Shown: positions 1-40,034 of the stretch, one piece after another
Layout of the letters: the number at the start of each line of letters is the position of its first letter
Numbering within the stretch: position 1 is the stretch's first letter
Source of the DNA: a virus
UHGV virus genome: UHGV-0388909
DNA: 40,034 nt
Reading direction: 5' to 3' (one strand)
Translations under genes and position numbers: made by a program
Notes under the pieces: generated by a model
The model's database searches: none
What the model was told of the DNA's origin: nothing
What the model saw: only the letters and a program-made list of their open reading frames with translations

Positions 1-102
1 GCTAACTCCTGCTGTTTATAATATGTCTGGATTACCGCACTATCATAAGCAGGAGTTAGCAAAAGAGAGGCAACTGATTCAGCCAAAGCCGTTTACAGCT
101 GA
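1..102. repeat. Terminal repeat block: 1-55 is the reverse complement of 39938-39992; 49-102 is a direct copy of 39981-40034
   Basis: Direct string comparison of window start and end. Confidence 0.9.
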
Positions 103-520
103 GCTTCCACCTGGAGTGTCAACGCGTCCGGCATATCATGGAAGATTCCCTGGTGATGACATATCGTCTCAGTCATCTAAAAAAGCACCTCAGGCAGTAT
201 CAGAGCCAGCAAGAATACCTTCTGTATCGCCGCCAAAAGAAGAATCAGCTAACAGAGTTTCAAGTGGCCGCAAGCAGTGTTTGCGATGCAGAATAAACCT
301 TCCATATGACAAATTCCGGAAATCGTCAAAAAATCCAGATGGATTGACTAAGTGGTGTGCAAGGTGCCTCGATGGCCCAAAGAATACACGCCATATGAAG
401 TGGTGCCCAATTTGTAATGTCCGCAGAAAACGGACCAGCTTTTACCCTAATAATCAAAATGCGGACGGCTTAATGGCATGGTGCAAAACGTGCTGGGACG
501 AGCACAAAGCGAAACGATAG
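23..520 (+). CDS. C-terminal part of a Cys-rich protein with tandem CxxC...WCxxC zinc-ribbon-like repeats; probably continues from 39724-40034 across the circular junction
   Basis: ORF track; residues from position 49 onward are encoded by the same sequence as the end of the window; the annotated N-terminus (23-48) lies in the inverted duplicate and is probably artefactual. Confidence 0.5.
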   Translation: MSGLPHYHKQELAKERQLIQPKPFTAELPPGVSTRPAYHGRFPGDDISSQSSKKAPQAVSEPARIPSVSPPKEESANRVSSGRKQCLRCRINLPYDKFRKSSKNPDGLTKWCARCLDGPKNTRHMKWCPICNVRRKRTSFYPNNQNADGLMAWCKTCWDEHKAKR

Positions 521-542
521 GCCGCTCTTGCGGCCTTTAAAT

Positions 543-800
543 TTACCGGGTTTGTTTTCGTAATTGTTCGGCACAATAGTCGAGATGTGTTTGCAGATCC
601 TGCATAGACATCTGTGAGCTGGTGACGTAGTTAATCAGTGCAGTCAGTTCGGCAAGTGGGCCATCGACATTAAATCCATCCTTATCGAGATCCCGGAGTA
701 ATTTCATCAAGTGCGATCCCTCCACCAGTGACCTGACGCCTCCCGGCGTGTGAATCCTTTCGGTAAATCCGTCTTCCAGTGGATAGTGATACTGCTGCAT
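543..800 (-). CDS. Small SOS-regulated protein (85 aa); candidate antirepressor or induction trigger
   Basis: ATG at 800 preceded by GGAGAA; the longer ORF to 923 would run through the LexA box and promoter; no family recognised. Confidence 0.5.
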   Translation of the reverse strand: MQQYHYPLEDGFTERIHTPGGVRSLVEGSHLMKLLRDLDKDGFNVDGPLAELTALINYVTSSQMSMQDLQTHLDYCAEQLRKQTR

Positions 801-819
801 CTTATCTTCTCCATGCAAT

Positions 820-839
820 AACTGTATGTTTATACAGTA
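820..839. promoter_or_regulatory. LexA (SOS) box, CTGT-N8-ACAG
   Basis: TAACTGTATGTTTATACAGTAA about 20 bp upstream of the ATG at 800; strong match to the E. coli LexA consensus. Confidence 0.75.
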
Positions 840-876
840 ACAAATAATTTGTTTGCTATCCAGCACGTTTTGCAAA

Positions 877-891
877 TTACCCGAAAGGTAA
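877..891. promoter_or_regulatory. TTACC-N5-GGTAA palindrome (TTACCCGAAAGGTAA) in the divergent promoter region between the SOS gene and the tailspike
   Basis: Exact member of the genome-wide palindrome family. Confidence 0.6.
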
Positions 892-995
892 TATCTATTG
901 GTATTTATAGTCTTTTTATCCATATATGGTTTTTCAGGTAATAGAATAACCAGATATGCGGCGCAACGGGTGCTGCGACTATCTGGAGATTTAAC

Positions 996-3900
996 ATGAC
1001 GGTCTCAACCGAAGTTGACCACAACGAATACACCGGTAACGGCGTTACGACATCGTTTCCGTATACTTTTCGAATTTTCAGAAAATCAGACCTGGTTGTT
1101 CAGGTGTCTGACCTGAACGGGAACGTAACAGAATTGGTCCTGGATACTGGTTATACGGTAACTGGGGCGGGCACTTATAGTGGCGGTTCTGTGGTTCTTC
1201 CGTCTCCGCTTGCTACTGGATGGCGAATTACGATAGATCGTGTGCTTGATGTAGTGCAGGACACAGACCTTCGCAATCAGGGAAAATTTTTCCCCGAAGT
1301 GCATGAAGATGCCTTTGACTACCTGACGATGCTGATCCAGCAATGTTTTGGGTGGTTCAGACGTGCATTGATGAAACCATCTTTGCTTGCAAAATATTAC
1401 GATGCAAAGCAAAACAAAATTTCTAACCTTGCAGATCCATCATTTGAGCAGGACGCTGTAAATAATCGCTCAATGCGTAATTATGTCGATGCTGCAATCG
1501 CCGGAGTTGTTGGTGGTTTTGGTTGGTTTATTCAGTATGGTTCTGGGGCTGTGTACCGAACGTTCCAGGATAAAATGCGTGATGCTATTAGCCCCAAAGA
1601 TTTTGGAGCTGTTGGTGATGGTATAAATGACGACTCCACTGCAATAAGCGCGTGCCTTGAAGCCTCATCTCCAGGTTATAAAATTGACGGATTAGGGCTT
1701 ACTTTTAAAGTATCAACTCTTCCGGATGTCAGTCGATTTAAAAATGCTCGTTTTTTATTTGAGAGAATACCGGGCCAGCCTCTTTTTTATGCTTCTGAAG
1801 ATTTTATCCAGGGAGAGTTATTTAAAATTACAGATACACCGTGGTACAACGCCTGGACGCAGGATAAAACGTTTGTATATGACAATGTCATCTATGCGCC
1901 TTTTATGGCTGGAGACCGCCATGGTGTAAATAACCTCCATGTTGCATGGGTTCGCTCAGGAGATGACGGGAAGACCTGGACAACGCCGGAATGGCTTACA
2001 GATTTACATGAAAACTATCCCACAGTTAACTATCACTGCATGAGTATGGGGGTTGTCAGAAATCGCCTTTTTGCTGTAATTGAGACGCGGACCGTGAGAG
2101 GAAATAAACTGCAGGTTGCAGAGTTGTGGGATCGCCCAATGAGTCGCAGCCTTCGCGTTTATGGTGGTATAACGAAAGCAGCAAATCAGCAAGTCGCTTA
2201 TATTCGCATTACTGATCACGGATTATTTGCTGGTGATTTTGTCAACTTCTCAAACTCTGGTGTTACAGGTGTTACCGGGAATATGACGGTGACTACTGTT
2301 ATTGATAAAAATACTTTTACAGTTACGACGCAAAATACTCAGGATGTGGATCAGAATAACGAGGGTAGATACTGGAGTTTTGGCACATCATTTCACTCGT
2401 CACCATGGAGAAAAACCAGTCTTGGAACTATTCCTTCTTTTGTTGACGGAAGCACTCCTGTTACTGAGATTCACAGTTTTGCGACGATTAACGATAACAG
2501 TTTTGCTGTTGGCTACCATAATGGTGATATTGGTCCACGCGAGCTTGGGATACTCTATTTCTCTGATGCTTTCGGTTCTCCTGGTAGCTTTGTTCGCAGA
2601 CGCATACCTGCAGAATATGAGGCGAATGCATCTGAGCCATGTGTAAAATATTATGATGGCATTCTGTATCTGACGACCAGGGGGACATTAAGTACTCGAC
2701 CCGGTAGTTCATTGCACAGAAGCTCTGATTTAGGTACATCATGGAATTCTCTTCGCTTCCCAAATAATGTTCATCACTCAAACCTTCCTTTTGCCAAAGT
2801 TGGCGATGAGCTGATTATTTTTGGCAGTGAGCGCGCATTTGGTGAGTGGGAAGGAGGAGAACCTGATAACCGTTATGCAGGAAATTATCCAAGAACATTT
2901 ATGACCAGAGTTAACGTCAATGAGTGGAGTCTGGATAATGTAGAGTGGGTTAATGTTACTGATCAGATTTATCAGGGCGGAATAGTTAACTCTGCGGTTG
3001 GTGTTGGTTCAGTTTGTATCAAAGACAACTGGCTGTACTACATTTTCGGTGGGGAAGATTTTCTAAACCCATGGAGCATAGGGGATAACAACAGAAAATA
3101 TCCTTATGTTCACGATGGTCACCCGGCTGATTTGTATTGTTTCAGGGTGAAAATTAAACAGGAAGAATTTGTTTCAAGGGATTTTGTCTACGGAGCCACT
3201 CCTAACAGAACGCTTCCTACTTTTATGTCGACGTCAGGCGTGAGGACGGTTCCTGTACCCGTTGATTTCACAGATGATGTTGCCGTCCAGTCACTGACTG
3301 TCCATGCAGGTACATCAGGACAAGTTCGCGCGGAAGTCAAACTTGAGGGTAATTACGCCATTATTGCGAAGAAAGTACCGTCTGATGATGTTACCGCTCA
3401 GAGATTAATCGTTAGCGGCGGTGAAACAACGTCTTCAGCAGATGGTGCAATGATAACGTTGCATGGTTCCAGAAGCAGTACTCCACGTCGCGCGGTATAT
3501 AACGCACTCGAACATCTTTTTGAGAACGGAGATGTTAAACCTTATCTTGATAATGTAAATGCTCTTGGTGGTCCGGGAAACAGGTTCTCGACAGTTTATC
3601 TTGGCTCCAATCCTGTGGTTACCAGTGACGGAACATTAAAGACAGAGCCGGTCTCTCCTGACGAAGCATTGCTGGATGCCTGGGGTGACGTCAGGTATAT
3701 CGCTTATAAATGGCTGAACGCTGTCGCTATAAAGGGGGAAGAAGGGGCGAGGATACATCATGGTGTAATCGCGCAGCAACTTCGTGATGTTCTTATTTCT
3801 CACGGACTCATGGAAGAAGAAAGCACAACATGCCGCTATGCCTTTCTTTGCTATGACGATTATCCCGCAGTATATGATGACGTCATTACTGGCCAAAGGG

Positions 3901-4115
3901 AAATGCCGCTGACTGATAATGACGGGAGCATCATTGTTGATGAGGATGATAATCCAGTGATGGTAATAGAAGACATCATTGAGCGCGTTGAAATAACGCC
4001 AGCAGGATCTAGATGGGGGGTCAGACCTGATCTCTTATTCTATATCGAGGCAGCATGGCAGCGCAGAGAAATGGATAAGATAAAAGAGCGGGTTCAGTCT
4101 CTGGAAGAACGTTAA
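996..4115 (+). CDS. Tailspike/tail fibre: N-terminal anchor domain, central sialidase-like depolymerase, C-terminal intramolecular chaperone (peptidase S74-like)
   Basis: Two Asp-box motifs (SGDDGKTW, SSDLGTSW); beta-helix-type motif DFGAVGDGINDD; C-terminal ...VTSDGTLK...HHGVIAQQL... typical of self-cleaving chaperone domains. Confidence 0.75.
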   Translation: MTVSTEVDHNEYTGNGVTTSFPYTFRIFRKSDLVVQVSDLNGNVTELVLDTGYTVTGAGTYSGGSVVLPSPLATGWRITIDRVLDVVQDTDLRNQGKFFPEVHEDAFDYLTMLIQQCFGWFRRALMKPSLLAKYYDAKQNKISNLADPSFEQDAVNNRSMRNYVDAAIAGVVGGFGWFIQYGSGAVYRTFQDKMRDAISPKDFGAVGDGINDDSTAISACLEASSPGYKIDGLGLTFKVSTLPDVSRFKNARFLFERIPGQPLFYASEDFIQGELFKITDTPWYNAWTQDKTFVYDNVIYAPFMAGDRHGVNNLHVAWVRSGDDGKTWTTPEWLTDLHENYPTVNYHCMSMGVVRNRLFAVIETRTVRGNKLQVAELWDRPMSRSLRVYGGITKAANQQVAYIRITDHGLFAGDFVNFSNSGVTGVTGNMTVTTVIDKNTFTVTTQNTQDVDQNNEGRYWSFGTSFHSSPWRKTSLGTIPSFVDGSTPVTEIHSFATINDNSFAVGYHNGDIGPRELGILYFSDAFGSPGSFVRRRIPAEYEANASEPCVKYYDGILYLTTRGTLSTRPGSSLHRSSDLGTSWNSLRFPNNVHHSNLPFAKVGDELIIFGSERAFGEWEGGEPDNRYAGNYPRTFMTRVNVNEWSLDNVEWVNVTDQIYQGGIVNSAVGVGSVCIKDNWLYYIFGGEDFLNPWSIGDNNRKYPYVHDGHPADLYCFRVKIKQEEFVSRDFVYGATPNRTLPTFMSTSGVRTVPVPVDFTDDVAVQSLTVHAGTSGQVRAEVKLEGNYAIIAKKVPSDDVTAQRLIVSGGETTSSADGAMITLHGSRSSTPRRAVYNALEHLFENGDVKPYLDNVNALGGPGNRFSTVYLGSNPVVTSDGTLKTEPVSPDEALLDAWGDVRYIAYKWLNAVAIKGEEGARIHHGVIAQQLRDVLISHGLMEEESTTCRYAFLCYDDYPAVYDDVITGQREMPLTDNDGSIIVDEDDNPVMVIEDIIERVEITPAGSRWGVRPDLLFYIEAAWQRREMDKIKERVQSLEER

Positions 4116-4121
4116 AAAAAA

Positions 4122-4141
4122 GCCCGCAAAATATTGCGGGT
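4122..4141. terminator. GC hairpin after the tailspike gene, flanked by A8 upstream and an A-rich run downstream
   Basis: Stem cccgcaa/ttgcggg; better oriented as a minus-strand terminator (U8 on that strand). Confidence 0.4.
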
Positions 4142-4421
4142 ATCAAAAACGGAGTTGGTGAAAAGTTATCTTTGAATTCTATCATGAATCAGTACGTATT
4201 TTAAATACATGTTCAGGTTTATTACACCATAGCATTATTAAATACAAAATTAAGTCTATGGTTCCTGTACAACTGCCCCCACTCTGCTGGCTCGTTCTGT
4301 AAAATCATTAGTACTTTTATTGAGATATATGATATGGAACAATAATGATTCATATATGGTTTACTATGCGGGTTTAGTCATCAATAATTGACTGGCTTAT
4401 AGATAGTAAACAGGAGAAAGT

Positions 4422-4826
4422 ATGTCTGCTCAAGTAACAAGTGAGCAATTAAATCAGTTGCTTAGTTTTGGTTCTCTTGCTGCAGTTATTGCAGGTGTCC
4501 CTCCGGAGGTTGCTTTAGGGGCTTTGGCTGGGGCGGTAATTTTTGTTACCTCTGCAGTAGAGTACCCCATCCGTCGCCGGGTGCTCCTGTCGATGCTCAG
4601 CTTTCTTTGCGGCCTTCTCTTTTACAAACCAGCAGCATCAATTCTTATCGGCATAGCCAGCCTGATCCCTACCATCACGCAGGACTCTTTTGAAAAAGGG
4701 ATTGTTTTCTCTGCAGGCGCATTCGTGTCAGCAATTGTCGCTGTGCGTATTGGTATATGGCTCTATCACCGTTCCGATAATCCACGCGAGTTAATTCCGG
4801 GGAGAAAAGACGATGGTAACGCATGA
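4422..4826 (+). CDS. Holin-like membrane protein (multiple predicted TM segments)
   Basis: Hydrophobic segments; immediately upstream of the endolysin; good Shine-Dalgarno. Confidence 0.55.
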   Translation: MSAQVTSEQLNQLLSFGSLAAVIAGVPPEVALGALAGAVIFVTSAVEYPIRRRVLLSMLSFLCGLLFYKPAASILIGIASLIPTITQDSFEKGIVFSAGAFVSAIVAVRIGIWLYHRSDNPRELIPGRKDDGNA

Positions 4827-5121
4827 GTTTTTTTTGCTTATCACTAATGCAGTTATTTGCACTGGCATAGCAATTCGCGTTGTCACATTCCGGCGTAACG
4901 GCTCTCAACATCGAAGGTGGGGAGGATGGCTTGCTTATTTCCTGATTGTTGCTGCGGCCAGTATTCCTGTTCGAGTCGCCTATGCAATCTGGTTACGTAC
5001 GCCAATGGCTGTGGATTTATCTGAGGTCATTATCAACGCTGTCATGCTGGCTGCGGTTATTAAAACGCGCGGTAACGTCGTTCAAATTTTTAAAGTATCG
5101 AGGTCTAAACATGGAGATTAA
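4813..5121 (+). CDS. Second small membrane protein of the lysis cassette (holin/antiholin-like)
   Basis: About three hydrophobic segments; overlaps both neighbours; GGAG 8 nt before the ATG. Confidence 0.5.
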
Positions 5122-5740
5122 ACAATTCCAGCGAGCTGCTGGTATCAGCGAGGCACTGGCCGCACGCTGGTTCTCGCATATAACTTCTGCGATGAAAGAG
5201 TTTGGTATCAGCAAAGCAGAAGATCAGGCAATGTTTATTGCTCAAGTCGGGCATGAGTCTGGGGGCTTCACCAGGTTGCAGGAGAATTTCAACTACAGTG
5301 TCAGCGGACTGGCTAACTTCGTTCGGGCTGGGCGTCTCACTCAGGGGCAGGCTAATGCACTGGGGCGCCGTGCTGGTGAACCACCATTGCCACTTGAGCG
5401 CCAGCGCGCGATCGCAAATCTGGTATACAGCAAACGCATGGGGAACAATGCCCCTGGTGATGGCTGGAATTACCGAGGGCGCGGACTTATCCAGATTACC
5501 GGTTTGAATAACTATCGTGATTGCGGAAACGGTCTGAAGGTTGACCTGCTGGAGAGCCCTGAACTGCTGGCGCAGGACGGATATGCGGCTCGTAGCGCGG
5601 CGTGGTTCTTCGCCAGCAAAGGATGCATGAAGTATACCGGCGATATTGCACGTGTAACTCTGATTATCAATGGTGGCCGGAACGGCATCGACGACCGGCG
5701 AGCGCGGTACATCACTGCCAGTAAGGTGCTGGCGGTATGA
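5111..5740 (+). CDS. Endolysin, glycoside hydrolase family 19-like
   Basis: Motif [12 protein letters not shown] and overall GH19-type pattern; start ATG at 5111 with GAGG upstream; the ORF-track start at 4946 is probably an upstream extension. Confidence 0.75.
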
Positions 5741-6219
5741 TCTGGGCATTCGTAAAAGCATACTGGAAACAGTTTCTTATCGTGGCAGTGCTTGCTGTTC
5801 TGGTCATATCAGGAGTGGTTGCCTGGAATATACACGGCAGTCGCCAGTACGATGCCGGGTATGCTCAGGCGGAAGAAGACCGCAAAGCCGAAGAAGACAA
5901 AGTTCGTCAGTACTACGAACAGGAGAAAGTGACCAATGAACGTGAAGCTCAGCAGAGGATCGACCAGGCGCGCAATGATGCTCTTGATGCTGCCGCTAGC
6001 GCTGGCCGGTTGCAGCAACAACTCTTTGCCATCCGTGAGCAGCTCAGGCAGTATAACGCCATTGTCGGCGCTGGGTCGTCAGCCGCAGACACCGGAGTTT
6101 TGCTTGCCGACGTGTTCAGCAAATCTCTCGAGAGAAACAGACAACTGGCAGAGTATGCTGACCGGGCAGCCGAAGCCGGAAGAGTCTGCGAAAAACAGTA
6201 CGACACTTTGACCAGATAG
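5737..6219 (+). CDS. i-spanin (Rz-like): N-terminal TM, coiled-coil periplasmic domain
   Basis: ATGA overlap with the endolysin stop; TM helix followed by a charged, Q/E/R-rich region. Confidence 0.7.
5936..6211 (+). CDS. o-spanin (Rz1-like) lipoprotein embedded in the +1 frame of Rz
   Basis: Signal sequence with lipobox LAGC; entirely nested in Rz; start ambiguous (5936 or 5975). Confidence 0.65.
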   Translation: MNVKLSRGSTRRAMMLLMLPLALAGCSNNSLPSVSSSGSITPLSALGRQPQTPEFCLPTCSANLSRETDNWQSMLTGQPKPEESAKNSTTL

Positions 6220-6239
6220 CATGGCATTTTTCATGGTAC

Positions 6240-6510
6240 TGATTTCCGGTGACGGTATATAAAACGGTACGGGAAAAATTGAGATTTGGAAAAATGTTAT
6301 CACTCAATTGGTTATGGTTATCGTAAATAATTGAGTGGGAATGATTAACAGCTAACTCATAGCAACTCATTCCTATTCAGATACTAATTTAACCCTCTGT
6401 TTTTACAGAGGGTTTTTGTTTTTATGTATTCATTTCTATTCACTCTACACCATATTTTTCGTCGGTACAGGTGACGGTATTACCTTAAAGGTATACTCTC
6501 ATACCGTCAT
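6240..6510. other. Candidate attP region with repeated arm-like sequences
   Basis: Non-coding stretch between the lysis genes and int; GGTGACGGTAT at 6249-6259 and 6470-6480, inverted partner ATACCGTC at 6501-6508, degenerate TTACC palindrome at 6480-6494. Confidence 0.35.
6393..6423 (+). terminator. Rho-independent terminator after the lysis cassette
   Basis: Stem ccctctg/cagaggg followed by TTTTTGTTTTT. Confidence 0.75.
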
Positions 6511-6536
6511 GAAAATGGTTTCTATACGGGTGAATT

Positions 6537-7793
6537 GTGCTTACCGATACAAAATTAAAAAACCTCAAGCCGCAGGACAAACTGTACAAGGTCTCCGATC
6601 GTGACGGGCTGTATGTAGCTGTGCTTACGTCAGGCACGGTCTCGTTTCGCTATGACTACCGTATCAACGGTCGCCGCGAAACACTGGTAATCGGGCAGTA
6701 TGGGCGTGACGGTATCAGCCTGGCAGAAGCGCGAGAAGAACTGATTGCTGCAAAGAAGCTGCTTAAAGCAGGCCAGTCACCGGCTGCGGCTAAACGTGAC
6801 GGTATTAAAAAGATTCGTGGTGCCGAGACGTTTGCGGTACATACCGACAGTTATATGAAACACGTCATCCTGGCTGACAGTACCCGCGCAATGAAGCAGG
6901 CGGTGATCGACCGTGACATACTTCCGGTTCTTGGCAACAAAATGATGGCTGAAATTACCACATCAATGGTTCGTGATTTGTGTGACCGGATTGTCGAACG
7001 CGGTGGTCGGGCAACAGCAGTACAGGCCAGGGAGATCATCAGCAGCGTATACCGTCACGCCAATGACCGTGGTCATGGTTTGTTTAATCCTGCGGCTGAC
7101 ATTAAACCTTCGTCTATCGCCATATTTAAACCACGAGAGCGAACACTGACACCAGAAGAAATTGGCCTGTTCTTCCGCACGCTGGATGCCATTGGTGCTA
7201 TGGGCACTATGAAAATGGCTTTAAAGCTGGTGCTTATCACCATGGTTCGTAAGGGAGAATTCACCAATGCAACGTGGGATGAAATAGATTTTAAAAAATG
7301 GACATGGACAATTCCTTCAGACCGCATGAAGGGAAGTCGGGCGCACGTTATTTACCTGCCTAAACAGGCACAGGATATATTAGTCGGGTTGCAGATGTGC
7401 GCTGGTGGAAGTGAATATCTGGTTCCTGGTCGTTACAATTTCCGGAAGCCATTATCTAATGCCGCGCTGAACTCTCTGATCGACAGAACGGTGAAAATAA
7501 TAAATGAAGATGGTGAGCATATTCAGGATTTTACTGTACATGATATGCGCCGTACAGCCAGTACATTGTTGCATGAGGCTGGTTATCCTTCAGACTGGAT
7601 TGAAAAGGCTCTGGCACACGAGCAGAAAGGTGTGCGCGCCGTATATAACAAAGCGGAATACGCCAGACAGCGCGCCTACATGTTGCAGCAGTGGGCCGAT
7701 ATGATTGATTCCTGGATTAACGGGGAGCATACGGATCTGATTCCGTTCTCCCCGTCGAAGTTTGAGAAGTGGATGGAAGACAGTAATAAATAA
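6537..7793 (+). CDS. int: Tyrosine site-specific integrase
   Basis: GTG start; N-terminal arm-binding-type region; C-terminal HDMRRT...Y catalytic signature. Confidence 0.85.
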   Translation: MLTDTKLKNLKPQDKLYKVSDRDGLYVAVLTSGTVSFRYDYRINGRRETLVIGQYGRDGISLAEAREELIAAKKLLKAGQSPAAAKRDGIKKIRGAETFAVHTDSYMKHVILADSTRAMKQAVIDRDILPVLGNKMMAEITTSMVRDLCDRIVERGGRATAVQAREIISSVYRHANDRGHGLFNPAADIKPSSIAIFKPRERTLTPEEIGLFFRTLDAIGAMGTMKMALKLVLITMVRKGEFTNATWDEIDFKKWTWTIPSDRMKGSRAHVIYLPKQAQDILVGLQMCAGGSEYLVPGRYNFRKPLSNAALNSLIDRTVKIINEDGEHIQDFTVHDMRRTASTLLHEAGYPSDWIEKALAHEQKGVRAVYNKAEYARQRAYMLQQWADMIDSWINGEHTDLIPFSPSKFEKWMEDSNK

Positions 7794-7795
7794 TT

Positions 7796-8455
7796 CTATC
7801 CTTCCTGGACTTTGGTAAGCGTCAGATTTCCGCAGAACACTGCGCCGGTGTCGATGTACATTTGGTTTGCATACACCAGTGGGTGATGTGCTGGCGTATG
7901 ACCGAAGATGAACAAATCGGCACCGGTTATCTCCGAGACAATACCGTCCTGCGCGTCGCTAACCCGCTCACGATTCCATATCACCATTTCTTCCGGTACT
8001 GGCTTATCGAATGCGTATTCGTTGTGCGGGTAGTCTGCGTGGCAGATGACGACCTTCTTATTGCCGGTAACCAGTTCGATAATCATCGGGAGGTTGGTAA
8101 CCTTTGGCAGAAGGTATTTGAGTTGCACATCCTGCTCAGAATCAAGTTGGTGCCACCATCCACCGCCGTTTGACATCCAATGTCCGAAACTTCCGCCGTT
8201 GACCAGTGCATCCAGCATCATCTGCTCATGGTTGCCACGAACAGCTCGGAACCACGGCATAGTAATCAAATCCAGGCATTCGACGTTTTCAGCGCCGCGG
8301 TCAACAAGGTCACCAACGGAAATAAGCAAATCGCGCGCCGGGTCGAATGAAACTTTGTCGAGTTCGTTCATCAGCAGCGTGTAGCACCCATGCAGATCGC
8401 CGACGACGAAGATATTGCACCAGTCAGCGCCATTGATGCGTTGATATAGGTTCAT
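7796..8455 (-). CDS. Ser/Thr protein phosphatase (calcineurin-like metallophosphoesterase)
   Basis: GDLHG, GDLVDRG and GNHE motifs; start ATG at 8455. Confidence 0.8.
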
Positions 8456-9102
8456 GCTGCACGCTCCCGCCCCTGGTTGTCTGTTGGTGACAGCGGAGCA
8501 TTGCTGAATGCATTTGTTAATCCGCCGATATCCAACGCGTATCCAGGGTGTAGTTGCACTGCCGGGTCTTCGCACTGATTACCCCAAACATCGAAGCCAT
8601 GAGACGTCTGGCGGGCGAACAGTTCAATGCGAGAAACATCGCCTAATAATTGCACAAGTTTTTCACGAACGATATCTGGCTTTCTTGAATGCTCAAGCCG
8701 CGGTGCGGTAAATGACTGAACGATCCCTGCATTAATGCGCGTAGGTAGTTTTCCCTTTACCGCAAACAGGCAATCTTCACTATTGGCGCGAGTCATGTGT
8801 CCCATACCCATAACCAGTTTATCTGGTTGTCGACTACCACATTTTATCCACGTGAAGCCCTTCATCGTCATCAGACGGAATCCCCAGGCTTCAACAACTT
8901 TTAGTGCTTCGAGTGGTTGTGTTGGCACCCACCACATGGCCAACAGACAGTTTTCATCGGCCAAATCCCACACAGGAAGGCGGCAGATATCCAGCACACT
9001 CATAACCGGATATTTAAAACCGGCACCGCGATTACCATCTGCGGCTTTGTCCCGGTATACCCAGGGTGGATCTGCATAGATTAGTGTGTATTTCTTAGTC
9101 AT
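8452..9102 (-). CDS. MT-A70-family DNA N6-adenine methyltransferase
   Basis: IYADPPW motif; ATG at 9102 with GGGGTGG upstream. Confidence 0.75.
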
Positions 9103-9120
9103 AAACCACCCCACAACATC

Positions 9121-9393
9121 CTATGCCGCTATAGTCGCCACGGCGAAGGCCGTTCCTTTTGTGATACATTGGTCCCTGCGAACCGCGATCCTTGCACGTT
9201 CAACATCACCAGAAGCAACATCCATACACTGAAGCCAAAGGTGAGCGGCAATGCGGAATTGCCCTTTTTTCTCTCTTTCAATCGCGCGTTTTTCGATCTC
9301 TATCGCCGCAGGAGTAACGGCGACAATCTTTGACGGACTGCGCATTGAAACCTTATTCATGTGATATTTTTCAAGTCGGCTTAACTTTCTCAC
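9121..9393 (-). CDS. Hypothetical early protein
   Basis: ORF track only; start may be internal (about 9360). Confidence 0.4.
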   Translation of the reverse strand: MRKLSRLEKYHMNKVSMRSPSKIVAVTPAAIEIEKRAIEREKKGQFRIAAHLWLQCMDVASGDVERARIAVRRDQCITKGTAFAVATIAA

Positions 9394-9502
9394 TTAATCC
9401 AACCCTCTCTGAAAATTAATGCCAGCAGATAAAGCCATGCTGAAACAGAGGCCAGGAATAAGTACCATCCTGACCATTTGCTCCAGTGCCTTAGCAGCGC
9501 AC

Positions 9503-9751
9503 TCATGCAGCGTTGCTCACGGGACGATATACACGTTGCTGAACAGGAGGCTTTTTACCCTGGAACTCTGCCGGGCTTGCTGCCTGACGTTCATCAAGCC
9601 AACGCTCAACTTCATCACGGTTCCATGCGCAGCGTTTATCGGTGATATACCAGCGTTTAGGAAATTCCCCTGCGCGCTCCATACGGTCGATAGTGCTCCA
9701 TGACAGTGGCACCACCGCCAGGAGTTCTTTCTTACCTAATGCACCTTTCAT
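9503..9751 (-). CDS. Excisionase / AlpA-like HTH protein
   Basis: Winged-helix-like pattern ...LSWSTIDRMERAGEFPKRWYI...W..DEVERWL. Confidence 0.55.
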   Translation of the reverse strand: MKGALGKKELLAVVPLSWSTIDRMERAGEFPKRWYITDKRCAWNRDEVERWLDERQAASPAEFQGKKPPVQQRVYRPVSNAA

Positions 9752-9800
9752 GAATACCTCTCTTGGTTGCAGTGCGGCGCACGTGGCGCCGCGGTGGTGG

Positions 9801-10742
9801 TTACATAGATGTTTCGTTTAATTCTTCCCGACGAACGCTGTAAACGTCGGTTGCTTTTGCCAGCAGTTCGTCATCATCTGAAAGTTTTTGTGCAATGTAT
9901 TTGTAAGCCTTATCCAGTTCGGAGACAGTGCTGTAATTCATCGCTGCGCTGGTAAAGGCCATCAGCATTTCTTCTGGATCACGGCTGTCCGATTTACGCG
10001 TTTGCTCATCAGGCTTTTTCGCTGGTTTAGCGTTGATCAGACTGTTCATTCCCGCAGCAGTGGTCGTTTGCGGAGTAATGTCTCGCTCAACGCGCGGTGC
10101 CGTTTCCTGTAATTCGTCTGGGGTGTAGACGCCCATGATTACGTCAGGACAGTGCAGGCGAGACCAGCGTTTTGTCGCAAGGTATGCGAGTTGTTGTTTC
10201 GGATCACTGGCCCAAAGTGTGGAGTTTCTTACCTGTGCTTGAAACAGCATTAACTCAAGCACTCGAGGTTGATCCTCGCCCTTCATGGTTGCCCATACGC
10301 GAACACCGCAGCCTTCTTCGTCTTTTAGAGTCCAGCCTGGTGCGATATATGGATTGCCGTTTTTGGATGTTTTCTCAACAAACTTACCGATCACGCGTTC
10401 CCACGGCCCGAACCACTCGTAGTTGATGCGATCTTTTGTTGGCGACATCGTTGAGATAACTGCGTTTACTAATTGGGCTTCATAACCTAGCGTGCCGTTC
10501 ACAACATGGGTTTTCTGAGCCACGGCAAACGGGTTCATTCCCCACTGCGCAGCCTGCATTGCCACGGCCATGCAATCAGCTGGTTTCCCGGCGAGGTGCG
10601 CCGGTACCGTTACGCGGCTTTGCGCCATTACCTCGGCGAATTTCATCAGTTGGTTCAAGCCGTCTGGGCTGAAAATAGTTGCAGCAGTTCCAGCGATTGC
10701 TGTGTCTACTGGTGCGTTGATGTTTGCGATGTCGTTGCTCAT
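9801..10742 (-). CDS. Single-strand annealing protein (Bet/RecT superfamily)
   Basis: AQWGMNPF motif resembling Bet-family QYGLNPW; ATG at 10742 overlaps the exonuclease stop (ATATGA). Confidence 0.55.
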   Translation of the reverse strand: MSNDIANINAPVDTAIAGTAATIFSPDGLNQLMKFAEVMAQSRVTVPAHLAGKPADCMAVAMQAAQWGMNPFAVAQKTHVVNGTLGYEAQLVNAVISTMSPTKDRINYEWFGPWERVIGKFVEKTSKNGNPYIAPGWTLKDEEGCGVRVWATMKGEDQPRVLELMLFQAQVRNSTLWASDPKQQLAYLATKRWSRLHCPDVIMGVYTPDELQETAPRVERDITPQTTTAAGMNSLINAKPAKKPDEQTRKSDSRDPEEMLMAFTSAAMNYSTVSELDKAYKYIAQKLSDDDELLAKATDVYSVRREELNETSM

Positions 10743-11560
10743 ATGTACATATCCTGTTTGCGTGCCCACTCAGGGCGTTTAATGATTTCCACACCGCCCC
10801 ATTCATCATTGATGCGGCATTCGTGATAGGTATTCAGATCCCGGCGGAACAGAGCGTGCCCGGCATCGACATCCGGCGCATCCAGCCCGAACACGCGTAC
10901 CGGATACCGACCACAATCAATGCTTTCGCTCACGGCAAGAAAGAAAAAACCATGCGGCTGACCAGTAACCCTCATTGCGCCTTCGCGGTACATTGCGTCC
11001 TGCACGTGGTAGCGGAATTCCTCGATGTGACGTGCAAAACGGTCCATATCTGCAACCTTTTTCACGTCGACGATCACGTTGTGCTCGTTCAGCCATTTGT
11101 CTGGACGAATTCGGCACAACTCACCCGTCTCTTCATCGTTCCAGTACATTGATGCTTCGCAGTAACCAGGTGCTTCCAGCATCCAGCGTGCCGCCGGGTG
11201 AGCCATTGCGCTATCACGCATCAGCTCCAGTTTCCGCCACTGCTCGGCATCAAGTACCGTAATCCCCATATCCGCTACATCACGAAGAAATGCTTCTTCG
11301 TCAGCTTTACCTTGTTTCGTCCGACGATCGAACTTCGGTGAAACAATGAAGCGTTTGTCGAATTCTCCAGGCTCCAGAAGCAGACAGTGCAATGCGGTTC
11401 CCATATCCAGTGCAGACTTTTTCTCTTCGTCTTCTGGTGCTGCCTGAACCCATTTAAGAAGCGCCGGATTCTTGGCAACCATGTCCAGTTGCGACTTACT
11501 CACGCCGTCACCGGCGTGGTAGTCTTCGTTGCTGATGTCGAAATAAATTCCCGGTTTCAT
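10739..11560 (-). CDS. Recombination exonuclease (PD-(D/E)XK-type), partner of the annealing protein
   Basis: Position and translational coupling with the annealing protein gene; nuclease family not verifiable without search. Confidence 0.5.
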   Translation of the reverse strand: MKPGIYFDISNEDYHAGDGVSKSQLDMVAKNPALLKWVQAAPEDEEKKSALDMGTALHCLLLEPGEFDKRFIVSPKFDRRTKQGKADEEAFLRDVADMGITVLDAEQWRKLELMRDSAMAHPAARWMLEAPGYCEASMYWNDEETGELCRIRPDKWLNEHNVIVDVKKVADMDRFARHIEEFRYHVQDAMYREGAMRVTGQPHGFFFLAVSESIDCGRYPVRVFGLDAPDVDAGHALFRRDLNTYHECRINDEWGGVEIIKRPEWARKQDMYI

Positions 11561-11856
11561 GCCGCTTCCCTCTGCCCATCAATCCGATCCGCCAGATCCC
11601 AGCGGGCGATAATTGCCATTGCCTCGCGCCGGTAGGCATCCATTAGTTCTTCGAACTCAGGGCTGTCTTTAGCTGCTTCCAGTACTTCCTGACGAACGCC
11701 TTTGCCTGTTACAACGTCGAAAGTTGAGGACAGTTGATGAAGTCGGATGCTCTCAATCAGTTCAACTTGTCGGTCATATAGCTGTTCTGACAGGCGGTAG
11801 TCCTTGTCGAATGCCAGCATGATTTTTTGAAGATTTTTCTGCTGATTAACGTTCAT
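11557..11856 (-). CDS. Hypothetical protein adjacent to the recombination genes
   Basis: Start ATG at 11856 with GGGAGGG upstream; ORF track extends to 11871. Confidence 0.45.
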   Translation of the reverse strand: MNVNQQKNLQKIMLAFDKDYRLSEQLYDRQVELIESIRLHQLSSTFDVVTGKGVRQEVLEAAKDSPEFEELMDAYRREAMAIIARWDLADRIDGQREAA

Positions 11857-11858
11857 TA

Positions 11859-12011
11859 TCAGCCCTCCCATATCTCGTTATCGTTGGCCACATCGCGAGC
11901 TTCTTTGCTGACGAAAGCCCACTTAATGCCTTCCTGTAAGGTGCGGAACTTCCAGCTCATGAATCCGCATGCAGTAACGCAGTACCAACCGTTGATGATT
12001 TTCCACTGCAT
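11859..12011 (-). CDS. Small ORF (50 aa), first gene of the leftward early operon
   Basis: Own translation; below ORF-track size cutoff; no homology claim. Confidence 0.3.
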   Translation of the reverse strand: MQWKIINGWYCVTACGFMSWKFRTLQEGIKWAFVSKEARDVANDNEIWEG

Positions 12012-12030
12012 AACTTGTTACCTCGGTCTG

Positions 12031-12107
12031 TTACCGTTGAGGTAATAATTATGCTTATTTGGTTTGGTGTCAATAGATATGAGTTAAAAAAATTACCCGT
12101 AAGGTAA
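12031..12107. promoter_or_regulatory. Leftward operator region: two perfect palindromes (12031-12045 TTACCGTTGAGGTAA; 12093-12107 TTACCCGTAAGGTAA)
   Basis: Between the repressor gene terminator and the start of the leftward operon. Confidence 0.6.
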
Positions 12108-12120
12108 TCTATCTGGCAAT

Positions 12121-12146
12121 AAAAAAGCCGCCATGAGGCGGCTTAC
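12121..12146 (-). terminator. Rho-independent terminator of the repressor gene
   Basis: Minus strand reads aagccgcc-tcat-ggcggctt followed by T6. Confidence 0.75.
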
Positions 12147-12164
12147 TTACTGAAAACTATAGTT

Positions 12165-12749
12165 TTATTGTTTGTTTTTTTCGTTCTGGTTGATGACAAA
12201 TTCAATGTAACTTTCGATCTTTGCTTTCTCGGTTTCGGGTAACAATGCGTAGCGTGAGCGGTCATAGTTGATAGTCGCAGGGTCGTGCGGGTGAATCAGT
12301 AGTTCATATCCGTGACGCCCGAATGCGGATGCAACATTCTCCAGGGTGGAAATGGAAACGCTGACCTCATTGTTTAACAGGCGGCTGATTGTCACCTGGG
12401 CGACGCCGGATGCGCGGTGAAGTTTTCCCTGTGTTGAAAGGTCGCGGCTTTCGCTCATCCAGCGTTCCAGGTTGTGAGCCGCCAGCTGACCTATATCGCT
12501 CGGGCCGACAGGCTGAAAACCCTCCTGAGAAAGCGAACGATCAATATCAAGCCAGTTACGGGGTTTATTGGCGGCCGCTTCAATTTTTCGTGCAACCTGG
12601 TCGCCGATAACCTTCTTGCCAAGAGCCCAGCGGTTTACCAGATTTGCCTGAGTTCCAAGTTTTTCTGCCATCCGCGTCTGAACACCATTGAATTCACGGT
12701 CGATCAAGTCGTTGAGATTTTGCCTGCGGACGTCCTGGATACTTTTCAT
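12165..12749 (-). CDS. Immunity repressor candidate: two HTH domains, no LexA-like peptidase domain
   Basis: HTH-like segments near residues 20-45 and 110-140; no GDSM/Ser-Lys peptidase motifs; divergent from the Cro-like gene. Confidence 0.6.
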   Translation of the reverse strand: MKSIQDVRRQNLNDLIDREFNGVQTRMAEKLGTQANLVNRWALGKKVIGDQVARKIEAAANKPRNWLDIDRSLSQEGFQPVGPSDIGQLAAHNLERWMSESRDLSTQGKLHRASGVAQVTISRLLNNEVSVSISTLENVASAFGRHGYELLIHPHDPATINYDRSRYALLPETEKAKIESYIEFVINQNEKNKQ

Positions 12750-12804
12750 TTTCTGGAAAATCGCCTCATATATGAATCAGTAGATGATTCAATTTAAAGC
12801 AATA

Positions 12805-12867
12805 TTACCCAACAGGTAAATGCACCTCATAGGTAACTATCCTTGATTTTTGTTACCTTATGGGTGA
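12805..12867. promoter_or_regulatory. Rightward operator region: one perfect palindrome (12805-12819) and two degenerate copies (12822-12836, 12853-12867)
   Basis: Three sites about 20-25 bp apart between the divergent repressor and cro-like genes. Confidence 0.6.
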
Positions 12868-12903
12868 ATATTTATTATCTGAAATAAATATCAGGCAATA
12901 GCT

Positions 12904-13134
12904 ATGAGCGATAACGGACATTTCGATTTCAAAAAGCACTGGCTTGCACTTACTCCGGATGAGCGTGAAGCCTTCGCACAGGAAGCCGGAACGACGAGTC
13001 ACTATATCCAGACTCACTTAACAGGTAAGCGCAAAATGCCAGGTAAGGTATTGATGAATGGGCTTTTTAAAGCCTGTAAAACAAGACAATGGCTGCGCTC
13101 AAAAGCGGAACTGGCATACTTCTTCTACTCATGA
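12904..13134 (+). CDS. Cro-like small DNA-binding protein
   Basis: 76 aa, basic, divergent from the repressor gene. Confidence 0.5.
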   Translation: MSDNGHFDFKKHWLALTPDEREAFAQEAGTTSHYIQTHLTGKRKMPGKVLMNGLFKACKTRQWLRSKAELAYFFYS

Positions 13135-13156
13135 TATCTGGCAACAACCCTCTGTA

Positions 13157-13180
13157 GACCGCCATCCGGCGGTCTTTTCA
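13157..13180 (+). terminator. Rho-independent terminator after the cro-like gene
   Basis: Stem gaccgcc/ggcggtc with loop atcc, followed by TTTTC. Confidence 0.7.
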
Positions 13181-13284
13181 TATCTATTCGTACCTCAAAG
13201 GTAATAAAAAACCAAATCTGGTTGATCTTTTTTTTGTGTCAGCACAAAATAACCGTAATCCCAATACTAATAACAGGGCTTACC

Positions 13285-13485
13285 ATGGAAATCATTACAC
13301 GTATTGATGCCGCAAAGCGCGGACTTAAACGCTACTACACCGGAAAACCATGTAAGCACGGACATGACAGTGAACGCTGGGTTTACAACGGACACTGTGT
13401 TGAGTGCACCATGGAGTCAAACCGTCGCATCAGGGCAGAGATTAAGCAGATCATGATTAATTCCTCCCCACAACACTCAAGCTGA
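13285..13485 (+). CDS. Small zinc-ribbon protein (putative early regulator)
   Basis: CKHGHDSERWVYNGHCVEC motif; ATG at 13285; degenerate palindrome at 13190-13204 upstream. Confidence 0.45.
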   Translation: MEIITRIDAAKRGLKRYYTGKPCKHGHDSERWVYNGHCVECTMESNRRIRAEIKQIMINSSPQHSS

Positions 13486-13500
13486 TAGCGGAGATTAATC

Positions 13501-14334
13501 ATGAGCAGACATGCAACAGATTGGGCCTGGGAGACAGATCCAGGTAGCTCATCATTAAAGCTCATACTGCTCTCGATGGCTGACAGAGCCGATGAATATA
13601 ACCTCTGCTACCCCAGCATAGAACGCCTCGTTAAAGACACTTGCCTGAATAAAAAAACCGTGCAGGCCGGGCTTATATCGCTCATGAAAATGGGGCTTAT
13701 TTCAGATACCGGAGAGAGAAAGGGAGCGACAAAAAGAGTGCGGGTTTTCTCTCTTAATATAACCAAAAACGGGAACATTAAAGGCAACCGGGAGGGGGGC
13801 AATGATCCCGAAAACGGTAATGTTACCGAAAACGGGAATATACCCAAAAACGGGATGTTGAATGATCCCAAAAACGGGATGTTGAATGATCCCAAAAACG
13901 GGATCCAGAACCAGTCATATAACCAGTCATTTAACCAAGAGAGGGAGAGCAGGACAAAAACCGGGGATTCTGTGCCTCATGACCCCGTCGCAAACAACGC
14001 CGTGATGAATAACTTTGTTCCTCCTGGTGGGCCAGGGCAATTAGGTAAATTTGTCATGCATGAACAATGGCAGCCATCAGATGACTTTCTTCGGAAAAGC
14101 TCATTGCAGGGAATCTACCTGGACAGTCTGCCAACGGCACAGGAACTTGCAGAGTTCAGAATTTACTGGATGGCTGAGGGTAAGGCATACCATCAGGCAC
14201 AGTGGGAGCAGAAGCTGGCAAGGCGCATCCAGTTCTGTAGACAGAAATCAGGTGAAGTCAGAAAGAGCCTTGACTGGCATAACACTGACTGGATAGATGA
14301 GGTGTGGGATGAAATCAACTCCAGAACTTCTTAA
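13501..14334 (+). CDS. Replication initiator (lambda O-like organisation) with internal iterons
   Basis: N-terminal HTH-like domain; central low-complexity region encoded by iterons; position after cro. Confidence 0.6.
   Translation: MSRHATDWAWETDPGSSSLKLILLSMADRADEYNLCYPSIERLVKDTCLNKKTVQAGLISLMKMGLISDTGERKGATKRVRVFSLNITKNGNIKGNREGGNDPENGNVTENGNIPKNGMLNDPKNGMLNDPKNGIQNQSYNQSFNQERESRTKTGDSVPHDPVANNAVMNNFVPPGGPGQLGKFVMHEQWQPSDDFLRKSSLQGIYLDSLPTAQELAEFRIYWMAEGKAYHQAQWEQKLARRIQFCRQKSGEVRKSLDWHNTDWIDEVWDEINSRTS
13763..13906 (+). repeat. Iterons: about six copies of CC(C/G)AAAACGGGA(A/T), last three at 24-25 bp spacing; candidate replication origin
   Basis: Direct repeats including exact 24-bp duplication cccaaaaacgggatgttgaatgat. 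Confidence 0.7.
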
Positions 14335-15091
14335 TGAGTACGATCGCTTTCGTGGTGGGCATGACCACTCGACGGCGGTTGCTTCTGCTGACGATGAAAG
14401 GGCAAAGAAGGAGCAGGTTGCAAGAATTTTCAACGAAATGTTTGTCCAGTTACAGGCTGCATTTCCAGGCAGCATCGCTGCTATCAGCGAGCAAGGAAAG
14501 CTAAACGAATTTCGAAAACAATGGATGCTTGCGTTTCTGGAGAATGGGATCACAACAATGGAACAGGTTAACGCTGGTATGCGCCACGCCCGCGCCAGTG
14601 AATCTCCGTTCTGGCCGTCGCCTGGGCAATTCATCAAGTGGTGCAAAGACAGCAAGATGGTTCTTGGCGTCACCATTGACGATGTGATGGCGGAGTTTCA
14701 CCGGTACAGCAAGGAAAAAAGTTTATATCCTGGTGGTCCCGAAAGATTCCCGTGGCGACATCCGGTTATGTACTGGGTCGTATGTGATACCCGCCGTGCA
14801 ATGTATCAGCGCCAGCTTAGCGAGATTGAGGTTGAGAAACACGCGCGCAGGCTGCTCGATGATTGGGCGAAAAAGGTGGCTTCCGGACAGCAGATACCCG
14901 ATCCGGTGATCAGCATACAGGCAAAGCCAGAACCCATGAGTACACCTCCGGACACAGGGAGAGACGTTTACCATCCACCAGGGCGAAGTTTCGGGTGCAT
15001 GCCTAACGCCGCCACCCTTGGGGGAATAACACCGGCGCAGTGGCTGATGGAGGAATACAGGCGGGGAAAGGCGGCAGGATTTATCAAGTAA
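14297..15091 (+). CDS. Replication protein, possible helicase loader (lambda P-like position)
   Basis: Follows and overlaps the initiator gene; function assigned by synteny only. Confidence 0.4.
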   Translation: MRCGMKSTPELLNEYDRFRGGHDHSTAVASADDERAKKEQVARIFNEMFVQLQAAFPGSIAAISEQGKLNEFRKQWMLAFLENGITTMEQVNAGMRHARASESPFWPSPGQFIKWCKDSKMVLGVTIDDVMAEFHRYSKEKSLYPGGPERFPWRHPVMYWVVCDTRRAMYQRQLSEIEVEKHARRLLDDWAKKVASGQQIPDPVISIQAKPEPMSTPPDTGRDVYHPPGRSFGCMPNAATLGGITPAQWLMEEYRRGKAAGFIK

Positions 15092-15128
15092 TACCAGCGC
15101 GATAGCGCATTTTTTTACGTCTCGATGA

Positions 15129-15205
15129 TTACCTACTGGGTAATAAAATATTCTAAAATCTATTGATTTAGTGTCTTATGTGGTTTTTAATTACCTCAGG
15201 GGTAA
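15129..15205. promoter_or_regulatory. Two perfect palindromes (15129-15143 TTACCTACTGGGTAA; 15191-15205 TTACCTCAGGGGTAA)
   Basis: Second site ends 3 nt before the ATG at 15209. Confidence 0.55.
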
Positions 15206-15208
15206 ATC

Positions 15209-15553
15209 ATGAGAAAACAGATACAGGCTCTTGGTCGACTCAAAACAGGCCAGATGAACAAAACAGAATCTGCGTATTGCCAGCACCTTGAGCAGCGTAA
15301 ACGTGCAGGGGAAATCGCCTGGTATCGGTTCGAGGGTATCAAGCTGCGGTTAGCTGATAACACGTTTTATACGCCAGATTTCGCTGTGATGCTCGCCACC
15401 GGCGAGATGGAACTGCACGAAGTGAAAGGTTTCTGGACCGACGACGCCAGGGTGAAAACCAAAGTCGCCGCAGATCAGTATCCGTTCCGAATCATCGGGG
15501 TAACGGTTAAGCCAAAGAAAGCAGGTGGTGGCTGGAACATCGAAGAGTTCTAA
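15209..15553 (+). CDS. Small nuclease-like protein, possible PD-(D/E)XK fold (DUF1064-like)
   Basis: Motif ...TPDF...ELHEVKG... consistent with a D/E-x-K active site; family not verified. Confidence 0.35.
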   Translation: MRKQIQALGRLKTGQMNKTESAYCQHLEQRKRAGEIAWYRFEGIKLRLADNTFYTPDFAVMLATGEMELHEVKGFWTDDARVKTKVAADQYPFRIIGVTVKPKKAGGGWNIEEF

Positions 15554-15614
15554 ATCGACGATCTTTTTAGTTATCAATGTAATCAATAAGTTATGTGGAT
15601 AAGCGAGGGTAAAG

Positions 15615-16127
15615 ATGGAAAGTAATATCAAAGGGTTAGTTTCCGCCGGGCATGAGATGGCTTCGGAACTGAAAGCAGAATGTGGTGCCGTTGATATGCG
15701 CAGTGTGGCAAAGCTGATCAGCGATTTGGCAACGCAACTGGAAGTGCAACTGGTGCGTGCTAATGCGCTGGCGGCGGAGAATGCGGGGCTTAAACAGTCG
15801 GAGAAGGAATTTAATAACTTCTGTCGTCAGGAGTACTACGGTTGGGAGGACAACTTCACGGAAACCCCAGCCACCGACGCTTTCCTGGCTGAAGTGAAGA
15901 CTGAAGCACGCAAGGAGGGCGCTTACTTTGTGGCGAACAGAATGCTGGCTGCCTGGGAAGCTGGTTTTATTGATGATACTGCGAAGAACGCCGCGGATAT
16001 TGCCCGGATGATTCTTACCTCTACTGAGTTTATGGCTAATGCGCCGGAAGGCGATTTTGACCGCTCATTCTCTGATGGCGTTCTCGAAGATATCGCCGCC
16101 CAGCTTCGCAAAGGAGGCAACCAGTGA
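15615..16127 (+). CDS. Hypothetical protein
   Basis: ORF track; ATGA overlap with next gene. Confidence 0.4.
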   Translation: MESNIKGLVSAGHEMASELKAECGAVDMRSVAKLISDLATQLEVQLVRANALAAENAGLKQSEKEFNNFCRQEYYGWEDNFTETPATDAFLAEVKTEARKEGAYFVANRMLAAWEAGFIDDTAKNAADIARMILTSTEFMANAPEGDFDRSFSDGVLEDIAAQLRKGGNQ

Positions 16128-16759
16128 GCAAGATTGACTATCAGGCACTGCGTGAGTTAGCAAAACAGGCAACACAGGGCGAATGGGTCGCATTTATTTC
16201 GTCTGGTACTGGTACGTATGCGGTGCATACGCCCGGTGATGAACGATGTGAAGACGTTATCAAATGGACCGGCTTTGATGGACAGAAAAACGCAGAGAAC
16301 AACGCCCATTATATCGCAGCTTTCAACCCTGAAGTAGTGCAGGCATTACTGGATGAACTGGAAGCCAAAGACAAAGCATGGTCCGCTCAGGACAACCATA
16401 TCAACCAGCTGGCTGAACGAATTGAATCGCTGGAGAAGAAGAATGGCGAGATGGGAAGATCGCTGGAAGCCGCAGAGAAGCGCATAGCAGAACTGGAAGC
16501 ACGGGAAATAAAACCAGCCAAAGGCGAAGTTCTTGTCGTTGTTTCTGGTTTTACTGGTTGCGGAAAAAGCGCCATTGCCGGGGAAATAGAAATCGCGATG
16601 AAGGCTATTGGTGTACCGGTTAAGTGGACTAATGGCGATGCAGAAAAGCGCATGACTGGCGCTGACTGGCTGACAGCGATTGAGATGTACAAACCAACTG
16701 TGCGCATCGTGGAAGTTAATGTGCCACGCGTCGCTGGCATTCGCATCAAAGGAGAGTGA
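16124..16759 (+). CDS. Ead/Ea22-like protein (coiled-coil)
   Basis: N-terminal pattern ...QGEW...NAHYIAAFNPEVVQALLDELEA... recalled from lambdoid prophage Ea22-like proteins. Confidence 0.45.
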   Translation: MSKIDYQALRELAKQATQGEWVAFISSGTGTYAVHTPGDERCEDVIKWTGFDGQKNAENNAHYIAAFNPEVVQALLDELEAKDKAWSAQDNHINQLAERIESLEKKNGEMGRSLEAAEKRIAELEAREIKPAKGEVLVVVSGFTGCGKSAIAGEIEIAMKAIGVPVKWTNGDAEKRMTGADWLTAIEMYKPTVRIVEVNVPRVAGIRIKGE

Positions 16760-16760
16760 T

Positions 16761-17537
16761 ATGAGCGCTATAACCAAAGAACGTATCGAATTATTCATTA
16801 AAAATCCGCTTGATAACGGGCTTACCCGTGGCGAACAAATGGAAGTGGCACGAATTGCACTGGCATCGCTTGAGACAAAACCAATAGGTGCATTCCACAT
16901 TGCAGAACAGCAAGTTGACGGTACAAGTGACTACATCAAGGATGGAGAGTGGCCTATTGATAATGGGACAATTGAAGTATACGCCGCTCCCCCCGTTCCC
17001 GTAATACAGGCTGATGTCGCGCAAGCAATTGAAAATCTCAAGCAGAAGTTAGTGGAATGCAATCGCTATAACTACTGTGCAGATGCAGTTAAAGGCGTAG
17101 AGGATGCCTGCCGTGCTGTTAGCTATAGCCAAGTCGACAATCAGCCAGCATCTGGCAACCAGGCTGCCGAATCCAATCGCGGTAATGAGTGGACCGGCAA
17201 TCCTGATATTGATAACGCAATCATCATGCTCGACCGCATAGATACGGCGGAAAGTTACGATGATGACCGTATTGAGGCTGTTAAGGCTGTTTTGCGTAGA
17301 CTGGCAGGCAACTCTCCGGTAATTCCGGAGGGTTGGATAAGCTGTAGTGAGCGAATGCCGAAAGAAACGGGTGACATTATTGTTGTTTCGGATGGCATTG
17401 TAATGTCCGGGATTTCTTATTCTCGTCGTGACGGGTTCTATATAGCCGCATTGGAGTACGACGACGATGAGCCAATTGGCGGTGTAACCCACTGGATGCC
17501 GCTACCGAAACCGCCGCAGGAGGTTAACCGTGGCTAA
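16761..17537 (+). CDS. Hypothetical protein with DUF551-like C-terminus
   Basis: ATG at 16761 with GGAGAG upstream; C-terminal ...THWMPLPKPP. Confidence 0.45.
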   Translation: MSAITKERIELFIKNPLDNGLTRGEQMEVARIALASLETKPIGAFHIAEQQVDGTSDYIKDGEWPIDNGTIEVYAAPPVPVIQADVAQAIENLKQKLVECNRYNYCADAVKGVEDACRAVSYSQVDNQPASGNQAAESNRGNEWTGNPDIDNAIIMLDRIDTAESYDDDRIEAVKAVLRRLAGNSPVIPEGWISCSERMPKETGDIIVVSDGIVMSGISYSRRDGFYIAALEYDDDEPIGGVTHWMPLPKPPQEVNRG

Positions 17538-17811
17538 CCTGCAACTTGCCGTTAAAGGTGAATACTTCGATGCCATGATTCGCGGAGAGAAAACGGAAGA
17601 GTATCGCCTGTGTAATGACTATTGGAATAAGCGAATTATGTTCCGAAAGTATGACCGTCTGATTATCACAAAGGGATATCCGAAGCGCGACGATTCCAGC
17701 CGCAGAATTGATATTCCGTATGACGGATATGAAATCAAGACAATCACACATCCCCACTTCGGCGATAAACCGGTAAAGGTGTTCGCGATAAAGGTGAATA
17801 TTGATGGCTAA
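17530..17811 (+). CDS. Small hypothetical protein, possibly ASCH/PUA-like
   Basis: GTG start overlapping the previous gene; weak family call. Confidence 0.35.
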   Translation: MANLQLAVKGEYFDAMIRGEKTEEYRLCNDYWNKRIMFRKYDRLIITKGYPKRDDSSRRIDIPYDGYEIKTITHPHFGDKPVKVFAIKVNIDG

Positions 17812-18142
17812 ATCAGCAGCAGAGCGCAAAGCCGCTCAGAGAGCCAGACAAGCTGCATCTGGTGTGCGTAAGCTGGAGATTGTGCTTGATGCTCAGGAAA
17901 TTGAAATGCTGGAGCGGAACTGCGCCGCCCGGCGCCCTGGTCGAGATCCCTATGAAATGGCCGAGTACATCGCGCTGCTGATCCGCCAGGATGATGCCCG
18001 GGTGCGCGGGCGTATAAAATCGATCAGCAGAAAACGTTGCGGTAAGTGCGGCGAGAGAGTTCCAGTTAATTCATGCCCGTGTAATGGTGACTCGCAATGC
18101 TGGGTGACTAAAGGCTGGCATGAAACGAAATTAATAGTGTGA
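17801..18142 (+). CDS. Small basic protein with C-terminal Cys cluster; candidate late-gene regulator
   Basis: CGKCGERVPVNSCPCNGDSQC; last gene before the terminator and late operon. Confidence 0.35.
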   Translation: MMAKSAAERKAAQRARQAASGVRKLEIVLDAQEIEMLERNCAARRPGRDPYEMAEYIALLIRQDDARVRGRIKSISRKRCGKCGERVPVNSCPCNGDSQCWVTKGWHETKLIV

Positions 18143-18191
18143 CATGTCACGAGTAGATTATGCATGATGAATTTGATGGGGTTTGAATACT

Positions 18192-18218
18192 GCCGCCAAC
18201 TATGGCGGCTTTATTTTG
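18192..18218 (+). terminator. Rho-independent terminator between the early-right operon and terS
   Basis: Stem gccgcca/tggcggc, loop acta, followed by TTTATTTT; lies inside the ORF-track extension of terS. Confidence 0.7.
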
Positions 18219-18228
18219 CATGGTACTA

Positions 18229-18260
18229 TTACCACAACGGTAACTATTACCACGGTGGTT
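18229..18260. promoter_or_regulatory. Perfect palindrome (18229-18243 TTACCACAACGGTAA) plus degenerate copy (18246-18260) directly before terS
   Basis: Same palindrome family. Confidence 0.55.
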
Positions 18261-18857
18261 ATGATGCCTGCTGAACCTAAAGCCTATAAACGCAAATCAA
18301 CGCAATTTAAGCCACTAACAGCAATGCAGGAGGCTTATTGCCAGTCATACATCAAAACGCCTGAAAACCAGACTCAGGCAGCGATTAACGCAGGATTCTC
18401 CCCAAATACAGCGGCAGTTAAAGCCAGTGTCATGATGCGCGATGAACGCATTCAAAAACGGATTGCCGAGTTGATGGAGGAGCGCAACAAACGAATGCGC
18501 GTCAGTGCTGATTACGTTCTCATGCGCCTGGTGGAGATCGACCAGATGGACGTGATCGACATCCTCAACGACGATGGGAGCCTTAAGCCAATCCGCGAGT
18601 GGCCGAAAATCTGGCGCACTACGCTTAGTGGCTTTGATCTGTCATCGACCATCATGAACATGAACGAGGATTCGATAGAGACAATCCTCAAAAAAATTAA
18701 ATGGCCTGACAAGGTGAAGAACCTCGAACTGATTGGTAAGCACGTCGACGTCAACGCATTCAAAGAACGCCTGGATGTTAATGTGAATGTGACAATTGCT
18801 GATCGCATAGCGGCAGCCAGGAAGAGACTGAAAGAACGTCAGGATGGCAATCAGTGA
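18261..18857 (+). CDS. Terminase small subunit
   Basis: Directly upstream of and coupled to terL; start ATG at 18261 after the terminator. Confidence 0.55.
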   Translation: MMPAEPKAYKRKSTQFKPLTAMQEAYCQSYIKTPENQTQAAINAGFSPNTAAVKASVMMRDERIQKRIAELMEERNKRMRVSADYVLMRLVEIDQMDVIDILNDDGSLKPIREWPKIWRTTLSGFDLSSTIMNMNEDSIETILKKIKWPDKVKNLELIGKHVDVNAFKERLDVNVNVTIADRIAAARKRLKERQDGNQ

Positions 18858-20329
18858 CAGATACAGCGTTATCTCCTGAAGAGCAGTTAATCGAGGATAT
18901 TGCAGGGTTCACTCACGATCCGCTTGGCTATGCCCTCTATGCGTTCCCGTGGGGGGAAGAGGGGACTGAACTGGCACATGCCACCGGCCCACGTCAGTGG
19001 CAGGCTGATGCGTTCCGAGAGATACGTGATCACCTGCAGAATCCAGAGACGCGCTATCAGCCGCTTATGCTGGCACGCGCTTCTGGTCACGGTATTGGTA
19101 AATCCGCATTCATCTCAATGCTGATCAACTGGGGCATGTCCACTTGCGAGGATTGTAAGGTCGTGGTGACCGCCAACACCGACAACCAGCTACGAACGAA
19201 GACCTGGCCGGAAATTATCAAGTGGTCGAACCTTGCTATCACGAAAGACTGGTTTACCTGTACCGCTACCGCGATGTACAGCAATGACCTAGGGCACGAC
19301 AAGCGGTGGCGGGCTGACGCAATACCCTGGTCTGAGCACAACACCGAGGCATTCGCCGGACTACACAACGAGCGCAAACGCATCATCGTGGTATTCGATG
19401 AAGCGTCGAACATTGCGGATCTGGTGTGGGAAGTTGCTGAGGGTGCGCTTACGGACGAAGACACGGAAATTATCTGGGTGGCGTTTGGGAACCCGACGCG
19501 TAACACCGGGCGCTTCCGCGAATGCTTCCGCAAGTACAAGCACCGCTGGAAGTGCGCGCAGATTGACAGCCGCACCGTGGAAGGCACAAACAAGCAGCAG
19601 CTGCAGAAATGGGTTGACGACTACGGCGAAGACAGCGACTTCGTGAAGGTCCGCGTGCGGGGGATCTTCCCTGACGCGTCAGAACTCCAGTTTATCCCAA
19701 CAGGCCTTACAGACGAGGCCATGAAGCGGGTGGTTACCGCTGCGCAGGTTGCACATGCTCCGGTGATAATCGGTGTTGACCCGGCATATTCAGGCGTTGA
19801 TGACGCGGTGATATACCTGCGGCAGGGGCTACACAGTAAGGTGCTGTGGACTGGCAACAAGACTACCGACGATCTGATTATGGCGAAGCGTATCGCTGAC
19901 TTTGAAGACCAGTATCAGGCTGACGCGGTGTTCATCGACTTCGGTTACGGAACCGGTTTGAAGTCAATCGGTGATGGCTGGGGACGTACATGGCAACTTG
20001 TTCCGTTCGGTGGCGCGTCTACTGACCCGCAGATGCTCAACAAGCGTGGGGAGATGTTCAACTCATGCAAGACATGGCTGAGGCTCGGCGGCATGCTGGA
20101 TGACCAGGAAACTGCAGACGACCTGTCGGCGGCAGAGTACAAAGTTCGTGTGGACGGTAAAATCGTTATCGAACCGAAGGAAGATATCAAGGAGCGGCTT
20201 GGGCGTTCGCCGGGTAAAGGCGATGCGCTACTGCTGACGTTTGCGTTCCCTGTGTCTAAGCGTCTGCGAATTCCCGGGCAGCAGAACCAGCAAGGCAAGG
20301 CCATTACAGATTATGATCCCTATGCTTAA
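18854..20329 (+). CDS. Terminase large subunit
   Basis: P-loop-like SGHGIGKS; acidic residues in nuclease half (VIIGVDPAYSGVDDAVI); 491 aa. Confidence 0.8.
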   Translation: MTDTALSPEEQLIEDIAGFTHDPLGYALYAFPWGEEGTELAHATGPRQWQADAFREIRDHLQNPETRYQPLMLARASGHGIGKSAFISMLINWGMSTCEDCKVVVTANTDNQLRTKTWPEIIKWSNLAITKDWFTCTATAMYSNDLGHDKRWRADAIPWSEHNTEAFAGLHNERKRIIVVFDEASNIADLVWEVAEGALTDEDTEIIWVAFGNPTRNTGRFRECFRKYKHRWKCAQIDSRTVEGTNKQQLQKWVDDYGEDSDFVKVRVRGIFPDASELQFIPTGLTDEAMKRVVTAAQVAHAPVIIGVDPAYSGVDDAVIYLRQGLHSKVLWTGNKTTDDLIMAKRIADFEDQYQADAVFIDFGYGTGLKSIGDGWGRTWQLVPFGGASTDPQMLNKRGEMFNSCKTWLRLGGMLDDQETADDLSAAEYKVRVDGKIVIEPKEDIKERLGRSPGKGDALLLTFAFPVSKRLRIPGQQNQQGKAITDYDPYA

Positions 20330-20380
20330 TCCGTTAGCGGGGATAATGACGGAGATATCCTCTGGTGAGGATAAAACAAA

Positions 20381-20398
20381 GCCAGCTCATCGGCTGGC
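20381..20398. terminator. Hairpin between convergent terL and the minus-strand island
   Basis: Stem gccagc/gctggc, loop tcatcg, T-rich on both sides. Confidence 0.45.
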
Positions 20399-20419
20399 TG
20401 TTTGTGACATGTCACGGTG

Positions 20420-20791
20420 TTATTGCTCGCTTAACTTCTGCTTCAGCAAGTAACCTTCAAGCATCCAGATTTTGTTTACAGCATTCTGCCGGGCAATCTT
20501 CCGACCAATTTCCGCATCAAAGTTTTCCGGGCTTGCACAGGCGCTCTCTCCGGTGACGGTGAAGCCGTTGCGCAGCACCAGGACGCAGAACGTCAGCAGA
20601 GAAAGTGATTCGTGCGGCTGGTAGTTTACCTCTCCGCCAGTATGTTTCGCTTTTATGGCTACGCCAAAGGCACCATCTTCTGCTGTGAAATATGCCTCCT
20701 GAGCAATAATGCTCTCGATATGGTCTGGCGTAACGCGCGGCGCGGCTAAACCTTTAGCCTGAATTTCAGATTCAATGTCTTTGTCACTCAT
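20420..20791 (-). CDS. Hypothetical protein in an antisense island within the late region
   Basis: ORF track; same strand as and downstream of the tRNA. Confidence 0.45.
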   Translation of the reverse strand: MSDKDIESEIQAKGLAAPRVTPDHIESIIAQEAYFTAEDGAFGVAIKAKHTGGEVNYQPHESLSLLTFCVLVLRNGFTVTGESACASPENFDAEIGRKIARQNAVNKIWMLEGYLLKQKLSEQ

Positions 20792-20994
20792 AGTCTAATC
20801 TCACCTTAAAAAAATGCCCGGCGAACCGGGCGAACTGGAAGCAATGAGTTATGCCTTCCGTGGCTGTACTGGTTTACAGCATGAAGTCATCGCAATGGCG
20901 TCCTGCTGTAAAAAGGGCGGTGATAGTCCTTCAAGGGAAACCATCACCGCCAAGCACCTGGAACTTCTGGCATCACGGTCCTTAGGCGTGATTC

Positions 20995-21071
20995 TGGCGT
21001 GGCATGCAGGATTCGAACCTGCGACCAACCGCTTAGAAGGCGGTTGCTCTGTCCAACTGAGCTAATGCCAC
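20995..21071 (-). tRNA. tRNA-Arg, anticodon UCU
   Basis: Minus-strand 77 nt GTGGCATTAGCTCAGTTGGACAGAGCAACCGCCTTCTAAGCGGTTGGTCGCAGGTTCGAATCCTGCATGCCACGCCA folds as a cloverleaf with encoded CCA. Confidence 0.85.
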
Positions 21072-21393
21072 AACGCTGAGAGCACTTAGCCTGTTAAGGC
21101 GCCACACTTTGTCGCGGCTCCATAAATGCTCTCATCGTTGTACCCTCGTCTCTTCCGAGGCGTCACACCGAATCGCCGGGATGGTGAATCCCCGTGCGCG
21201 GAATAAAACCGCTCGACTTGCACATTCCGGCTACCTGGTTCGTTTGCCCGAGCAAGGGAGGGTGCCCCTTAAACGTATCCAGACCGCTATCGGCGCATGT
21301 GCCATACGCCGTACTGCTCAAAATAAAAGCTCACTCCACCTGTTCAATTTAACGACAAGCCAGTCAGGTTAGTAACCGGAATGAACTCTTTGG

Positions 21394-21408
21394 TTACCTG
21401 AAAGGTAA
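21394..21408. promoter_or_regulatory. Perfect palindrome TTACCTGAAAGGTAA upstream of the portal transcription unit
   Basis: Same palindrome family. Confidence 0.55.
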
Positions 21409-21498
21409 TAATTTGTGCGTTAAATGTCAACTATCTACGATAAATAAATCATATGTGGTTAAATTGGTAATAATTTAATTGCGTACGGAGTCATTGAT

Positions 21499-21705
21499 AT
21501 GTGCATGGGTAGCTCACCATCAGTGCCTGCAACACCAGAAGTTCAGGCAGCACCACAGGAGCAGGATGCCGCCGTTGTTGATGCCCGCGACGAAGAAACA
21601 CGTCGCCGTCGCGTTGCTGCTGGTCGTAGTTCTACGCTGCTTACCGGTTCTCAGGGCGACACATCAACCGCTAATACCAGCGGTAAAACGCTGCTTGGTC
21701 AGTAA
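21499..21705 (+). CDS. Small Ala/Pro-rich protein upstream of portal
   Basis: RBS context GGAGTCATTGA(T/A)ATG is shared with the portal start. Confidence 0.4.
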   Translation: MCMGSSPSVPATPEVQAAPQEQDAAVVDARDEETRRRRVAAGRSSTLLTGSQGDTSTANTSGKTLLGQ

Positions 21706-21719
21706 CCGGAGTCATTGAA

Positions 21720-23399
21720 ATGGCGGAAACAACTAAAGAGCGATTGAACAAACAGTTCGCACAACTTGAAAGCGAGCGTCAGTCGTTCGAGCCGCACTGG
21801 CGCGAGTTGAGTGATTACATCAACCCGCGTGGTTCCCGCTTTCTGACTTCTGAGGTTAACCGTAACGATCGACGCAATACACGCATTATTGATTCGACCG
21901 GGACTATGGCGGCGCGCACTCTCGCCAGCGGCATGATGTCAGGCATCACAAGCCCCGCGCGTCCGTGGTTTCGCCTGGCTACGCCAGATCCTGAAATGAT
22001 GGATTATGGCCCTGTTAAGTTGTGGCTTGAGGCGGTGCAGAACCGCATGAACGATATGTTCAATAAGTCGAATCTCTATCAGTCGCTGCCGCAGTTATAC
22101 GGAAGCCTCGGCACATACAGCACTGGTGCAATGGCAGTGCTGGAGGATGACGAGGACATCATTCGCACAATGCCATTCCCGATAGGCAGTTACTACCTGG
22201 CTAACTCACCTCGTGGCAGTGTGGACACCTGTTTTCGCAAGTTCTCTATGACTGTTCGTCAGCTTGTTCAGGAGTTCGGGCTAAATAACGTCAGCGAATC
22301 CGTAAAAAGCATGTGGGAAAGCGGAACCTACGAGAAGTGGATTGAAGTGATGCATTCGGTTTACCCGAACATTGACCGCGATACATCGAAGCTGGATAGC
22401 AAGAACAAGCCATTCAAATCGGTTTATTACGAGGTTGGTGGCGATAACGACAAGTTGTTGCGTGAGTCCGGATTCGATGAGTTTCCAATTATGGCCCCGC
22501 GCTGGGAAGTTAACGGCGAAGATGTTTATGGATCATCATGCCCGGGTATGCTGGCGCTTGGACCTGTTAAGGCATTGCAGCTTCTCCAGAAGCGCAAGTC
22601 GCAGTTGATTGATAAAGCCACCAATCCGCCGATGGTTGCTCCGAATTCCCTCAAGAATCAGCGTGCCTCCCTTCTTCCTGGCGACATCACGTATATCGAT
22701 CAGATTACTGGTCAGGATGGTTTCAGGCCTGCTTATCTGGTTAACCCCAGTACAGCAGATTTGGTGGCAGACATTCAGGACACTCGTCAAATCATTAACA
22801 GCGCCTACTTTGTCGATCTGTTCATGATGTTGCAGAACATCAATACCCGCTCGATGCCTGTGGAAGCGGTGATCGAAATGAAAGAAGAAAAACTTCTGAT
22901 GTTGGGGCCGGTTCTGGAGCGCCTGAACGACGAATGTCTTAATCCTCTCATTGATCGCTCTTTCTCGATGATGGTGCGTAAAAACATGCTGCCGCCACCG
23001 CCTGACGCGATGGAAGGCATGCCCCTGAAGGTCGAATACATTTCCGTCATGGCTCAGGCGCAGAAGTCTATCGGCCTGTCCAGTCTGGCGTCCACGGTTA
23101 ACTTCATTGGTCAACTTGCGCAAGCGAAACCAGAAGCTCTCGACAAACTCAACGTTGATCAGGCGATCGATGCATTCGCTGATATGTCCGGAGTGTCTCC
23201 AACCGTCATTGTTCCGCAGGAACAGGTTGAGCAGGCTCGCCAGCAACGGGCACAGCAACAACAGCAGCAACAAATGATGGCGATGGGGATGGCGGCGGCA
23301 CAGGGTGCCAAGACGCTAAGCGAAGCTAAAACTTCGGATCCGAGTGTTTTGTCAGCTATGGCGAATGCAGTTAGTGGTCAGGGTGGGCAATCACAATGA
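21720..23399 (+). CDS. Portal protein
   Basis: 559 aa, first large gene of the head module, Q-rich C-terminus; assigned by position and size. Confidence 0.6.
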   Translation: MAETTKERLNKQFAQLESERQSFEPHWRELSDYINPRGSRFLTSEVNRNDRRNTRIIDSTGTMAARTLASGMMSGITSPARPWFRLATPDPEMMDYGPVKLWLEAVQNRMNDMFNKSNLYQSLPQLYGSLGTYSTGAMAVLEDDEDIIRTMPFPIGSYYLANSPRGSVDTCFRKFSMTVRQLVQEFGLNNVSESVKSMWESGTYEKWIEVMHSVYPNIDRDTSKLDSKNKPFKSVYYEVGGDNDKLLRESGFDEFPIMAPRWEVNGEDVYGSSCPGMLALGPVKALQLLQKRKSQLIDKATNPPMVAPNSLKNQRASLLPGDITYIDQITGQDGFRPAYLVNPSTADLVADIQDTRQIINSAYFVDLFMMLQNINTRSMPVEAVIEMKEEKLLMLGPVLERLNDECLNPLIDRSFSMMVRKNMLPPPPDAMEGMPLKVEYISVMAQAQKSIGLSSLASTVNFIGQLAQAKPEALDKLNVDQAIDAFADMSGVSPTVIVPQEQVEQARQQRAQQQQQQQMMAMGMAAAQGAKTLSEAKTSDPSVLSAMANAVSGQGGQSQ

Positions 23400-23692
23400 C
23401 AGATTACGAAGACGATCAACTGAAAGAAGAAAACGCCCGTAAGCAACGTGACATGGCACAGCGTGAAATTGATGACATTCGCTTTGTCATGAGCAGTGAA
23501 CAGGGGCGTCGCGTTGTCTGGTCGGTGCTGGAGAAAGGCCGTGTGTTTTCCGCTATCTCACCGATGGACGCTATGGCAATGGCATTTAATGAGGGGCAAC
23601 GCAATCTGGCGCTGGAACTGTTTCAGCGCGTTATGGCGCATTGCCCTGAACAGTATTTGAAGATGGCCAAAGAGGCCAGTGAACAGGAGTGA
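23396..23692 (+). CDS. Hypothetical head-module protein
   Basis: ORF track; translationally coupled. Confidence 0.4.
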   Translation: MTDYEDDQLKEENARKQRDMAQREIDDIRFVMSSEQGRRVVWSVLEKGRVFSAISPMDAMAMAFNEGQRNLALELFQRVMAHCPEQYLKMAKEASEQE

Positions 23693-24390
23693 TCATGAAT
23701 TTATTTGAGCGTTTGCTGTATCGCCGTCTTTGCAATGAGCAACCAGTCGATGGTGGAGCAGCTCCTGCTGCGTCAGAACCGTCAGCGCCTGCAGGTGATA
23801 ACCCTGCTCCAGTTGGTGATCAATCACAACAGGAAGGTGATAAGCCACAACCTGTTGCTGATGGCGATAAACCTGCTGATGACAAAAAGCCTGAAAACGA
23901 TAAGCAGGATGAAAAAAAGGGCGGCGATAAACCAGAGGGTGCGCCTGAGAAGTACGAGTTTCAGGCTGCCGAAGGCGTAGAGCTGGATACAGAAGCGTTG
24001 AAGGAATTCGAGCCGGTGGCGCGAGAACTAAACCTGACCAACGAGCAAGCGCAAAAGCTGGTTGATGCTTATCCGAAGATTCTGGCAGGTGTGCAGCAGC
24101 GCCAGGCAGAAGCCTGGCAGAAAACAACCGAGCAGTGGGCTGCTGATGTAAAAGCTGACAAAGAAATCGGTGGCGACAAGTTGATTTCTAACCTTAGCGC
24201 CGCACAGCGTGCGCTTGACCAGTTCGGGACACCTGAACTCAAAGAATATCTGAACACCACCGGGCTGGGTAATCACCCTGATCTGGTCAAAACGTTCGTG
24301 AAAATCGGAAAGGCGATGTCTGAAGATGGCATGGTCACCGGTGGTAATGAAGGCCAGCGTAGTGCGGCCGAAGTGCTCTATGGCAAATAA
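23689..24390 (+). CDS. Scaffolding-like protein (acidic, low complexity)
   Basis: Pro/Ala/Asp/Lys-rich; immediately before the capsid gene. Confidence 0.5.
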   Translation: MIMNLFERLLYRRLCNEQPVDGGAAPAASEPSAPAGDNPAPVGDQSQQEGDKPQPVADGDKPADDKKPENDKQDEKKGGDKPEGAPEKYEFQAAEGVELDTEALKEFEPVARELNLTNEQAQKLVDAYPKILAGVQQRQAEAWQKTTEQWAADVKADKEIGGDKLISNLSAAQRALDQFGTPELKEYLNTTGLGNHPDLVKTFVKIGKAMSEDGMVTGGNEGQRSAAEVLYGK

Positions 24391-24398
24391 GAGAGGAA

Positions 24399-25391
24399 AT
24401 GACAATGGCTGTTAAAGGCTTAACTGCGCTGACGCTGGCTGACTGGGGTAAGCGCGTCGATCCAAACGGGAAAGTCGATAAGATTATCGAGCTTCTCGGT
24501 CAAACTAACCCGATCCTTCAGGATATGCCTTTTGTCGAAGGGAACCTTCCTACCGGACACCGAACCACCATTCGTTCTGGTTTACCTTCAGCTACCTGGC
24601 GTTTGCTGAACTATGGCGTACAGCCAAGCAAATCAACCACAGTGCAGGTAACCGATTCCGTTGGCATGCTGGAAACCTATGCGGAAGTCGATAAGTCACT
24701 GGCTGATCTGAACGGCAATACCGCCGAATTCCGCCTGTCTGAAGACCGCGCATTTATTGAAGCGATGAATCAGCAGATGGCGCAGACGCTGTTTTATGGT
24801 GATTCCAGCGTTAACCCTCAGCAGTTTATGGGACTGTCCTCCCGCTATTCCAGCCTGTCTGCGGGTAATGCTCAGAACATCATTGATGCTGGTGGCACGG
24901 GTACAGATAACACCTCAATCTGGTTAGTGGTGTGGGGCGAAAACACCGTGCATGGCATCTTCCCGAAAGGGCAGAAGGCTGGCATCCAGATGGAAGATAA
25001 AGGCCAGGTGACACTGGAAGATGCTAATGGCGGCAAGTACGAAGGCTATCGCACCCATTACAAATGGGATAACGGACTTGCTCTGCGTGACTGGCGTTAT
25101 GTTGTTCGCATTGCAAACATCGATGTCAGCAATATTTCAGAACCATCCTCTGCCGCAAATATTGCGAAGTTGATGGTTAAAGCACTACATCGCATTCCAA
25201 ACCGTGGCATGGGCCGCCCGGTGTTCTACATGAACCGCACTGTAGGCCAGGCTCTTGATCTGCAGTCTCTGGAGAAAACATCTCTGGCTATCAGCGTAAA
25301 AGAGACAGAAGGCGAGTGGTGGACTTCATTCCGTGGTGTACCAATCCGTGAAACTGATGCGCTTCTGGAAACAGAAGCCCGCGTGGTGTAA
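24399..25391 (+). CDS. Major capsid protein
   Basis: 330 aa after scaffold, followed by a stabilising hairpin; start may be ATG at 24405. Confidence 0.6.
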   Translation: MTMAVKGLTALTLADWGKRVDPNGKVDKIIELLGQTNPILQDMPFVEGNLPTGHRTTIRSGLPSATWRLLNYGVQPSKSTTVQVTDSVGMLETYAEVDKSLADLNGNTAEFRLSEDRAFIEAMNQQMAQTLFYGDSSVNPQQFMGLSSRYSSLSAGNAQNIIDAGGTGTDNTSIWLVVWGENTVHGIFPKGQKAGIQMEDKGQVTLEDANGGKYEGYRTHYKWDNGLALRDWRYVVRIANIDVSNISEPSSAANIAKLMVKALHRIPNRGMGRPVFYMNRTVGQALDLQSLEKTSLAISVKETEGEWWTSFRGVPIRETDALLETEARVV

Positions 25392-25442
25392 CGCCTGTTA
25401 TTAACCTGTGGGTCGTAACAGACCCACCAATGGAGAAAGAAG

Positions 25443-25880
25443 ATGATCACCGACAAACTGTTGATGTTCTCCGAAGCTCAGGCGGTTACGAATACCGCGG
25501 CTTCTACTGACGTAATCGATCTCGGTCCAATTGACGGAAAACGTCGTGATATCGGCGTGGGTTACCCGCTTGAGTTTTGGGCGCTGGTTAACACAGCCGC
25601 CGCGGCAAGCGGTGATGCAACTGTAAACATCCAGTTGCAGACGAGTGAGAATAACAGCTCATGGACCACTATTTATGATAGTGGCGCACTGGCAAAGACC
25701 GCCCTGACAGCAGGTAAACGAGTTGTTTCTGCAAAGGTGCCTGCCGGTGTTCAGCGATATCTGCGTGTTAACTACTCCGTCGCAACTGGCCCACTAACGG
25801 CTGGCAAATTCACTGCGGGTATCAGTCTGGATGTTGATGCCAATACGCCGTACCCGATCCGCTCAAAAGTAACTGGTTAA
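25443..25880 (+). CDS. Capsid accessory/decoration-like protein (hypothetical)
   Basis: Position after the capsid gene; Ala/Thr-rich. Confidence 0.35.
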   Translation: MITDKLLMFSEAQAVTNTAASTDVIDLGPIDGKRRDIGVGYPLEFWALVNTAAAASGDATVNIQLQTSENNSSWTTIYDSGALAKTALTAGKRVVSAKVPAGVQRYLRVNYSVATGPLTAGKFTAGISLDVDANTPYPIRSKVTG

Positions 25881-25881
25881 G

Positions 25882-26226
25882 GTGATATCGATGTCAGGTG
25901 AGAAACCAAGATACCGCGTTCTGCGCCTCTCTCATATCCATAACACTCTGTGGCCGGAGGGGGCAGAAATCGAATACGAAGGTGAGCCTGGTAGCGCACT
26001 GGAACCTGTTAACGATGCAGCCAGACAGGCAAAAGCAAAAGTTGCAGGAAAGGTGTCAATGGCAGCAACCAGCACCAAAATCATCAACGATGTGTCAGAT
26101 GATGGTGAACTGGATAAGCTCCGTGAAGAGTACGAATTGCTCTTTAACGAGAAGCCACACCATAACGCCAAAGCCGAAACGCTACGCGAGAAGATCGCAG
26201 ATAAGCGTAAAGAACTGGGCGTGTAA
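25882..26226 (+). CDS. Hypothetical protein
   Basis: ORF track. Confidence 0.4.
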   Translation: MISMSGEKPRYRVLRLSHIHNTLWPEGAEIEYEGEPGSALEPVNDAARQAKAKVAGKVSMAATSTKIINDVSDDGELDKLREEYELLFNEKPHHNAKAETLREKIADKRKELGV

Positions 26227-26242
26227 GCCTCGCGAATCAGAC

Positions 26243-26265
26243 AAGGGGCTTCGGCCCCTTTATTG
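26243..26265 (+). terminator. Rho-independent terminator with UUCG tetraloop
   Basis: aaggggc-ttcg-gcccctt followed by TATT. Confidence 0.6.
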
Positions 26266-26282
26266 CAGGAGTATAGAAACTT

Positions 26283-26888
26283 ATGGCCTCTGTAGTAGAG
26301 ATCTGCAATCGTGCGCTGTCCAATATTGGCAACAGCCGCAGTATTAACAGCCTGACGGAAGCCAGCAAGGAAGCAGGGGAATGTTCGCTGCACTTTGAGG
26401 CCTGCCGTGATGCTGTGCTTTCTGATTTTGACTGGAACTTTGCTACCAAACGCGTGGCGCTTGCAGATACGAGCAATCCACCGCCTGACTGGGAATATGC
26501 GTACCAGTACCCGTCAGATTGTCTGCGCATTACTGAAATTATGCTTCCTGGTGTACGCAATCCAACAGCAGCAATGCGCGTTCAGTACGAAGTTGGTGCA
26601 GACACCAACGGAACAGGAAAGTTGATCTACACAGACCAGCCTCAGGCATGGCTCAAGTATGTCTCTCGCGTTACAGATGTGAACATGTTTGATGCCATTT
26701 TTATGGAGGCGTTGGCCTGGCGTCTTGCGGCAGCTATTAACATGGCGCTGACTGGGAATGCAGACCTCGGTACGTTTGCCCTCAATATGTACAATCGCGT
26801 GATTCTTAGTGCTGGCTCGCATAGCCAGAATGAATCACAGGAACCACAGCCACCGGTTGACGAGTTTACCATTGCGAGGTTGTCCTGA
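26283..26888 (+). CDS. Tail/adaptor protein (T7 gp11-like position)
   Basis: 201 aa; assigned by gene order and size. Confidence 0.4.
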   Translation: MASVVEICNRALSNIGNSRSINSLTEASKEAGECSLHFEACRDAVLSDFDWNFATKRVALADTSNPPPDWEYAYQYPSDCLRITEIMLPGVRNPTAAMRVQYEVGADTNGTGKLIYTDQPQAWLKYVSRVTDVNMFDAIFMEALAWRLAAAINMALTGNADLGTFALNMYNRVILSAGSHSQNESQEPQPPVDEFTIARLS

Positions 26889-29359
26889 TGGCTATCAGTT
26901 GGATCCAGCCCAGCTTTGCTGGTGGTGAGATTGGACCGTCGTTGTACGGACGTATCGACATGGCGAAGTACCAGGTGGCATTGCGCAAGTGCGATAACTT
27001 TATCGTGCGGCAGTATGGCGGCGTTGAGAATCGACCTGGTACGCGTTTTGTCGGTGCCGCCAAATATCCAAATCGGAAATGCCGCCTGATCCCGTTCCAG
27101 TTCTCGACGGTTCAGACTTATGCTCTGGAGTTCGGACACCAGTACATGCGCGTTATCAAAGATGGTGCGTTGGTGCTGAACAGCAGCAATGTTATTTATG
27201 AAATTTCCACGCCATATACTGAAGCCGATCTGTTCCGAATTAAATTCACGCAAAGCGCAGACGTGCTTACGCTGGTTCATCCGGCATACCCGCCGAAAGA
27301 GTTGCGCCGCTATGCGCATGACAACTGGCAACTGGTTGATGTGGTAACGAAGAACGGGCCATTTGAAGATATCAATATTGACGAGTCAGTGACGGTTTAT
27401 GCCAGCGCCAGCACCGGGACAATTACGCTAACGGCAAGCGCCTCTATTTTTGGCGCGGAGCAGGTAGGCAAATTGTTCTATCTGGAACAGCCTGCAGTGG
27501 ATTCTGTGCCGGTATGGGAAACCAGTAAGAGTACGTCGATTGGCGATATTCGCCGAGCAGACAGTAACTACTATCGCGCCGTTAAAGCAGGCAAAACAGG
27601 TACTTTGCGCCCTTCGCATACAGAAGGCACATCATGGGATGGCTGGGGCGGATCCGGTGATGATGATACTGGCATTGAGTGGGAATATCTGCACAGTGGT
27701 TTTGGCATTGCCCGTATCACTGCTGCAAATGGAACTACTGCAACTGCCGAGGTGATTTCCTATATCCCTTCGCAGGTAGTTGGCGAGGATAATGCCAGCT
27801 ATAAATGGGCTAAATATGCCTGGAACAGTGTTAATGGTTATCCTGGCACTGTTGTTTATTATCAACAACGTCTTTACTTCGCCGCATCGACTGCGTTTCC
27901 TCAGACTATCTGGGCCAGCCGTACCGGGGATTATAAGGATTTTGGCAAAAGCAATCCTACGCAGGATGACGACAGAATTATCTACACCTATGCCGGGCGT
28001 CAGGTTAATGAGATCCGTCACCTGATTGATGTTGGTTCGCTGGTGGCGCTGACTTCCGGAGGTGAGTACGTCATCACTGGCGACCAGAACAAAGTGCTTA
28101 CCCCATCATCATTTGCATTCAGCTCTCAGGGATCAAATGGCTCGAGCAATGTCCCACCAATTGCCGTGGCGAATATTGCTCTGTTCGTCCAGGAGAAAGG
28201 CAGTGTTGTCCGTGATCTGGCCTACTCATTCGATGTTGACGGCTATCAGGGGAACGACCTGACCATCCTTGCCAATCATCTTTTTCAGAAGCACAGTATT
28301 GTTGACTGGTGCTTCTCTATTGTCCCTTACTCCAGCGCCTTCTGCATTCGTGATGACGGTAAATTACTGGTGATGACCTATTTGCGTGATCAGCAGGTTT
28401 TTGCATGGGCACCACAATCCAGTACCGGAAAATATGAAAGCACATGCAGTATCAGCGAAGGAAATGAAGATGCGGTGTATTTCGTCGTTAACCGAACCGT
28501 TAACGGGCAAACAGTGAGATACATCGAGCGACTGTCCAGCCGTTTATTTACCAGCGATGAAGATGCTTTCTTTGTTGATTCTGGCCTTAGCTATGATGGA
28601 AGAAATACGTCTGACAGAACGATGACCATCACTGGTGGTTCTGGTGAATGGGATTACCGCGCGGAATATACAATCAGTGTTTCTGGTGGTGCGTACTTCA
28701 CCAGTAGTGATGTCGGTGCTCAACTACAGTTCCCTTATACCGGAACTGATCCTGATACTGGCGATGAAGTGTCAAAAGAATTACGTTGCGACATCATTTC
28801 TGTAACCAGCAATACCGCTGTAGTGGTTCGTGCTAACAGGAACGTCCCGCCATCCCTCAGGAATACGGCCACCACGAACTGGCAGATGGCGCGCCGGACA
28901 TTTGGAGGCCTGTCTCATCTTGAAGGACAGACCGTAAACATTCTTTCTGATGCGAATGTTGAGCCACAGAAAGTTGTTTCCGGAGGTGCCGTCACACTGG
29001 AATCTCCGGGGGCTGTAGTGCACATCGGCCTGCCAATAACTGCTGAATTCGAAACACTGGATATCAACATTAACGGACAGGAAACGCTGCTGGACAAAAA
29101 ACAGGTGATCCCCTCCGTTACTCTGGTTGTGAATGCCAGTCGCGGCATCTGGGCGACTACGCCCGGCGGTAAATGGTACGAATATCCACAGCGTGAATTC
29201 GAGTTCTACGATGATCCTGTTGATGACGCTACCGGAAAAGTAGAAGTGAAACTGGACAGTAACTGGGGCAAAAACGGGCGTGTAAAAATCCGTCAGCTTG
29301 ACCCGTTGCCGCTGTCTGTTCTTGCCGTTATTCCTCGCCTTACTGTTGGGGGATTCTGA
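26888..29359 (+). CDS. Large tail protein (T7 gp12-like position)
   Basis: 823 aa; gene order. Confidence 0.45.
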   Translation: MAISWIQPSFAGGEIGPSLYGRIDMAKYQVALRKCDNFIVRQYGGVENRPGTRFVGAAKYPNRKCRLIPFQFSTVQTYALEFGHQYMRVIKDGALVLNSSNVIYEISTPYTEADLFRIKFTQSADVLTLVHPAYPPKELRRYAHDNWQLVDVVTKNGPFEDINIDESVTVYASASTGTITLTASASIFGAEQVGKLFYLEQPAVDSVPVWETSKSTSIGDIRRADSNYYRAVKAGKTGTLRPSHTEGTSWDGWGGSGDDDTGIEWEYLHSGFGIARITAANGTTATAEVISYIPSQVVGEDNASYKWAKYAWNSVNGYPGTVVYYQQRLYFAASTAFPQTIWASRTGDYKDFGKSNPTQDDDRIIYTYAGRQVNEIRHLIDVGSLVALTSGGEYVITGDQNKVLTPSSFAFSSQGSNGSSNVPPIAVANIALFVQEKGSVVRDLAYSFDVDGYQGNDLTILANHLFQKHSIVDWCFSIVPYSSAFCIRDDGKLLVMTYLRDQQVFAWAPQSSTGKYESTCSISEGNEDAVYFVVNRTVNGQTVRYIERLSSRLFTSDEDAFFVDSGLSYDGRNTSDRTMTITGGSGEWDYRAEYTISVSGGAYFTSSDVGAQLQFPYTGTDPDTGDEVSKELRCDIISVTSNTAVVVRANRNVPPSLRNTATTNWQMARRTFGGLSHLEGQTVNILSDANVEPQKVVSGGAVTLESPGAVVHIGLPITAEFETLDININGQETLLDKKQVIPSVTLVVNASRGIWATTPGGKWYEYPQREFEFYDDPVDDATGKVEVKLDSNWGKNGRVKIRQLDPLPLSVLAVIPRLTVGGF

Positions 29360-29823
29360 TGATCGATGTTCAAATTATTCCCGCTACCGAAGAGCATCTT
29401 CAGATGATTTTGCCGGATGTTCGTCAGGCTGATATTGACGAACTGTATGCGGTATCGCTGATGACTACCGAAGATGCGCTGCGCGTTGGTCTTCGCACTG
29501 CGACTATGGCCTGGTCAGGGTTCGCGAACGGAGAACTGGTAACCATGTTTGGTGTATCTCCGGCGTCAATGATCGGTGGCAATGGTACGCCCTGGCTGGT
29601 CGGAACCAGCCGCATCGAAAAATATCAGAAGACATTTCTTCGCCACTGCCGCCCTGTATTGCAGCAGATGCTGGCAGTTTATCCGCGCCTGGAAAACTAT
29701 GTCGACGAGCGAAACCATGTTGCCAAAGCATGGCTGCACTGGCTTGGATTCAGGCTTGAAGAAGCCGCGCCTTATGGTGCTCTTGGTCTTAATTTCCACA
29801 GATTTCACATGGAGAGAAAATAA
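29359..29823 (+). CDS. Virion-associated protein
   Basis: Gene order. Confidence 0.35.
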   Translation: MIDVQIIPATEEHLQMILPDVRQADIDELYAVSLMTTEDALRVGLRTATMAWSGFANGELVTMFGVSPASMIGGNGTPWLVGTSRIEKYQKTFLRHCRPVLQQMLAVYPRLENYVDERNHVAKAWLHWLGFRLEEAAPYGALGLNFHRFHMERK

Positions 29824-30398
29824 TGTGCGATCCGGTTATTGCTGGTGGCGCAATGCTCGCCATGAGTGGCATTCAGGCATACACCCAGTACCAACAGGGA
29901 AAGTATGCCTCGAAGGTTGCAGAAGCGAACGCAGATATAGCCACTGCTCAGGCAAATGATGCAATAAACAGAGGTAACGCTGAAGCTGAGCAACGGCGCA
30001 GAGAGACCCGACAGCGGCTTGGTACTCAAGCGGCGACAATGGGGGCGACCGGCGCCGATTTATCTACCGGTAACGCGCTGGATATATTTGGCGACACTGC
30101 CCAGTTTGGCGCTCTTGATTCGCTGACGACGGTGAATAACGCGCAACGCGAGGCTTACGGTTATCAGGTTCAGGCTGCCAACTATAAAGCAGAAGCCAGT
30201 TCAGCCCGTAAACAGGGGAATGTGGGAGCAGCAACAACATTGCTCACTGCGCCTCTGAAGGCATACGGTGCGTACCAGATGTTTGGTGGGACGTGGAGTC
30301 CGTTCTCTAAAGGAAGTACATCTAGTGGTGGGACGCCAATGTTATCTAACTCAGGTTTTATGAATTCTGACTCCCGATTCAAAATAGGAGGTTACTGA
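29823..30398 (+). CDS. Internal virion / ejection protein (small)
   Basis: Gene order; Ala/Gln-rich. Confidence 0.4.
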   Translation: MCDPVIAGGAMLAMSGIQAYTQYQQGKYASKVAEANADIATAQANDAINRGNAEAEQRRRETRQRLGTQAATMGATGADLSTGNALDIFGDTAQFGALDSLTTVNNAQREAYGYQVQAANYKAEASSARKQGNVGAATTLLTAPLKAYGAYQMFGGTWSPFSKGSTSSGGTPMLSNSGFMNSDSRFKIGGY

Positions 30399-33145
30399 TG
30401 CCTGTTGTTCCTACTACATCCGGACGCCAGGTGCAAAGTCGTGGTGTGCAAACCGGTGGTTTTCAAACCTTCGATGTTCCTCAAGCAGGTCAGGTGCTGG
30501 CGAATGTCGCAGATCAGTATGCGGTGGCATATGGTGAAGCCAGGCAGAAAGCGAATGTTGCTATGGCCCAGGAGGCGTTACTGCAATTTAACCAATTTGC
30601 AGATGACCAGATTAACAACCCAGAAAATGGGCTGATTTCTAAACAGGGTAAAAACGCTCTTGGTCAGAGTGACGCTGTTATGAAAAATATGCAGGAAAGG
30701 GCTCAGGCATTATTAGGCTCAATTCCTGAAAGTGAGGAAAGGAATAAATTATCCTTTCAACTCCAGCAGTCTATGCAGTCTTATTACAATCAGGCACGTC
30801 GATATGAAGTTGGGCAGTTTCAGCAATTCCAAGATCAAACGTATTTGTCAGGAAATGCATTGGCTGTCACTCAGTCTGCGGGGCTATATAGCGATAACCA
30901 AGCATTTGTCGATTTAGCCAAGCAGCGATTTGAATCTATTGATCAATACGCTGATGCGCATGGGCTTCCTGATGAGTGGCGTGTTCAGCAGAAAACTCAG
31001 CTCAAGGAACAAATGGGGCAGCAAGCATGGATAGGAAATATCGCTCAAAAATACAACGAGTTTCTTCAGGTTAATGGAGAGCCAGGGGATCTTGACGGTG
31101 TGAGCCGTGCAATGTCACATGGTAATTCATTGGATGCTCGTGGTTTACGTAATAATAATCCTGGTAATATTGAAGCGAGCAAATCTAACCCGTGGGAAGG
31201 TCAGATCGGTAGCGATGGACGTTTTGCAACGTTTGCTACCCCTGAGCATGGAATCCGCGCGTTGGGTAAAAATATGTTGTCTTACCAGCGTCAAGGCTAT
31301 GACACCGTTAGCGAGATTGTTAATCGTTATGCTCCGGCTAGTGATGGTAATAATACTGATGCTTATATTAGGGCATTGTGTGGTGAGCTTGGTGTTGGGG
31401 AGAATGATCAGCTTGATATCTCTAACCCAAAGACACTAGCTGCTTTATGTGCTGGGATTATTAAACACGAAAATGGCAGTATGCCTTATAGCACCGAACA
31501 GCTTGAAACTGGTATCTCGGCAGCCCTTGGTCTAACTAACCTTGATTCACCTAAGCGTTATACGGGCAATGCGGCATTTGATGCTATGAGCCCTCAAATG
31601 CAAATACAGGCATTGAGGCAGGCTAATGAGCTGAGAAATCAGTACCGCCAGCAGTATGCGGACCAGCTTAGCACCGTAGTTAAAGATGCATATTCAGCCC
31701 TTGATGAAGGATTGAAACCTGAGCAGTTACCTTCTGAGGACGATTTTATCCGGGCCAATGGTCCGCGCATTGGCGCTATGAAGTGGAAGGATATGCAGGC
31801 GCAGATACAATATGGAGGTGTCATTGGTGCCGCTAAAGACCTCACTCCAGAAGGACGACAAGACATTCTTGAACGTTTACGTCCACAGGATCCAAACGCT
31901 CCTGGATTTGCAGCTAACCAGCAACGCTGGGAGAAAATGCAGGCCAAATTTAAAGAGATGGATAGGGAGTGGGAGATTCAGCAGGGAAGAAACAGGTTCG
32001 TGTCTTCAATGCAAAATAACTTCCCGCTGGACCCGAACGACAAAAACAATCAGGCAGTGGTAGACCGTTATTTCGCGCAGGATATCGCGCCTTCGTTTTC
32101 CATATCTGATCCGCAGAGCATCAATACACTGGTCACCGTCACAACTAAAAGCGGCATGATACCAACTCAGGTTAAAACAATGCTTAACAGTGGAGCAACA
32201 TCAAGAGATCCTGCGCTGGTTGTCCCGATGGCAAAATTCTACGGTCAGTTATTCGATAATAATCCGGCGGCAGCGGCAACACTTGATAAAAGTACGATGG
32301 CATTTTACGGCAAGGTTTACGATTATTCCCGCGCTGGCGTGCCGGAGGATAAGGCTGTTGATATGGCTTACAGCCAGGTGTTCCAACAGGATGACCGAAT
32401 GAAACAGATGCTTTCCACTGCCATGCGAGACAAAAAATATGTCGCGGCGAGGGCAACTGCTGCACAAAATAACGCCAGCAGTCTGACTTCCTTTGGTTCG
32501 TGGTCTCCGGATATTACCGATCCAGGAAAATCAAATGCGGCCTATCAGCGAGATTACCAGACAATTTACGATGCTAACTTTGTACAGACAGGTGGCGATG
32601 CAGAACAGGCTGAGAAAATGACCAATGCCATGATCAGAACCACTTGGGGAGTTTCTACGGTTAATGGCAAAGCAGAGGTTATGAAGTATGCACCTGAGGC
32701 ATTGTACGGAGTAAATAATGGTGCTGGTAACTGGATACAGGGGCAGTGGGAGCAGGAAAAACGCGAGCTTAAATCAAAATCCTTTGGCGGTCCTCGCAGT
32801 GATACGGACTTAATACTTGTTTCTGATGGCCTTACGGCAAGGGATAGGAGTTATGCTGTTATGGTTTTACAGCCTGACGCAAACGGAGCGATAGAACCGA
32901 GAAATTATATTGGAGAAAATGGTCTCCCTGTTCGTTTCAAGCCGGATCAGCTGACATCTCCAATGTACAGGCAAACCATTCAGTTCCAGCAACAGCGTGT
33001 TGATGAGGCTAGAGTGCGGAGAGAAGGCAATCCGCTGCCGCAGTTCAGCAATAAAGATGGATATACTCCTCCAGATCTGACCAAACCATTCGGTTATGGT
33101 TCAGCCAATTACCTTCCGAGCAATATATACGCAGGGGGCAAATAA
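30398..33145 (+). CDS. Internal virion / ejection protein (915 aa)
   Basis: Gene order and size; contains LRNNNPGNI-type segment. Confidence 0.45.
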   Translation: MPVVPTTSGRQVQSRGVQTGGFQTFDVPQAGQVLANVADQYAVAYGEARQKANVAMAQEALLQFNQFADDQINNPENGLISKQGKNALGQSDAVMKNMQERAQALLGSIPESEERNKLSFQLQQSMQSYYNQARRYEVGQFQQFQDQTYLSGNALAVTQSAGLYSDNQAFVDLAKQRFESIDQYADAHGLPDEWRVQQKTQLKEQMGQQAWIGNIAQKYNEFLQVNGEPGDLDGVSRAMSHGNSLDARGLRNNNPGNIEASKSNPWEGQIGSDGRFATFATPEHGIRALGKNMLSYQRQGYDTVSEIVNRYAPASDGNNTDAYIRALCGELGVGENDQLDISNPKTLAALCAGIIKHENGSMPYSTEQLETGISAALGLTNLDSPKRYTGNAAFDAMSPQMQIQALRQANELRNQYRQQYADQLSTVVKDAYSALDEGLKPEQLPSEDDFIRANGPRIGAMKWKDMQAQIQYGGVIGAAKDLTPEGRQDILERLRPQDPNAPGFAANQQRWEKMQAKFKEMDREWEIQQGRNRFVSSMQNNFPLDPNDKNNQAVVDRYFAQDIAPSFSISDPQSINTLVTVTTKSGMIPTQVKTMLNSGATSRDPALVVPMAKFYGQLFDNNPAAAATLDKSTMAFYGKVYDYSRAGVPEDKAVDMAYSQVFQQDDRMKQMLSTAMRDKKYVAARATAAQNNASSLTSFGSWSPDITDPGKSNAAYQRDYQTIYDANFVQTGGDAEQAEKMTNAMIRTTWGVSTVNGKAEVMKYAPEALYGVNNGAGNWIQGQWEQEKRELKSKSFGGPRSDTDLILVSDGLTARDRSYAVMVLQPDANGAIEPRNYIGENGLPVRFKPDQLTSPMYRQTIQFQQQRVDEARVRREGNPLPQFSNKDGYTPPDLTKPFGYGSANYLPSNIYAGGK

Positions 33146-36100
33146 TGCCGATATATGAACAGGATCCTAAAGAGTTGCTTGGCGAGGATATTCAGCAAAT
33201 AGCAGCACCTGATGACAGTAATTTCTATATGGAAACACCTTCTTTGCTTTCTGCTGTGAACCCATTTACCAGTGATCAACGCGTTCAAAGGTCTAGACAA
33301 GCAGCATTTCGTATAGATAACACGCTGGGTAGCTTTATTGCCAGTGCTCCTTTCAGTCAGTTTGACAGGGTTGAAGGATATAACCCATTTGATAACGATG
33401 CAGCAGATATTAAAGGCTATGAAGATTTTGCAGATTCGTTTATCAACTCCGGTTCGCATGAAGAAACAATGGCAATTAAACATCGAATCGATAAGCAAAG
33501 AACAGATAGAGAATATCTATCTGAAATGGGTGGTGCTGGTACTATTTCAAGCTTAGCAATGGGAATGATAGACCCGGTTAATGTGGCTGCAATGTTCATC
33601 CCTGTAGGGGCGGTAGCGCGTGGAGGAAGTATTGCTGAGACGGCAGGGCGTTTTGCCCTGGCGAATGCTGCTGGTGGGGGAGTATCAGAAGCCGCATTAC
33701 AGGCCACTCAGGAAGCTCGCTCACCGATGGAGAGCGTATCGAACGTTGTTGTTGATGCTCTCGTTGGTGGGATCCTTGGTGCTGGTGCACAGCTACTTGC
33801 TGGACCTAGCGCGCGCGAGGCAGTGGTTAACTCAGTAGGTAATCATTTGCGAGGTATGGATTCTCCTCAAAGCATTGGTGCAGCTCAGGTTTTCAATACC
33901 ACACTCGATCAGGAACAGCTCGCTGGACTTGGACTTGCTAACAAAACGTTGAGTGTCACTCCTGCTGGCCGCTTGGCGCAATCACCATCTCTTGTCTCCC
34001 GTCAGATTAACCAGCAGCTTGCCGAAAATAACTATTTCTTCGCCAAAAATGATGAGGGGTTGGCTACGTTTACGGCAGTCGAGACTAAGATTAAGCAATA
34101 CGACGCCATGCTTTATAAGCAGATGGAAGCCACTCGTGATGCTTATCAGCAGTACAGCAAATCTGTTAGCGCCCGCGGCGTGAAGAGGATGAACTTTATT
34201 GATTTCAATGAAGCTGTTGGCATGGCCATGCGCCGTGGTGATCAGAGTGATATTCCTGAGGTTTCACAAGCAGCCGCCAGAATCCGCCCCATTTTCGAGA
34301 TCACAAAAGCCCGTATGCAGGAACTGGGGATCCTTCCTGAGGATATCGATGTCGTGACGGCGAAAAGTTATCTTCCCCGCATTTATAAGTTCGATAAGAT
34401 ACTTTCCGACCGCACTGAATTCAGAGGGCGAATTGCCAACTGGATACAAGGGATTAGTGCCAAAGGTGCTGACAAGGCAGGTCAGCGAATTGAAAGGATA
34501 AATTCATTGCTAAAAACTGCAGAGGAATCGGCACCGCGCGCTGATGCTCTCGCTAGTGAAATCGCTGAAGCGGAGAAATGGTCTGGTAAAAAAATTCTAC
34601 TCATGGAAGAACTGGATAAACGAAATAAGCTTATATCTCAGGAGACTGACACACAGGCGCGTCTTACAAGAATAGAAAAAGAGTTGGCCGAGACTTCATC
34701 AGAAAAACTTCAGGCAAGAATGATGAAAGAAAGCTCTGACCTTAAAACACGCCTTGATGATATAGCGCAGGCAAAGAGTGAGCTTCCTGTCTATCAGCGC
34801 CATATGGAGTTGCTGGATAATCCACGGAAATATCGTTCTGAGCTTCGCCGACTGCAAAAACGGGCAAATTCAACCACAAGGCTGAATGCAAGCCGCGAAC
34901 GAGCACTGAAGCAGATGGAGCCTCTATCCCGAGAGGAAGCAGAGGACGCTGCTGACGAGATCGTGAATAAAATAATAGGCGCACCTTCCGGGCTTGTACC
35001 AGCCGATATTATCCCAGAGAGACTCGTTGGTCGGGCTGGTTTCACTAAAAGCAGAACGCTGCTTATTCCTGATGAGCGTATAGAAGATTTTCTTGAATCA
35101 GATGTTAACTACATCATGGAAAGTTATCTCCGGCAGGTGGCACCAGAAATTGAGCTGACTGCGCAGTTTGGCCGTAAAGATATGGGGGAGCAAATCCGTC
35201 AGGTTAGTGAGGAATATACCCGGCTAATAAAAGAGGCTAAAACACCTAAACGACGTGCAGTTCTTGAGAAGCAACGGGAGGCTGATATTAGGGATATTAC
35301 GGCTATGCGTGATCGACTGCTTGGTACTTACGGTGCACCTCAAGATCCACGCAGTTTCTTTGTTCGTGCCGGGCGAGTTGCTAGGAATATTAACTTCCTC
35401 CGTTTGCTTGGTGGAATGACTGTCTCCGCTGCAACTGATCTGATGCGACCGATGATGCAGCATGGCCTGAGAAAATCTCTCGGACCAATGGTAAGCATGC
35501 TTAAAAATATGGACTCAGTGAAAATTGCAACCAGGGATTTGCGAGAAATGGCCGTTGGGCTTGATTATGTCCTGTCTACGCGTACAAAGGCTATAGCGGA
35601 TCTTACTGACCCCTATAGCCGGAGAAGCGCCGCTGAGCGAGGTCTGAACTGGATGACGCAGAAATTCGGTAACTGGACGCTGATGAATCAGTGGAACAGC
35701 GCACTTAAATCATGGTCTGGGATGATAGTGCAGTCGAGGATACTTGACGCGGCTCGCCAAGTTTCTGCTGGTGGCACGCTCTCCAAAAGTGAAATGCGGA
35801 AGATGGCACAGGTCGGCATCAATGAAGATGTTCTGCGTCGAATCGGGGAGCAATTCGGGAAGCACGGAGAGGATATGGACGGGCTGTTAACCGGGCATAG
35901 TCATCTGTGGGATGACCGTTTCGCTAGAGAGATTTTCCAGTCTGCAGTGCTGAAAGATGTAGACTCAGTGATTGTAACGCCTGGCGTAGGTGATACACCG
36001 CTGTTTTTTAGTAAAGAAGGCTGGAAGATGATCACGCAGTTCAAAACGTTTATCTTCGCACAGCATAACAGGGTGCTGGTATCTGGTATCCAGCAGGGCG

Positions 36101-36534
36101 ATGCTGCATTCTATCTTGGTGCGCTTGGCACGATTGCGCTTGGCTCAATGGTCTATATGATGAAACAGAAGTTAAGCGGTCGCGATATTGACTACAGCTG
36201 GAATAACCTTGTGAAAGAGGGGATCGACCGGGGCGGAATGCTTGGCTGGCTCTCTGAGCCGCTGAATACCGTTGAGAACATAAGCGGTGGTAGGTTTGGT
36301 CTTGGCGCGATGTTTGGTGCGCCTCCGGTATCAAGGTTTCAGAGTCGTAATGCTATTGGTGCTTTACTTGGTCCTACCTTTGATCTTGGCGGTGATGCCG
36401 CGACGGTTGCGAATGGTGTACTTAACGGAGAATTTGACAGCCAGCAAACCCACGCGGTCCGTAAAATGCTACCTTTTCAGAACCTGTGGGCGATATCACC
36501 ATTACTAAATAAAGTTGAAGAGCAGATGAAATAG
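33145..36534 (+). CDS. Large internal virion / DNA-ejection protein (1129 aa)
   Basis: Gene order; coiled-coil-rich centre. Confidence 0.45.
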   Translation: MPIYEQDPKELLGEDIQQIAAPDDSNFYMETPSLLSAVNPFTSDQRVQRSRQAAFRIDNTLGSFIASAPFSQFDRVEGYNPFDNDAADIKGYEDFADSFINSGSHEETMAIKHRIDKQRTDREYLSEMGGAGTISSLAMGMIDPVNVAAMFIPVGAVARGGSIAETAGRFALANAAGGGVSEAALQATQEARSPMESVSNVVVDALVGGILGAGAQLLAGPSAREAVVNSVGNHLRGMDSPQSIGAAQVFNTTLDQEQLAGLGLANKTLSVTPAGRLAQSPSLVSRQINQQLAENNYFFAKNDEGLATFTAVETKIKQYDAMLYKQMEATRDAYQQYSKSVSARGVKRMNFIDFNEAVGMAMRRGDQSDIPEVSQAAARIRPIFEITKARMQELGILPEDIDVVTAKSYLPRIYKFDKILSDRTEFRGRIANWIQGISAKGADKAGQRIERINSLLKTAEESAPRADALASEIAEAEKWSGKKILLMEELDKRNKLISQETDTQARLTRIEKELAETSSEKLQARMMKESSDLKTRLDDIAQAKSELPVYQRHMELLDNPRKYRSELRRLQKRANSTTRLNASRERALKQMEPLSREEAEDAADEIVNKIIGAPSGLVPADIIPERLVGRAGFTKSRTLLIPDERIEDFLESDVNYIMESYLRQVAPEIELTAQFGRKDMGEQIRQVSEEYTRLIKEAKTPKRRAVLEKQREADIRDITAMRDRLLGTYGAPQDPRSFFVRAGRVARNINFLRLLGGMTVSAATDLMRPMMQHGLRKSLGPMVSMLKNMDSVKIATRDLREMAVGLDYVLSTRTKAIADLTDPYSRRSAAERGLNWMTQKFGNWTLMNQWNSALKSWSGMIVQSRILDAARQVSAGGTLSKSEMRKMAQVGINEDVLRRIGEQFGKHGEDMDGLLTGHSHLWDDRFAREIFQSAVLKDVDSVIVTPGVGDTPLFFSKEGWKMITQFKTFIFAQHNRVLVSGIQQGDAAFYLGALGTIALGSMVYMMKQKLSGRDIDYSWNNLVKEGIDRGGMLGWLSEPLNTVENISGGRFGLGAMFGAPPVSRFQSRNAIGALLGPTFDLGGDAATVANGVLNGEFDSQQTHAVRKMLPFQNLWAISPLLNKVEEQMK

Positions 36535-36535
36535 G

Positions 36536-37387
36536 ATGAAAAAAATAAATTTGTTTTTTGGCATAGTGCTTTCAATAGTCTCTGTAAATCCTACAGCTGC
36601 CAGTTCATTGCAATGCAATAAGGATAACTTTGATGCATGCAAAACGTGTGAACAATTATCAAAGGCTATCGACTTAAAAGAACCTAATCGTGGCGATTAC
36701 TATAGAGGGGCTTTATGGAATGGGCTTTACGCCTCTTATGTAATTAATTGCCCTGTGGTTGCTGAGAAGTTACTGAGCCATGGTGCTATACCATCATATG
36801 GCGGATATATGGGGTCTATGGGGGCGGTTCTGACAGGAAAATGGCCTCATAACAATGAATCAATAAATCTTTCATGGGCAGATTTGCTTATAAAACATGG
36901 ATTTGATGTTAATAGGCATACGGGGAATTATAAATCAGCTACTGAAGTATGGGCTATAGATAAAAAACAGATTGAATATAAGTCAGTTTTTGACAAGTTA
37001 ATTCAATCCAGCGAAGTAAAACCACTCGATCCTTCAAGAAATTTAGAATGGTGTGCGTCTGAAGGGTATCGCTCAGTTGTCGTTTATTCCCTTAACTCAT
37101 GTATAGAAAATGCTATAAAACGTTTGGATGATGGTGTTTCTTCAGCGTCTGATATTTCATCAGCAGCCGTAAATTCCTGTACTAGCGATGTAGAAAATTT
37201 CAATAAGCATTTGGCATGCAAAGCAGCTGTTAAAGAAAACTCTGATAAAGAGAGAAGCGACGTTTACCAGTTATTAACCAGTGATAGTCAAATGAATAAA
37301 AATGTTATTGATATGCTGAAGGAAAGAAATATTGAAACGGTTCTTGAATTTAGAGCTGAAAATCGATCAGCGAAAACTGCACAGTGA
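36536..37387 (+). CDS. AT-rich moron: secreted protein with possible ankyrin-like repeats
   Basis: N-terminal signal peptide; visibly lower GC than neighbours; motifs AEKLLSHGA and ADLLIKHGFDVN. Confidence 0.45.
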   Translation: MKKINLFFGIVLSIVSVNPTAASSLQCNKDNFDACKTCEQLSKAIDLKEPNRGDYYRGALWNGLYASYVINCPVVAEKLLSHGAIPSYGGYMGSMGAVLTGKWPHNNESINLSWADLLIKHGFDVNRHTGNYKSATEVWAIDKKQIEYKSVFDKLIQSSEVKPLDPSRNLEWCASEGYRSVVVYSLNSCIENAIKRLDDGVSSASDISSAAVNSCTSDVENFNKHLACKAAVKENSDKERSDVYQLLTSDSQMNKNVIDMLKERNIETVLEFRAENRSAKTAQ

Positions 37388-37416
37388 TCAAACAGGCCGC
37401 TTTCGCGGCCTTGTTT

Positions 37417-37578
37417 TTAACGAATGCCACCGCCGCCCGGGCGGGAATCCGCAGAACGCCCACCGCAGCGGGAGCCGTCAGCAGCAGTATCGCTGTCGTG
37501 CTGACAACGACCGGCAAAGGCCTGAGTTGAAGCTACCAGAGACAACAAAACGAACAGTGCAGCAAATGCTTTTTTCAT
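37417..37578 (-). CDS. Small secreted peptide (about 53 aa with signal peptide)
   Basis: Signal sequence then Gly/Arg/Cys-rich tail; start at internal ATG 37578. Confidence 0.35.
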   Translation of the reverse strand: MKKAFAALFVLLSLVASTQAFAGRCQHDSDTAADGSRCGGRSADSRPGGGGIR

Positions 37579-37659
37579 TGTGAAATTTCCATCTATAAAC
37601 CACCTCAATGTGGCGTCAATGAGTGTAGCACTGACTTTTGTTTCGTCCATAAAAAACTA

Positions 37660-38172
37660 CTATGCAGGCTTTTTGGATTTGTACGAATAATCCCACGGAT
37701 AAACATTTCTACTAAGTGGAGCTGTATTCGTTCGTTCATGAAATAATTTTGTGAAATTCAATACGGAATCCATCCAAACTTTTGCGTTAGCTTTGGTGTG
37801 TGCGGGCGGGTCCCAATAAGCTAGTAAGGCTGCATCTCTTATTTCATTGACTGCATATATGAGATATGCGTTACTGGTTGGTTTTGGCCTGTAATTTCCT
37901 TGTTCATCAATCAATCCATATGACCACTCATCCCAACACTGTTCAGTACATGAGTATGAATATGATGCATATTCACCAATATTGACATGAACCTTTCTGA
38001 GATGGAAGCCTAATACTTCCTCTGGTCTTTCAAAAAGAGTATCTTTTCCCAGATCAGGATGATGACCATGACGCCAGTGTTGTTTAAAAGCATCTTTTAG
38101 CGAAATCAGAAAGTCATCAGTTTTAAACTCACCAGTAGGTATAACCTTCCCGCTATACTCACTCAAAAACAT
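37660..38172 (-). CDS. YafO-like toxin candidate
   Basis: Recalled resemblance to E. coli YafO blocks; overlaps the upstream gene. Confidence 0.4.
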   Translation of the reverse strand: MFLSEYSGKVIPTGEFKTDDFLISLKDAFKQHWRHGHHPDLGKDTLFERPEEVLGFHLRKVHVNIGEYASYSYSCTEQCWDEWSYGLIDEQGNYRPKPTSNAYLIYAVNEIRDAALLAYWDPPAHTKANAKVWMDSVLNFTKLFHERTNTAPLSRNVYPWDYSYKSKKPA

Positions 38173-38485
38173 CGAATTCCTCTTCCTTCATATGCGTTTC
38201 TAATGAGTTAAGCTGGCGGAAAGATATCTCTTTTGATTCTGCAGATGAGAGCTTTTTTATCCGCTTTATATTCTTTGTGATAGGAATAGACATTGTATGC
38301 ACATCAGCGGATGCTCTTGGCTTTGTGCTGATAAAAATATGGCGCAATGCCGCATTTTCACTATTGAACGAGCCAATAGCTGATTTACGTGCTACAACCT
38401 TACCAGTAAAAATACGACTCTTGCTACGCTTTGCATGAGTTCCGCTTCTTACCGGACCTCTCATCACGAATCCAAGTTTTGTCAT
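38159..38485 (-). CDS. Basic small protein with acidic C-terminal tail; candidate antitoxin of the YafO-like gene
   Basis: Upstream and overlapping the toxin candidate by 14 nt; not recognisably Phd/YefM-like. Confidence 0.35.
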   Translation of the reverse strand: MTKLGFVMRGPVRSGTHAKRSKSRIFTGKVVARKSAIGSFNSENAALRHIFISTKPRASADVHTMSIPITKNIKRIKKLSSAESKEISFRQLNSLETHMKEEEFDVFE

Positions 38486-38527
38486 CTTTAATCTCCGGTA
38501 AGTTACAGGTATAAAATAAAAACAGGT

Positions 38528-38542
38528 TTACCTTTAAGGTAA
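38528..38542. promoter_or_regulatory. Perfect palindrome TTACCTTTAAGGTAA over the promoter of the toxin-antitoxin-like operon
   Basis: Same palindrome family; identical to the copy at 39689-39703. Confidence 0.55.
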
Positions 38543-38577
38543 TAGTACGCTATTCACCCACAGTCTGCAATCTGTAC

Positions 38578-38606
38578 AGAATTATTTAAAGGCACATCCC
38601 TGTGCC
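38578..38606 (-). terminator. Terminator after the antirepressor gene
   Basis: Hairpin ggcaca-ggga-tgtgcc on the minus strand followed by U-rich sequence. Confidence 0.55.
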
Positions 38607-38615
38607 GCCGTTCTG

Positions 38616-39326
38616 TCAGAAGAACCCTGCCTTGTCGTTGATGTACTCCGCGTGCGTCTGGATATCACGCAGGCATTTGCTCACACCAACGATGTAGCAG
38701 AACATGGTGGTCAGCTCCGCCGCCGCGCCCGATACGTCGTGCCCGTCTTCCTGTAACTGGTTCAGCAAATTCATCAGCAGTGAGTTCTCCGTCAGGCCGA
38801 GAACACCAGACGGCGAATGAATCAGGCTACGGTAGCCGGGCTTCAGTGGGGCGCTGTAGGTTTTGTTCTCTATCTTCATCGCCTGCATTACTGCTGACGC
38901 CGTGGCGTTGGCTACCTGGTCGGCAACCATCTTTATGCGTTCTTCCTGCGGGAGCGAGTTTTTAATGTAGCTTCCGGTGCGGCGGATCTGAGGAAGAACC
39001 TCACCTGTAACCCATTTACGAAAGCGGTAGGGGATAGTGCCTGGTGTCACTGCGTCGCGGCAGCGGAGGATCAGTGTGTAGAGGCCTGACTCGGAGATGA
39101 TGTTGATCTCTTTTACTCGGCTGTCAAAAATTGCACGATGTTCATGCCCTATGTTGAACATAGACCTTTCATCATCATCCAGTTTTTCAAGTGCTTGGGT
39201 GACGTTTTGGATACGCAGCGCACTACAAACGTCTTGGGCTACAAACCATGGTTGGCCATCGATAATGATGGAACGGATAGGGTTAACAGATTCAAATTTG
39301 AAGATGGAAGTTTGAGCATTAGCCAT
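38616..39326 (-). CDS. Antirepressor with Bro-N domain
   Basis: N-terminal ...IIIDGQPWFVAQDVCSALRI... typical of Bro-N/antirepressor proteins; ATG at 39326 with GGAG; the ORF-track start at 39341 is GTG inside the RBS. Confidence 0.7.
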   Translation of the reverse strand: MANAQTSIFKFESVNPIRSIIIDGQPWFVAQDVCSALRIQNVTQALEKLDDDERSMFNIGHEHRAIFDSRVKEINIISESGLYTLILRCRDAVTPGTIPYRFRKWVTGEVLPQIRRTGSYIKNSLPQEERIKMVADQVANATASAVMQAMKIENKTYSAPLKPGYRSLIHSPSGVLGLTENSLLMNLLNQLQEDGHDVSGAAAELTTMFCYIVGVSKCLRDIQTHAEYINDKAGFF

Positions 39327-39341
39327 GGTGGTTATCTCCAC

Positions 39342-39620
39342 TTAGTGATTTTAATCACCACCGCAACGCCAATTACTGGTGGTGAACTGGACAAGGTTGG
39401 CGTACCGGCCTAAGTGGTACCGGCGTCCTTTCGGACCCCTGCCCAGCCCACCATAATTCGGATATAGCTGTGCTTAACGCATAAAAAAACCACGTCTGGC
39501 GTGGTATGCGCCACTTAGTAACCCGGGACGCCAATCCCGGCACTGGATTTTGCCAGTGCCCGATTACTATGGCACAAGAGGAGTGCGATGTAAATTTACC
39601 GCAAAGGTAATGATAAACGC
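39342..39620 (-). promoter_or_regulatory. Structured 5' leader of the antirepressor gene with three 8-nt elements, an internal terminator hairpin and a palindrome operator (39596-39610)
   Basis: CCACTTAG at 39338-39345 and 39511-39518; complementary CTAAGTGG at 39410-39417; hairpin ccacg-n5-cgtgg plus U7 at 39482-39504. Confidence 0.5.
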
Positions 39621-39688
39621 GAAGAAATATTAAAATCAACCGTATTTGGTTGATTGCGTTTAACGCTTGATCACCTGAAAGCAAGATA

Positions 39689-39703
39689 TTACCTTTAAGG
39701 TAA
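39689..39703. promoter_or_regulatory. Perfect palindrome TTACCTTTAAGGTAA just upstream of the RBS of the junction-spanning gene
   Basis: Same palindrome family. Confidence 0.55.
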
Positions 39704-39723
39704 TGTTATTGTGAGGAAAAGCA

Positions 39724-40034
39724 ATGGAAGTTTTCTGGATAGTTGTTGGTGTGGTTGCGGTGATTATTTACGTTATCAACCAGAACAAGACTAAGATCTC
39801 TGATCGTACGGTCGTTAATCAGAACAAAACGATAAAGACCGAAGATGGGGAGGTAACGATTAGTCGTACACAGGTGATAGAACACACATCTACTCAGTTT
39901 CAAAAAACTGGAGGTAACGCGCCTGATATTTCCGTACCTCCTGCTTATGATAGTGCGGTAATCCAGACATATTATAAACAGCAGGAGTTAGCAAAAGAGA
40001 GGCAACTGATTCAGCCAAAGCCGTTTACAGCTGA
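39724..40034 (+). CDS. N-terminal part (TM anchor plus linker) of the Cys-rich protein continuing at 103-520
   Basis: ATG at 39724 with GAGGA upstream; hydrophobic N-terminus; reading frame continues through the terminal overlap into ORF 23-520. Confidence 0.5.
   Translation, partial: MEVFWIVVGVVAVIIYVINQNKTKISDRTVVNQNKTIKTEDGEVTISRTQVIEHTSTQFQKTGGNAPDISVPPAYDSAVIQTYYKQQELAKERQLIQPKPFTA

What the first reader, a model, noticed from the sequence alone, without database searches (positions are those of the whole stretch)
520..39724. Junction-spanning membrane protein with duplicated CxxC...DGL..WCxxC zinc-ribbon-like repeats
Joining 39724-40034 to 103-520 gives a protein of about 242 aa: N-terminal TM helix, Pro/Ser-rich linker, then two repeats (CLRC...DGLTKWCARC and CPIC...DGLMAWCKTC). 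I recognise no family. It sits between the antirepressor region and the SOS-controlled gene, directly after a palindrome operator.
Basis: seen in the sequence. Interest (0 to 1): 0.5.

Follow-up and report, generated by a model that had tools for sequence, protein, structure and literature searches.

The report
Membrane-tethered zinc-finger protein beside phage immunity genes
The gene split across the ends of this circular phage contig is real and encodes an uncharacterised inner-membrane protein that holds two DNA-enzyme-type zinc fingers in the cytoplasm. In many temperate phages it sits next to the repressor or antirepressor genes, which makes it a good but untested candidate for a new superinfection-exclusion or defence function.

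Summary
Window bases 1-102 are a contig-end artefact. Joining 39724-40034 to 103-520 gives an intact 729-nt, 242-aa gene. That gene is present as one piece at 100% identity in complete E. coli chromosomes and in 129 of 5426 complete genomes.

The protein has:
- an N-terminal transmembrane helix;
- a conserved beta-hairpin next to the membrane;
- a disordered tether of about 100 aa;
- two tandem Cys4 treble-clef zinc fingers with net charge +15.

The fingers do belong to a family. They are Stc1-type fingers (PF12898, just under threshold here). The same module is repeated in phage and giant-virus HNH and endonuclease VII proteins. The catalytic residues of those enzymes are absent here.

The whole protein matches PHROG 6762, whose function is unknown. 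Every source calls it a hypothetical protein.

The gene is an ~870-bp moron cassette that phiV10 lacks. Its promoter's -10 element lies inside a prophage-repressor operator.

In 20 of 24 distant viral loci the homologue lies 14-25 nt downstream of cI. In epsilon15-like phages it lies in the antirepressor island.

My best guess at function is interception of incoming DNA or the ejection machinery at the inner face of the membrane. This is inferred, with probability about 0.35. Interest is moderate.

The parts
1..102 (.). Contig-end artefact, not part of the phage genome. Bases 1-47 are an inverted copy of sequence near the other end. Bases 48-102 are the 55-nt duplicate of 39980-40034.
   Evidence: Searches show exact matches. 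Complete chromosomes carry the gene without this insertion.
39724..40034 (+). 5' part of the gene: codons 1-103 plus 2 nt of codon 104.
103..520 (+). 3' part of the gene: third base of codon 104 to the stop codon TAG at 518-520.
39667..39695 (+). Putative sigma-70 promoter: -35 TTGATC (39667-39672), 17-nt spacer, -10 TACCTT (39690-39695).
   Evidence: The same TTGAYC-N17-TACCTT arrangement is seen in Serratia, Citrobacter/Enterobacter-type and other diverged loci. It was not found by the stringent consensus scan, so it is inferred.
39688..39704 (.). Operator palindrome ATTACCTTTAAGGTAAT, overlapping the -10 element.
   Evidence: The motif occurs 15 times in the window against 0.84 expected. 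Sites flank the repressor gene. The same motif is annotated as a repressor-binding site in the epsilon15 RefSeq record.
39713..39717 (+). Shine-Dalgarno sequence GAGGA, 6 nt before the ATG.
39730..39783 (+). Transmembrane helix, residues 3-20 (VFWIVVGVVAVIIYVINQ). The N-terminus is predicted outside and the rest in the cytoplasm.
   Evidence: Hydropathy 2.3; E2 lies before the helix and K22, K24 and R28 after it. AF2 predicts a helix at 2-21 with pLDDT about 90. Topology is inferred from the positive-inside rule and from the need of Cys4 fingers for a reducing compartment.
39808..39879 (+). Conserved beta-hairpin next to the membrane, residues 29-52. T39 and G42 are invariant in the closer homologues.
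39889..40034 (+). First part of the disordered P/S/Q/T-rich tether, residues 56-104.
   Evidence: pLDDT 46-64. Length and sequence vary among homologues.
103..265 (+). Second part of the tether, residues 104-158.
272..376 (+). Zinc finger 1, residues 161-195: KQCLRCRINLPYDKFRKSSKNPDGLTKWCARCLDG.
   Evidence: pLDDT is above 90 in the full-length model and about 87-90 in the domain model. Stc1-type by Pfam and by its relatives. Resembles the N-terminal finger of PacI.
398..502 (+). Zinc finger 2, residues 203-237: KWCPICNVRRKRTSFYPNNQNADGLMAWCKTCWDE.
   Evidence: Matches the zinc-finger regions of phage endonuclease VII, HNH and Lar-like PHROGs.
519..536 (+). GC-rich hairpin AGGCCGCTCTTGCGGCCT followed by TTTAAATTT. 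It is the terminator of the cassette, shared tail-to-tail with the convergent LexA-box gene.
39611..40034 (.). Left part of the ~870-bp moron cassette that phiV10 lacks.
   Evidence: Homology with phiV10 stops just after the palindrome at 39595-39611.
103..548 (.). Right part of the cassette.
   Evidence: Homology with phiV10 resumes at about window 549. Cassette GC is 43.5% against 48.5% for the genome.
39375..39572 (-). Context only. This is the leader of the divergent Bro-N antirepressor operon: C4 antisense RNA (39375-39458), isrK-like RNA (39483-39559) and the a1/b1 target (39520-39572).
   Evidence: Rfam scores: 66.0 bits (gathering cutoff 45), 67.7 bits (cutoff 50) and 44.1 bits (cutoff 46.7, so just under).
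543..837 (-). Context only. Convergent 85-aa gene (543-800) with a LexA box at 822-837. Its product is about 40% identical to the C-terminal domain of the Bro-N antirepressor.

Best explanation
What it is (shown). This is a real accessory gene, a 'moron', of an epsilon15/phiV10-like (Uetakevirus) temperate E. coli phage. It encodes a single-pass inner-membrane protein. The protein consists of an N-terminal TM helix, a conserved beta-hairpin next to the membrane, a flexible tether of about 100 residues, and two tandem, very basic Cys4 treble-clef zinc fingers of the Stc1 type. That finger type is the module phage HNH and endonuclease VII enzymes carry in repeated copies.

Topology (inferred). 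The N-terminus faces outward and the rest of the protein, including the fingers, is in the cytoplasm.

Regulation and linkage (shown as sequence pattern; function inferred). The cassette has its own promoter, and the -10 element lies inside an operator of the prophage repressor. Across Gammaproteobacteria the family is physically tied to the immunity module. It is the second gene of a cI-ZnF operon in lambda-like prophages, and it lies in the antirepressor island between ejection-protein genes and the tailspike gene in epsilon15-like phages.

Mechanism (inferred, my commitment). The fingers patrol the cytoplasmic face of the inner membrane on their tether. There they bind nucleic acid, or a DNA-associated or ejection protein, as it emerges. 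This blocks productive entry or use of incoming foreign DNA. That would be a superinfection-exclusion or defence function coupled to the phage's own immunity circuit.
For: Gene and protein:
- The gene is real, intact and conserved.
- Architecture comes from alignments of 29 and 45 homologues and two AF2 models.
- The finger domain has net charge +15 and pI 10.

Finger type:
- Pfam Stc1 scores 23.8 bits against a cutoff of 24.8.
- A profile search finds 2745 cluster representatives.
- Of 93 relatives without a TM helix, 44 pass Stc1, 15 have HNH and 11 have Endonuclease_7.

Moron status and regulation:
- phiV10 lacks the cassette. It has its own terminator and lower GC.
- The operator overlies the -10 element, and this is conserved in diverged loci.
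- The operator's identity rests.

Linkage to immunity genes:
- A CI-type (HTH+S24) gene ends 14-25 nt upstream on the same strand in 20 of 24 distant IMG/VR loci.
- The same is seen in phiARM81mr, Acinetobacter and Marinobacterium. The arrangement is convergent in Oceanobacter and Pseudoalteromonas, and the gene follows an Arc-like gene in another Acinetobacter.
- Epsilon15-like phages of many genera keep it in the Bro-N / LexA-antirepressor island.
- Full-length homologues were found only in temperate phages.

Precedents:
- P22 sieA lies between ejection gene 16 and tailspike gene 9, together with mnt. [quoted passage not shown]
- Kiwa shows that membrane-coupled binding of ejected phage DNA is a working defence principle (PMC11785009).
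Against: - There is no experimental datum for any family member. Every source calls it hypothetical.
- PADLOC and NCBIfam give no match.
- DNA binding is inferred only from charge and from domain partners. In S. pombe Stc1 the homologous fingers bind a protein, Ago1 (my own knowledge).
- The two genomic settings predict different timing. In a cI-ZnF operon the gene should be expressed in lysogens. An operator over the -10 element in this phage should silence it in lysogens and express it after infection or induction.
- A non-specific DNA binder at the membrane would also grab the host chromosome.
- Position next to immunity genes fits exclusion, but it equally fits a regulatory role.
Confidence: 0.35

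Rival explanations
1. It is a component of the immunity switch. The membrane-tethered fingers would sequester or present a regulator at the membrane. Candidates are the repressor, an antirepressor such as the Bro-N or LexA-controlled 85-aa protein, or operator DNA. This would tune establishment or maintenance of lysogeny.
For: The gene is persistently adjacent to cI, with 14-25 nt gaps, in several lineages whose CI proteins are only distantly related. In epsilon15-like phages it lies next to antirepressor genes. Its promoter is wired to the repressor operator. Stc1-type fingers are protein-binding in their founding member (my own knowledge).
Against: The linked repressors are of unrelated types: cleavable HTH+S24 CI versus a double-HTH repressor without S24. 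A common direct partner is therefore unlikely. Close relatives such as phiV10 and epsilon15 manage their switch without the gene.
Confidence: 0.15
2. It anchors the phage's own DNA to the membrane early after infection or induction. This would organise replication, integration or packaging, functionally like phi29 p16.7.
For: The overall layout matches p16.7: an N-terminal TM segment plus a cytoplasmic nucleic-acid-binding domain (p16.7 is described in PMC4974454). The operator over the -10 element predicts expression when repressor is absent. PRE-type transcription of cI operons would also express it early.
Against: The gene is dispensable, since sister phages lack it. It is not linked to replication genes in any locus examined. 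It shares no sequence or fold with p16.7.
Confidence: 0.12
3. It is a host-takeover or toxicity factor. For example, it could tether the nucleoid to the membrane, or bind a host protein, to arrest division or another host process during lytic growth.
For: It has a ZipA-like layout: TM helix, long flexible linker, cytoplasmic globular domain. It is highly basic. It lies in an island with a YafO-like toxin-antitoxin pair that carries the same operator.
Against: Constitutive co-transcription with cI in many prophages argues against a toxic product. No similarity to known division inhibitors was found.
Confidence: 0.08
4. It is a membrane-bound nuclease. Each repeat would be a working beta-beta-alpha-Me (HNH/EndoVII-like) active site that cuts incoming DNA.
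For: The best structural neighbours are beta-beta-alpha-Me nucleases, Hpy99I and PacI. PHROG hits are to endonuclease VII and HNH families.
Against: The matches cover only the accessory fingers of those enzymes. In relatives such as P0111 the fingers (10-89) are separate from the Endonuclease_7 domain (184-255). The window protein gives no HNH or Endonuclease_7 Pfam hit. There is no conserved His/Asn catalytic pattern inside either finger.
Confidence: 0.03
5. It is a chance ORF created by misjoining the contig ends.
For: The contig start does carry an assembly artefact.
Against: The identical ORF is uninterrupted in complete chromosomes, in a GenBank phage and in dozens of IMG/VR contigs. Homologues down to about 25% identity keep all eight Cys.
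Confidence: 0.005

Closest known systems
Stc1-type tandem zinc finger (Pfam PF12898), the repeated accessory finger of phage and giant-virus HNH and endonuclease VII proteins
   Same: It shares the C-x2-C ... F ... DG-x3-4-C-x2-C treble-clef unit in tandem copies. Relatives found with the finger profile pass the Stc1 threshold (44 of 93) and carry HNH or Endonuclease_7 domains. The N-terminal finger of PacI aligns over 34 residues at 1.1 A rmsd.
   Different: There is no nuclease domain. There are exactly two fingers, fused to a TM helix, hairpin and tether. The window protein itself scores 1 bit under Pfam's cutoff.
P22 SieA (superinfection exclusion, inner membrane)
   Same: Both are temperate podophage accessory genes that lie between the ejection-protein genes and the tailspike gene, beside the immI/antirepressor genes. 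Both are inner-membrane proteins (PMC10883804).
   Different: SieA is 162-164 aa with three TM segments and no zinc fingers. No sequence similarity was detected. Exclusion by the present protein is untested.
Genes co-transcribed with cI, such as lambda rexA/rexB
   Same: The position is the same: immediately downstream of the repressor gene in the same operon.
   Different: The proteins are unrelated. In this window the gene is not next to the repressor gene but has its own operator-controlled promoter.
phi29 p16.7
   Same: Both have an N-terminal membrane anchor and a cytoplasmic nucleic-acid-binding domain, and both are phage-encoded (PMC4974454).
   Different: The DNA-binding fold is different, there is no sequence similarity, and the phage type and genomic setting differ.
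Kiwa (KwaA/KwaB)
   Same: The concept is shared: a membrane-coupled protein binds ejected phage DNA (PMC11785009).
   Different: Kiwa is a two-protein host system with a DUF4868 DNA binder. There is no homology (PADLOC negative).
PHROG 6762
   Same: Full-length match over 242 of 242 positions, E = 1.4e-148.
   Different: The family has no assigned function, so membership says nothing about mechanism.

Membership tests
PHROG 6762 (unknown function) | Full-length profile match | tested here: met
   E = 1.4e-148, residues 1-242 against profile positions 1-242.
Stc1 domain (PF12898) | Score at or above Pfam's gathering threshold (24.8 bits) | tested here: not met
   21.5 bits for the whole protein and 23.8 bits for residues 155-242. 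This is borderline. 44 of 93 relatives retrieved with the finger profile do pass.
Stc1 domain (PF12898) | Tandem fingers with eight conserved Cys in CxxC...CxxC pairs | tested here: met
   C163, C166, C189, C192, C205, C208, C231 and C234 are invariant in 45 sequences. Both repeats are modelled as treble-clef fingers.
Stc1 domain (PF12898) | Zinc actually bound | not testable with these tools
   This needs metal analysis of purified protein.
HNH / endonuclease VII (beta-beta-alpha-Me nucleases) | Catalytic His (DH or HNH motif) and metal-binding Asn/His between the Cys pairs, with a Pfam HNH or Endonuclease_7 match | tested here: not met
P22 SieA family | Protein of about 163 aa with three TM segments and sequence similarity to one of the three SieA types | tested here: not met
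   There is one TM segment. No PHROG or Pfam relation was found. SieA features are taken from PMC10883804.
Lar restriction-alleviation protein (PF14354) | Pfam match | tested here: not met
   No Pfam hit. There is only a partial PHROG 5558 match, restricted to finger 2.
Moron (autonomous accessory cassette in a phage genome) | Absent from close relatives at the same site; own promoter and terminator; deviating composition | tested here: met
   phiV10 lacks the 870 bp. Promoter and operator. Terminator. GC is 43.5% against 48.5%. Promoter activity itself is not tested.
Known anti-phage defence proteins (PADLOC 2.0) | Profile match | tested here: not met
   No family matched at E <= 0.1.

The most novel reading that the evidence does not exclude
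A single small phage protein forms a new class of exclusion or defence factor. It would be a membrane-tethered, sequence-independent 'DNA interceptor'. Its Stc1-type zinc fingers, held within a few tens of nanometres of the inner membrane, would capture foreign DNA or the cytoplasmic tip of the ejection conduit as it enters. Temperate phages of many Gammaproteobacteria would have wired it directly to their repressor circuit, either as a cI-ZnF operon or through a repressor operator.
Probability: 0.25. Interest if true: 0.7.

Novelty: new variant of a known kind. Interest (0 to 1): 0.45.

Why it matters
If the protein excludes or disables incoming DNA from the cytoplasmic side of the membrane, it would add a mechanistically new, one-gene superinfection-exclusion or defence type. 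[quoted passage not shown] It would also give the first function for Stc1-type fingers in bacteria and phages.

The family is common: 2.4% of complete E. coli genomes carry it, along with many Aeromonas, Serratia, Providencia and Acinetobacter prophages. It is small and easy to test. Its tight linkage to cI gives a clear prediction about expression. Even without the functional claim, the result corrects an annotation gap, because TL-2011b lists the gene only as a misc_feature.

Tried and rejected
- Foldseek of the full-length model against the PDB gave only noise, because the disordered tether dominates. I re-modelled the finger domain alone.
- The afdb50 library was unavailable.
- Sequence searches of the PDB gave nothing significant. 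The best hits were E = 0.88 for the single sequence and E = 0.043 for the profile. PacI scored E = 0.23, which is only suggestive.
- A search with the N-terminal 64 residues alone returned only fragments of the same protein, so there is no evidence that the TM+hairpin module occurs with other C-terminal domains.
- PADLOC and NCBIfam returned nothing.
- A genome-contig scan with the broad alignment A5 failed for lack of a conserved stretch. The narrower alignment A6 worked.
- The longer TL-2011b misc_feature, which starts 360 nt upstream, suggested a longer or disrupted gene. The upstream frame is full of stops, and that DNA in fact encodes the antirepressor leader RNAs on the other strand.
The operator identity therefore rests on the epsilon15 RefSeq feature table and on site positions.
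- The stringent sigma-70 scan did not report the proposed promoter. The promoter rests on cross-lineage conservation only.
Full report
**1. The observation**

The window is a circularly assembled phage genome that was cut inside a gene. Bases 1-55 are the exact reverse complement of 39938-39992, and bases 48-102 repeat 39980-40034. The first 47 bases are therefore an inverted-duplication artefact and the next 55 are a k-mer overlap.

The join is correct:
- The 729 nt occur as one uninterrupted piece at 100% identity in complete E. coli chromosomes, for example NZ_CP115386.1, where PGAP calls it hypothetical protein WP_021518473.1.
- The gene is present in 129 of 5426 complete E. coli genomes.
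- It is contiguous at 97% identity in phage TL-2011b, where it is annotated only as a misc_feature.
- All 44 close IMG/VR homologues are intact. Their amino-acid changes almost entirely avoid the finger region.
- The exact protein is on record on 521 contigs, always as 'hypothetical'.

**2. Anatomy of the protein**

Alignments of 29 and then 45 homologues, down to about 25% identity, and two AlphaFold models give a consistent picture:
- Residues 3-20 form a strongly hydrophobic helix (hydropathy 2.3).
- Residues 29-52 form a conserved beta-hairpin. T39 and G42 are invariant in the closer set.
- Residues 56-158 form a low-confidence P/S/Q/T-rich segment whose length and sequence vary freely.
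- Residues 161-237 form two tandem repeats, each C-x2-C-x22-C-x2-C. All eight Cys are invariant. Confidence is high: pLDDT is above 90 for these residues in the full-length model and averages 87 in the domain-only model.

Each repeat is a treble-clef finger: a zinc knuckle in a beta-hairpin, with the second CxxC at the start of a short helix. The finger domain carries 21 K+R against 6 D+E, giving net +15 and pI 10.

With E2 before the helix and K22, K24 and R28 after it, and with Cys4 sites needing a reducing compartment, the likely topology is N-out/C-in. This is an inference, not a test.

**3. What the fingers are**

Pfam gives only Stc1 (PF12898), one bit under its threshold: 23.8 against 24.8. 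A profile of the finger domain finds 2745 cluster representatives in the 1.84-billion-protein library. About 40 of the top 150 share the whole TM-hairpin-tether-two-finger layout. Most of the rest are soluble arrays of 3-12 such fingers.

Of 93 non-membrane relatives, 44 pass the Stc1 threshold, 15 carry HNH and 11 carry Endonuclease_7 domains. In those proteins the fingers are separate from the catalytic domain. In P0111, for example, the fingers cover residues 10-89 and the nuclease domain covers 184-255.

PHROG hits to endonuclease VII, HNH, primase and Lar-like families all fall on the fingers. Structure searches agree:
- BFVD finds HNH, EndoVII and 'Stc1 domain' proteins of phages and giant viruses.

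The window protein has no nuclease domain and no conserved His/Asn pattern within the fingers. I therefore read the fingers as a binding module. DNA is the most plausible ligand given the charge and the domain partners. A protein ligand is not excluded, because Stc1 itself binds Argonaute (my own knowledge).

**4. The cassette and its control**

The window is an epsilon15/phiV10-like Uetakevirus. Most sequenced relatives match only up to about window 39600-39620. An alignment with phiV10 shows homology stopping just after the palindrome at 39595-39611 and resuming at about 549.

The gene therefore lies on an ~870-bp insertion with its own terminator (519-536) and lower GC (43.5% against 48.5%). 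This makes it a classical moron.

The palindrome ATTACCTTTAAGGTAAT (39688-39704) ends 19 nt upstream of the ATG. This ATTACC-N5-GGTAAT motif occurs 15 times in the window against 0.84 expected, almost always between genes. Paired copies lie on both sides of the 194-aa double-HTH repressor gene, which has no S24 domain. The epsilon15 RefSeq record annotates the same motif as 'protein_bind: repressor, lysogeny'.

In this window and in diverged prophages of Serratia, Superficieibacter, Citrobacter/Enterobacter-type and others, the gene is preceded by TTGAYC-N17-TACCTT. The -10 element lies inside the left half of the operator. I infer a weak sigma-70 promoter that the repressor occludes. The consensus scanner did not report it, so this remains a prediction.

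The rest of the 380-bp upstream spacer does not belong to this gene. On the opposite strand it encodes a P1-like C4 antisense RNA and an isrK-like RNA, which lead into the Bro-N antirepressor gene.

**5. Genomic company**

In epsilon15-like prophages of many enterobacterial genera the gene always lies in the island between the last ejection or tail genes and the tailspike gene. It sits there with a Bro-N or KilA-N antirepressor and the small LexA-box gene. Order and orientation vary.

Outside that group the pattern is sharper:
- In Aeromonas phage phiARM81mr the homologue starts 18 nt after the stop codon of a CI (HTH+S24) repressor gene and is followed by a terminator.
- The same co-directional arrangement is seen in Acinetobacter and Marinobacterium prophages.
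- A tail-to-tail arrangement with cI is seen in Oceanobacter and Pseudoalteromonas.
- The gene lies downstream of an Arc-like gene in another Acinetobacter.
- In 24 distant IMG/VR loci, 20 have a CI-like gene ending 14-25 nt upstream on the same strand. These fall into several sequence groups whose CI proteins are only distantly related.

Full-length homologues were found only in temperate phages. The family is thus an accessory of the immunity module.

**6. Mechanism**

The following points are shown:
- The gene is real.
- The protein architecture is as described.
- The fingers are of the Stc1 type.
- The gene is a moron cassette.
- An operator overlaps the proposed -10 element.
- The gene is linked to cI or to antirepressor genes.

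The following points are inferred:
- The membrane topology.
- Zinc binding.
- DNA binding.
- Repressor control of the promoter.

My committed reading, at about 0.35, is superinfection exclusion or defence acting from the cytoplasmic face of the inner membrane. The tethered basic fingers would bind incoming DNA, or the cytoplasmic end of the ejection machinery, and prevent its productive use. Three lines support this:
- The location matches that of classical exclusion genes. Lambda rexAB lies after cI. P22 sieA lies between ejection gene 16 and tailspike gene 9, beside mnt (PMC10883804).
- The gene is restricted to temperate phages.
- Kiwa shows that membrane-coupled capture of ejected DNA works as a defence (PMC11785009).

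The main weakness is timing. cI-ZnF operons predict expression in lysogens, whereas the operator over the -10 element here predicts silence in lysogens and expression after infection or induction. The two can be reconciled if the protein acts early after infection, or if exclusion is useful in both states, but this is unresolved.

The rival readings are:
- a regulator-sequestering part of the switch (0.15);
- anchoring of the phage's own DNA, like phi29 p16.7 (0.12; PMC4974454);
- host takeover (0.08);
- a membrane nuclease (0.03).

**7. Comparison and novelty**

The protein is a member of PHROG 6762, whose function is unknown. It carries Stc1-type fingers, borderline by Pfam's own cutoff. It is not an HNH or EndoVII nuclease, not a SieA, not Lar, and not any PADLOC or NCBIfam family.

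A known finger module in a new membrane-tethered, immunity-linked architecture is best filed as a new variant of a known kind.

Interest is moderate (0.45). There is nothing paradoxical here. It is a widespread, compact, easily testable candidate for a new exclusion mechanism, with a clear operon-level prediction.

Noticed in passing
window 1-102: Contig-end artefact. Bases 1-55 are the reverse complement of 39938-39992, and bases 48-102 duplicate 39980-40034. The true circular genome is about 39,932 bp. Any ORF or repeat called in 1-102 (for example ORF 23..520) is spurious.
   Followed up: yes
window 877, 6480, 12031, 12093, 12805, 12853, 13190, 15129, 15191, 18229, 18247, 21394, 38528, 39596, 39689: The palindrome ATTACC-N5-GGTAAT occurs 15 times (11 perfect) against 0.84 expected. 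The sites lie in front of most transcription units, including late and accessory ones. The same motif is annotated as a repressor-binding site in epsilon15. This looks like a genome-wide repressor regulon rather than just OL/OR. Sites are often paired 48-62 bp apart.
   Followed up: partly
window 39375-39572 (-): A P1/P7-type immI leader lies upstream of the Bro-N antirepressor. It contains C4 antisense RNA (66 bits), isrK-like RNA (67.7 bits) and the a1/b1 target (44.1 bits, just under cutoff). The antirepressor is thus probably under antisense-RNA control as well as operator control.
   Followed up: partly
window 543-837 (-): The 85-aa gene behind a perfect LexA box (CTGTATGTTTATACAG) is about 40% identical to the C-terminal domain of the neighbouring 241-aa Bro-N antirepressor (PHROG 450/1760). 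It is probably a small SOS-induced antirepressor for the repressor, which has no S24 cleavage domain.
   Followed up: partly
window 12165-12749 (-): The prophage repressor has two HTH_3 domains and no S24 peptidase domain. This is consistent with induction through antirepressors rather than RecA-mediated cleavage.
   Followed up: partly
window 37660-38485 (-), operator at 38528: A gene pair with a weak YafO-toxin match (170 aa) and a 108-aa partner lies in the same accessory island. It is preceded by the identical 15-mer TTACCTTTAAGGTAA that precedes the zinc-finger gene.
   Followed up: no
L001 (TL-2011b NC_019445) 4641-5729: The reference phage record annotates this intact gene only as a misc_feature, 'similar to hypothetical protein'. 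That feature also extends 360 nt too far upstream, over the C4/isrK RNA region.
   Followed up: yes
L093 (Marinobacterium sp.) 5338-7307: Here the operon reads cI, zinc-finger gene, then a secreted SNase-type nuclease with an Excalibur domain. This may be a hint that the neighbourhood collects anti-DNA functions.
   Followed up: no
L006 (Buttiauxella gaviniae) 2119-9685: A homologue sits in a small integrative element with a CI-like repressor, two serine recombinases and a YagK/YfjJ-type protein. It is not in a full prophage, so this may be a satellite-like element carrying the gene as cargo.
   Followed up: no
window 20995-21071 (-): tRNA-Arg (anticodon TCT) is encoded in the phage genome.
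   Followed up: no

What the first reader, a model, noticed from the sequence alone, without database searches (positions are those of the whole stretch)
543..839. LexA box on a small gene while the immunity repressor lacks a self-cleavage domain
A near-consensus SOS box (820-839) sits about 20 bp upstream of an 85-aa ORF with a good RBS. The 194-aa repressor candidate at 12165-12749 has two HTH regions and no recognisable LexA/CI-type peptidase motifs. Together this predicts induction by a LexA-controlled antirepressor (as in coliphage 186 Tum or the Gifsy phages) instead of RecA-stimulated repressor cleavage. The Bro-N antirepressor is a second candidate.
Basis: partly seen in the sequence, partly recalled or inferred. 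Interest (0 to 1): 0.6.

Follow-up and report, generated by a model that had tools for sequence, protein, structure and literature searches.

The report
LexA-controlled antirepressor of an epsilon15-like phage

Summary
A near-perfect LexA box (820-839) lies 19 nt upstream of an 85-aa minus-strand gene (543-800) that has a GGAG ribosome-binding site. It is the only strong LexA site in the window.

The window is a circular genome of an epsilon15/phiV10-like podophage (genus Uetakevirus), nearly the same as E. coli K1 phage vB_EcoP_ZX5. The 85-aa protein is 86-88% identical to Ant of Salmonella phage SPC32H (PDB 5D50 chain E, E=4e-47). The 194-aa repressor is a full-length homolog of SPC32H Rep (5D50 chain A, E=4e-42, 42% identity). 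It has no S24 peptidase domain.

The box is conserved at the same position in 12 of 12 relatives from six genera and in nearly all of 80 E. coli prophage contigs. The variant SPC32N differs from SPC32H by a C-to-A change in the box's ACAG arm.

The Bro-N "second candidate" (38616-39326) is real. Its C-terminal 80 residues are an Ant-like domain, and it is preceded by isrK and C4 antisense RNAs, not by a LexA box. Its ZX5 ortholog lowered lysogeny when overexpressed.

Verdict: already known, correctly read, low interest.

The parts
543..800 (-). ant: 85-aa antirepressor gene (stop codon included)
   Evidence: 86-88% identical to SPC32H Ant. PDB 5D50_E, E=4e-47. phrog_450. 100% identical to an unnamed 'hypothetical protein' of phage ZX5.
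806..812 (-). ribosome-binding site GGAGAAG, 8 nt before the ATG
   Evidence: Read from the sequence. GGAG is invariant in the alignment of 8 relatives.
820..839 (.). LexA (SOS) box TACTGTATAAACATACAGTT
   Evidence: 25.9 bits against 9.2 for the next best site; shuffle maximum 21.9. Conserved in 12/12 relatives and in almost all of 80 IMG/VR loci. SPC32N has C->A in the ACAG arm.
834..862 (-). candidate ant promoter: -35 TGGATA (862-857), 17-nt spacer, -10 TACTGT (839-834, the left arm of the box)
   Evidence: Inferred only. The strict sigma-70 scan found nothing. CTGGATAG is conserved in all relatives. The same geometry is annotated for the LexA-controlled p95 promoter of phage 186, where -10 TACTGT is the first six bases of the box.
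877..891 (.). TTACC-N5-GGTAA inverted repeat, the presumed Rep operator, lying between the ant and tailspike promoters
   Evidence: The motif occurs 15 times against 0.84 expected. It is conserved at this position in all relatives. The same motif is annotated as a predicted repressor site in the epsilon15 record.
12165..12749 (-). rep: 194-aa immunity repressor with two HTH-type domains and a C-terminal tetramerisation/Ant-binding segment, without an S24 peptidase
   Evidence: PDB 5D50_A, E=4e-42, full length. 42-43% identical to SPC32H/epsilon15 Rep. Pfam finds HTH_3 only and no S24. 100% identical to ZX5 ORF21, which blocks lytic growth when overexpressed (PMC9782041).
12805..12867 (.). three tandem TTACC-N5-GGTAA-type sites (12805-12819, 12822-12836, 12853-12867) between rep and the divergent cro-like gene
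   Evidence: All three are conserved in 5 genomes although their Reps are only 42% identical. The presumed recognition helix NLVNRW is invariant. That these are operators is an inference.
12904..13134 (+). cro-like 76-aa gene divergent from rep
   Evidence: phrog_35 transcriptional repressor. 100% identical to the ZX5 protein and 76% to the epsilon15 protein.
38616..39326 (-). second antirepressor: Bro-N domain (residues 17-112) fused to an Ant-like C-terminal domain (residues ~153-234)
   Evidence: Pfam Bro-N, E=1e-19. The C-terminus matches phrog_450, E=4e-36, and is 40% identical to the small Ant. 81.5% identical to ZX5 ORF4, which cut lysogens about 1000-fold when overexpressed (PMC9782041).
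39375..39458 (-). C4 antisense RNA directly upstream of the Bro-N::Ant gene
   Evidence: Rfam RF01695, 66 bits against a gathering score of 45. Its two unpaired segments, CCACUUAG and ACGCCAA, are complementary to the leader at 39338-39345 (overlapping the ribosome-binding site) and 39366-39372.
39483..39559 (-). isrK-family sRNA with its own terminator
   Evidence: Rfam RF01394, 67.7 bits against a gathering score of 50. The same isrK-C4-BroN order is found in phiV10, Tyrion and ZX5.
39596..39703 (.). two TTACC-N5-GGTAA sites (39596-39610, 39689-39703) flanking promoter-like hexamers upstream of isrK/C4
   Evidence: This suggests that Rep also shuts off the second antirepressor operon, as C1 does at the P1 immI operon (inference).

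Best explanation
This is the SOS-induction module of an epsilon15/phiV10-like temperate podophage of E. coli K1, and it matches the SPC32H Ant/Rep antirepression system.

In the lysogen, the tetrameric repressor Rep (12165-12749) holds the lytic promoters off. It does so at TTACC-N5-GGTAA operators, three of which lie in the rep/cro-like intergenic region. Rep has no S24 peptidase domain and cannot autocleave.

Host LexA sits on the SOS box at 820-839. The box overlaps the -10 element and transcription start of the ant promoter, so the 85-aa antirepressor gene stays silent.

DNA damage activates RecA, LexA cleaves itself, and ant is transcribed. Ant binds the C-terminal tetramerisation domain of Rep and breaks the DNA-binding tetramer into dimers. 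Lytic genes are then derepressed, reversibly.

What is shown here: orthology of both proteins, uniqueness and conservation of the box, absence of S24, and synteny.

What is shown elsewhere: Ant-Rep complex formation, and the link from SOS and LexA cleavage to antirepressor synthesis (SPC32H); repressor function and mitomycin induction (ZX5).

What is inferred: LexA binding to this particular box, the exact promoter, the identity of the operators, and Ant binding to this 42%-divergent Rep.
For: - Ant matches 5D50_E (E=4e-47) and Rep matches 5D50_A (E=4e-42).
- ant is annotated in SPC32H at the same place, next to the tailspike gene and divergent from it.
- The box is the only strong LexA site in the window.
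- The box arms are fixed and the spacer varies in 12 relatives from Escherichia, Salmonella, Enterobacter, Citrobacter, Pseudocitrobacter, Scandinavium and Erwinia hosts. The two Klebsiella phages have a one-base arm variant.
- All complete loci but one among 80 IMG/VR contigs carry the box.
- SPC32H and SPC32N differ in 3.2 kb by two SNPs, one of them in the box.
- Ant and Rep occur in essentially the same 35-36 phage records.
- Rep has no S24 hit.
- The C-terminal segment of Rep, I160-N189, keeps an invariant I.YD...Y..LP..EK.KI...I.F...QN pattern. This corresponds to the domain said to mediate both tetramerisation and Ant binding (PMC9986798).
- ZX5 has identical Rep and Ant. It is induced by mitomycin C from 1e7 to 1e9 PFU/mL, and overexpressed Rep abolishes free phage.
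- Literature: PMC7380047 and PMC9638917.
Against: - No experiment exists on this exact ant gene. In ZX5, phiV10, epsilon15 and RefSeq E. coli genomes it is labelled 'hypothetical protein'.
- Rep is only 42% identical to the SPC32H Rep, so Ant binding to this Rep is extrapolated.
- The strict promoter scan found no sigma-70 promoter.
- A second antirepressor with an Ant-like domain exists and could contribute to induction or dominate it.
- The two primary papers (PMC3807360, PMC4983836) were not available to read. Details of LexA binding and of the SPC32N phenotype therefore rest on my recollection and on secondary citations.
Confidence: 0.88

Rival explanations
1. The Bro-N::Ant fusion protein (38616-39326) is the main inducer. 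The small LexA-controlled Ant is accessory, for example serving cross-talk with other resident epsilon15-like prophages.
For: The ZX5 ortholog (81.5% identical) lowered the prophage count about 1000-fold when overexpressed. It carries an Ant-like C-terminal domain. Antirepressor cross-talk is documented for the Gifsy and Fels prophages (PMC3121763).
Against: No LexA site lies near this gene; the next best LexA score anywhere in the window is 9.2 bits. The gene is preceded by isrK and C4 RNAs, which are typical of immI-type circuits that sense superinfection. epsilon15 and SPC32H lack this gene altogether yet keep ant and the box. The SPC32N change lies in the box of the small ant gene.
Confidence: 0.08
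2. The 85-aa protein is an SOS-induced factor with another target (a DinI-like RecA modulator, a cell-division inhibitor or an anti-defence protein), and the phage is induced in some other way.
For: LexA boxes also precede dinI-like and other small genes in prophages (PMC3121763). Pfam and NCBIfam have no family for this protein.
Against: It is 86-88% identical to a protein crystallised in complex with the homologous repressor. It has no similarity to Tum/DinI.
Confidence: 0.03
3. The LexA-like palindrome is a chance match, or it regulates the divergent tailspike gene rather than ant.
For: The box lies in a 195-bp divergent intergenic region that it shares with the endosialidase tailspike gene (start at 996).
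Against: The score exceeds every one of 200 shuffles. The box is 19 nt from the ant ATG but 157 nt from the tailspike ATG. The arms are conserved and the spacer is free across genera.
Confidence: 0.01

Closest known systems
Salmonella phage SPC32H Ant/Rep antirepression system (Kim & Ryu 2013, J Virol 87:11775; Kim et al. 2016, PNAS 113:E2480; PDB 5D4Z and 5D50)
   Same: Same genus (Uetakevirus). Ant is 86-88% identical. Rep is a full-length homolog with the same two-domain architecture and C-terminal segment. ant sits at the same place next to the tailspike gene. The LexA box is at the same distance from the ATG. The TTACC-N5-GGTAA motifs are the same.
   Different: The host is E. coli K1 and the tailspike is an endosialidase. 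Rep is only 42% identical. This phage also carries a Bro-N::Ant-domain gene with isrK/C4 RNAs, which SPC32H and epsilon15 lack.
Escherichia phage vB_EcoP_ZX5 (MW722083; PMC9782041)
   Same: Rep, Ant and the cro-like protein are 100% identical, and the ant-to-integrase stretch (543-7776, including the tailspike gene) is 99.3% identical. ZX5 integrates at guaA, is mitomycin-inducible, and its repressor function has been shown.
   Different: The ZX5 authors named only the Bro-N protein (ORF4) as the antirepressor. They left the small ant gene as hypothetical and did not mention LexA. The window has a 242-aa gene inserted between ant and the isrK/C4/Bro-N module.
Coliphage 186 Tum / CI
   Same: The logic is the same: a LexA-repressed promoter whose -10 is the left arm of the box, driving an antirepressor that reversibly inactivates a non-cleavable repressor. 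The LexA box sequence is almost identical.
   Different: There is no sequence similarity between Ant and Tum (E=0.06 in a single comparison) or between Rep and 186 CI. Tum has a DinI-like half and Ant does not.
Gifsy-1/-3 antirepressors GfoA/GfhA (Lemire et al. 2011, PMC3121763)
   Same: Small LexA-controlled antirepressors encoded outside the immunity region, acting on repressors that lack the cleavage motif.
   Different: There is no detectable similarity to the small ORF downstream of the Gifsy-1 dinI homolog. Gifsy-1 is in the phage collection but was not hit by Ant. The Gifsy repressors are about 136 aa, roughly a lambda CI N-terminal domain.
P1/P7 immI (c4 RNA, icd, ant) and the Gifsy-1 isrK region
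   Same: This applies to the second antirepressor. A C4-family antisense RNA and an isrK sRNA are encoded just upstream of a Bro-N antirepressor gene. The C4 loops are complementary to the gene's leader and ribosome-binding site.
   Different: The C-terminal domain of the antirepressor here is SPC32H-Ant-like. Regulation by the RNAs is inferred from Rfam matches and complementarity only.

Membership tests
SPC32H-type Ant/Rep antirepression system | Small (~86 aa) Ant protein homologous over its full length to SPC32H Ant | tested here: met
   phmmer against PDB: 5D50_E, E=4e-47, residues 2-84. 86-88% identity.
SPC32H-type Ant/Rep antirepression system | [quoted passage not shown] | tested here: met
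   5D50_A, E=4e-42 over residues 1-190; 5D4Z_A over residues 89-190. The C-terminal pattern is invariant in 5 Reps.
SPC32H-type Ant/Rep antirepression system | Repressor lacks the LexA/CI-type S24 autocleavage domain | tested here: met
   No Peptidase_S24 hit in Pfam at E<=0.1 or in NCBIfam.
SPC32H-type Ant/Rep antirepression system | LexA box overlapping the ant promoter | tested here: met
   The box is present, unique and conserved. Its overlap with the promoter is inferred from a candidate -35/-10, not mapped.
SPC32H-type Ant/Rep antirepression system | ant lies outside the immunity region, divergent from the tailspike gene | tested here: met
   The arrangement is the same in SPC32H, epsilon15, phiV10, Tyrion, BUCT554 and Klebsiella phages.
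SPC32H-type Ant/Rep antirepression system | Physical binding of LexA to the box and of Ant to Rep, with release of Rep from DNA | not testable with these tools
   Needs EMSA or pull-down. Only indirect support is available: ZX5 mitomycin induction and the Rep overexpression phenotype.
186 Tum family (DinI-like antirepressor) | Sequence homology to Tum, or a DinI-like domain | tested here: not met
   BLASTP of Ant against Tum: 16.5 bits, E=0.06 in a single comparison. No DinI family in the Pfam scan.
Gifsy GfoA/GfhA antirepressors | Sequence homology to the small LexA-controlled Gifsy antirepressor | tested here: not met
   No alignment to the 73-aa ORF downstream of the Gifsy-1 dinI homolog. 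That this ORF is GfoA is my assumption. Gifsy-1 is in the collection but was not hit by tblastn with Ant.
Lambda CI / LexA-type cleavable repressors | C-terminal S24 peptidase domain with a Ser/Lys dyad | tested here: not met
   Rep has no S24 domain. The structural homolog 5D4Z is an HTH-plus-tetramerisation fold.
P1 immI-type antirepressor control (second antirepressor only) | C4-family antisense RNA encoded upstream of the antirepressor gene, with loops complementary to its leader | tested here: met
   Rfam C4, 66 bits. 8-nt and 7-nt complementarities, one of them over the ribosome-binding site. The arrangement is conserved in phiV10, Tyrion and ZX5. Function was not tested.

The most novel reading that the evidence does not exclude
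One repressor may be wired to two inputs through a shared, portable Rep-binding domain. The 85-aa Ant is released by LexA cleavage (SOS). The Bro-N::Ant-domain fusion is gated by a P1 immI-like isrK/C4 antisense-RNA circuit and by Rep operators.

In addition, Ant stays 84-88% identical between E. coli and Salmonella phages whose Reps are only 42% identical. Ant may therefore recognise the conserved C-terminal tetramerisation motif and act across epsilon15-like prophages of different immunity types.

Neither the shared-domain link nor the dual wiring is mentioned in the ZX5 paper, which is the only primary paper on these phages that I could read.
Probability: 0.35. Interest if true: 0.35.

Novelty: already known. 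Interest (0 to 1): 0.15.

Why it matters
There is little new biology. The SOS/LexA-to-Ant-to-Rep pathway of epsilon15-like podophages was established genetically and structurally in SPC32H.

The practical value is in annotation. This ant gene is labelled 'hypothetical protein' in phiV10, epsilon15, ZX5 and RefSeq E. coli annotations. The locus is present in 531 of 5,426 complete E. coli genomes and in 471 IMG/VR contigs. Neither Pfam nor NCBIfam has a family for it. The only functional study of the E. coli lineage (ZX5) credited the Bro-N protein alone.

Recognising the LexA-controlled Ant explains why these K1 and O157 prophages respond to mitomycin although their repressor cannot cleave itself.

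Tried and rejected
1. The 126-aa reading of the ORF (ATG at 923). Rejected because it would contain the LexA box, and the orthologs and the crystallised protein are 85-86 aa.

2. The strict sigma-70 scan of 400-1100 found no promoter. The promoter given in the report is a manual inference.

3. An invertible 53-bp segment at the window ends that would swap an ATG between two genes. Rejected. Positions 48-102 repeat 39980-40034 directly, a 55-bp overlap typical of a circular contig. Positions 1-55 are the reverse complement of 39938-39992, a fold-back artefact. The real gene is a 242-aa ORF that runs across the junction.

4. RNAduplex of C4 against the Bro-N leader was uninformative: -39.3 kcal/mol against -37.0 at the 5% tail of shuffles. 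I used the exact loop complementarities instead.

5. Homology of Ant to Tum, of Rep to 186 CI, and of Ant to the presumed Gifsy-1 GfoA: none found.

6. The genome-contig scan with the single protein gave only 5 close relatives. The viral-contig scan returned 80 loci that are 99-100% identical, so it added little diversity.

7. PADLOC found nothing for the neighbouring accessory genes.

8. The primary papers PMC3807360, PMC4983836 and PMC2698709 are not held.

9. I did not run the large protein-database searches or any structure prediction, because a 4e-47 match to a solved complex already settles identity.

Full report
**What the window is.** Megablast of 400-1100 hits phiV10, TL-2011b, ZX5, PAS61 and, more distantly, epsilon15-group Salmonella phages, all of genus Uetakevirus. 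Against phage vB_EcoP_ZX5 the window is 91-99% identical over most of its length. Rep, Ant and the cro-like protein are 100% identical to the ZX5 proteins. The tailspike (996-4115) is an endosialidase, which fits a K1 host. The window is a circularised contig: positions 48-102 repeat 39980-40034, and positions 1-55 are a fold-back copy of 39938-39992. The true circle is therefore 39,932 bp.

**The observation.** On the minus strand, 839-820 reads TACTGTATAAACATACAGTT. Nineteen nucleotides further on is ATG (800-798), preceded by GGAGAAG (812-806). The ORF ends at 543, giving 85 aa. CTGT-N8-ACAG occurs three times in the window, but only this copy has an AT-rich spacer. I built a LexA matrix from E. 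coli sites that I recalled from memory. With it the site scores 25.9 bits. The next best position in the window scores 9.2, and the best of 200 shuffles scores 21.9. The repressor candidate at 12165-12749 (-) has an HTH_3 domain at residues 106-147, a weaker HTH-like match at 21-61, and no S24 peptidase.

**Identity of the proteins.** The 85-aa protein matches one chain in the PDB, 5D50_E 'Anti-repressor protein', at E=4e-47. The 194-aa protein matches 5D50_A and 5D4Z_A 'Repressor' at E=4e-42 over residues 1-190. tblastn places the Ant homolog in 35 phage records. These include SPC32H and SPC32N, where the gene is annotated 'ant: anti-repressor protein'. There it lies between the tailspike gene and the last tail-associated genes, as it does here. 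Rep homologs occur in essentially the same records. Pfam and NCBIfam have no family for Ant. PHROGs files it in phrog_450, 'unknown function'.

**Conservation of the box.** I aligned the ant upstream region from the window, phiV10, SPC32H, epsilon15, Tyrion, BUCT554 and two Klebsiella phages. TAC-TGTAT...ATACAGT sits at a fixed distance from the GGAG and the ATG, and the central spacer differs between lineages. Five prophages from Citrobacter, Erwinia, Pseudocitrobacter and Scandinavium genomes show the same pattern. The Klebsiella phages have ATGT in place of CTGT in one arm. Among 80 IMG/VR contigs with a 99-100% identical Ant, the only loci without an intact box are these:
- two contigs with no usable sequence upstream of ant: one is cut at its end, and one has sequencing-adapter sequence there instead;
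- one (L092) where the start of ant could not be located;
- one (L018) in which unrelated DNA replaces the left half of the box.

**A natural genetic test.** SPC32H and SPC32N differ at two positions across 3.2 kb around ant. One of them changes the box from CTGTATGTTTATACAG to CTGTATGTTTATAAAG. From my recollection of Kim & Ryu 2013, SPC32N is the clear-plaque variant whose SOS-box mutation derepresses ant. I could not read that paper, so this remains recollection.

**Literature.**
- PMC7380047 states that in several Salmonella prophages, SOS induction and LexA self-cleavage lead to synthesis of an antirepressor that inactivates the repressor by protein-protein contact. It cites Kim & Ryu 2013.
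- PMC9638917 summarises the structure work. Rep binds DNA as a tetramer, and the Ant tetramer binds two Rep dimers and breaks the tetramer.
- PMC9986798 adds that the C-terminal 'CAD' domain of Rep mediates both tetramerisation and Ant binding.
- PMC9782041 reports on ZX5. The lysogen rises from 1e7 to 1e9 PFU/mL with mitomycin C. Overexpressed ORF21 (identical to the window's Rep) abolishes free phage. Overexpressed ORF4 (Bro-N) lowers prophage counts from 1e9 to 1e6. That paper mentions neither LexA nor the small ant gene.

**Promoter and operators (inferred).** The strict sigma-70 scan finds nothing. However, TGGATA (862-857), a 17-nt spacer and TACTGT (839-834) form a plausible promoter, and its -35 region lies in the invariant CTGGATAG block. 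In phage 186 the annotated LexA-controlled p95 promoter likewise uses TACTGT, the first six bases of its box, as its -10.

The inverted repeat TTACC-N5-GGTAA occurs 15 times in the window against 0.84 expected. Three copies lie between rep and the cro-like gene, and they are conserved in five genomes. The N-terminal NLVNRW helix of Rep is invariant in those genomes. The epsilon15 record annotates the same motif as predicted repressor sites. One copy (877-891) lies 43 bp upstream of the LexA box in every relative. Rep may therefore also act on the ant/tailspike control region.

**The second candidate.** tblastn of Ant against the window finds a second match, 40% identical (E=2e-13), at 38631-38864. 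It is the C-terminus of a 236-aa protein (38616-39326) whose N-terminus is a Bro-N domain. The C-terminus matches the same PHROG as Ant, at E=4e-36. Directly upstream are an isrK sRNA (39483-39559) and a C4 antisense RNA (39375-39458). Two unpaired C4 segments are complementary to the leader, one of them over the ribosome-binding site. phiV10, Tyrion and ZX5 have the same isrK-C4-BroN module about 80 nt downstream of ant. epsilon15 has none, and SPC32H has no second Ant-like match. No LexA-like site is nearby. This protein is therefore a genuine antirepressor candidate, but its control resembles P1 immI rather than SOS.

**Comparison and membership.** All sequence-testable features of the SPC32H system are met. 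Ant has no similarity to 186 Tum or to the small ORF next to the Gifsy-1 dinI homolog. Rep has no similarity to 186 CI.

One point remains unexplained. Ant is 84-88% identical between the E. coli and Salmonella phages, whereas their Reps are only 42% identical. The invariant C-terminal pattern of Rep offers a plausible common docking site.

**Verdict.** The finding is real and correctly interpreted. It describes an ortholog of a system already characterised genetically and structurally in a phage of the same genus. The locus is common: it occurs in 531 of 5,426 complete E. coli genomes, where it is annotated 'hypothetical protein'. Novelty: already known. Interest: low.

Noticed in passing
window 1-102 and 39938-40034: Positions 48-102 are an exact direct repeat of 39980-40034, a 55-bp overlap typical of an assembler's circular contig. 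Positions 1-55 are the exact reverse complement of 39938-39992, a fold-back artefact that creates a spurious 'MSGLPHYHKQE' start for ORF 23-520. The real gene is a 242-aa ORF from about 39723 across the junction to 520. It has an N-terminal transmembrane helix and C-terminal Cys-rich zinc-ribbon repeats (phrog_6762, with weak Stc1 and endonuclease VII-like hits). It is absent from ZX5 and is inserted between ant and the isrK/C4 module.
   Followed up: yes
window 877-891, 6480-6494, 12031-12107, 12805-12867, 13190-13204, 15129-15205, 18229-18261, 21394-21408, 38528-38542, 39596-39703: TTACC-N5-GGTAA inverted repeats: 15 copies against 0.84 expected. Many lie ahead of operons (tailspike/ant, the immunity region, the isrK/C4/Bro-N module). 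If these are Rep operators, the repressor contacts many more promoters than the lambda repressor does. The epsilon15 GenBank record predicts the same.
   Followed up: partly
window 543-800 compared with 12165-12749, across relatives: Ant is 84-88% identical between the E. coli and Salmonella phages, but their Reps are only 42% identical. Enterobacter phage Tyrion shows the opposite trend (Rep 78%, Ant 85.5%). The ant/tailspike region and the immunity region therefore have different recombination histories, yet Ant must still fit its Rep.
   Followed up: partly
window 37660-38485 (-): Two overlapping ORFs of 108 aa and 170 aa lie downstream of the Bro-N::Ant gene. The 170-aa protein has a weak, sub-threshold match to the YafO toxin (E=7e-4, 20 bits against a cutoff of 25). 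They may be a toxin-antitoxin or moron pair. PADLOC found no match.
   Followed up: partly
window 20995-21071 (-): A tRNA-Arg (anticodon TCT) is encoded on the minus strand between the terminase genes and the portal (collar) gene. ZX5 has a tRNA at the matching position.
   Followed up: no
window 996-4115 (+): The tailspike is a complete endosialidase: End_N_terminal, beta-propeller, beta-barrel and tail-spike domains plus the S74 chaperone domain. The phage therefore targets K1 polysialic-acid capsule. The first ~200 residues resemble the epsilon15/phiV10 tailspike head-binding part.
   Followed up: partly
L018 (IMGVR_UViG_2563366870_000004), upstream of ant: In one E. coli prophage, unrelated sequence replaces the left half of the LexA box and everything upstream of it (...GGGGAAGACCC|ATAAACATACAGTT). 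This is a natural rearrangement that should uncouple ant from LexA or silence it.
   Followed up: no
L055, 5' end: The contig begins with transposase-library (Nextera) adapter sequence, AGATGTGTATAAGAGACAG, fused inside the LexA box. This is adapter contamination in a public viral contig.
   Followed up: no
window 36536-37387 (+) and 37417-37650 (-): A 283-aa protein with a signal peptide has no family match in Pfam or PADLOC. A small Gly/Arg-rich secreted or lipoprotein-like ORF lies at the end of the tail gene block. Both are accessory genes that do not align with ZX5.
   Followed up: no

What the first reader, a model, noticed from the sequence alone, without database searches (positions are those of the whole stretch)
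877..39703. Genome-wide palindrome TTACC-N5-GGTAA in front of most transcription units
Eleven perfect copies, all intergenic: 877, 12031, 12093, 12805, 15129, 15191, 18229, 21394, 38528, 39596, 39689. There are at least five one-mismatch copies (6480, 12822, 12853, 13190, 18246). For ten fixed positions, random sequence of this length would give roughly 0.04 copies. They cluster as three sites between the divergent repressor and cro-like genes and two before the leftward operon, but single copies also precede terS, portal, the toxin-like operon, the antirepressor leader and the tailspike/SOS promoter. This suggests one dimeric HTH protein controlling the whole genome, not only the immunity region. 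The spacer is often N2-AAA, which hints at an asymmetric extension.
Basis: seen in the sequence. Interest (0 to 1): 0.75.

Follow-up and report, generated by a model that had tools for sequence, protein, structure and literature searches.

The report
Known repressor operator of epsilon15-like phages
The repeated palindrome TTACC-N5-GGTAA is real and far from chance, but it is the operator of the phage's own repressor, already marked genome-wide in the public record of the related phage epsilon15, so this is a rediscovery.

Summary
There are 11 perfect and 4 one-mismatch copies (0.01 and 0.84 expected), and all 15 lie in the 9% of the genome I scored as non-coding.

The window is a circular phiV10/epsilon15-like podophage (Uetakevirus). 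Its 194-aa repressor is identical to phiV10's and is a full-length homologue of Rep of Salmonella phage SPC32H (PDB 5D50). The window also carries the matching 85-aa antirepressor Ant and a perfect LexA box at the ant promoter.

The same palindrome sits at the same syntenic places in epsilon15, SPC32H, Tyrion, BUCT711 and prophages of five further enterobacterial genera. The epsilon15 record NC_004775.2 already annotates seven of these sites as 'protein_bind: repressor, lysogeny', including those before terS, before the portal module and at the ant/tail-fibre gap.

Site geometry is conserved:
- 62-bp pairs sandwich PL and a second early promoter.
- Spacings of 17 and 30-31 bp occur at OR.
- An 18-bp pair follows the terminator before terS.

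Three details are off. The homologue is a tetramer, not a dimer. The site is symmetric. The 'portal' site overlaps a conserved leftward promoter.

Verdict: already known; low interest.

The parts
877..891 (.). Perfect operator between the LexA-controlled ant gene and the tailspike gene. By my promoter reading it lies about -57 from P_ant and about -70 from P_tsp.
   Evidence: The orthologous epsilon15 site 19895-19911 is annotated protein_bind repressor.
6480..6494 (.). One-mismatch site (GGTAT) 57 bp before int, inside a larger inverted repeat GACGGTAT...ATACCGTC. The same imperfection is present in all five genomes.
12031..12045 (.). OL1, covering the -10 edge and +1 of PL (TTGACA 12073-12068, 17 nt, AATTAT 12050-12045, minus strand).
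   Evidence: PL hexamers and spacing are conserved in five genomes.
12093..12107 (.). OL2, 62 bp upstream of OL1 (centre about -62), just after the rep terminator.
   Evidence: The epsilon15 equivalents are annotated as repressor sites.
12805..12819 (.). OR site nearest rep (perfect). It overlaps a candidate leftward rep promoter, TTTACC-18-TAAATT.
12822..12836 (.). Middle OR site (two mismatches, GCACC), 17 bp from 12805. This position is perfect in epsilon15, SPC32H and BUCT711.
12853..12867 (.). OR site in the spacer of PR (one mismatch, GGTGA). The -35 TTGATT at 12843-12848 is conserved in five genomes.
13190..13204 (.). One-mismatch site (GTACC) just after the cro-like terminator, about -60 from a candidate promoter TTGATC-17-CAAAAT. 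It is present in about two thirds of 80 related loci.
15129..15143 (.). Upstream operator of the second early-right promoter, placed after the replication-gene terminator.
   Evidence: The epsilon15 site 35906-35922 is annotated as a repressor site.
15191..15205 (.). Downstream operator, 62 bp from 15129, abutting the -10 (TTGATT 15163-15168, 17 nt, TTTAAT 15186-15191). It contains the ribosome-binding site and ends 3 nt before the ATG at 15209.
   Evidence: The 62-bp spacing is kept in all relatives.
18229..18243 (.). Perfect operator immediately after the terminator at 18192-18209 and before terS.
   Evidence: The epsilon15 site 12-27 is annotated as a repressor site.
18247..18261 (.). One-mismatch partner (GGTTA), 18 bp from 18229, overlapping the terS ribosome-binding site.
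21394..21408 (.). Perfect operator overlapping the -10 and +1 of a conserved leftward promoter (TTGACA 21430-21425, 17 nt, TACCTT 21407-21402). That promoter faces tRNA-Arg and the gp50-like gene. The portal-module promoter is about 82 bp to the right.
   Evidence: The epsilon15 site 2931-2947 is annotated as a repressor site.
38528..38542 (.). Perfect operator 43 nt upstream of the two-gene YafO-like toxin operon (38485 to 37660, minus strand).
39596..39610 (.). Perfect operator abutting the -35 of the isrK/C4/Bro-N leader promoter (TTTACA-17-CATAGT). Its centre is about -44 from the isrK 5' end at 39559.
39689..39703 (.). Perfect operator 20 nt before the ATG (39724) of a + strand 242-aa gene that runs across the circular junction.
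12165..12749 (-). rep: the 194-aa repressor. It has an N-terminal HTH with the invariant helix NLVNRW, a middle HTH_3-like domain and a C-terminal domain, and no Pfam peptidase S24 match.
   Evidence: (E 4e-42 to PDB 5D50_A over the full length), (100% identical to phiV10 Rep).
12904..13134 (+). cro-like 76-aa HTH protein, divergent from rep. Its HTH AGTTSHYIQxHLT is invariant in five genomes.
543..800 (-). ant: the 85-aa antirepressor, homologous to SPC32H Ant.
   Evidence: E 4e-47 to PDB 5D50_E.
822..837 (.). Perfect LexA box CTGTATGTTTATACAG overlapping the -10 of P_ant.

Best explanation
The palindrome, in its extended symmetric form aTTACC-ttWaa-GGTAAt, is the operator of the phage's lysogeny repressor Rep (window 12165-12749, minus strand). 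Rep belongs to the epsilon15 gp38 / SPC32H Rep family.

**Binding (inferred).** A pair of N-terminal HTH domains reads each palindrome through the invariant helix NLVNRW. According to a paper that cites the SPC32H study, the homologue binds DNA as a tetramer. A tetramer has two such pairs, so one tetramer can hold two palindromes. That would explain the conserved site pairs: 17-18 bp apart at OR and before terS, and 62 bp (about six helical turns) apart around PL and around the second early-right promoter.

**Site placement (from my reading of the promoters).**
- Overlapping core promoters: OL1 at +1 of PL, 12853 in the PR spacer, 15191 at +1, and 21394 on the -10 of a leftward promoter.
- About 55-62 bp upstream as auxiliary partners: OL2, 15129, 13190 and 877.
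- Between a terminator and terS.

In the prophage, Rep would thus shut each transcription unit directly. The units covered are the early-left operon, the early-right operon, the replication-distal early unit, terS, the tRNA/gp50 unit, the ant/tailspike region and three accessory-gene units.

**Induction (inferred from homology).** Rep is not cleaved. DNA damage removes LexA from the box at 822-837, Ant (543-800) is made, and Ant pulls Rep off the DNA. The Cro-like protein probably uses the same sites.

**Shown here:** the sites, their non-coding location, their conservation and geometry, and the Rep/Ant/LexA-box homologies. **Inferred:** actual binding, one tetramer per pair, and repression at each promoter.
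For: - **Enrichment.** 11 perfect sites against 0.01 expected, and 15 within one mismatch against 0.84. All 15 lie in the 9% of non-coding sequence, while 22 of 23 two-mismatch matches are genic.
- **Rep homology.** Rep matches SPC32H Rep (5D50_A) at E 4e-42 over residues 1-190 and is 100% identical to phiV10 and ZX5 Rep.
- **Function of an identical protein.** In ZX5, overexpressing this identical Rep abolished free phage and cut holin and endolysin transcripts by more than 99.9% (PMC9782041).
- **Switch components.** Ant matches 5D50_E at E 4e-47. A perfect LexA box lies 22 nt from the ant ATG.
- **Prior annotation.** The epsilon15 record annotates seven sites as protein_bind, repressor, lysogeny. 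These sites are TTACC-N5-GGTAA.
- **Conservation.** The same motif occurs at the same places in SPC32H, Tyrion and BUCT711, and in prophages of Superficieibacter, Erwinia, Klebsiella, Citrobacter and Scandinavium.
- **Link to the recognition helix.** It is invariant although the Reps are only 42-78% identical. Distant N-terminal-domain homologues with other helices have at most one one-mismatch match within 3 kb.
- **Conserved geometry.** Promoter hexamers and the 62, 17, 30-31 and 18 bp spacings are conserved. The 62-bp pair is kept in 80 loci even where the region's length varies.
- **Literature.** Secondary sources state that Rep binds palindromic sites as a tetramer through N-terminal domains (PMC9638917, PMC9986798).
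Against: - No binding experiment exists for this phage, and none could be run here.
- The primary papers that may define the operator were not readable: Kropinski 2007 (PMC2698709), Kim & Ryu 2013 (PMC3807360) and Kim 2016 (PMC4983836).
- The Cro-like HTH is as invariant as Rep's helix, so comparison cannot say which protein, or both, binds a given site.
- Several sites do not overlap a recognisable promoter: 877, 13190 and 39596 lie 44-70 bp upstream. No convincing sigma-70 -10 exists at terS. Simple occlusion therefore does not explain them.
- Promoters were called from consensus matches and conservation only, with no transcription start data.
Confidence: 0.9

Rival explanations
1. The sites outside the immunity region are bound mainly by another phage regulator rather than by Rep. 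Candidates are the Cro-like protein or the phrog_536 'transcriptional regulator' at 17801-18142. They would act as lytic-phase control sites, positive or negative, and not as lysogenic operators.
For: - The Cro-like HTH is invariant across genomes, in parallel with the motif.
- Several sites lie at -44 to -82 from candidate promoters, positions typical of activators.
- The late promoters carry their own conserved box, CATATRTGGTT.
Against: - The sequences are identical to the OR and OL operators, so any protein reading OR/OL reads them too.
- The epsilon15 curators assigned them to the repressor.
- Overexpressing the identical Rep silenced lysis genes in ZX5.
- This rival does not exclude the main explanation.
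Confidence: 0.07
2. The motif is the binding site of a host transcription factor that the phage has recruited.
For: The epsilon15 record predicts IHF sites next to two of the palindromes. Hosts do supply LexA to this switch.
Against: - The motif travels with the Rep gene through phages and prophages of at least eight enterobacterial genera.
- It is absent around distant N-terminal-domain homologues with another recognition helix.
- From my own knowledge, it matches no E. coli regulator consensus I could recall: the NarL 7-2-7, MqsA, HipB, PdhR and FadR sites differ in half-site or spacing. I could not scan host genomes with a 10-base degenerate pattern.
Confidence: 0.02
3. The palindromes act as RNA or DNA hairpins, for example terminators, processing sites, or packaging or replication signals, and not as protein operators.
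For: Each copy can form a 5-7 bp stem. Several follow terminators, and one pair sits beside terS, where a pac site might lie.
Against: - The hairpins are weak (-4.2 to -5.9 kcal/mol) and lack a T tract.
- The stem sequence is invariant among the 53 perfect sites in 7 genomes, with no second palindrome of compensating sequence, whereas the 'loop' is free apart from AT-richness. That is the signature of base-specific protein recognition.
- Many sites lie upstream of the putative transcription starts and so would not be transcribed.
Confidence: 0.01

Closest known systems
Repressor-binding sites annotated in the Salmonella phage epsilon15 record (NC_004775.2 / AY150271; gp38 repressor)
   Same: The sequence is identical (TTACC-N5-GGTAA). 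The syntenic positions are the same: before terS, before the portal module, in the ant/tail-fibre gap, at OL and before the post-replication gene. The spacings are the same.
   Different: - Rep here is only 42% identical to gp38.
- The window has two OL sites rather than three, and no site before the lysis cassette.
- The window has extra sites at accessory-gene units (38528, 39596, 39689).
- The epsilon15 record does not annotate its own OR sites or the second member of the pairs.
SPC32H Rep-Ant-LexA lysis/lysogeny switch (PDB 5D4Z, 5D50; Kim & Ryu 2013, Kim et al. 2016)
   Same: - Full-length Rep homologue.
- Ant homologue, E 4e-47.
- LexA box on the ant promoter.
- No Pfam peptidase S24 match in Rep.
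- SPC32H carries the same palindrome at the same places.
   Different: Rep is diverged (42% identity). This phage adds a second putative antirepressor module, Bro-N behind isrK/C4 RNAs. Tetramer formation and binding were not tested for this protein.
Lambda/P22-type OR and OL operators shared by CI and Cro
   Same: The repressor and cro-like genes are divergent, with three operators between them. A second operator cluster sits at the leftward early promoter. The sites are palindromic, with an AT-rich centre as in the 434 and P22 operators (my own knowledge).
   Different: - The repressor is inactivated by an antirepressor, not by RecA-stimulated self-cleavage.
- The perfect site lies on the rep side and the imperfect one on PR.
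- Operators also occur at late and accessory-gene units.
Phage P1 C1 repressor with operators dispersed over the genome, including Op51 at the c4-icd-ant immunity operon (my own knowledge)
   Same: One repressor acts directly on many scattered transcription units. These include an antirepressor operon led by a C4 antisense RNA; site 39596 lies at the isrK/C4/Bro-N promoter.
   Different: P1 operators are asymmetric 17-mers read by a monomer of an unrelated protein. There is no sequence relationship.
Mycobacteriophage L5 gp71 'stoperators' (my own knowledge)
   Same: There are many repressor sites outside the immunity region. Some lie downstream of the start or after terminators, such as the terS pair and 15191, where they could block elongating polymerase.
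   Different: L5 sites are asymmetric, depend on orientation and number about 30. Here there are 15-16 palindromic sites, mostly at promoters.

Membership tests
epsilon15-type (Uetakevirus) repressor operator set | Sequence TTACC-N5-GGTAA, as in the sites annotated 'protein_bind repressor' in epsilon15. | tested here: met
epsilon15-type (Uetakevirus) repressor operator set | Same syntenic positions and inter-site spacings as in epsilon15 and other genus members. | tested here: met
   62 bp at OL and at the second early promoter, 17 plus 30-31 bp at OR, 18 bp at terS. The single sites at the ant/tailspike gap and at the tRNA/portal gap also match.
epsilon15-type (Uetakevirus) repressor operator set | Physical binding by the cognate repressor. 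| not testable with these tools
   Needs EMSA, footprinting or ChIP. Only secondary literature statements about the SPC32H homologue were available.
SPC32H-type Rep/Ant/LexA switch | Rep with an N-terminal DNA-binding domain, a middle dimerisation domain and a C-terminal tetramerisation/Ant-binding domain. | tested here: met
   alignment over residues 1-190 to 5D50_A, E 4e-42. HTH_3-like middle domain.
SPC32H-type Rep/Ant/LexA switch | A small (about 86 aa) antirepressor Ant encoded divergently from the tailspike gene. | tested here: met
   E 4e-47 to 5D50_E. The gene is at 543-800 on the minus strand.
SPC32H-type Rep/Ant/LexA switch | A LexA box overlapping the ant promoter. | tested here: met
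   CTGTATGTTTATACAG at 822-837; it overlaps the conserved -10 TACTGT.
SPC32H-type Rep/Ant/LexA switch | Repressor lacks a RecA-dependent self-cleavage (peptidase S24) domain. | tested here: met
   no Peptidase_S24 match in Pfam.
SPC32H-type Rep/Ant/LexA switch | Rep tetramer binds DNA and is released by Ant. | not testable with these tools
   A biochemical property. It is known only for the SPC32H protein, through.
Lambda-type CI/Cro switch | Divergent repressor and cro genes with a tripartite operator between them. | tested here: met
Lambda-type CI/Cro switch | Induction by RecA-stimulated repressor autocleavage. | tested here: not met
   no S24 domain; a LexA-controlled Ant instead. The locus works like a lambda switch at the operator level but is not a member.
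L5-type stoperators / P1 C1 operators | Asymmetric, orientation-dependent sites. | tested here: not met
   symmetric consensus, with no strand bias in the spacer or flanks.

The most novel reading that the evidence does not exclude
Three related readings go beyond the existing annotation.

1. The strictly conserved 62-bp (six-turn) operator pairs that sandwich PL and the second early promoter suggest one p53-like Rep tetramer clamping or looping each promoter.
2. The lone palindromes 44-82 bp upstream of the ant, tailspike and isrK/C4 promoters may act at a distance. They could do so through half-sites such as the GGTAA in the late-promoter spacers, or even positively. One example would be keeping C4 antisense RNA expressed in the lysogen so that the second antirepressor stays silent.
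3. Together these would make a P1-like global regulon built on a lambda-like layout.

As far as I could read, none of this is described in the sources I could open.
Probability: 0.3. Interest if true: 0.4.

Novelty: already known. Interest (0 to 1): 0.15.

Why it matters
For annotation, these 15-16 sites can be labelled Rep operators in phiV10-like coliphages, whose records currently lack them. They also mark the boundaries of the transcription units.

Biologically, the pattern confirms that epsilon15-like podophages place every module, including accessory toxin, tRNA and antirepressor units, under direct control of one antirepressor-sensitive repressor. That is useful for engineering phiV10-type reporter phages and for predicting immunity groups. 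epsilon15, SPC32H, Tyrion, Klebsiella phages and phiV10 all share the half-site and the recognition helix, so cross-immunity is worth testing.

It does not open a new question. The motif and its spread were already annotated for epsilon15, and the protein family has been studied structurally.

Tried and rejected
- **Primary papers.** I tried to read Kropinski 2007, Kim & Ryu 2013 and Kim 2016. None is held. A full-text search for the motif with 'operator' and 'phage' found nothing. Prior knowledge therefore rests on the GenBank annotation and on secondary papers.\n- **Covariation.** I looked for relatives with a changed recognition helix and a changed palindrome. The Pseudomonas phage PseuP_224 CI and the Paraburkholderia, Hydrogenovibrio and Thiomicrospira N-terminal-domain homologues lack the motif. 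They also show no alternative repeated palindrome. This gives only presence/absence support, not true covariation.\n- **IMG/VR search.** The viral-contig search returned 80 loci that all have a 100% identical Rep. They were useful only for spacing conservation.\n- **Asymmetric N2-AAA spacer.** Rejected. The consensus is symmetric and the centre is W in 50 of 53 sites.\n- **Hairpin or terminator reading.** Rejected.\n- **Site 21394 as the 'portal operator'.** Rejected in favour of a conserved leftward promoter.\n- **ORF 39373-39684 as a gene containing site 39596.** Rejected. The stretch holds isrK and C4 RNAs.\n- **A sigma-70 promoter at terS.** I could not find a convincing one.

Full report
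**1. Observation**

The pattern TTACC-N5-GGTAA occurs 11 times exactly at the coordinates given, against 0.01 expected from shuffles. Allowing one mismatch adds 6480, 12853, 13190 and 18247, for 15 sites against 0.84 expected.

- 12822 has two mismatches.
- 18246 is really 18247.

I built a conservative gene map from the ORF list and from synteny with annotated relatives. It leaves 9.0% of the window non-coding. All 11 perfect and all 4 one-mismatch sites fall entirely in that fraction (P about 3e-12 for the 11 perfect sites). By contrast, 22 of 23 two-mismatch matches lie inside genes, as background would.

**2. What the window is**

The immunity region is about 97% identical to Escherichia phages phiV10, phiv142-3 and PAS61 of the genus Uetakevirus, the epsilon15-like podophages.

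The window is a circular assembly. Its last 55 nt repeat nt 48-102, and nt 1-55 are an exact inverted copy of 39938-39992. This looks like an assembler artefact.

The regulatory genes are as follows:
- **Repressor.** The 194-aa protein at 12165-12749 (minus strand) is 100% identical to the repressors of phiV10, ZX5 and many prophages. It aligns over its whole length with Rep of Salmonella phage SPC32H (PDB 5D50_A, E 4e-42).
- **Antirepressor.** The 85-aa ORF at 543-800 (minus strand) is the SPC32H antirepressor Ant (5D50_E, E 4e-47).
- **LexA box.** A perfect box, CTGTATGTTTATACAG, lies at 822-837, 22 nt from the ant start.
- **No self-cleavage domain.** Rep has no Pfam peptidase S24 match.

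The window therefore carries the complete Rep/Ant/LexA switch described for SPC32H. In phage ZX5, overexpressing the identical Rep abolished free phage and lowered holin and endolysin transcripts by more than 99.9% (PMC9782041).

**3. The motif is already annotated in the type phage**

The epsilon15 record (NC_004775.2) carries seven features of the type 'protein_bind, repressor, lysogeny':
- 12-27, before terS.
- 2931-2947, before gp3 and the portal gene.
- 19895-19911, between gp19 and the tail fibre gene.
- 32479, 32554 and 32616, at the leftward early promoter.
- 35906, before the gene that follows the replication genes.

A pattern search shows these are TTACC-N5-GGTAA. In total epsilon15 has 11 perfect and 4 one-mismatch copies, including unannotated ones at OR.

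The papers that probably describe this were not available. Secondary sources say that SPC32H Rep binds palindromic sites as a tetramer through N-terminal domains. They describe a middle dimerisation domain and a p53-like tetramerisation domain.

**4. Conservation and link to the protein**

SPC32H, Enterobacter phage Tyrion and Klebsiella phage BUCT711 carry the motif at the same places. So do prophages of Superficieibacter, Erwinia dacicola, Klebsiella, Citrobacter and Scandinavium.

Their Reps are only 42-78% identical to this one, yet the predicted recognition helix NLVNRW is invariant. Distant homologues of the N-terminal domain with other helices (Paraburkholderia, Hydrogenovibrio, Thiomicrospira) have at most one one-mismatch match within 3 kb.

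The Cro-like protein (12904-13134) is an HTH protein weakly similar to Rep's N-terminal domain. Its HTH is equally invariant. It probably shares the sites, and comparison alone cannot separate the two proteins.

Fifty-three perfect sites from seven genomes give a symmetric consensus, aTTACC-t-t-W-a-a-GGTAAt. The centre is A or T in 50 of 53 sites. The spacer is 74% AT, against 47-52% for the genomes and loci sampled.

**5. Anatomy**

Aligning the intergenic regions of five genomes shows conserved promoter hexamers in fixed register with the sites.

- **PL.** The promoter is TTGACA-17-AATTAT (12073-12045, minus strand). It lies between OL2 (centre -62) and OL1 (centre +1). The two sites are 62 bp apart in four genomes and 63 bp in the fifth.
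- **Second early-right promoter.** It is TTGATT-17-TTTAAT (15163-15191). It has the same sandwich, with sites at 15129 and 15191 exactly 62 bp apart in all five genomes. The spacing also holds in 80 further loci, even where the replication region differs in length. The downstream operator contains the ribosome-binding site.
- **OR.** Site 12853 lies in the PR spacer. Sites 12822 and 12805 follow at 31 and 17 bp. Site 12805 overlaps a candidate rep promoter.
- **terS.** Sites 18229 and 18247 fill the gap between a terminator (18192-18209) and the terS ribosome-binding site. I found no convincing sigma-70 -10 there.
- **Site 21394.** It overlaps the -10 of a leftward promoter, TTGACA-17-TACCTT, conserved in all five genomes. 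That promoter faces tRNA-Arg (20995-21071) and the gp50-like gene. The portal-module promoter lies about 82 bp to the right.
- **Site 877.** It lies upstream of both P_ant (about -57) and P_tsp (about -70).
- **Site 39596.** It abuts the -35 of the promoter whose start matches the 5' end of an isrK sRNA. A C4 antisense RNA and a Bro-N gene follow.
- **Site 39689.** It lies 20 nt before a + strand 242-aa gene that crosses the circular junction.
- **Site 38528.** It precedes a YafO-like two-gene operon.

**6. Mechanism**

The most likely mechanism is that Rep tetramers occupy one or two palindromes at each transcription unit and keep the whole prophage silent. DNA damage then lifts LexA from P_ant, and Ant strips Rep from the DNA.

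The paired geometry fits a protein with two DNA-binding pairs. Whether one tetramer bridges the 62-bp pairs is my inference, not a result. For sites that lie upstream of promoters, or after a terminator, simple occlusion does not suffice. Action through looping, a roadblock to polymerase, or even activation remains open.

**7. Rivals**

- A different phage regulator acting at the non-immunity sites is possible but does not exclude the main explanation.
- A host factor is unlikely, because the motif travels with rep across at least eight genera.
- A hairpin function is unlikely. The stems are weak and lack T tracts. Their sequence is invariant rather than covarying.

**8. Comparison and novelty**

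- The feature is a member of the epsilon15-type operator set: sequence, position and spacing were all tested and met.
- The locus is a member of the SPC32H-type Rep/Ant/LexA switch: four sequence-level features were met, and the biochemical ones could not be tested.
- At OR and OL it works like a lambda switch, but it fails that family's induction criterion.
- It resembles the P1 C1 and L5 gp71 systems only in having genome-wide sites. Its sites are symmetric, unlike theirs.

The finding is a correct rediscovery of a known, annotated feature, so interest is low. I could not confirm from the sources I could open whether four points have been described before: the conserved 62-bp sandwiches, the leftward tRNA promoter operator, the operator at the isrK/C4 leader, and the second conserved box CATATRTGGTT at the tailspike, lysis and portal promoters.

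Noticed in passing
window 1-102 and 39938-40034: The window ends look like an assembly artefact. Nt 1-55 are an exact reverse complement of 39938-39992, and the last 55 nt repeat nt 48-102. The genome is therefore circular or permuted, about 39.9 kb, and not flanked by host DNA.
   Followed up: yes
window 39375-39559 (minus strand): Rfam finds an isrK Hfq-binding sRNA (39483-39559) and a C4 antisense RNA (39375-39458) in the leader of the Bro-N gene (38616-39341). This looks like a P1 immI-like second antirepressor module alongside the SPC32H-type Ant.
   Followed up: partly
window 921-931, 4351-4361, 21450-21460 (+ strand): A second conserved box, CATATRTGGTT, occurs only three times: in the tailspike, lysis-cassette and portal-module upstream regions. 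It is conserved at the same places in epsilon15, SPC32H and Tyrion. In the tailspike and portal copies it is followed by N5-GGTAAT and a -10-like hexamer. It is a candidate late-promoter element with an unknown binder.
   Followed up: partly
window 20995-21071 (minus strand): A tRNA-Arg (anticodon TCT) lies downstream of the conserved leftward promoter that the palindrome at 21394 overlaps. SPC32H has a tRNA-Arg at the same place.
   Followed up: partly
window 39724-40034 continuing at 103-520 (+ strand): A 242-aa ORF crosses the circular junction, so the ORF tool missed it. It has an N-terminal hydrophobic stretch (a possible membrane helix) and a weak C-terminal Stc1-like Pfam match on its 23-520 portion (23.1 bits, below the 24.8-bit cut-off). 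It sits directly behind the palindrome at 39689.
   Followed up: partly
window 6472-6510: The one-mismatch site before int lies inside a larger inverted repeat, GACGGTAT...ATACCGTC. Its right half is GGTAT in all five genomes compared, so the imperfection looks selected. It may belong to the attP arm rather than, or as well as, the Rep regulon.
   Followed up: no
window 13851-13894: Two identical 20-nt stem-loop sequences (TGGGATCATTCAACATCCCG, each followed by TTTTTGGG) lie 24 bp apart inside the DnaT-like replication gene. They may be origin iterons.
   Followed up: no
window 37660-38485 (minus strand): A YafO-like toxin gene (weak Pfam match, E 7e-4; the homologue is annotated as YafO family toxin in TL-2011b) overlaps an upstream 108-aa partner gene. 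The pair looks like a toxin-antitoxin accessory unit and has its own Rep operator at 38528.
   Followed up: no
window 20864-20879: A second match to the LexA-box core, CTGTACTGGTTTACAG, lies between the gp50-like gene and the tRNA. It may be chance: 3 matches in the window against 0.5 expected.
   Followed up: no

What the first reader, a model, noticed from the sequence alone, without database searches (positions are those of the whole stretch)
996..4115. Tailspike with sialidase Asp boxes and a self-cleaving C-terminal chaperone: predicted polysialic-acid (K1-type) capsule depolymerase
The 1039-aa protein has an N-terminal virion-anchor region, two S-x-D-x-G-x-T-W Asp boxes typical of sialidase beta-propellers, and a C-terminal segment with the hallmarks of an intramolecular chaperone that cleaves at ...TS|DGTLK. 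This combination is characteristic of phage endosialidases. Finding it on a temperate integrase-bearing podovirus-like genome implies tailspike module exchange and predicts a polysialic-acid-capsulated host.
Basis: partly seen in the sequence, partly recalled or inferred. Interest (0 to 1): 0.55.

Follow-up and report, generated by a model that had tools for sequence, protein, structure and literature searches.

The report
Known K1-capsule endosialidase tailspike gene
This gene encodes a phage tailspike that cuts the polysialic-acid (K1) capsule of E. coli and then sheds its own folding chaperone; the same protein in the same kind of temperate phage has already been published, so it is real but ordinary.

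Summary
The ORF at 996-4115 (+, 1039 aa) is real. By every test run here it is an endosialidase tailspike with a self-cleaving C-terminal chaperone. Pfam finds all four endosialidase domains (propeller E = 9e-233) plus Peptidase_S74. Residues 205-876 align end to end with the endoNF crystal structures, and every catalytic and autoproteolytic residue checked is conserved.

- The second Asp box is SSDLGTSW, with S in place of T.
- By homology, cleavage falls one residue earlier, at T876|S877 (…NPVVT|SDGTLK).
- The released fragment is 163 aa and 18.6 kDa, not about 17 kDa.

The window is the circular form of a Uetakevirus (epsilon15/phiV10-like temperate podovirus). It is 97.6% identical in nucleotides to phage vB_EcoP_ZX5. 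ZX5 ORF7 is 99.4% identical in amino acids, was described in 2022 with this same three-part architecture, and ZX5 was isolated on an O87:H52:K1 host.

The gene is a mosaic. A Uetakevirus anchor (aa 1-192) and a divergent joint (aa 193-233) are followed by a 2.4-kb cassette that is 99.3% nucleotide-identical to the biochemically characterised CUS-3 endosialidase. The cassette occurs in 181 of 5,426 complete E. coli genomes, and at least 7 carry both prophage types.

Verdict: already known, low interest.

The parts
996..4115 (+). Endosialidase tailspike precursor gene: 1039 codons plus stop, 115.8 kDa precursor
   Evidence: ORF list. Pfam domains. 99.4% aa identity to ZX5 QTH80017.1 with 6 substitutions. 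100% nt identity to E. coli SY033 WP_497225267.1. Mass.
996..1571 (+). N-terminal virion-anchor module (aa 1-192): beta-sandwich plus coiled-coil neck of the Uetakevirus type
   Evidence: aa 1-209 match aa 1-214 of the solved tailspike Dpo31 (28lx/8ck1) at E = 3e-35. Dpo31 domain D1 sits at the virion base in cryo-EM (PMC13317679). The module starts at or near profile position 1 of more than 20 PHROG tail fibre/spike families of differing lengths. nt 1-582 are 98% identical to the phiv142-3 tail fibre, with 91.6% aa identity over aa 1-227.
1572..1693 (+). Divergent joint (aa 193-233), covering the linker and the first half of the endosialidase N-terminal extension
   Evidence: Only 41.5% aa identity to CUS-3, 34% to endoNF and 46% to endoN92 over this stretch. 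Alignments. At DNA level it is found only in ZX5 and two Phi05 fragments in the phage collection.
1694..4086 (+). Exchanged cassette (gene nt 699-3091; aa 234-1030), near-identical to the CUS-3 endosialidase siaK1
   Evidence: Megablast gives 99.3% nt identity to CP000711 siaK1, and 99.2-99.4% to phiv205-1 and 720R6. aa identity to CUS-3 is 97-99% in the N-terminal extension, propeller and stalk. Present in 181 of 5,426 complete E. coli genomes.
1608..1808 (+). Endosialidase N-terminal extension domain (aa 205-271)
   Evidence: Pfam PF12218, E = 6e-32.
1809..3158 (+). Six-bladed catalytic beta-propeller (aa 272-721) carrying H309, R515, E547, R562 and R613
   Evidence: Pfam PF12217, E = 8.7e-233, full profile 1-367. 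70.7% identity to endoNF. endoNF H350, R549, E581, R596 and R647 are all conserved. Their roles are taken from PMC12632334.
1956..1979 (+). Asp box 1, SGDDGKTW (aa 321-328)
   Evidence: Regex match. Aligned with SGDDGQTW of endoNF.
2142..2390 (+). Beta-barrel domain inserted in the propeller (aa 383-465), a polysialic-acid binding site in endoNF
   Evidence: Pfam PF12195, E = 3.2e-46, profile 1-83/83. The binding-site role is taken from PMC12632334.
2721..2744 (+). Asp box 2, SSDLGTSW (aa 576-583), a variant with S at position 7
   Evidence: Regex match. Aligned with SRDIGQTW of endoNF.
3159..3623 (+). Stalk (aa 722-876; the triple-beta-helix stalk of endoNF), ending at T876, the predicted C-terminus of the mature spike
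   Evidence: Pfam PF12219, E = 4.5e-78. The crystal chains of endoNF end at the residue aligned with T876. R863 corresponds to endoNF R897, which is needed for autocleavage.
3624..4112 (+). C-terminal intramolecular chaperone domain (aa 877-1039; 163 aa, 18.6 kDa) with the S877/K882 dyad; released by cleavage of the T876-S877 bond
   Evidence: Pfam PF13884 Peptidase_S74 at aa 877-937, E = 1.7e-10. PDB 3gw6 (endoNF stalk plus chaperone) matches aa 757-1038 at E = 1.9e-93. S911 aligns with S877 and K916 with K882. Cleavage position from PMC3828593 and GenBank mat_peptide features. Mass.
4123..4140 (.). GC-rich stem-loop 8 nt after the stop codon; scores as an intrinsic terminator only on the minus strand
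   Evidence: Terminator scan. Sequence shown.

Best explanation
The gene encodes the receptor-destroying tailspike of a temperate epsilon15/phiV10-like podovirus (genus Uetakevirus) that infects K1-encapsulated E. coli.

Proposed mechanism:
1. The 115.8-kDa precursor trimerises with the help of its C-terminal intramolecular chaperone domain (aa 877-1039).
2. Once the triple-beta-helix stalk is folded, the S877/K882 dyad, helped by R863, cuts the T876-S877 bond. This releases an 18.6-kDa fragment and leaves a stable 97-kDa mature spike.
3. The N-terminal beta-sandwich and coiled-coil module (aa 1-192) fixes the spike to the tail.
4. The six-bladed beta-propeller (aa 272-721; H309, R515, E547, R562, R613) cleaves alpha-2,8-polysialic acid. 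The inserted beta-barrel and the stalk provide further polysialic-acid binding sites. Together they let the virion tunnel through the capsule to the outer membrane.

The gene is a recombinant. A lineage-specific anchor is fused to a catalytic-plus-chaperone cassette shared at more than 99% nucleotide identity with the P22-like prophage CUS-3.

Shown here: the domain architecture, residue conservation, mosaic boundaries, phage type, and the published K1 serotype of the ZX5 isolation host. Inferred by homology: enzymatic activity, trimerisation, the exact scissile bond, and the number and placement of spikes on the virion.
For: - Pfam PF12218, PF12217, PF12195, PF12219 and PF13884 are all far above their gathering scores and in the canonical order.
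- PDB: endoNF 1v0e/3gvl at E = 0 over aa 205-876; endoN92 (4hiz) at 4e-271; the endoNF chaperone complex 3gw6 at 2e-93 over aa 757-1038.
- Conserved residues, endoNF to window: H350-H309, R549-R515, E581-E547, R596-R562, R647-R613, Q330, D331, H527, S528, K585, N699, R866, D994, R897-R863, T910-T876, S911-S877, K916-K882. Their roles are taken from PMC12632334, PMC8326128 and PMC3828593.
- The cassette is 99.3% nt identical to CUS-3 siaK1, whose GenBank record cites endo-alpha-sialidase activity by direct assay (PMID 16689790; also listed in PMC5380687).
- The whole window is 97.6% identical to ZX5 (Uetakevirus) over 84% of 24.9 kb. An integrase and an exact attP core are present.
- ZX5 forms plaques on, and lysogenises, an O87:H52:K1 strain, and its ORF7 was described with the same three domains.
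- The N-terminal module matches Dpo31 D1+D2 at E = 3e-35, and D1 contacts the virion.
Against: - No enzyme assay exists for this exact protein or for ZX5 ORF7; activity is inferred from 99% identity to CUS-3 and about 70% identity to endoNF.
- endoNF K410, once proposed as a gateway residue, is G369 here and in CUS-3. It is, however, dispensable in phage-based deep mutational scanning.
- N912 of endoNF is D878 here. D is also found in CUS-3 and endoN92, both of which are annotated as processed.
- Pfam does not recognise the N-terminal module above threshold (Phage_T7_tail 16.1 bits against a cut-off of 25.2). Its anchor role therefore rests on the PDB and PHROG matches and on modular logic.
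Confidence: 0.95

Rival explanations
1. The spike has a broader or shifted polysialic-acid specificity rather than plain K1. Candidates are the K92 polymer with alternating alpha-2,8/alpha-2,9 linkages, or O-acetylated K1.
For: The phi92 endosialidase is annotated as degrading both K1 and K92 polymers. It is 66% identical to this protein in the propeller. The stalk and barrel binding sites are the less conserved parts (stalk 56% to endoNF, 48% to endoN92). Deep mutational scanning shows that these regions tune specificity.
Against: The cassette is 99.3% identical to the CUS-3 enzyme, which comes from the O18:K1 strain RS218. The host of ZX5 is typed as K1. Strains carrying the gene include ones labelled K1, such as O1:K1:H7 APEC E18006, and ones I know as K1 (APEC O1, IAI39: my own knowledge, not tested here). 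Activity on K1 is very likely; extra substrates are simply untested.
Confidence: 0.1
2. The gene is a catalytically dead or decaying prophage remnant. It may bind polysialic acid but no longer supports infection.
For: Most copies sit in bacterial chromosomes as prophages. Some copies are split by IS3 insertions (NZ_AP045810.1, NZ_CP101741.1).
Against: - The ORF is intact and every functional residue checked is conserved.
- The window is the excised circular form with an intact attP and a full set of phage genes.
- ZX5 differs by 6 residues and is a viable plaque-forming phage.
- The first 25 full-length copies listed are 99.5-100% nt identical (72 genomes hold a full-length copy).
Confidence: 0.03
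3. The Asp boxes and the TSDGTLK motif are chance matches, and the protein is a tail fibre of unrelated specificity.
For: Short motifs read by eye can occur by chance.
Against: Only 29 of 20,000 shuffles give even one Asp-box-like match. The motifs lie in full-length, high-identity alignments to solved endosialidase structures.
Confidence: 0.01

Closest known systems
Escherichia phage vB_EcoP_ZX5 ORF7 (QTH80017.1; MW722083; Li et al., Pathogens 2022, PMC9782041)
   Same: Same length of 1039 aa, 99.4% aa and 99.6% nt identity, with 6 substitutions (D89E, N499S, R568Q, R826G, I991M, V1033I). Same Uetakevirus backbone, same attP core, and the gene sits immediately upstream of the lysis cassette and integrase in both. 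The paper already describes an N-terminal tail-fibre domain, an endosialidase middle part and an endosialidase chaperone C-terminus, and a K1 host.
   Different: The backbone is 97.6% identical over only 84% of the 24.9 kb compared, so some accessory genes differ. The window also carries a 243-aa ORF upstream (across the contig junction) that was not found in the first 25.7 kb of ZX5. The paper did not assay the enzyme or map the mosaic boundaries.
CUS-3 endosialidase tailspike siaK1 (ABQ88383.1; P22-like prophage of E. coli RS218; Stummeyer et al. 2006, PMID 16689790)
   Same: Gene nt 699-3091 (aa 234-1030) are 99.3% nt identical. This covers the N-terminal extension, propeller, barrel, stalk and nearly all of the chaperone, and the cleavage motif VVTSDGTLK is identical. 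Both are temperate podoviruses resident in K1 strains.
   Different: The N-terminus of CUS-3 is the P22 gp9-type head-binding domain (MTDITANV...), unrelated to aa 1-192 here. aa 193-233 are only 41% identical, and the last 9 residues and the 3' flank differ. In CUS-3 the gene is followed by neuO with its heptanucleotide repeats. No such tandem repeat exists in the window, where the lysis genes follow instead.
Endosialidase NF of phage K1F (gp17; PDB 1v0e, 3gvl, 3gw6; glycoside hydrolase family GH58, the family name being from my own knowledge)
   Same: Same domain order. Identity is 70.7% in the propeller, 56% in the stalk and 54% in the chaperone. All catalytic and autocleavage residues are conserved and the two Asp boxes are at aligned positions.
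   Different: The K1F N-terminus is the T7 gp17-type adaptor of a lytic Autographiviridae phage. endoNF K410 is G369 here and N912 is D878. The window protein has a 7-residue insertion (FVDGSTP, aa 481-487) relative to endoNF.
Tailspike Dpo31 of the marine podovirus Carin-1 (PDB 28lx/8ck1; PMC13317679)
   Same: The N-terminal domains D1 (beta-sandwich, virion attachment) and D2 (coiled coil) match aa 1-209 at E = 3e-35. Dpo31 also sheds an 18-kDa C-terminal chaperone domain, D4.
   Different: The central catalytic domain is unrelated, and it has a different host and substrate.

Membership tests
Phage endosialidases (endo-N-acetylneuraminidase, Pfam End_* domains; GH58) | Six-bladed catalytic beta-propeller of the endosialidase type, matched over its full length | tested here: met
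   PF12217 at 772 bits (cut-off 24), profile 1-367/367, aa 272-721. Gap-poor alignment to 1v0e/3gvl.
Phage endosialidases (endo-N-acetylneuraminidase, Pfam End_* domains; GH58) | Beta-barrel domain inserted in the propeller, the N-terminal extension and the stalk domain, in canonical order | tested here: met
   PF12218 at aa 205-271, PF12195 at aa 383-465 and PF12219 at aa 722-876, all above their cut-offs.
Phage endosialidases (endo-N-acetylneuraminidase, Pfam End_* domains; GH58) | Catalytic and substrate-binding residues of endoNF (H350, R549, E581, R596, R647) | tested here: met
   H309, R515, E547, R562 and R613 are conserved in the MAFFT alignment with endoNF, CUS-3 and endoN92. The residue list is from PMC12632334.
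Phage endosialidases (endo-N-acetylneuraminidase, Pfam End_* domains; GH58) | Two Asp boxes in the propeller | tested here: met
   SGDDGKTW at aa 321-328 and SSDLGTSW at aa 576-583, aligned with those of endoNF. The second has S for T at position 7.
Phage endosialidases (endo-N-acetylneuraminidase, Pfam End_* domains; GH58) | [quoted passage not shown] | not testable with these tools
   Inferred from 99.3% nt identity to CUS-3 siaK1, which is annotated with direct-assay evidence, and from the K1 host of ZX5.
[quoted passage not shown] | Ser-Lys dyad with the S-x4-K spacing at the start of the domain (endoNF S911/K916), plus the stalk arginine (R897) | tested here: met
   S877, K882 and R863 align with S911, K916 and R897. 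PF13884 at 41.4 bits (cut-off 22), aa 877-937. 3gw6 matches at E = 2e-93.
[quoted passage not shown] | Autoproteolytic release of the domain after trimer folding | not testable with these tools
   Predicted cut at T876|S877, by analogy with endoNF (cleavage N-terminal of S911) and endoN92.
Uetakevirus (epsilon15/phiV10-like temperate podoviruses), as the carrier of the gene | Genome-wide nucleotide similarity and synteny with members of the genus, with the shared integrase and attP | tested here: met
   97.6% identity to ZX5, 97.3% to phiv142-3 and 96.3% to phiV10 over 45-84% of 24.9 kb. Exact attP core ATTGAGTGGGAATGATT at 6330-6346, 190 nt before int.
Uetakevirus-type tailspike N-terminal anchor | Conserved N-terminal module shared by tailspikes whose C-terminal parts differ | tested here: met
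   98% nt identity over nt 1-582 to the phiv142-3 tail fibre, whose remainder is unrelated. The module starts at or near profile position 1 in more than 20 PHROG tail families. It matches D1+D2 of Dpo31. Physical attachment to the tail was not tested.

The most novel reading that the evidence does not exclude
The endosialidase cassette is kept nearly identical (over 99% nt) between two unrelated temperate podovirus lineages, P22-like CUS-3 and epsilon15-like Uetakevirus. The proposed cause is ongoing recombination or gene conversion between prophages that co-reside in the same K1 chromosomes. At least 7 complete genomes carry both. The divergent joint at aa 193-233 and the distinct last 9 codons would then be relics of an older, independent fusion. 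If so, K1 extraintestinal E. coli would act as a mixing vessel in which receptor-binding modules are homogenised across phage genera.
Probability: 0.35. Interest if true: 0.3.

Novelty: already known. Interest (0 to 1): 0.1.

Why it matters
Endosialidases are the textbook capsule depolymerases. They are used as polysialic-acid probes and are proposed as therapeutics against neonatal-meningitis E. coli K1. Their C-terminal chaperone is the prototype for autocleaving domains such as the one in the myelin regulator MYRF.

This copy adds nothing new in kind. The same protein on the same phage type was published for ZX5, and its catalytic cassette is the CUS-3 enzyme.

Its modest value is as a clean, precisely bounded example of receptor-binding-module exchange between two temperate podovirus genera. 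It is also a reminder that about 3% of complete E. coli genomes carry such a prophage spike, which can serve as a marker of a K1-type capsule.

Tried and rejected
- Pfam on the N-terminal 200 aa alone at E up to 10 returned only a sub-threshold Phage_T7_tail hit (16.1 against 25.2 bits). The 'T7-like' label used in the ZX5 paper is therefore not supported at Pfam's own threshold. PDB and PHROG matches were used instead.
- I looked for the origin of the divergent joint (window 1560-1700) and of the 3' end plus downstream spacer (4080-4440) in the phage collection with sensitive blastn. Only ZX5 and two Phi05 fragments matched, so no donor was identified.
- I looked for a neuO-like phase-variable heptanucleotide repeat, which follows the gene in CUS-3. 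No such tandem repeat exists in the window.
- The promoter and terminator scan of 500-4500 gave nothing convincing for the gene's own promoter. The only notable site is the stem-loop just after the stop codon.
- A literature search for 'Ser911' found nothing, and PMC2666599 is not held. The cleavage position was taken from PMC3828593 and from the GenBank mat_peptide features.
- I did not run structure prediction, the large protein-database searches or metagenome scans. Crystal structures at about 70% identity and a 99.4%-identical published protein made them unnecessary.
- I did not directly verify the presence of the neu/kps K1 biosynthesis genes in the lysogen genomes, because no query sequence was at hand. 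K1 status rests on strain labels and the ZX5 paper.
- The overlapping small ORFs inside the gene in other frames (for example 2302-2646 + and 2488-2781 -) were treated as frame noise. Nothing supports them.
Full report
**Observation**

The ORF exists exactly as stated. It runs from the ATG at 996 to the stop at 4113-4115 on the + strand and has 1039 codons. A GGAG lies about 9 nt upstream of the start. The other ORFs listed inside it are short, out-of-frame readings with no support.

A regular-expression search finds two Asp-box motifs:
- SGDDGKTW at aa 321-328, an exact fit to S-x-D-x-G-x-T-W.
- SSDLGTSW at aa 576-583, with S instead of T at position 7.

Only 29 of 20,000 shuffles of the protein produce even one such match. 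Both motifs align with the Asp boxes of endosialidase NF. The motif TSDGTLK is at aa 876-882.

**What it is**

Pfam finds the complete endosialidase architecture in canonical order, with every domain far above its gathering score:

| Domain | Residues | E-value |
|---|---|---|
| End_N_terminal | 205-271 | 6e-32 |
| End_beta_propel | 272-721 | 8.7e-233 (full profile) |
| End_beta_barrel | 383-465 | 3.2e-46 |
| End_tail_spike | 722-876 | 4.5e-78 |
| Peptidase_S74 | 877-937 | 1.7e-10 |

Against solved structures:
- aa 205-876 align end to end with endoNF of phage K1F (1v0e, 3gvl; E = 0).
- The same region matches the phi92 endosialidase (4hiz) at 4e-271.
- aa 757-1038 match the endoNF stalk-chaperone complex 3gw6 at 2e-93.

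I aligned the protein with endoNF, the CUS-3 endosialidase and endoN92. The following residues are all conserved:
- Catalytic and substrate-binding residues intolerant to substitution in K1F (PMC12632334): H350, R549, E581, R596 and R647 correspond to H309, R515, E547, R562 and R613.
- Second-shell residues Q330, D331, H527, S528, K585 and N699.
- The R866/D994 pair.

The one difference is endoNF K410, which is G369 here and in CUS-3. That position was dispensable in phage-based scanning.

**Chaperone and cleavage**

The autoproteolytic machinery is intact. S877 and K882 align with the S911/K916 dyad. R863 aligns with R897, which is needed for cleavage in endoNF (PMC8326128).

Three lines of evidence place it one residue earlier:
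- In endoNF the bond cut is immediately N-terminal of S911 (PMC3828593).
- The K1F and phi92 GenBank records start the chaperone mat_peptide at that serine.
- The crystallised mature endoNF ends at the threonine aligned with T876.

The predicted cut is therefore …NPVVT876|S877DGTLK…. This gives a 97-kDa mature chain and a 163-aa, 18.6-kDa fragment from a 115.8-kDa precursor.

**N-terminal module**

aa 1-209 match the first 214 residues of the solved podovirus tailspike Dpo31 at E = 3e-35. In Dpo31, D1 is a beta-sandwich located at the base of the virion in cryo-EM, and D2 is a coiled coil (PMC13317679).

The same module begins at or near profile position 1 of more than twenty PHROG tail fibre/spike families of different lengths. 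That is the signature of a conserved anchor carrying interchangeable receptor-binding parts.

Pfam's Phage_T7_tail scores only 16.1 bits against a cut-off of 25.2. The 'T7-like' label in the ZX5 paper is therefore weak.

**Genomic context**

The window is a Uetakevirus (epsilon15/phiV10-like temperate podovirus). Over window 4116-29000:

| Phage | nt identity | Coverage |
|---|---|---|
| vB_EcoP_ZX5 | 97.6% | 84% |
| phiv142-3 | 97.3% | 78% |
| phiV10 | 96.3% | 45% |

The spike gene is followed by two holin-like genes, a GH19 endolysin, a DUF2514 protein and a tyrosine integrase at 6537-7793. The published attP core ATTGAGTGGGAATGATT lies at 6330-6346.

The sequence is the excised, circular form. 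The last 55 nt repeat window 48-102, giving a unit length of about 39,932 bp. The first 47 nt are an inverted fold-back of the sequence just before that repeat, which is most simply an assembly artefact.

**Mosaic structure**

| Segment | Residues / gene nt | Relationship |
|---|---|---|
| Anchor | aa 1-192; nt 1-582 | 98% nt identical to the phiv142-3 (Uetakevirus) tail fibre, whose remainder is unrelated |
| Cassette | nt 699-3091; window 1694-4086; aa 234-1030 | 99.3% nt identical to CUS-3 siaK1, the spike of a P22-like Lederbergvirus; 99.2-99.4% to phiv205-1 and 720R6 |
| Joint | aa 193-233 | Only 41% aa identical to CUS-3 |
| 3' end | Last 9 codons plus spacer up to the holin gene | Differs from CUS-3 |

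The joint and the 3' spacer are found only in ZX5 and two Phi05 fragments in the phage collection.

**Distribution and host**

- The full-length gene is present in 72 of 5,426 complete E. coli genomes, including APEC O1, IAI39, APEC O18 and a cerebrospinal-fluid isolate. It is 100% identical in isolate SY033, where it lies in a prophage next to yfgI.
- The cassette alone is present in 181 genomes. The remaining cassette genomes listed carry it as an annotated 'phage tailspike protein', as in CUS-3.
- At least seven chromosomes carry both spike types at separate loci: EC69, APEC O18, AREA_486, OZ546925, OZ546911, N21 and MS20659. That gives a plausible setting for recombination between co-resident prophages. 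I did not test this further.
- ZX5 was isolated on an O87:H52:K1 strain. The CUS-3 record cites direct-assay evidence for endo-alpha-sialidase activity (also PMC5380687).

**Comparison with the known, and novelty**

The protein meets every sequence-testable criterion for the endosialidase family and for the S74 chaperone domain. Only the biochemical criteria could not be tested.

It is not new. ZX5 ORF7 is 99.4% identical, differing by 6 substitutions. It was described in 2022 as an N-terminal tail-fibre domain plus an endosialidase plus an endosialidase chaperone, on a temperate Uetakevirus with a K1 host (PMC9782041). The exchange of endosialidase modules between phage lineages has been a textbook example since the CUS-3 and K1F comparison (PMC5380687).

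This analysis adds exact mosaic boundaries, a corrected cleavage bond and fragment size, a residue-by-residue functional check, prevalence figures, and the co-residence observation.

**Verdict**

The feature is already known. Interest is low (0.1).

The most novel reading still open is ongoing gene conversion of the cassette between co-resident CUS-3-like and Uetakevirus prophages. I give that a probability of about 0.35, and it would be of modest interest if true.

Noticed in passing
window 1-102 and 39933-40034: The window wraps a circular genome of about 39,932 bp. Bases 39980-40034 equal 48-102 exactly. Bases 1-47 are the reverse complement of 39933-39979, a fold-back at the contig start that is most simply an assembly artefact.
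   Followed up: yes
window 39724-40034 joined to 103-520 (+): ORF 23-520 (165 aa) is a truncated reading caused by the fold-back. The real ORF is 243 aa and spans the junction. It is 729/729 nt identical to hypothetical protein WP_021518473.1 of E. coli SY033. It has an N-terminal hydrophobic segment and a Cys-rich C-terminus, with a weak sub-threshold Stc1 hit. It was not found in the first 25.7 kb of ZX5. Function unknown.
   Followed up: partly
window 6330-6346 (+), with integrase at 6537-7793: Exact copy of the attP core ATTGAGTGGGAATGATT published for ZX5, phiV10 and epsilon15, which integrate at the 3' end of guaA. It lies 190 nt upstream of the tyrosine integrase gene.
   Followed up: yes
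E. coli chromosomes NZ_CM128670.1, NZ_CP006830.1, NZ_CP123346.1, NZ_OZ546925.1, NZ_OZ546911.1, NZ_CM165899.1, NZ_CP082073.1: Each carries both the Uetakevirus-type and the CUS-3-type endosialidase tailspike gene at separate loci. K1 strains can therefore be doubly lysogenic for two endosialidase phages. This gives an opportunity for recombination between the near-identical cassettes.
   Followed up: partly
NZ_AP045810.1 3431589-3436021 and NZ_CP101741.1 539161-542866: In these two genomes the endosialidase gene is split by an IS3-family transposase insertion, which is inactivation of the prophage spike.
   Followed up: no
window 13801-13937: Cluster of short tandem repeats, including a perfect 24-nt unit repeated 2.6 times (13843-13904) and 18-nt and 12-nt units. 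It lies inside ORF 13501-14334, which corresponds to the 'primosomal protein I' gene of ZX5. It looks like replication-origin iterons.
   Followed up: no
window 20995-21071 (-): A tRNA-Arg (anticodon TCT) gene lies between the terminase and portal regions, on the strand opposite to the structural genes.
   Followed up: no
window 37660-38172 (-) and 38616-39341 (-): The region upstream of the spike gene, on the opposite strand, encodes a BRO-N domain protein of the anti-repressor type and a 170-aa protein with a weak, sub-threshold YafO-toxin match. This accessory region is where the window differs most from ZX5.
   Followed up: no
window 2436-2456 (aa 481-487): There is a seven-residue insertion (FVDGSTP) relative to endoNF, in a loop after the beta-barrel domain. 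Its significance for substrate binding is unknown.
   Followed up: no

What the first reader, a model, noticed from the sequence alone, without database searches (positions are those of the whole stretch)
20381..21408. Antisense island in the late operon: tRNA-Arg(UCU), a small ORF and a 320-bp GC-rich leader
Between terL and portal the coding strand switches. A complete tRNA-Arg(UCU) with encoded CCA (20995-21071) and a 123-aa ORF are transcribed against the late genes, bounded by a hairpin (20381-20398) and a palindrome operator (21394). The region 21072-21390 upstream of the tRNA has no convincing ORF and is GC-rich, so it could be a tRNA leader or an unrecognised structured RNA. AGA/AGG are rare codons in E. 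coli, so a phage tRNA-Arg(UCU) may boost late translation.
Basis: partly seen in the sequence, partly recalled or inferred. Interest (0 to 1): 0.45.

Follow-up and report, generated by a model that had tools for sequence, protein, structure and literature searches.

The report
Unannotated structured phage RNA beside tRNA-Arg
The "GC-rich leader" upstream of this phage's tRNA-Arg is a conserved, pseudoknotted non-coding RNA that also occurs, unannotated, in phage P1, many lambda-like prophages and about a third of complete E. coli genomes, always at the head of an early operon controlled by the phage repressor; its function is unknown.

Summary
There is a genuine tRNA-Arg(UCU) with encoded CCA (20995-21071, minus strand), a 123-aa Phage_gp49_66 ORF, a terminator hairpin (20380-20399) and a palindrome (21394-21408).

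The new result concerns the "leader". Window 21316-21136 (minus) is one member of a large RNA family with no Rfam 15 match. No paper I could search contains its sequence.
- **Structure:** helices P1, P2, P4 and P5 and a loop pseudoknot (PK2) are supported by compensatory changes. 98% of cells are paired, against 26-48% in slid controls.
- **Flanks:** long helices P0 and P6 bracket the core. P6 ends exactly at tRNA nucleotide G1.
- **Distribution:** the family occurs in 1840 of 5426 complete E. coli genomes, in P1/P7 (between trnI and ban), in lambdoid prophages (first element after pL/oL) and in epsilon15-like phages.
- **tRNA slot:** related loci carry tRNA-Arg, a tRNA-like element or nothing at that position.
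- **Regulation:** the palindrome is one of 15 operator copies in the window and overlaps the -10 of the unit's promoter.

Terminators usually separate the RNA from the downstream genes. I therefore favour a role in transcription elongation or termination (put-like logic). A processed, stable, trans-acting RNA is a close rival. Function is inferred, not shown.

The parts
21394..21430 (-). Promoter of the non-coding unit: -35 TTGACA (21430-21425), 17-nt spacer, -10 TACCTT (21407-21402). The operator palindrome TTACCTTTCAGGTAA (21408-21394) overlaps the -10 and +1.
   Evidence: Coordinates. The block is conserved in Tyrion, PAT1, SPN9TCW and ST512-KPC3phi13.3 (alignment A4). The palindrome motif occurs 15 times against 0.84 expected. 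The consensus scan did not call this promoter because the -10 is weak. The transcription start (about 21395) is inferred.
21317..21390 (-). P0: upstream long imperfect helix, structurally like P6, followed by the U-rich stretch UUUUAUUUUGAG. Tyrion and PAT1 have GUGUG at the equivalent position.
   Evidence: Folding gives z = -2.2 in the window and -3.6 and -3.0 for the equivalent stretch of Tyrion and PAT1. Supported less well than the core.
21136..21316 (-). Core structured RNA. P1 21311-21306/21296-21291; P2 21283-21280/21237-21234 plus a variable extension capped by a CCUUG loop; variable P3; P4 21192-21189/21181-21178; pseudoknot PK2 21186-21183/21169-21166; P5 21160-21156/21148-21144 with loop GAAGAGA. 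Candidate pseudoknot PK1 21302-21297/21225-21220.
   Evidence: Covariance model R1 scores 146 bits, E about 1e-47. Pair counts: 98.2% paired, 12 pairs and 212 cells with double changes, slid controls 26-48%. PK2 column pair 148:168 is C-G in 66 sequences and A-U in 18. PK1 is invariant and is broken in a few sequences, so it is not supported. Coordinates.
21071..21140 (-). P6: helix of about 16-20 bp (CAACGAUGAGAGCA...UGCUCUCAGCGUUG) with a variable apex. Its last nucleotide is tRNA G1.
   Evidence: The hairpin is predicted in 18 diverse members with different stem sequences. Coordinates.
20995..21071 (-). tRNA-Arg(UCU) with encoded CCA.
   Evidence: A same-strand tRNA-Arg(tct) lies 61-126 nt after the core in 28 of 144 related loci.
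20972..20993 (-). Conserved hairpin AAUCACGCCUAAGGACCGUGAU, immediately 3' of the tRNA slot.
   Evidence: Present after tRNA-Arg, after tRNA-like elements and in loci with an empty slot. Coordinates.
20909..20951 (-). Terminator T1: 14-bp stem GGCGGUGAUGG...CUAUCACCGCC followed by a U run.
   Evidence: The homologous terminator is conserved in related loci.
20809..20908 (-). Conserved spacer (hairpin ACAGCA...UGCUGU) and terminator T2 (GCCCGGUUCGCCGGGC plus U7, 20831-20816). The U run abuts the Shine-Dalgarno sequence of the ORF.
20420..20791 (-). Variable cargo ORF, here of the Phage_gp49_66 family (function unknown).
   Evidence: Pfam 121 bits and phrog_322. Related phages carry unrelated ORFs in this slot. 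Two loci have none.
20380..20399 (.). Terminator-like hairpin between the convergent terL and the cargo ORF.

Best explanation
**Shown.** The island is a non-coding transcription unit on the minus strand. It starts at a conserved promoter whose -10/+1 is covered by a copy of the phage's operator palindrome. In order it carries a long helix (P0), a ~180-nt core RNA with four covarying helices and at least one pseudoknot, a second long helix (P6) that ends at tRNA G1, tRNA-Arg(UCU), a conserved hairpin, and then two intrinsic terminators ahead of a variable cargo ORF. The core belongs to a widespread family with no Rfam 15 match and no annotation in any of the GenBank/RefSeq records inspected.

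**Inferred.** The core always sits in an operon that is under direct control of the phage repressor, in three unrelated phage architectures. In phiV10/epsilon15-like phages it follows the operator-covered promoter. In lambdoid phages it is the first element after pL/oL. In P1 it lies in the C1-controlled ban operon. I infer that it is made immediately on induction or infection, and that RNase P cleavage at 21071/21072 separates the leader RNA from the tRNA.

**Mechanism I commit to (about 40% as the function).** The RNA acts on the polymerase that makes it, or on its own transcript, to control elongation or termination at the terminators between it and the downstream genes. In logic this is an RNA counterpart of HK022 put or lambda N-nut. 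In this phage the same transcript also delivers tRNA-Arg(UCU) for the phage's AGA-rich genes.
For: **It is a structured RNA on the minus strand.**
- On 84 distinct sequences 98.2% of cells are paired. Twelve pairs and 212 cells show changes on both sides. Slid controls give 26-48% paired, and 0 of 500 shuffles reach the observed covariation score.
- Mutual information recovered PK2, which had not been put into the model.
- G-U pairs are frequent (8:24, 11:21, 34:92). On the other strand they would be A-C mismatches.

**The family is real and widespread.**
- It is present in 1840 of 5426 complete E. coli genomes, with nothing annotated under any of the 40 matches listed.
Members were confirmed in 18 Enterobacteriaceae species genomes plus a 1.75-kb contig binned as a Bacillota MAG.
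- It occurs in P1, P7, D6, SJ46 and RCS47.
- No Rfam 15 family matches, and none of the searchable papers contains the sequence.

**It sits in repressor-controlled early operons.**
- The operator motif occurs 15 times against 0.84 expected, and pairs of it flank the HTH gene 12165-12749.
- In lambdoid prophages the same TTGCR-N5-YGCAA dyads lie between cI and cro and just upstream of the RNA.
- The P7 record annotates C1 operators Op(ban) for the operon that contains the core.

**Terminators gate the downstream genes.**
- 98 of 113 distinct contexts have a strong hairpin plus U run within 800 nt of the core, median 212 nt.
- In the window the U run of T2 touches the ORF's Shine-Dalgarno sequence, so the ORF can only be transcribed by reading through T2.
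- In the lambdoid case roughly 720 nt without any annotated gene, including a terminator, separates cI from the first early-left gene. On the other side cro overlaps the next gene, which leaves no room for a nutR/tR1 interval.
Against: - No expression, processing or readthrough data exist for any member. The mechanism rests on position alone.
- Two loci (L064, L100) keep the RNA unit with both terminators but have no ORF downstream. That fits an autonomous RNA gene better than a cis regulator.
- Processive antitermination in this window would also carry polymerase through the 20380-20399 hairpin and antisense into terL, which seems undesirable.
- In P1/P7 no terminator lies between the core and ban.
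- The core has no sequence or structural similarity to put RNA, which is about 70 nt with two stem-loops (PMC9378689).
- The consensus scan did not call the promoter, because its -10 is weak.
- PK1 and the short P2a helix are not supported by variation.
Confidence: 0.4

Rival explanations
1. The RNA is a processed, stable, trans-acting non-coding RNA. The unit is an autonomous stable-RNA operon that ends at T1. RNase P cutting at the tRNA or tRNA-like element, and possibly RNase III cutting in P0 and P6, would release a discrete core RNA of about 180-330 nt. That RNA would bind a host factor common to Enterobacteriaceae, such as RNA polymerase, the ribosome, a nuclease or a defence protein. 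The downstream ORFs would be hitch-hiking cargo expressed by terminator leakage.
For: - A discrete unit with a promoter and strong terminators is seen in 98 of 113 contexts.
- P6 ends exactly at tRNA G1, and the long helices P0 and P6 bracket the core.
- Where there is no true tRNA, the slot often holds a tRNA-like element. It has an acceptor-like stem, a covarying T-like arm and complementary D- and T-loops, which is what an RNase P signal would need.
- L064 and L100 keep the unit without any cargo ORF.
- No conserved neighbouring protein exists across the three phage types, which points to a host partner.
- L023 carries two diverged tandem copies.
- From my own knowledge there is precedent: the P1/P7 C4 and P4 CI RNAs are matured by RNase P, and T4 encodes the stable RNAs species 1 and 2 in its tRNA cluster.
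Against: - In lambdoid prophages the unit sits between pL and all the early-left genes, with no promoter apparent after the terminator. Something must therefore carry polymerase through.
- The P1-type copies lack P6 and a terminator, so the 3' end there is undefined.
- No partner or target is known.
Confidence: 0.3
2. The RNA is a ligand- or tRNA-sensing leader, that is a riboswitch- or T-box-like element. The core would be an aptamer whose state decides termination at T1/T2, or translation of ban in P1.
For: - Many invariant unpaired nucleotides and a pseudoknotted fold resemble large aptamers.
- The RNA always lies upstream of co-oriented genes.
- In P7 a small hairpin after the core overlaps the ban Shine-Dalgarno sequence.
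Against: - No conserved expression platform is adjacent. Between the core and the terminator lie P6, a tRNA or a 70-200-nt tRNA-like insert and another hairpin.
- No alternative pairing between the core and the terminator was found.
- No Rfam riboswitch matches.
Confidence: 0.1
3. The RNA is only a pre-tRNA 5' leader or processing scaffold with no function of its own, as in the first reader's 'tRNA leader' reading.
For: - It lies directly 5' of the tRNA on the same strand, and P6 abuts G1.
- 46 of 144 related loci have a tRNA directly adjacent to the core: 28 with tRNA-Arg downstream and 18 with tRNA-Ile2 upstream.
Against: - About two thirds of the loci have no true tRNA.
- Some have nothing at all in the slot, for example L010, L038 and L163.
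- In P1/P7 the core lies downstream of the tRNA.
- Conservation of the core, including a 19-nt stretch that is nearly invariant, far exceeds what a leader needs.
Confidence: 0.08
4. The region is a DNA-level element (attachment site, origin or recombination hotspot) or a small protein-coding gene, such as the 87-aa plus-strand ORF 21109-21372 or mEp460_037.
For: - ORFs have been called over it in several records, including mEp460_037 and ORFs in Ayreon and phiSTEC1575.
- Its boundaries coincide with mosaic module joints.
Against: - Compensatory changes that use G-U pairs work on one strand only.
- Core lengths of 155-189 nt, with indels not in multiples of three, destroy any reading frame.
- The ORF has a TTG start and an implausible composition.
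Confidence: 0.03

Closest known systems
HK022 putL/putR antiterminator RNAs
   Same: Both are cis-encoded RNAs placed just downstream of an early promoter in a lambdoid phage that has no N-type system. Both lie ahead of terminators and need no dedicated phage protein (PMC9378689).
   Different: put is about 70 nt with two stem-loops and a short triplex. This core is about 165-185 nt with four helices and a pseudoknot, flanked by long helices and a tRNA slot. There is no sequence similarity, it also occurs outside lambdoid phages, and its activity is untested.
P1/P7 C4 and P4 CI immunity RNAs (Rfam C4, RF01695)
   Same: Both are phage regulatory RNAs cut out of the leader of a repressor-controlled operon. 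C4 and CI are matured by RNase P at a tRNA-like feature (from my own knowledge).
   Different: C4 and CI are antisense RNAs of about 70-90 nt with known target sites. The Rfam C4 model hits elsewhere in mEp460 (locus L003, 6452-6539) but not this element. No antisense target is evident here.
Phage T4 stable RNAs species 1 and 2 (rnaC, rnaD) in the tRNA cluster
   Same: Both are structured non-coding RNAs of unknown function, co-transcribed and co-processed with phage tRNAs (from my own knowledge).
   Different: They belong to a different phage group, are smaller, show no detectable similarity, and are not promoter-proximal leaders ahead of terminators.
GOLLD and ROOL large ornate RNAs
   Same: Both are phage- or prophage-borne structured RNAs that frequently lie next to tRNA genes, with function unknown (from my own knowledge).
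   Different: They are 500-800 nt, occur mostly in Firmicutes and in environmental sequence, and have Rfam models that do not match here.
Lambda nut sites (boxA/boxB) and the rrn boxA antitermination signal
   Same: The position after pL is the same. The P5 hairpin has a purine loop (GAAGAGA) reminiscent of boxB (GAAGA). The 3' strand of P6 reads UGCUCU(U/C), like boxA UGCUCUUUA.
   Different: No N-like ORF is present. The boxA-like strand is base-paired and covaries with its partner, and the motif is lost in L154 and L038. What is conserved is therefore the helix, not a boxA sequence.
MALAT1-mascRNA logic
   Same: In both, a tRNA-like element immediately 3' of a structured non-coding RNA would let RNase P create that RNA's 3' end.
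   Different: MALAT1 is eukaryotic. The comparison is an analogy only and is not tested here.

Membership tests
tRNA (Rfam RF00005), arginine acceptor | Cloverleaf scoring above the gathering score, with a called anticodon | tested here: met
   73.3 bits against a gathering score of 29. ARAGORN calls tRNA-Arg with anticodon tct.
tRNA (Rfam RF00005), arginine acceptor | E. coli ArgRS identity elements A20 and C35 (plus U36 and G/A73) and a 3' CCA | tested here: met
   Read from the sequence: D loop AGUUGGACA (A20), anticodon UCU, G73, and an encoded CCA. The identity rules come from my own knowledge. Charging was not tested.
Pfam PF13876 Phage_gp49_66 | Profile match above the curated cutoff | tested here: met
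   121.3 bits against a cutoff of 27, covering profile positions 1-82 of 82. Also matches phrog_322, of unknown function.
Any Rfam 15 family (for the leader/core) | Covariance-model match at E <= 1 with permissive filters | tested here: not met
   Only the tRNA, and a chance plastid hit on its opposite strand, were found in 19800-22000. Nothing lay over the core or the tRNA-like element in five related loci.
HK022 put antiterminator RNA | About 70 nt with two stem-loops, similar in sequence to putL/putR | tested here: not met
   The core is 165-185 nt with a different architecture. The put description comes from PMC9378689. HK022 is not among the listed phage hits. I did not align against a put sequence.
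HK022 put antiterminator RNA | Promotes terminator readthrough in cis by binding the RNA polymerase beta' zinc-binding domain | not testable with these tools
   This needs in vitro transcription or reporter assays, together with rpoC mutants.
Riboswitch | Conserved aptamer directly coupled to an expression platform with mutually exclusive pairings | tested here: inconclusive
   An aptamer-like conserved core is present. The terminator, however, lies a median of 212 nt away, with variable inserts in between, and no alternative pairing was found.
Lambda/rrn boxA-boxB nut site | Single-stranded boxA consensus (YGCUCUUUA) and an N protein with a boxB hairpin | tested here: not met
   The window reads UGCUCUCAG and the stretch is paired within P6. 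The strand covaries with its partner, and some members lose the motif. No ORF lies between pL and the terminator.
C4/CI antisense RNA (RF01695) | Match to the Rfam model | tested here: not met
   C4 is found at L003 6452-6539 but not at the element. There is no match in the window.

The most novel reading that the evidence does not exclude
The core is the founding member of a new class of large, pseudoknotted phage RNAs made at the very start of the lytic programme in P1, lambdoid and epsilon15-like phages. It would work without any phage protein on a host machine. Either it is an RNA-only antiterminator that reprograms E. coli RNA polymerase with an architecture unrelated to put, or it is a host-takeover or counter-defence RNA released by RNase P at a dedicated tRNA-like handle.
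Probability: 0.35. Interest if true: 0.85.

Novelty: categorically new. Interest (0 to 1): 0.72.

Why it matters
- **Reach.** About a third of complete E. coli genomes, and the textbook phage P1, would carry an unrecognised structured RNA at the head of an immediate-early operon.
- **If it controls elongation.** It would explain how a large group of lambdoid phages without N or nut sites express their early-left genes. It would also add a second, structurally unrelated class of RNA that reprograms RNA polymerase.
- **If it is a processed trans-acting RNA.** It would be a new host-directed phage riboregulator, with a tRNA-like processing handle.
- **Testability.** Either reading can be tested directly in P1 and in E. 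coli K-12 lysogens.
- **Annotation.** Several ORF calls lie over this RNA or its tRNA and look spurious, including PhiV10p04 and mEp460_036/037.

Tried and rejected
- **Rfam.** Scans of the window and of five related loci gave no family for the core or the tRNA-like element.
- **Literature.** Full-text searches for the conserved sequence strings found nothing. The 200 of 408 held supplement files of a microbiome RNA-motif catalogue also held nothing. Keyword searches returned only unrelated work, namely the Pas sRNAs and a P1vir/hfq transcriptome. The P1 genome paper is not held.
- **Protein coding.** Rejected because of the indel pattern and strand-specific G-U pairs.
- **boxA/boxB nut site.** Considered and rejected as a membership claim, because the strand covaries as part of a helix.
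- **PK1 (GCACAU with AUGUGC).** RNAalifold favoured it, but it never covaries, and five sequences break it without compensation. It stays a candidate only.
- **P2a (30:96, 31:95).** Four metagenome sequences have AACC in place of AGCC with no compensating change. I no longer count this helix.
- **A proximal promoter (TTGAAC...TATTTT, 21347-21320).** It is specific to the window and weak. The conserved upstream promoter is preferred.
- **My first terminator finder.** It was too strict, finding 42 of 113 contexts, and was replaced.
- **A phi29 pRNA-like packaging RNA.** The position between terL and portal suggested this. It is rejected because the same RNA sits next to cI in lambdoid phages and in the ban operon of P1.
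Full report
**What the window is.** Positions 20300-21500 are 99.2% identical to Escherichia phage phiV10 and to O157 typing phages 9 and 10 (genus Uetakevirus, epsilon15-like). Plus-strand genes for terS, terL (18854-20329), a 68-aa protein and the portal (21720-23399, Pfam Head-tail_con) bracket a short minus-strand island.

**Checking the observation.**
- ARAGORN finds one tRNA in the window: tRNA-Arg(tct) at 20995-21071 on the minus strand. Rfam tRNA scores 73.3 bits. The CCA is encoded, and A20, C35, U36 and G73 are present.
- The 123-aa ORF at 20420-20791 belongs to PF13876 Phage_gp49_66 and phrog_322. Both are of unknown function.
- The terL-proximal hairpin is 20380-20399, and the palindrome is 21394-21408.
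- The region is only modestly GC-rich, at 53.6% against 48.5% for the window.

**The leader is not specific to phiV10.** BLAST of 21072-21400 against phage records finds the central ~180 nt at 70-83% identity in quite different phages:
- lambdoid phages (mEp460, cdtI, 2H10, Ayreon, Stx2a- and Stx2c-converting phages);
- other epsilon15-like phages of Salmonella, Enterobacter and Klebsiella;
- P1, P7, D6, SJ46 and RCS47.

Among complete E. coli genomes, 1840 of 5426 have a match, and 1490 cover at least 80% of the query. There are 1920 places on chromosomes and 554 on plasmids, and none of the 40 matches listed has any annotated feature under it. The richly annotated P1 record (535 features) has nothing at 71,023-71,191, between trnI and ban.

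**Evidence for RNA structure.** Alignments show invariant blocks separated by stems that change in sequence and length. I built a covariance model from 29 diverse sequences (R1). It finds one copy in the window, 21316-21136 on the minus strand, at 146 bits, and 101 copies in 100 sources.

On the resulting 84 distinct sequences:
- 98.2% of cells in the proposed pairs are standard pairs, against 26-48% when the partners are slid by one to three columns.
- Twelve pairs and 212 cells carry changes on both sides.
- None of 500 shuffles reaches the observed covariation score.

The best pairs are 10:22 (G-C 49, A-U 34), 36:90 (C-G 52, U-A 31), 145:153 (A-U 44, U-G 20, C-G 19) and 178:188 (C-G 43, G-C 33).

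A mutual-information scan also recovered a pairing I had not modelled. The P4 loop CACC pairs with GGUG in the conserved CGGUGUGAC strand. Column pair 148:168 is C-G in 66 sequences and A-U in 18, with no exception. This is pseudoknot PK2.

Frequent G-U pairs place the RNA on the minus strand, the same strand as the tRNA.

Two caveats apply:
- The alignment was fitted to P1, P2, P4 and P5 by the model, which favours those helices. PK2 was not in the model.
- Two proposed elements did not survive the metagenome variants and are only candidates. They are the six-pair PK1 (P1-loop GCACAU with AUGUGC) and the two-pair P2a.

**Wider architecture.**
- Immediately 3' of the core is a helix of 16-20 bp, P6. 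Its stem sequence differs among members while the pairing is kept, and its apex is variable. In the window it runs 21140-21071 and ends on tRNA G1.
- A similar long helix, P0, lies 5' of the core.
- In 28 of 144 loci a same-strand tRNA-Arg(tct) follows P6. In 18 loci, all P1-type, tRNA-Ile2(cat) directly precedes the core, and P6 is absent.
- In many other loci the tRNA slot holds a tRNA-like element:
  - It opens with GUGGUGA, a D-arm-like hairpin (GCGC-AGGCUGAU-GCGC) and a variable insert of 40-200 nt.
  - It closes with a T-arm-like hairpin whose stem covaries (GCCGG/CCGGC, GCUGG/CCAGC, GUCGG/CCGAC) and then CACCAC, which pairs with the 5' end.
  - The D-loop GCUGAU and T-loop AUCAGC are complementary, and one member changes both sides (GCUAAU/AUUAGC).
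  - ARAGORN and Rfam do not call these elements.
- Some loci have nothing in the slot (L010, L038, L163).
- After the slot come a conserved hairpin (window 20993-20972) and a strong terminator. 98 of 113 distinct contexts have one within 800 nt of the core, at a median of 212 nt. Those without are mostly P1-type.

**Regulatory context.**
- *The window.* Upstream of the unit is a block conserved in phages of four host genera. It carries a perfect -35 (TTGACA, 21430-21425) and a weak -10 (TACCTT, 21407-21402) that lies inside the palindrome. The motif TTACC-N5-GGTAA occurs 15 times in the window against 0.84 expected. Pairs of it flank an HTH gene (12165-12749), so it is very probably the operator of the phage repressor.
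- *Lambdoid prophages.* The RNA follows the cI terminator and two dyads of the same type as those between cI and cro. It is therefore the first element of the pL transcript. A terminator and a structured leader separate it from the first early-left gene. On the other side, cro overlaps the next gene, which leaves no nutR/tR1 interval. A second, unrelated repressor-proximal example is laid out the same way.
- *P7.* The core lies in the ban operon, for which the record annotates C1 operators.

Three different repressor systems thus control the operon that carries this RNA. I take this to mean it is an immediate-early product. This step is an inference.

**How it may work.**
- *For a role in elongation or termination.* The RNA is always upstream of co-oriented genes, and terminators usually lie between them. 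In the window the U run of T2 abuts the ORF's Shine-Dalgarno sequence, so the ORF depends on readthrough. In the N-less lambdoid phages something must carry polymerase from pL through the terminator. This is the logic of HK022 put RNA, and I favour an elongation or termination-control role at about 0.4.
- *Against it.* Two loci keep the whole unit with no ORF behind it. Processive antitermination here would also run antisense into terL. The P1-type copies have no terminator before ban.
- *The close rival (about 0.3).* The core is a stable RNA released by RNase P at the tRNA or tRNA-like handle, perhaps with RNase III cutting P0 and P6, and it acts on a host factor.
- *Less likely.* A riboswitch is less likely because no platform is coupled to the core. 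A plain tRNA leader is unlikely because most members have no tRNA. Coding and DNA-site readings are excluded by strand-specific compensatory changes and by frame-breaking indels.

**The tRNA and the ORF.** Across the window's naive set of 50 ORFs, a few of them spurious, AGA is 8.3 and AGG 6.4 per 1000 codons. That is several-fold above E. coli usage as I recall it (about 2 and 1 per 1000). These codons are almost absent from terL, the portal and the neighbouring head genes. They concentrate in the endosialidase tailspike, the 915- and 1129-aa late proteins and some early genes. Codon supplementation is therefore plausible but is not specifically a head-gene effect. The cargo ORF slot is mosaic. 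Related phages carry DUF2829, protease-like, DUF551 or other ORFs there.

**Novelty.** The tRNA and the ORF family are known. The core RNA matches no Rfam 15 family. It is not annotated in any of the GenBank or RefSeq records inspected. Its sequence appears in none of the searchable literature. I cannot exclude a description in a paper that is not held, or an unnamed entry in a large candidate list. On this evidence it is a new RNA class of unknown function.

Noticed in passing
window 877, 6480, 12031, 12093, 12805, 12853, 13190, 15129, 15191, 18229, 18247, 21394, 38528, 39596, 39689: The palindrome TTACC-N5-GGTAA occurs 15 times against 0.84 expected by chance. Pairs of it flank the HTH (Cro/C1-type) gene at 12165-12749. 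This looks like a dispersed operator regulon, similar in layout to the scattered C1 operators of P1.
   Followed up: partly
window 21440-21498: A block of about 60 nt upstream of the 68-aa gene and the portal is almost invariant across Escherichia, Enterobacter, Salmonella and Klebsiella phages (alignment A4). It may be a late promoter, an activator site or a 5' UTR element.
   Followed up: no
window 20832-20909: The spacer between terminators T1 and T2 is conserved in related phages. It contains a hairpin (ACAGCA...UGCUGU) and a 13-codon ORF (MTSCCKPVQPRKA). It could be a second small RNA or an attenuator leader.
   Followed up: no
L003 about 3800-3990; L012, L148, L137 and others, downstream of P6: A family of tRNA-like elements occupies the slot that holds tRNA-Arg in the window. 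They have an acceptor-like stem, D-like and T-like arms and a complementary D-loop/T-loop pair. L012 has an anticodon-like loop CUUUUAA. L137, L073 and L130 keep a canonical GGUUCGAnUCC T arm. ARAGORN and Rfam do not call them.
   Followed up: partly
window 996-4115: The tailspike carries endosialidase domains (Pfam End_beta_propel, 772 bits). Although the head module is 99% phiV10-like, this phage probably targets K1-type polysialic acid capsule rather than the O157 antigen.
   Followed up: no
L002 2672-2923 (PhiV10p04); L003 3749-4302 (mEp460_036/037); window ORFs 20814-21065 and 21109-21372: These annotated or callable ORFs lie directly over the tRNA or the structured RNA, on the opposite strand. 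They are almost certainly spurious.
   Followed up: yes
L005 1950-2014 (Enterobacter phage Tyrion): An int-alpA RNA motif (Rfam RF02996, 44 bits) lies in the same antisense island, downstream of the RNA unit.
   Followed up: no
L023 4799-4962 and 3992-4157: Two diverged copies of the core lie in tandem on one viral contig.
   Followed up: no
L163 about 2060-2330 (Stenotrophomonas phage BUCT709 record): The leader after the terminator carries four or five repeats of a CCGGGAAAGACCGG-type hairpin with a purine loop, reminiscent of P5 and of boxB.
   Followed up: no
window 20995-21071: Sixty-four Synechococcus phage records appear among the matches to the 20300-21500 query, in the 80-90% identity band. 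I assume they match the tRNA-Arg(UCU) segment but did not check.
   Followed up: no
L004 4230-4316 (P7): ARAGORN calls an extra tRNA-Ser(tga)-like gene in the P7 ban operon that is not annotated in the record.
   Followed up: no

What the first reader, a model, noticed from the sequence alone, without database searches (positions are those of the whole stretch)
36536..37650. AT-rich secreted protein with ankyrin-like repeats, convergent with a small secreted Cys/Gly/Arg-rich peptide
The 283-aa ORF right after the last ejection-protein gene has a signal peptide, visibly lower GC than the rest of the genome, and ankyrin-like repeat motifs. Facing it is a GC-rich gene for a signal-peptide-bearing peptide of about 30 mature residues. 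Both look like cargo, possibly lysogenic-conversion or exclusion factors.
Basis: seen in the sequence. Interest (0 to 1): 0.45.

Follow-up and report, generated by a model that had tools for sequence, protein, structure and literature searches.

The report
Prophage periplasmic protein, likely cell-wall-enzyme inhibitor
A rare add-on gene at the end of this E. coli prophage's DNA-injection gene cluster encodes an exported two-domain protein whose first domain, in unrelated bacteria, sits beside the same cell-wall-cutting enzyme that the phage carries in its injection machinery, so it probably blocks that enzyme in the periplasm to keep out rival phages, though this is inferred and not shown.

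Summary
ORF 36536-37387 (283 aa) starts 1 nt after the last ejection-protein gene. It is the lowest-GC stretch of the window (0.369 against 0.486), has a Sec-type signal peptide and 8 invariant cysteines, and is under purifying selection (dN/dS 0.16). It converges on a shared terminator with a small gene, best read as 53 aa (37417-37578).

The 283-aa protein is rare accessory cargo: 1 of 50,697 phage records and 72 of 5,426 E. coli genomes. It has no Pfam, NCBIfam or PADLOC match. It is a fusion of two exported modules that also exist alone:
- **N-domain:** a divergent ankyrin pair. Stand-alone copies lie directly next to a signal-peptide-less Enc34-type (PHA02564) peptidoglycan glycosidase in 3 of 12 independent contexts, one of them beside tssH. 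That is an effector/immunity layout.
- **Link to this phage:** its own 915-aa ejection protein carries the same enzyme domain.
- **C-domain:** stand-alone copies sit in prophage accessory slots, one right after a CI repressor.

Best reading (inferred, about 0.45): a periplasmic inhibitor of this glycosidase, acting like T4 Spackle in superinfection exclusion, or as orphan T6SS immunity. No promoter for expression in the lysogen was found.

The small peptide is an independent and far more widespread cargo gene of unknown function.

The parts
36536..37387 (+). Gene for the 283-aa exported two-domain protein (phrog_6118, unknown function); stop codon included
   Evidence: Homologues occur only in epsilon15-like prophages of Enterobacterales, always directly after the ~1130-aa ejection gene.
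36536..36604 (+). Sec-type signal peptide (aa 1-23, MKKINLFFGIVLSIVSVNPTAAS)
   Evidence: Read from the sequence. N-terminal hydrophobic segments are kept in all 15 aligned homologues while their sequence varies. No signal-peptide predictor was available.
36605..37015 (+). N-domain (aa 24-160): 4-Cys cap plus two divergent ankyrin-like repeats. Putative binder or inhibitor of the Enc34-type glycosidase.
37016..37384 (+). C-domain (aa 161-283): disulfide-stapled helical bundle with motif C..I..LDDG(I/V)SxASDI..A...C; target unknown
37394..37411 (.). GC-rich stem-loop terminator shared by the two convergent genes. T-run on the + strand, weaker U-tract on the - strand.
   Evidence: -16.5 kcal/mol, z -3.7. 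The same 48 bp are annotated 'terminator' in phiV10.
37417..37578 (-). 53-aa pre-peptide: signal peptide MKKAFAALFVLLSLVASTQAFA, mature GRCQHDSDTAADGSRCGGRSADSRPGGGGIR. Independent cargo gene, function unknown.
   Evidence: (phrog_14503 'membrane associated protein')
30398..33145 (+). 915-aa ejection protein. Residues ~245-395 (nt ~31130-31582) form an Enc34-type (PHA02564) peptidoglycan glycosidase domain with RNNNPGNI and HENG motifs. This is the proposed target class of the N-domain.
   Evidence: 7q47 E 1e-16; 9vvp Gp29 E 7e-36; PMC8943055
33145..36534 (+). 1129-aa last ejection (internal virion) protein gene. The 283-aa gene follows after 1 nt.
   Evidence: phrog_342; gp14-like gene at 29823-30398

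Best explanation
The 283-aa protein is an accessory, Sec-exported, disulfide-bonded periplasmic protein made by fusing two independent secreted modules.

Proposed mechanism (inferred):
1. The N-terminal module, a disulfide-capped pair of divergent ankyrin repeats, binds and blocks Enc34-type (PHA02564) peptidoglycan glycosidase domains that arrive in the periplasm from outside.
2. The phage's own 915-aa ejection protein, and those of its relatives, carry exactly this domain.
3. A cell making the protein should therefore stop related podophages from cutting through the cell wall. That is superinfection exclusion in the manner of T4 Spackle against gp5 lysozyme.
4. The C-terminal helical module is a second binder whose target is unknown.

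Shown here:
- The gene is real and under selection.
- Export signals and invariant cysteines are present.
- The two-module architecture.
- The ankyrin-like nature of the N-domain.
- The Enc34-type domain in the ejection protein.
- The gene-neighbourhood coupling of the N-domain family with Enc34-type enzymes.

Inferred:
- Physical binding and inhibition.
- The exclusion phenotype.
- When the gene is expressed.
For: (1) Export. All homologues have a signal peptide and 8 invariant Cys in two groups of four. The stand-alone N- and C-domain families also carry signal peptides.

(2) The target domain is present in the phage. Residues ~245-395 of the 915-aa ejection protein match the Enc34 endolysin catalytic domain (PDB 7q47, E 1e-16) and keep the HENG catalytic-Glu motif. 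Enc34 is a proven muralytic enzyme (PMC8943055).

(3) Coupling. Of 12 distinct contexts of stand-alone N-domain genes, 3 are directly adjacent to a small Enc34-type gene lacking a signal peptide:
- L013, 4-nt overlap.
- L087, 4-nt overlap, E 9e-46.
- L043, E 1e-29.
A fourth (L012) lies in a prophage whose tape-measure protein carries the domain. The chance expectation for adjacency is my rough estimate, about 5e-4 per gene.

(4) The L043 pair lies 1.3 kb from tssH (TIGR03345, 1274 bits). A cytoplasmic enzyme next to a periplasmic partner is the effector/immunity layout. An Enc34-like T6SS effector (Tae5) with a signal-peptide immunity of 18.5 kDa has been described (PMC13340143).

(5) Synteny. 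The gene always follows the ejection genes in E. coli, Klebsiella, Serratia, Morganella and Providencia prophages, down to 40% identity.

(6) The stand-alone C-domain sits right after a CI-like repressor in L083, a classic exclusion-gene position.

(7) Precedents:
- Spackle (PMC7677548).
- The ankyrin immunity protein Bd3460 against peptidoglycan endopeptidases (PMC4686830).
- P22 sieA, which occupies the equivalent slot after gene 16 (position from memory; mechanism from PMC10883804).
Against: - No binding or inhibition data exist, and no co-fold could be run.
- 8 of 12 stand-alone N-domain contexts show no Enc34-type neighbour. These include a conserved chromosomal locus in Burkholderiaceae.
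- No sigma-70 promoter was found upstream, and the gene is coupled to the late operon, so expression in the lysogen is unproven.
- Ankyrin similarity is weak: no Pfam hit, Foldseek E>1.
- The N-domain model has low-confidence loops, with overall pLDDT 77.
- The C-domain has no informative relatives.
- There is no sequence similarity to Spackle or to any solved inhibitor.
Confidence: 0.45

Rival explanations
1. Orphan type VI immunity (lysogenic conversion). The biochemical activity is the same, blocking Enc34-type glycosidases. The benefit would be protection of the lysogen from T6SS effectors of competing bacteria, not from phages.
Against: - In Enterobacterales the gene is found only inside epsilon15-like prophages, right behind ejection genes that carry the domain.
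- No Enc34-type T6SS effector of enterobacteria was identified here.
- There is no promoter evidence for expression in the lysogen.
Confidence: 0.15
2. Periplasmic cargo with a function unrelated to peptidoglycan hydrolases, for example binding a host envelope protein, modulating the lysis timing of its own phage, or an interaction with the animal host. On this reading the Enc34 neighbourhoods of distant relatives do not transfer to this protein.
For: - Most stand-alone N-domain contexts lack an Enc34-type neighbour.
- Ankyrin repeats are generic binders.
- The C-domain is unexplained.
- The gene sits in late-operon position.
- In Morganella and Providencia prophages the endolysin is also Enc34-type, so a lysis-timing role is conceivable there.
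Against: - The window's own endolysin is not Enc34-type, and neither is the Serratia one, yet the gene is kept.
- Three independent adjacencies to a rare enzyme family are hard to explain by chance.
- There is no type III or IV secretion signal or context for a eukaryote-directed role.
Confidence: 0.3
3. A fourth ejection or virion protein, made with the other internal proteins and packaged.
For: 1-nt spacing after the last ejection gene, same strand, no promoter of its own, and conserved synteny across genera.
Against: - The signal peptide and 8 disulfide-type cysteines fit export, not cytoplasmic assembly.
- The gene is absent from most relatives (TL-2011b, phiV10) and present in 1 of 50,697 phage records.
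- The slot holds unrelated genes elsewhere.
- GC content is foreign to the structural module.
Confidence: 0.05

Closest known systems
T4 Spackle (Sp, gp61.3), periplasmic inhibitor of the gp5 tail lysozyme (PMC7677548)
   Same: A phage-encoded, signal-peptide-bearing, helical periplasmic protein. The proposed action is the same: neutralise the wall-cutting domain that an incoming virion delivers into the periplasm, giving exclusion of related phages.
   Different: - No sequence or fold relationship.
- Spackle is a 97-aa single domain of a lytic myovirus and is expressed early. This protein is a 283-aa two-domain fusion in a temperate podovirus, placed at the end of the late operon.
- The target would be an Enc34-type glycosidase, not a T4-type lysozyme.
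- Inhibition is not shown here.
Bd3460 of Bdellovibrio bacteriovorus, ankyrin-repeat self-protection protein against peptidoglycan DD-endopeptidases (PMC4686830)
   Same: An exported ankyrin-type protein, encoded next to the peptidoglycan hydrolase it neutralises. One N-domain/enzyme pair found here (L013) is from a Bacteriovoracia genome.
T6SS effector-immunity pairs for periplasm-acting toxins: Tae5/Tai5a with an Enc34-like domain in Stenotrophomonas rhizophila (PMC13340143), and the ankyrin immunity of the E. cloacae lipase effector (PDB 7ubz)
   Same: The same gene layout in L013, L043 and L087: an enzyme without a signal peptide next to a small periplasmic partner. L043 lies beside tssH. 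Tai5a has the size of the stand-alone N-domain proteins.
   Different: The window gene is in a prophage, fused to a second domain, and its neighbour enzyme is part of an ejection protein. The Tai5a sequence could not be compared here.
P22 SieA superinfection exclusion protein (PMC10883804)
   Same: An accessory gene in the slot just after the last ejection-protein gene of a temperate podovirus (P22 position from memory). SieA acts on the ejection-protein conduit.
   Different: [quoted passage not shown] The protein here is soluble after signal-peptide removal, and no promoter was found. No homology was tested or expected.
Bacterial periplasmic lysozyme inhibitors (Ivy, MliC/PliC, PliG, LprI)
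   Same: Exported proteins that protect the sacculus from exogenous muramidases. Some N-domain homologues are lone chromosomal genes, as these are.
   Different: No Pfam match to any of these families. The fold is different (helical repeat).

Membership tests
Ankyrin repeat proteins (Pfam Ank clan) | Match to Pfam Ank/Ank_2-5 models | tested here: not met
   No Pfam family at E<=0.1 for the 283-aa protein or for stand-alone N-domain proteins.
Ankyrin repeat proteins (Pfam Ank clan) | Profile-level similarity to bona fide ankyrin repeats | tested here: met
   The family profile hits P0061 (E 2e-9, 7 stretches), P0076, P0078 and P0085, all with 8-18 Pfam Ank repeats. Weak DARPin alignments over residues 68-136.
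Ankyrin repeat proteins (Pfam Ank clan) | Stacked helix-turn-helix repeat fold | tested here: inconclusive
T4 Spackle-type exclusion proteins | Homology to Spackle | tested here: not met
T4 Spackle-type exclusion proteins | Periplasmic location | tested here: met
   Signal peptide and invariant disulfide-type cysteines are read from the sequence and the alignment. This is a prediction, not an experiment.
T4 Spackle-type exclusion proteins | Binds and inhibits the wall-hydrolase domain of the incoming virion protein | not testable with these tools
   Only gene-neighbourhood coupling of the N-domain family with Enc34-type enzymes is available.
T4 Spackle-type exclusion proteins | Expressed when superinfection must be blocked (early, or in the lysogen) | tested here: inconclusive
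   No promoter-like site on the + strand within 36000-37400. The gene follows the late operon after 1 nt.
T6SS immunity proteins | Encoded next to the cognate effector, near T6SS genes | tested here: not met
   Not met for the window gene, which is in a prophage with no T6SS genes. Met for the stand-alone homologue in L043 (tssH 1.3 kb away). Adjacency alone is met for L013 and L087.
P22 SieA | Integral inner-membrane protein | tested here: not met
   The only hydrophobic segment is the N-terminal signal peptide. The rest is modelled as soluble helices.
P22 SieA | Sequence homology to SieA types | not tested
   No SieA sequence was compared.
Virion ejection (internal) proteins | Made in the cytoplasm, conserved across the phage group | tested here: not met
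   A signal peptide is present. The gene is absent from TL-2011b and phiV10 and occurs in 1 of 50,697 phage records.
Known lysozyme inhibitors (Ivy, MliC/PliC, PliG, LprI) | Match to their Pfam models | tested here: not met
   No Pfam hits.
Enc34-type endolysin domain (PHA02564), for the 915-aa ejection protein | Sequence match to the Enc34 catalytic domain with the catalytic Glu retained | tested here: met
   7q47 E 1.2e-16 over residues 14-129 of the query. 'IIKHENGS' aligns with Enc34 'IIRHENGS'. The catalytic residue is Glu131 according to PMC8943055.

The most novel reading that the evidence does not exclude
The protein is a two-headed exclusion factor. One head (the ankyrin-like N-domain) belongs to a previously undescribed immunity family for Enc34-type peptidoglycan glycosidases, shared between T6SS effector-immunity pairs and phages. 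The other head blocks a second component of the ejection conduit. On this reading one prophage gene would protect ExPEC K1 lysogens against both related podophages and T6SS attack. It would be the first inhibitor known to target the wall-cutting step of short-tailed phage DNA delivery.
Probability: 0.15. Interest if true: 0.75.

Novelty: new variant of a known kind. Interest (0 to 1): 0.55.

Why it matters
If the prediction holds:
- It defines a new immunity/inhibitor family for a recently recognised class of cell-wall hydrolases (Enc34 type).
- It links phage superinfection exclusion with T6SS immunity.
- It gives temperate podophages a Spackle-like mechanism.

The gene sits in endosialidase-bearing prophages of K1 ExPEC strains (IHE3034, APEC O18). 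It could therefore affect the success of K1-specific phage therapy and of Enc34-type enzybiotics.

It also gives two unannotated secreted domains a testable function.

Tried and rejected
Searches that gave nothing informative:
- Pfam, NCBIfam and PADLOC found nothing for the 283-aa protein, either domain family, or the small peptide. PHROGs gave only 'unknown function'.
- The PDB sequence profile search gave chance-level hits.
- Foldseek against PDB was not significant.
- Searching papers by WP accessions and by the PHROG id found nothing.
- tblastn of a stand-alone N-domain protein found nothing in plasmids and only EC.W1-9 in phages.

Searches of limited yield:
- The genome-contig scan returned only 2 loci. 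The first attempt failed for lack of a conserved stretch.
- The C-domain searches found few, short, unnamed contigs.
- Cluster look-ups gave no accessions, so Tai5a could not be compared.

Corrections and rejected ideas:
- I first took the RNNNPGNI domain for Pae87 (PF11860). Reading the paper showed Pae87 is 7q4s/7q4t and that 7q47 is the Enc34 endolysin. This was corrected.
- I suspected the window was phage CUS-3. CUS-3 has P22-type ejection genes, so this is a different, epsilon15-like K1 prophage.
- A lipoprotein reading was rejected: there is no lipobox before C27.
- The promoter scan found no site upstream of either gene.
- A co-fold of the protein with the glycosidase domain was not attempted.

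Full report
**What the window is.** It is an epsilon15/phiV10-like temperate podophage of E. coli.
- Its closest phage record is EC.W1-9 (99% identity over the region).
- It has an endosialidase tailspike (996-4115), holins and an integrase.
- Its ejection genes follow the T7 order: a gp14-like gene (29823-30398, PF24072), a 915-aa gene (30398-33145) and a 1129-aa gene (33145-36534).

**Check of the observation.**
- ORF 36536-37387 (283 aa) starts 1 nt after the stop of the 1129-aa gene.
- Its GC is 0.369 (GC3 0.282) against 0.486 for the window. It is the lowest 852-nt stretch in the window, about 3.3 sd below the mean.
- The N-terminus is a typical Sec signal: MKK, 14 hydrophobic residues, then NPTAAS.
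- An alignment of 15 homologues (down to 39% identity) keeps such an N-terminus and has eight invariant cysteines in two groups of four: C27/35/38/72 and C173/189/215/228.
- dN/dS against Klebsiella-type homologues is 0.16. The gene is real and selected.
- The facing gene is best read as 53 aa (37417-37578), as in EC.W1-9 and TL-2011b and in phrog_14503. It has a 22-aa signal peptide ending AFA and a 31-aa Gly/Arg/Asp/Ser-rich mature peptide. Its two cysteines are conserved in Klebsiella phages.
- Between the genes lies a stem-loop (37394-37411; -16.5 kcal/mol, z -3.7) that is annotated as a terminator in phiV10.

**Distribution.**
- The 283-aa protein is rare. It occurs in 1 of 50,697 phage records and in 72 of 5,426 complete E. 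coli genomes, including IHE3034 and APEC O18.
- All protein homologues are from Enterobacterales: Klebsiella 84-89% identity, Serratia about 58%, Morganella and Providencia about 40%.
- In every locus examined it lies directly after the ~1130-aa ejection gene of an epsilon15-like prophage.
- The homologues stay 9-17 GC points below their neighbouring gene in all genera.
- The slot is variable. TL-2011b has arc/ant there. Klebsiella phage ST512-KPC3phi13.3 has an unrelated 204-aa cytoplasmic protein.
- The query region, which includes the peptide gene, matches at least partly in 499 E. coli genomes. Phage records show the peptide and terminator paired with different partners. The two genes of the finding are therefore neighbours, not a unit.

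**Architecture.**
- No Pfam, NCBIfam or PADLOC family matches. PHROGs gives phrog_6118, function unknown.
- An exhaustive profile search showed that the protein is a fusion of two modules that also exist alone, each with its own signal peptide.
- The N-domain (aa ~24-160) recurs as 160-175-aa proteins with the motif C..DFQ.CKSC ... GDYYRGA.WNGLY.AYV.NC..VA..LL..GA.P..GG ... KWPH.N..IN..WA.LL.
- The C-domain (aa ~161-283) recurs as 110-155-aa proteins with C..I..LDDG(I/V)SPASDIA.AV..C.
- AlphaFold gave an all-helical model: pLDDT 77 for the whole protein and 92 for the C-domain alone.

**Is the N-domain ankyrin-like?**
- Pfam's Ank models do not detect it.
- The family profile hits genuine multi-ankyrin proteins (E 2e-9 with seven stretches).
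- Foldseek was not significant.
- The C-domain has no informative structural relative.

**The functional lead.**
- The 915-aa ejection protein contains, at residues ~245-395, the motif RNNNPGNI...HENG.
- This region matches the catalytic domain of the Hafnia phage Enc34 endolysin (PDB 7q47, E 1e-16) and the N-terminus of a 1295-aa phage protein Gp29 (9vvp, E 7e-36).
- Enc34 defines the PHA02564 family. It is a proven muralytic enzyme with a lysozyme-like alpha-lobe and a catalytic Glu in the HENG motif (PMC8943055). The window protein keeps this Glu.

**Neighbourhoods of stand-alone N-domain genes.** These were collected from genome, metagenome and assembly searches and scanned with an HMM of the Enc34-type domain. 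Of 12 distinct contexts:
- Three have an Enc34-type gene immediately adjacent on the same strand:
  - L013, a Bacteriovoracia MAG: enzyme 5264-5923 and N-domain 5920-6399, 4-nt overlap.
  - L087: N-domain 3754-4266 and enzyme 4263-4802, 4-nt overlap, E 9e-46.
  - L043: N-domain 7938-8411 and enzyme from ~8420, E 1e-29.
- A fourth (L012) is a prophage whose tape-measure-like protein carries the domain 3 kb upstream.
- In all three adjacent pairs the enzyme lacks a signal peptide while the N-domain protein has one.
- The L043 pair lies 1.3 kb from tssH (TIGR03345, 1274 bits, above the cut-off) and an Hcp-like ORF.
- This is the layout of an effector/immunity pair for a periplasm-acting toxin.
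- Independently, an Enc34-like T6SS effector (Tae5) with a signal-peptide immunity of 18.5 kDa has been reported in Stenotrophomonas rhizophila (PMC13340143).
- Adjacency to such a rare enzyme family by chance should be of the order of 5e-4 per gene (my estimate). Three of twelve is therefore far above expectation.
- The other eight contexts show no such neighbour. They include a conserved chromosomal position in Burkholderiaceae, fusions to MORN repeats and arrays of small immunity-like genes (L028, L038). Lone chromosomal copies are also how classical lysozyme inhibitors occur, but this remains a weakness.

**Interpretation.**
- The topology in the phage is the same as in those pairs. A glycosidase domain without an export signal is delivered into the periplasm from outside, here by a virion. 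An exported N-domain protein is waiting there.
- The most economical reading is that the 283-aa protein neutralises Enc34-type domains of incoming ejection proteins. That would be superinfection exclusion analogous to T4 Spackle, which inhibits the gp5 lysozyme (PMC7677548).
- Ankyrin-type immunity against peptidoglycan hydrolases has a precedent in Bd3460 (PMC4686830).
- The stand-alone C-domain occurs in prophage accessory slots: directly after a CI-like repressor in L083 and after a tail-fibre gene in L082. This fits a second, independent exclusion-type module.
- P22 sieA occupies the equivalent slot after gene 16 (position from memory). SieA acts on the ejection conduit and is also up-regulated on induction (PMC10883804).

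**Caveats.**
- Nothing here shows binding.
- No promoter was found upstream, and the gene is tightly coupled to the late operon. Expression in the lysogen is open, and a role late in the lytic cycle is possible.
- The window's own endolysin is not Enc34-type. The Morganella and Providencia prophages have an Enc34-type endolysin as well, so a lysis-timing role cannot be excluded for them.
- A virion role is unlikely because of the signal peptide, the cysteines and the patchy distribution.

**The small peptide.** It is a separate, widespread cargo gene. It sits at the 3' end of the leftward accessory operon (Bro-N/Ant-like gene, 108-aa gene, YafO-like toxin). It is conserved between E. coli and Klebsiella phages, with both cysteines kept and dN/dS about 0.04 with dS saturated. 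It matches no characterised family. Its function stays unknown. A secreted or periplasmic disulfide-looped disordered peptide is all that can be said.

**Verdict.**
- The gene encodes a member of two unannotated secreted domain families.
- It is best explained as a periplasmic inhibitor of the Enc34-type wall hydrolase used by this phage group, with confidence about 0.45. This would be a new variant of known inhibitor and immunity strategies.

Noticed in passing
window 31130-31582 (within 30398-33145, +): The 915-aa ejection protein carries an Enc34-type (PHA02564) peptidoglycan glycosidase domain (RNNNPGNI...HENG). It is not recognised by Pfam or NCBIfam. Its best PDB matches are 9vvp Gp29 and 7q47.
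   Followed up: yes
window 37660-38485 (-): A low-GC (0.39-0.40) overlapping gene pair lies upstream of the small peptide gene: a 108-aa protein (phrog_5933, unknown) and a 170-aa YafO-like protein (PF13957, 20 bits, below the cut-off). It is a possible toxin-antitoxin cargo. IHE3034 has a different 210-aa gene here and a YafO-family gene elsewhere in the region.
   Followed up: partly
window 996-4115 (+): The tailspike is a full endosialidase (End_N_terminal, beta-propeller, beta-barrel, tail-spike and S74 chaperone domains). This is therefore a K1-capsule-specific prophage on an epsilon15-like backbone. It is distinct from the P22-like K1 phage CUS-3, whose ejection genes are of the 7/20/16 type.
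   Followed up: partly
window 13801-13937: A cluster of short tandem repeats: an 18-nt unit x3, a 24-nt unit CCCAAAAACGGGATGTTGAATGAT x2.6 at 100% match, and a 12-nt unit x2.4. It could be an iteron or operator-like array in the early region.
   Followed up: no
L003 12244-12720; L071 12193-12669; L072 15139-15615: In Morganella and Providencia relatives, both the ejection protein and the 159-aa endolysin after the holins are Enc34-type. In the window and in Serratia the endolysin is of another type.
   Followed up: partly
L043 8419-8967; L087 4263-4802: The small Enc34-type enzymes paired with N-domain proteins end in histidine-rich tails (HHHHHPVHHHHPTHHH; HAYHDRSHRHVRHH). The L013 partner instead carries a DUF3892 domain.
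   Followed up: no
L035, L037, L039, L040 (e.g. L037 1963-3339): In marine contigs the N-domain is embedded in a 458-485-aa secreted protein, with MORN repeats before it and an unknown C-terminal part. The gene lies next to an integrase.
   Followed up: no
L038 745-2905; L028 1142-2714: Some stand-alone N-domain genes sit in runs of small signal-peptide or immunity-like genes. In L038 the run lies 1 kb from a weak GH24-like lysozyme ('YLDSEGYVTVGCG'). These look like poly-immunity islands.
   Followed up: partly
window 38616-39341 (-) and 39373-40034: A Bro-N/anti-repressor-like gene (PF02498, phrog_130) heads the leftward accessory operon. TL-2011b has a full arc-ant immI module at the position of the 283-aa gene, so this region is the immI-equivalent mosaic hotspot.
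   Followed up: partly
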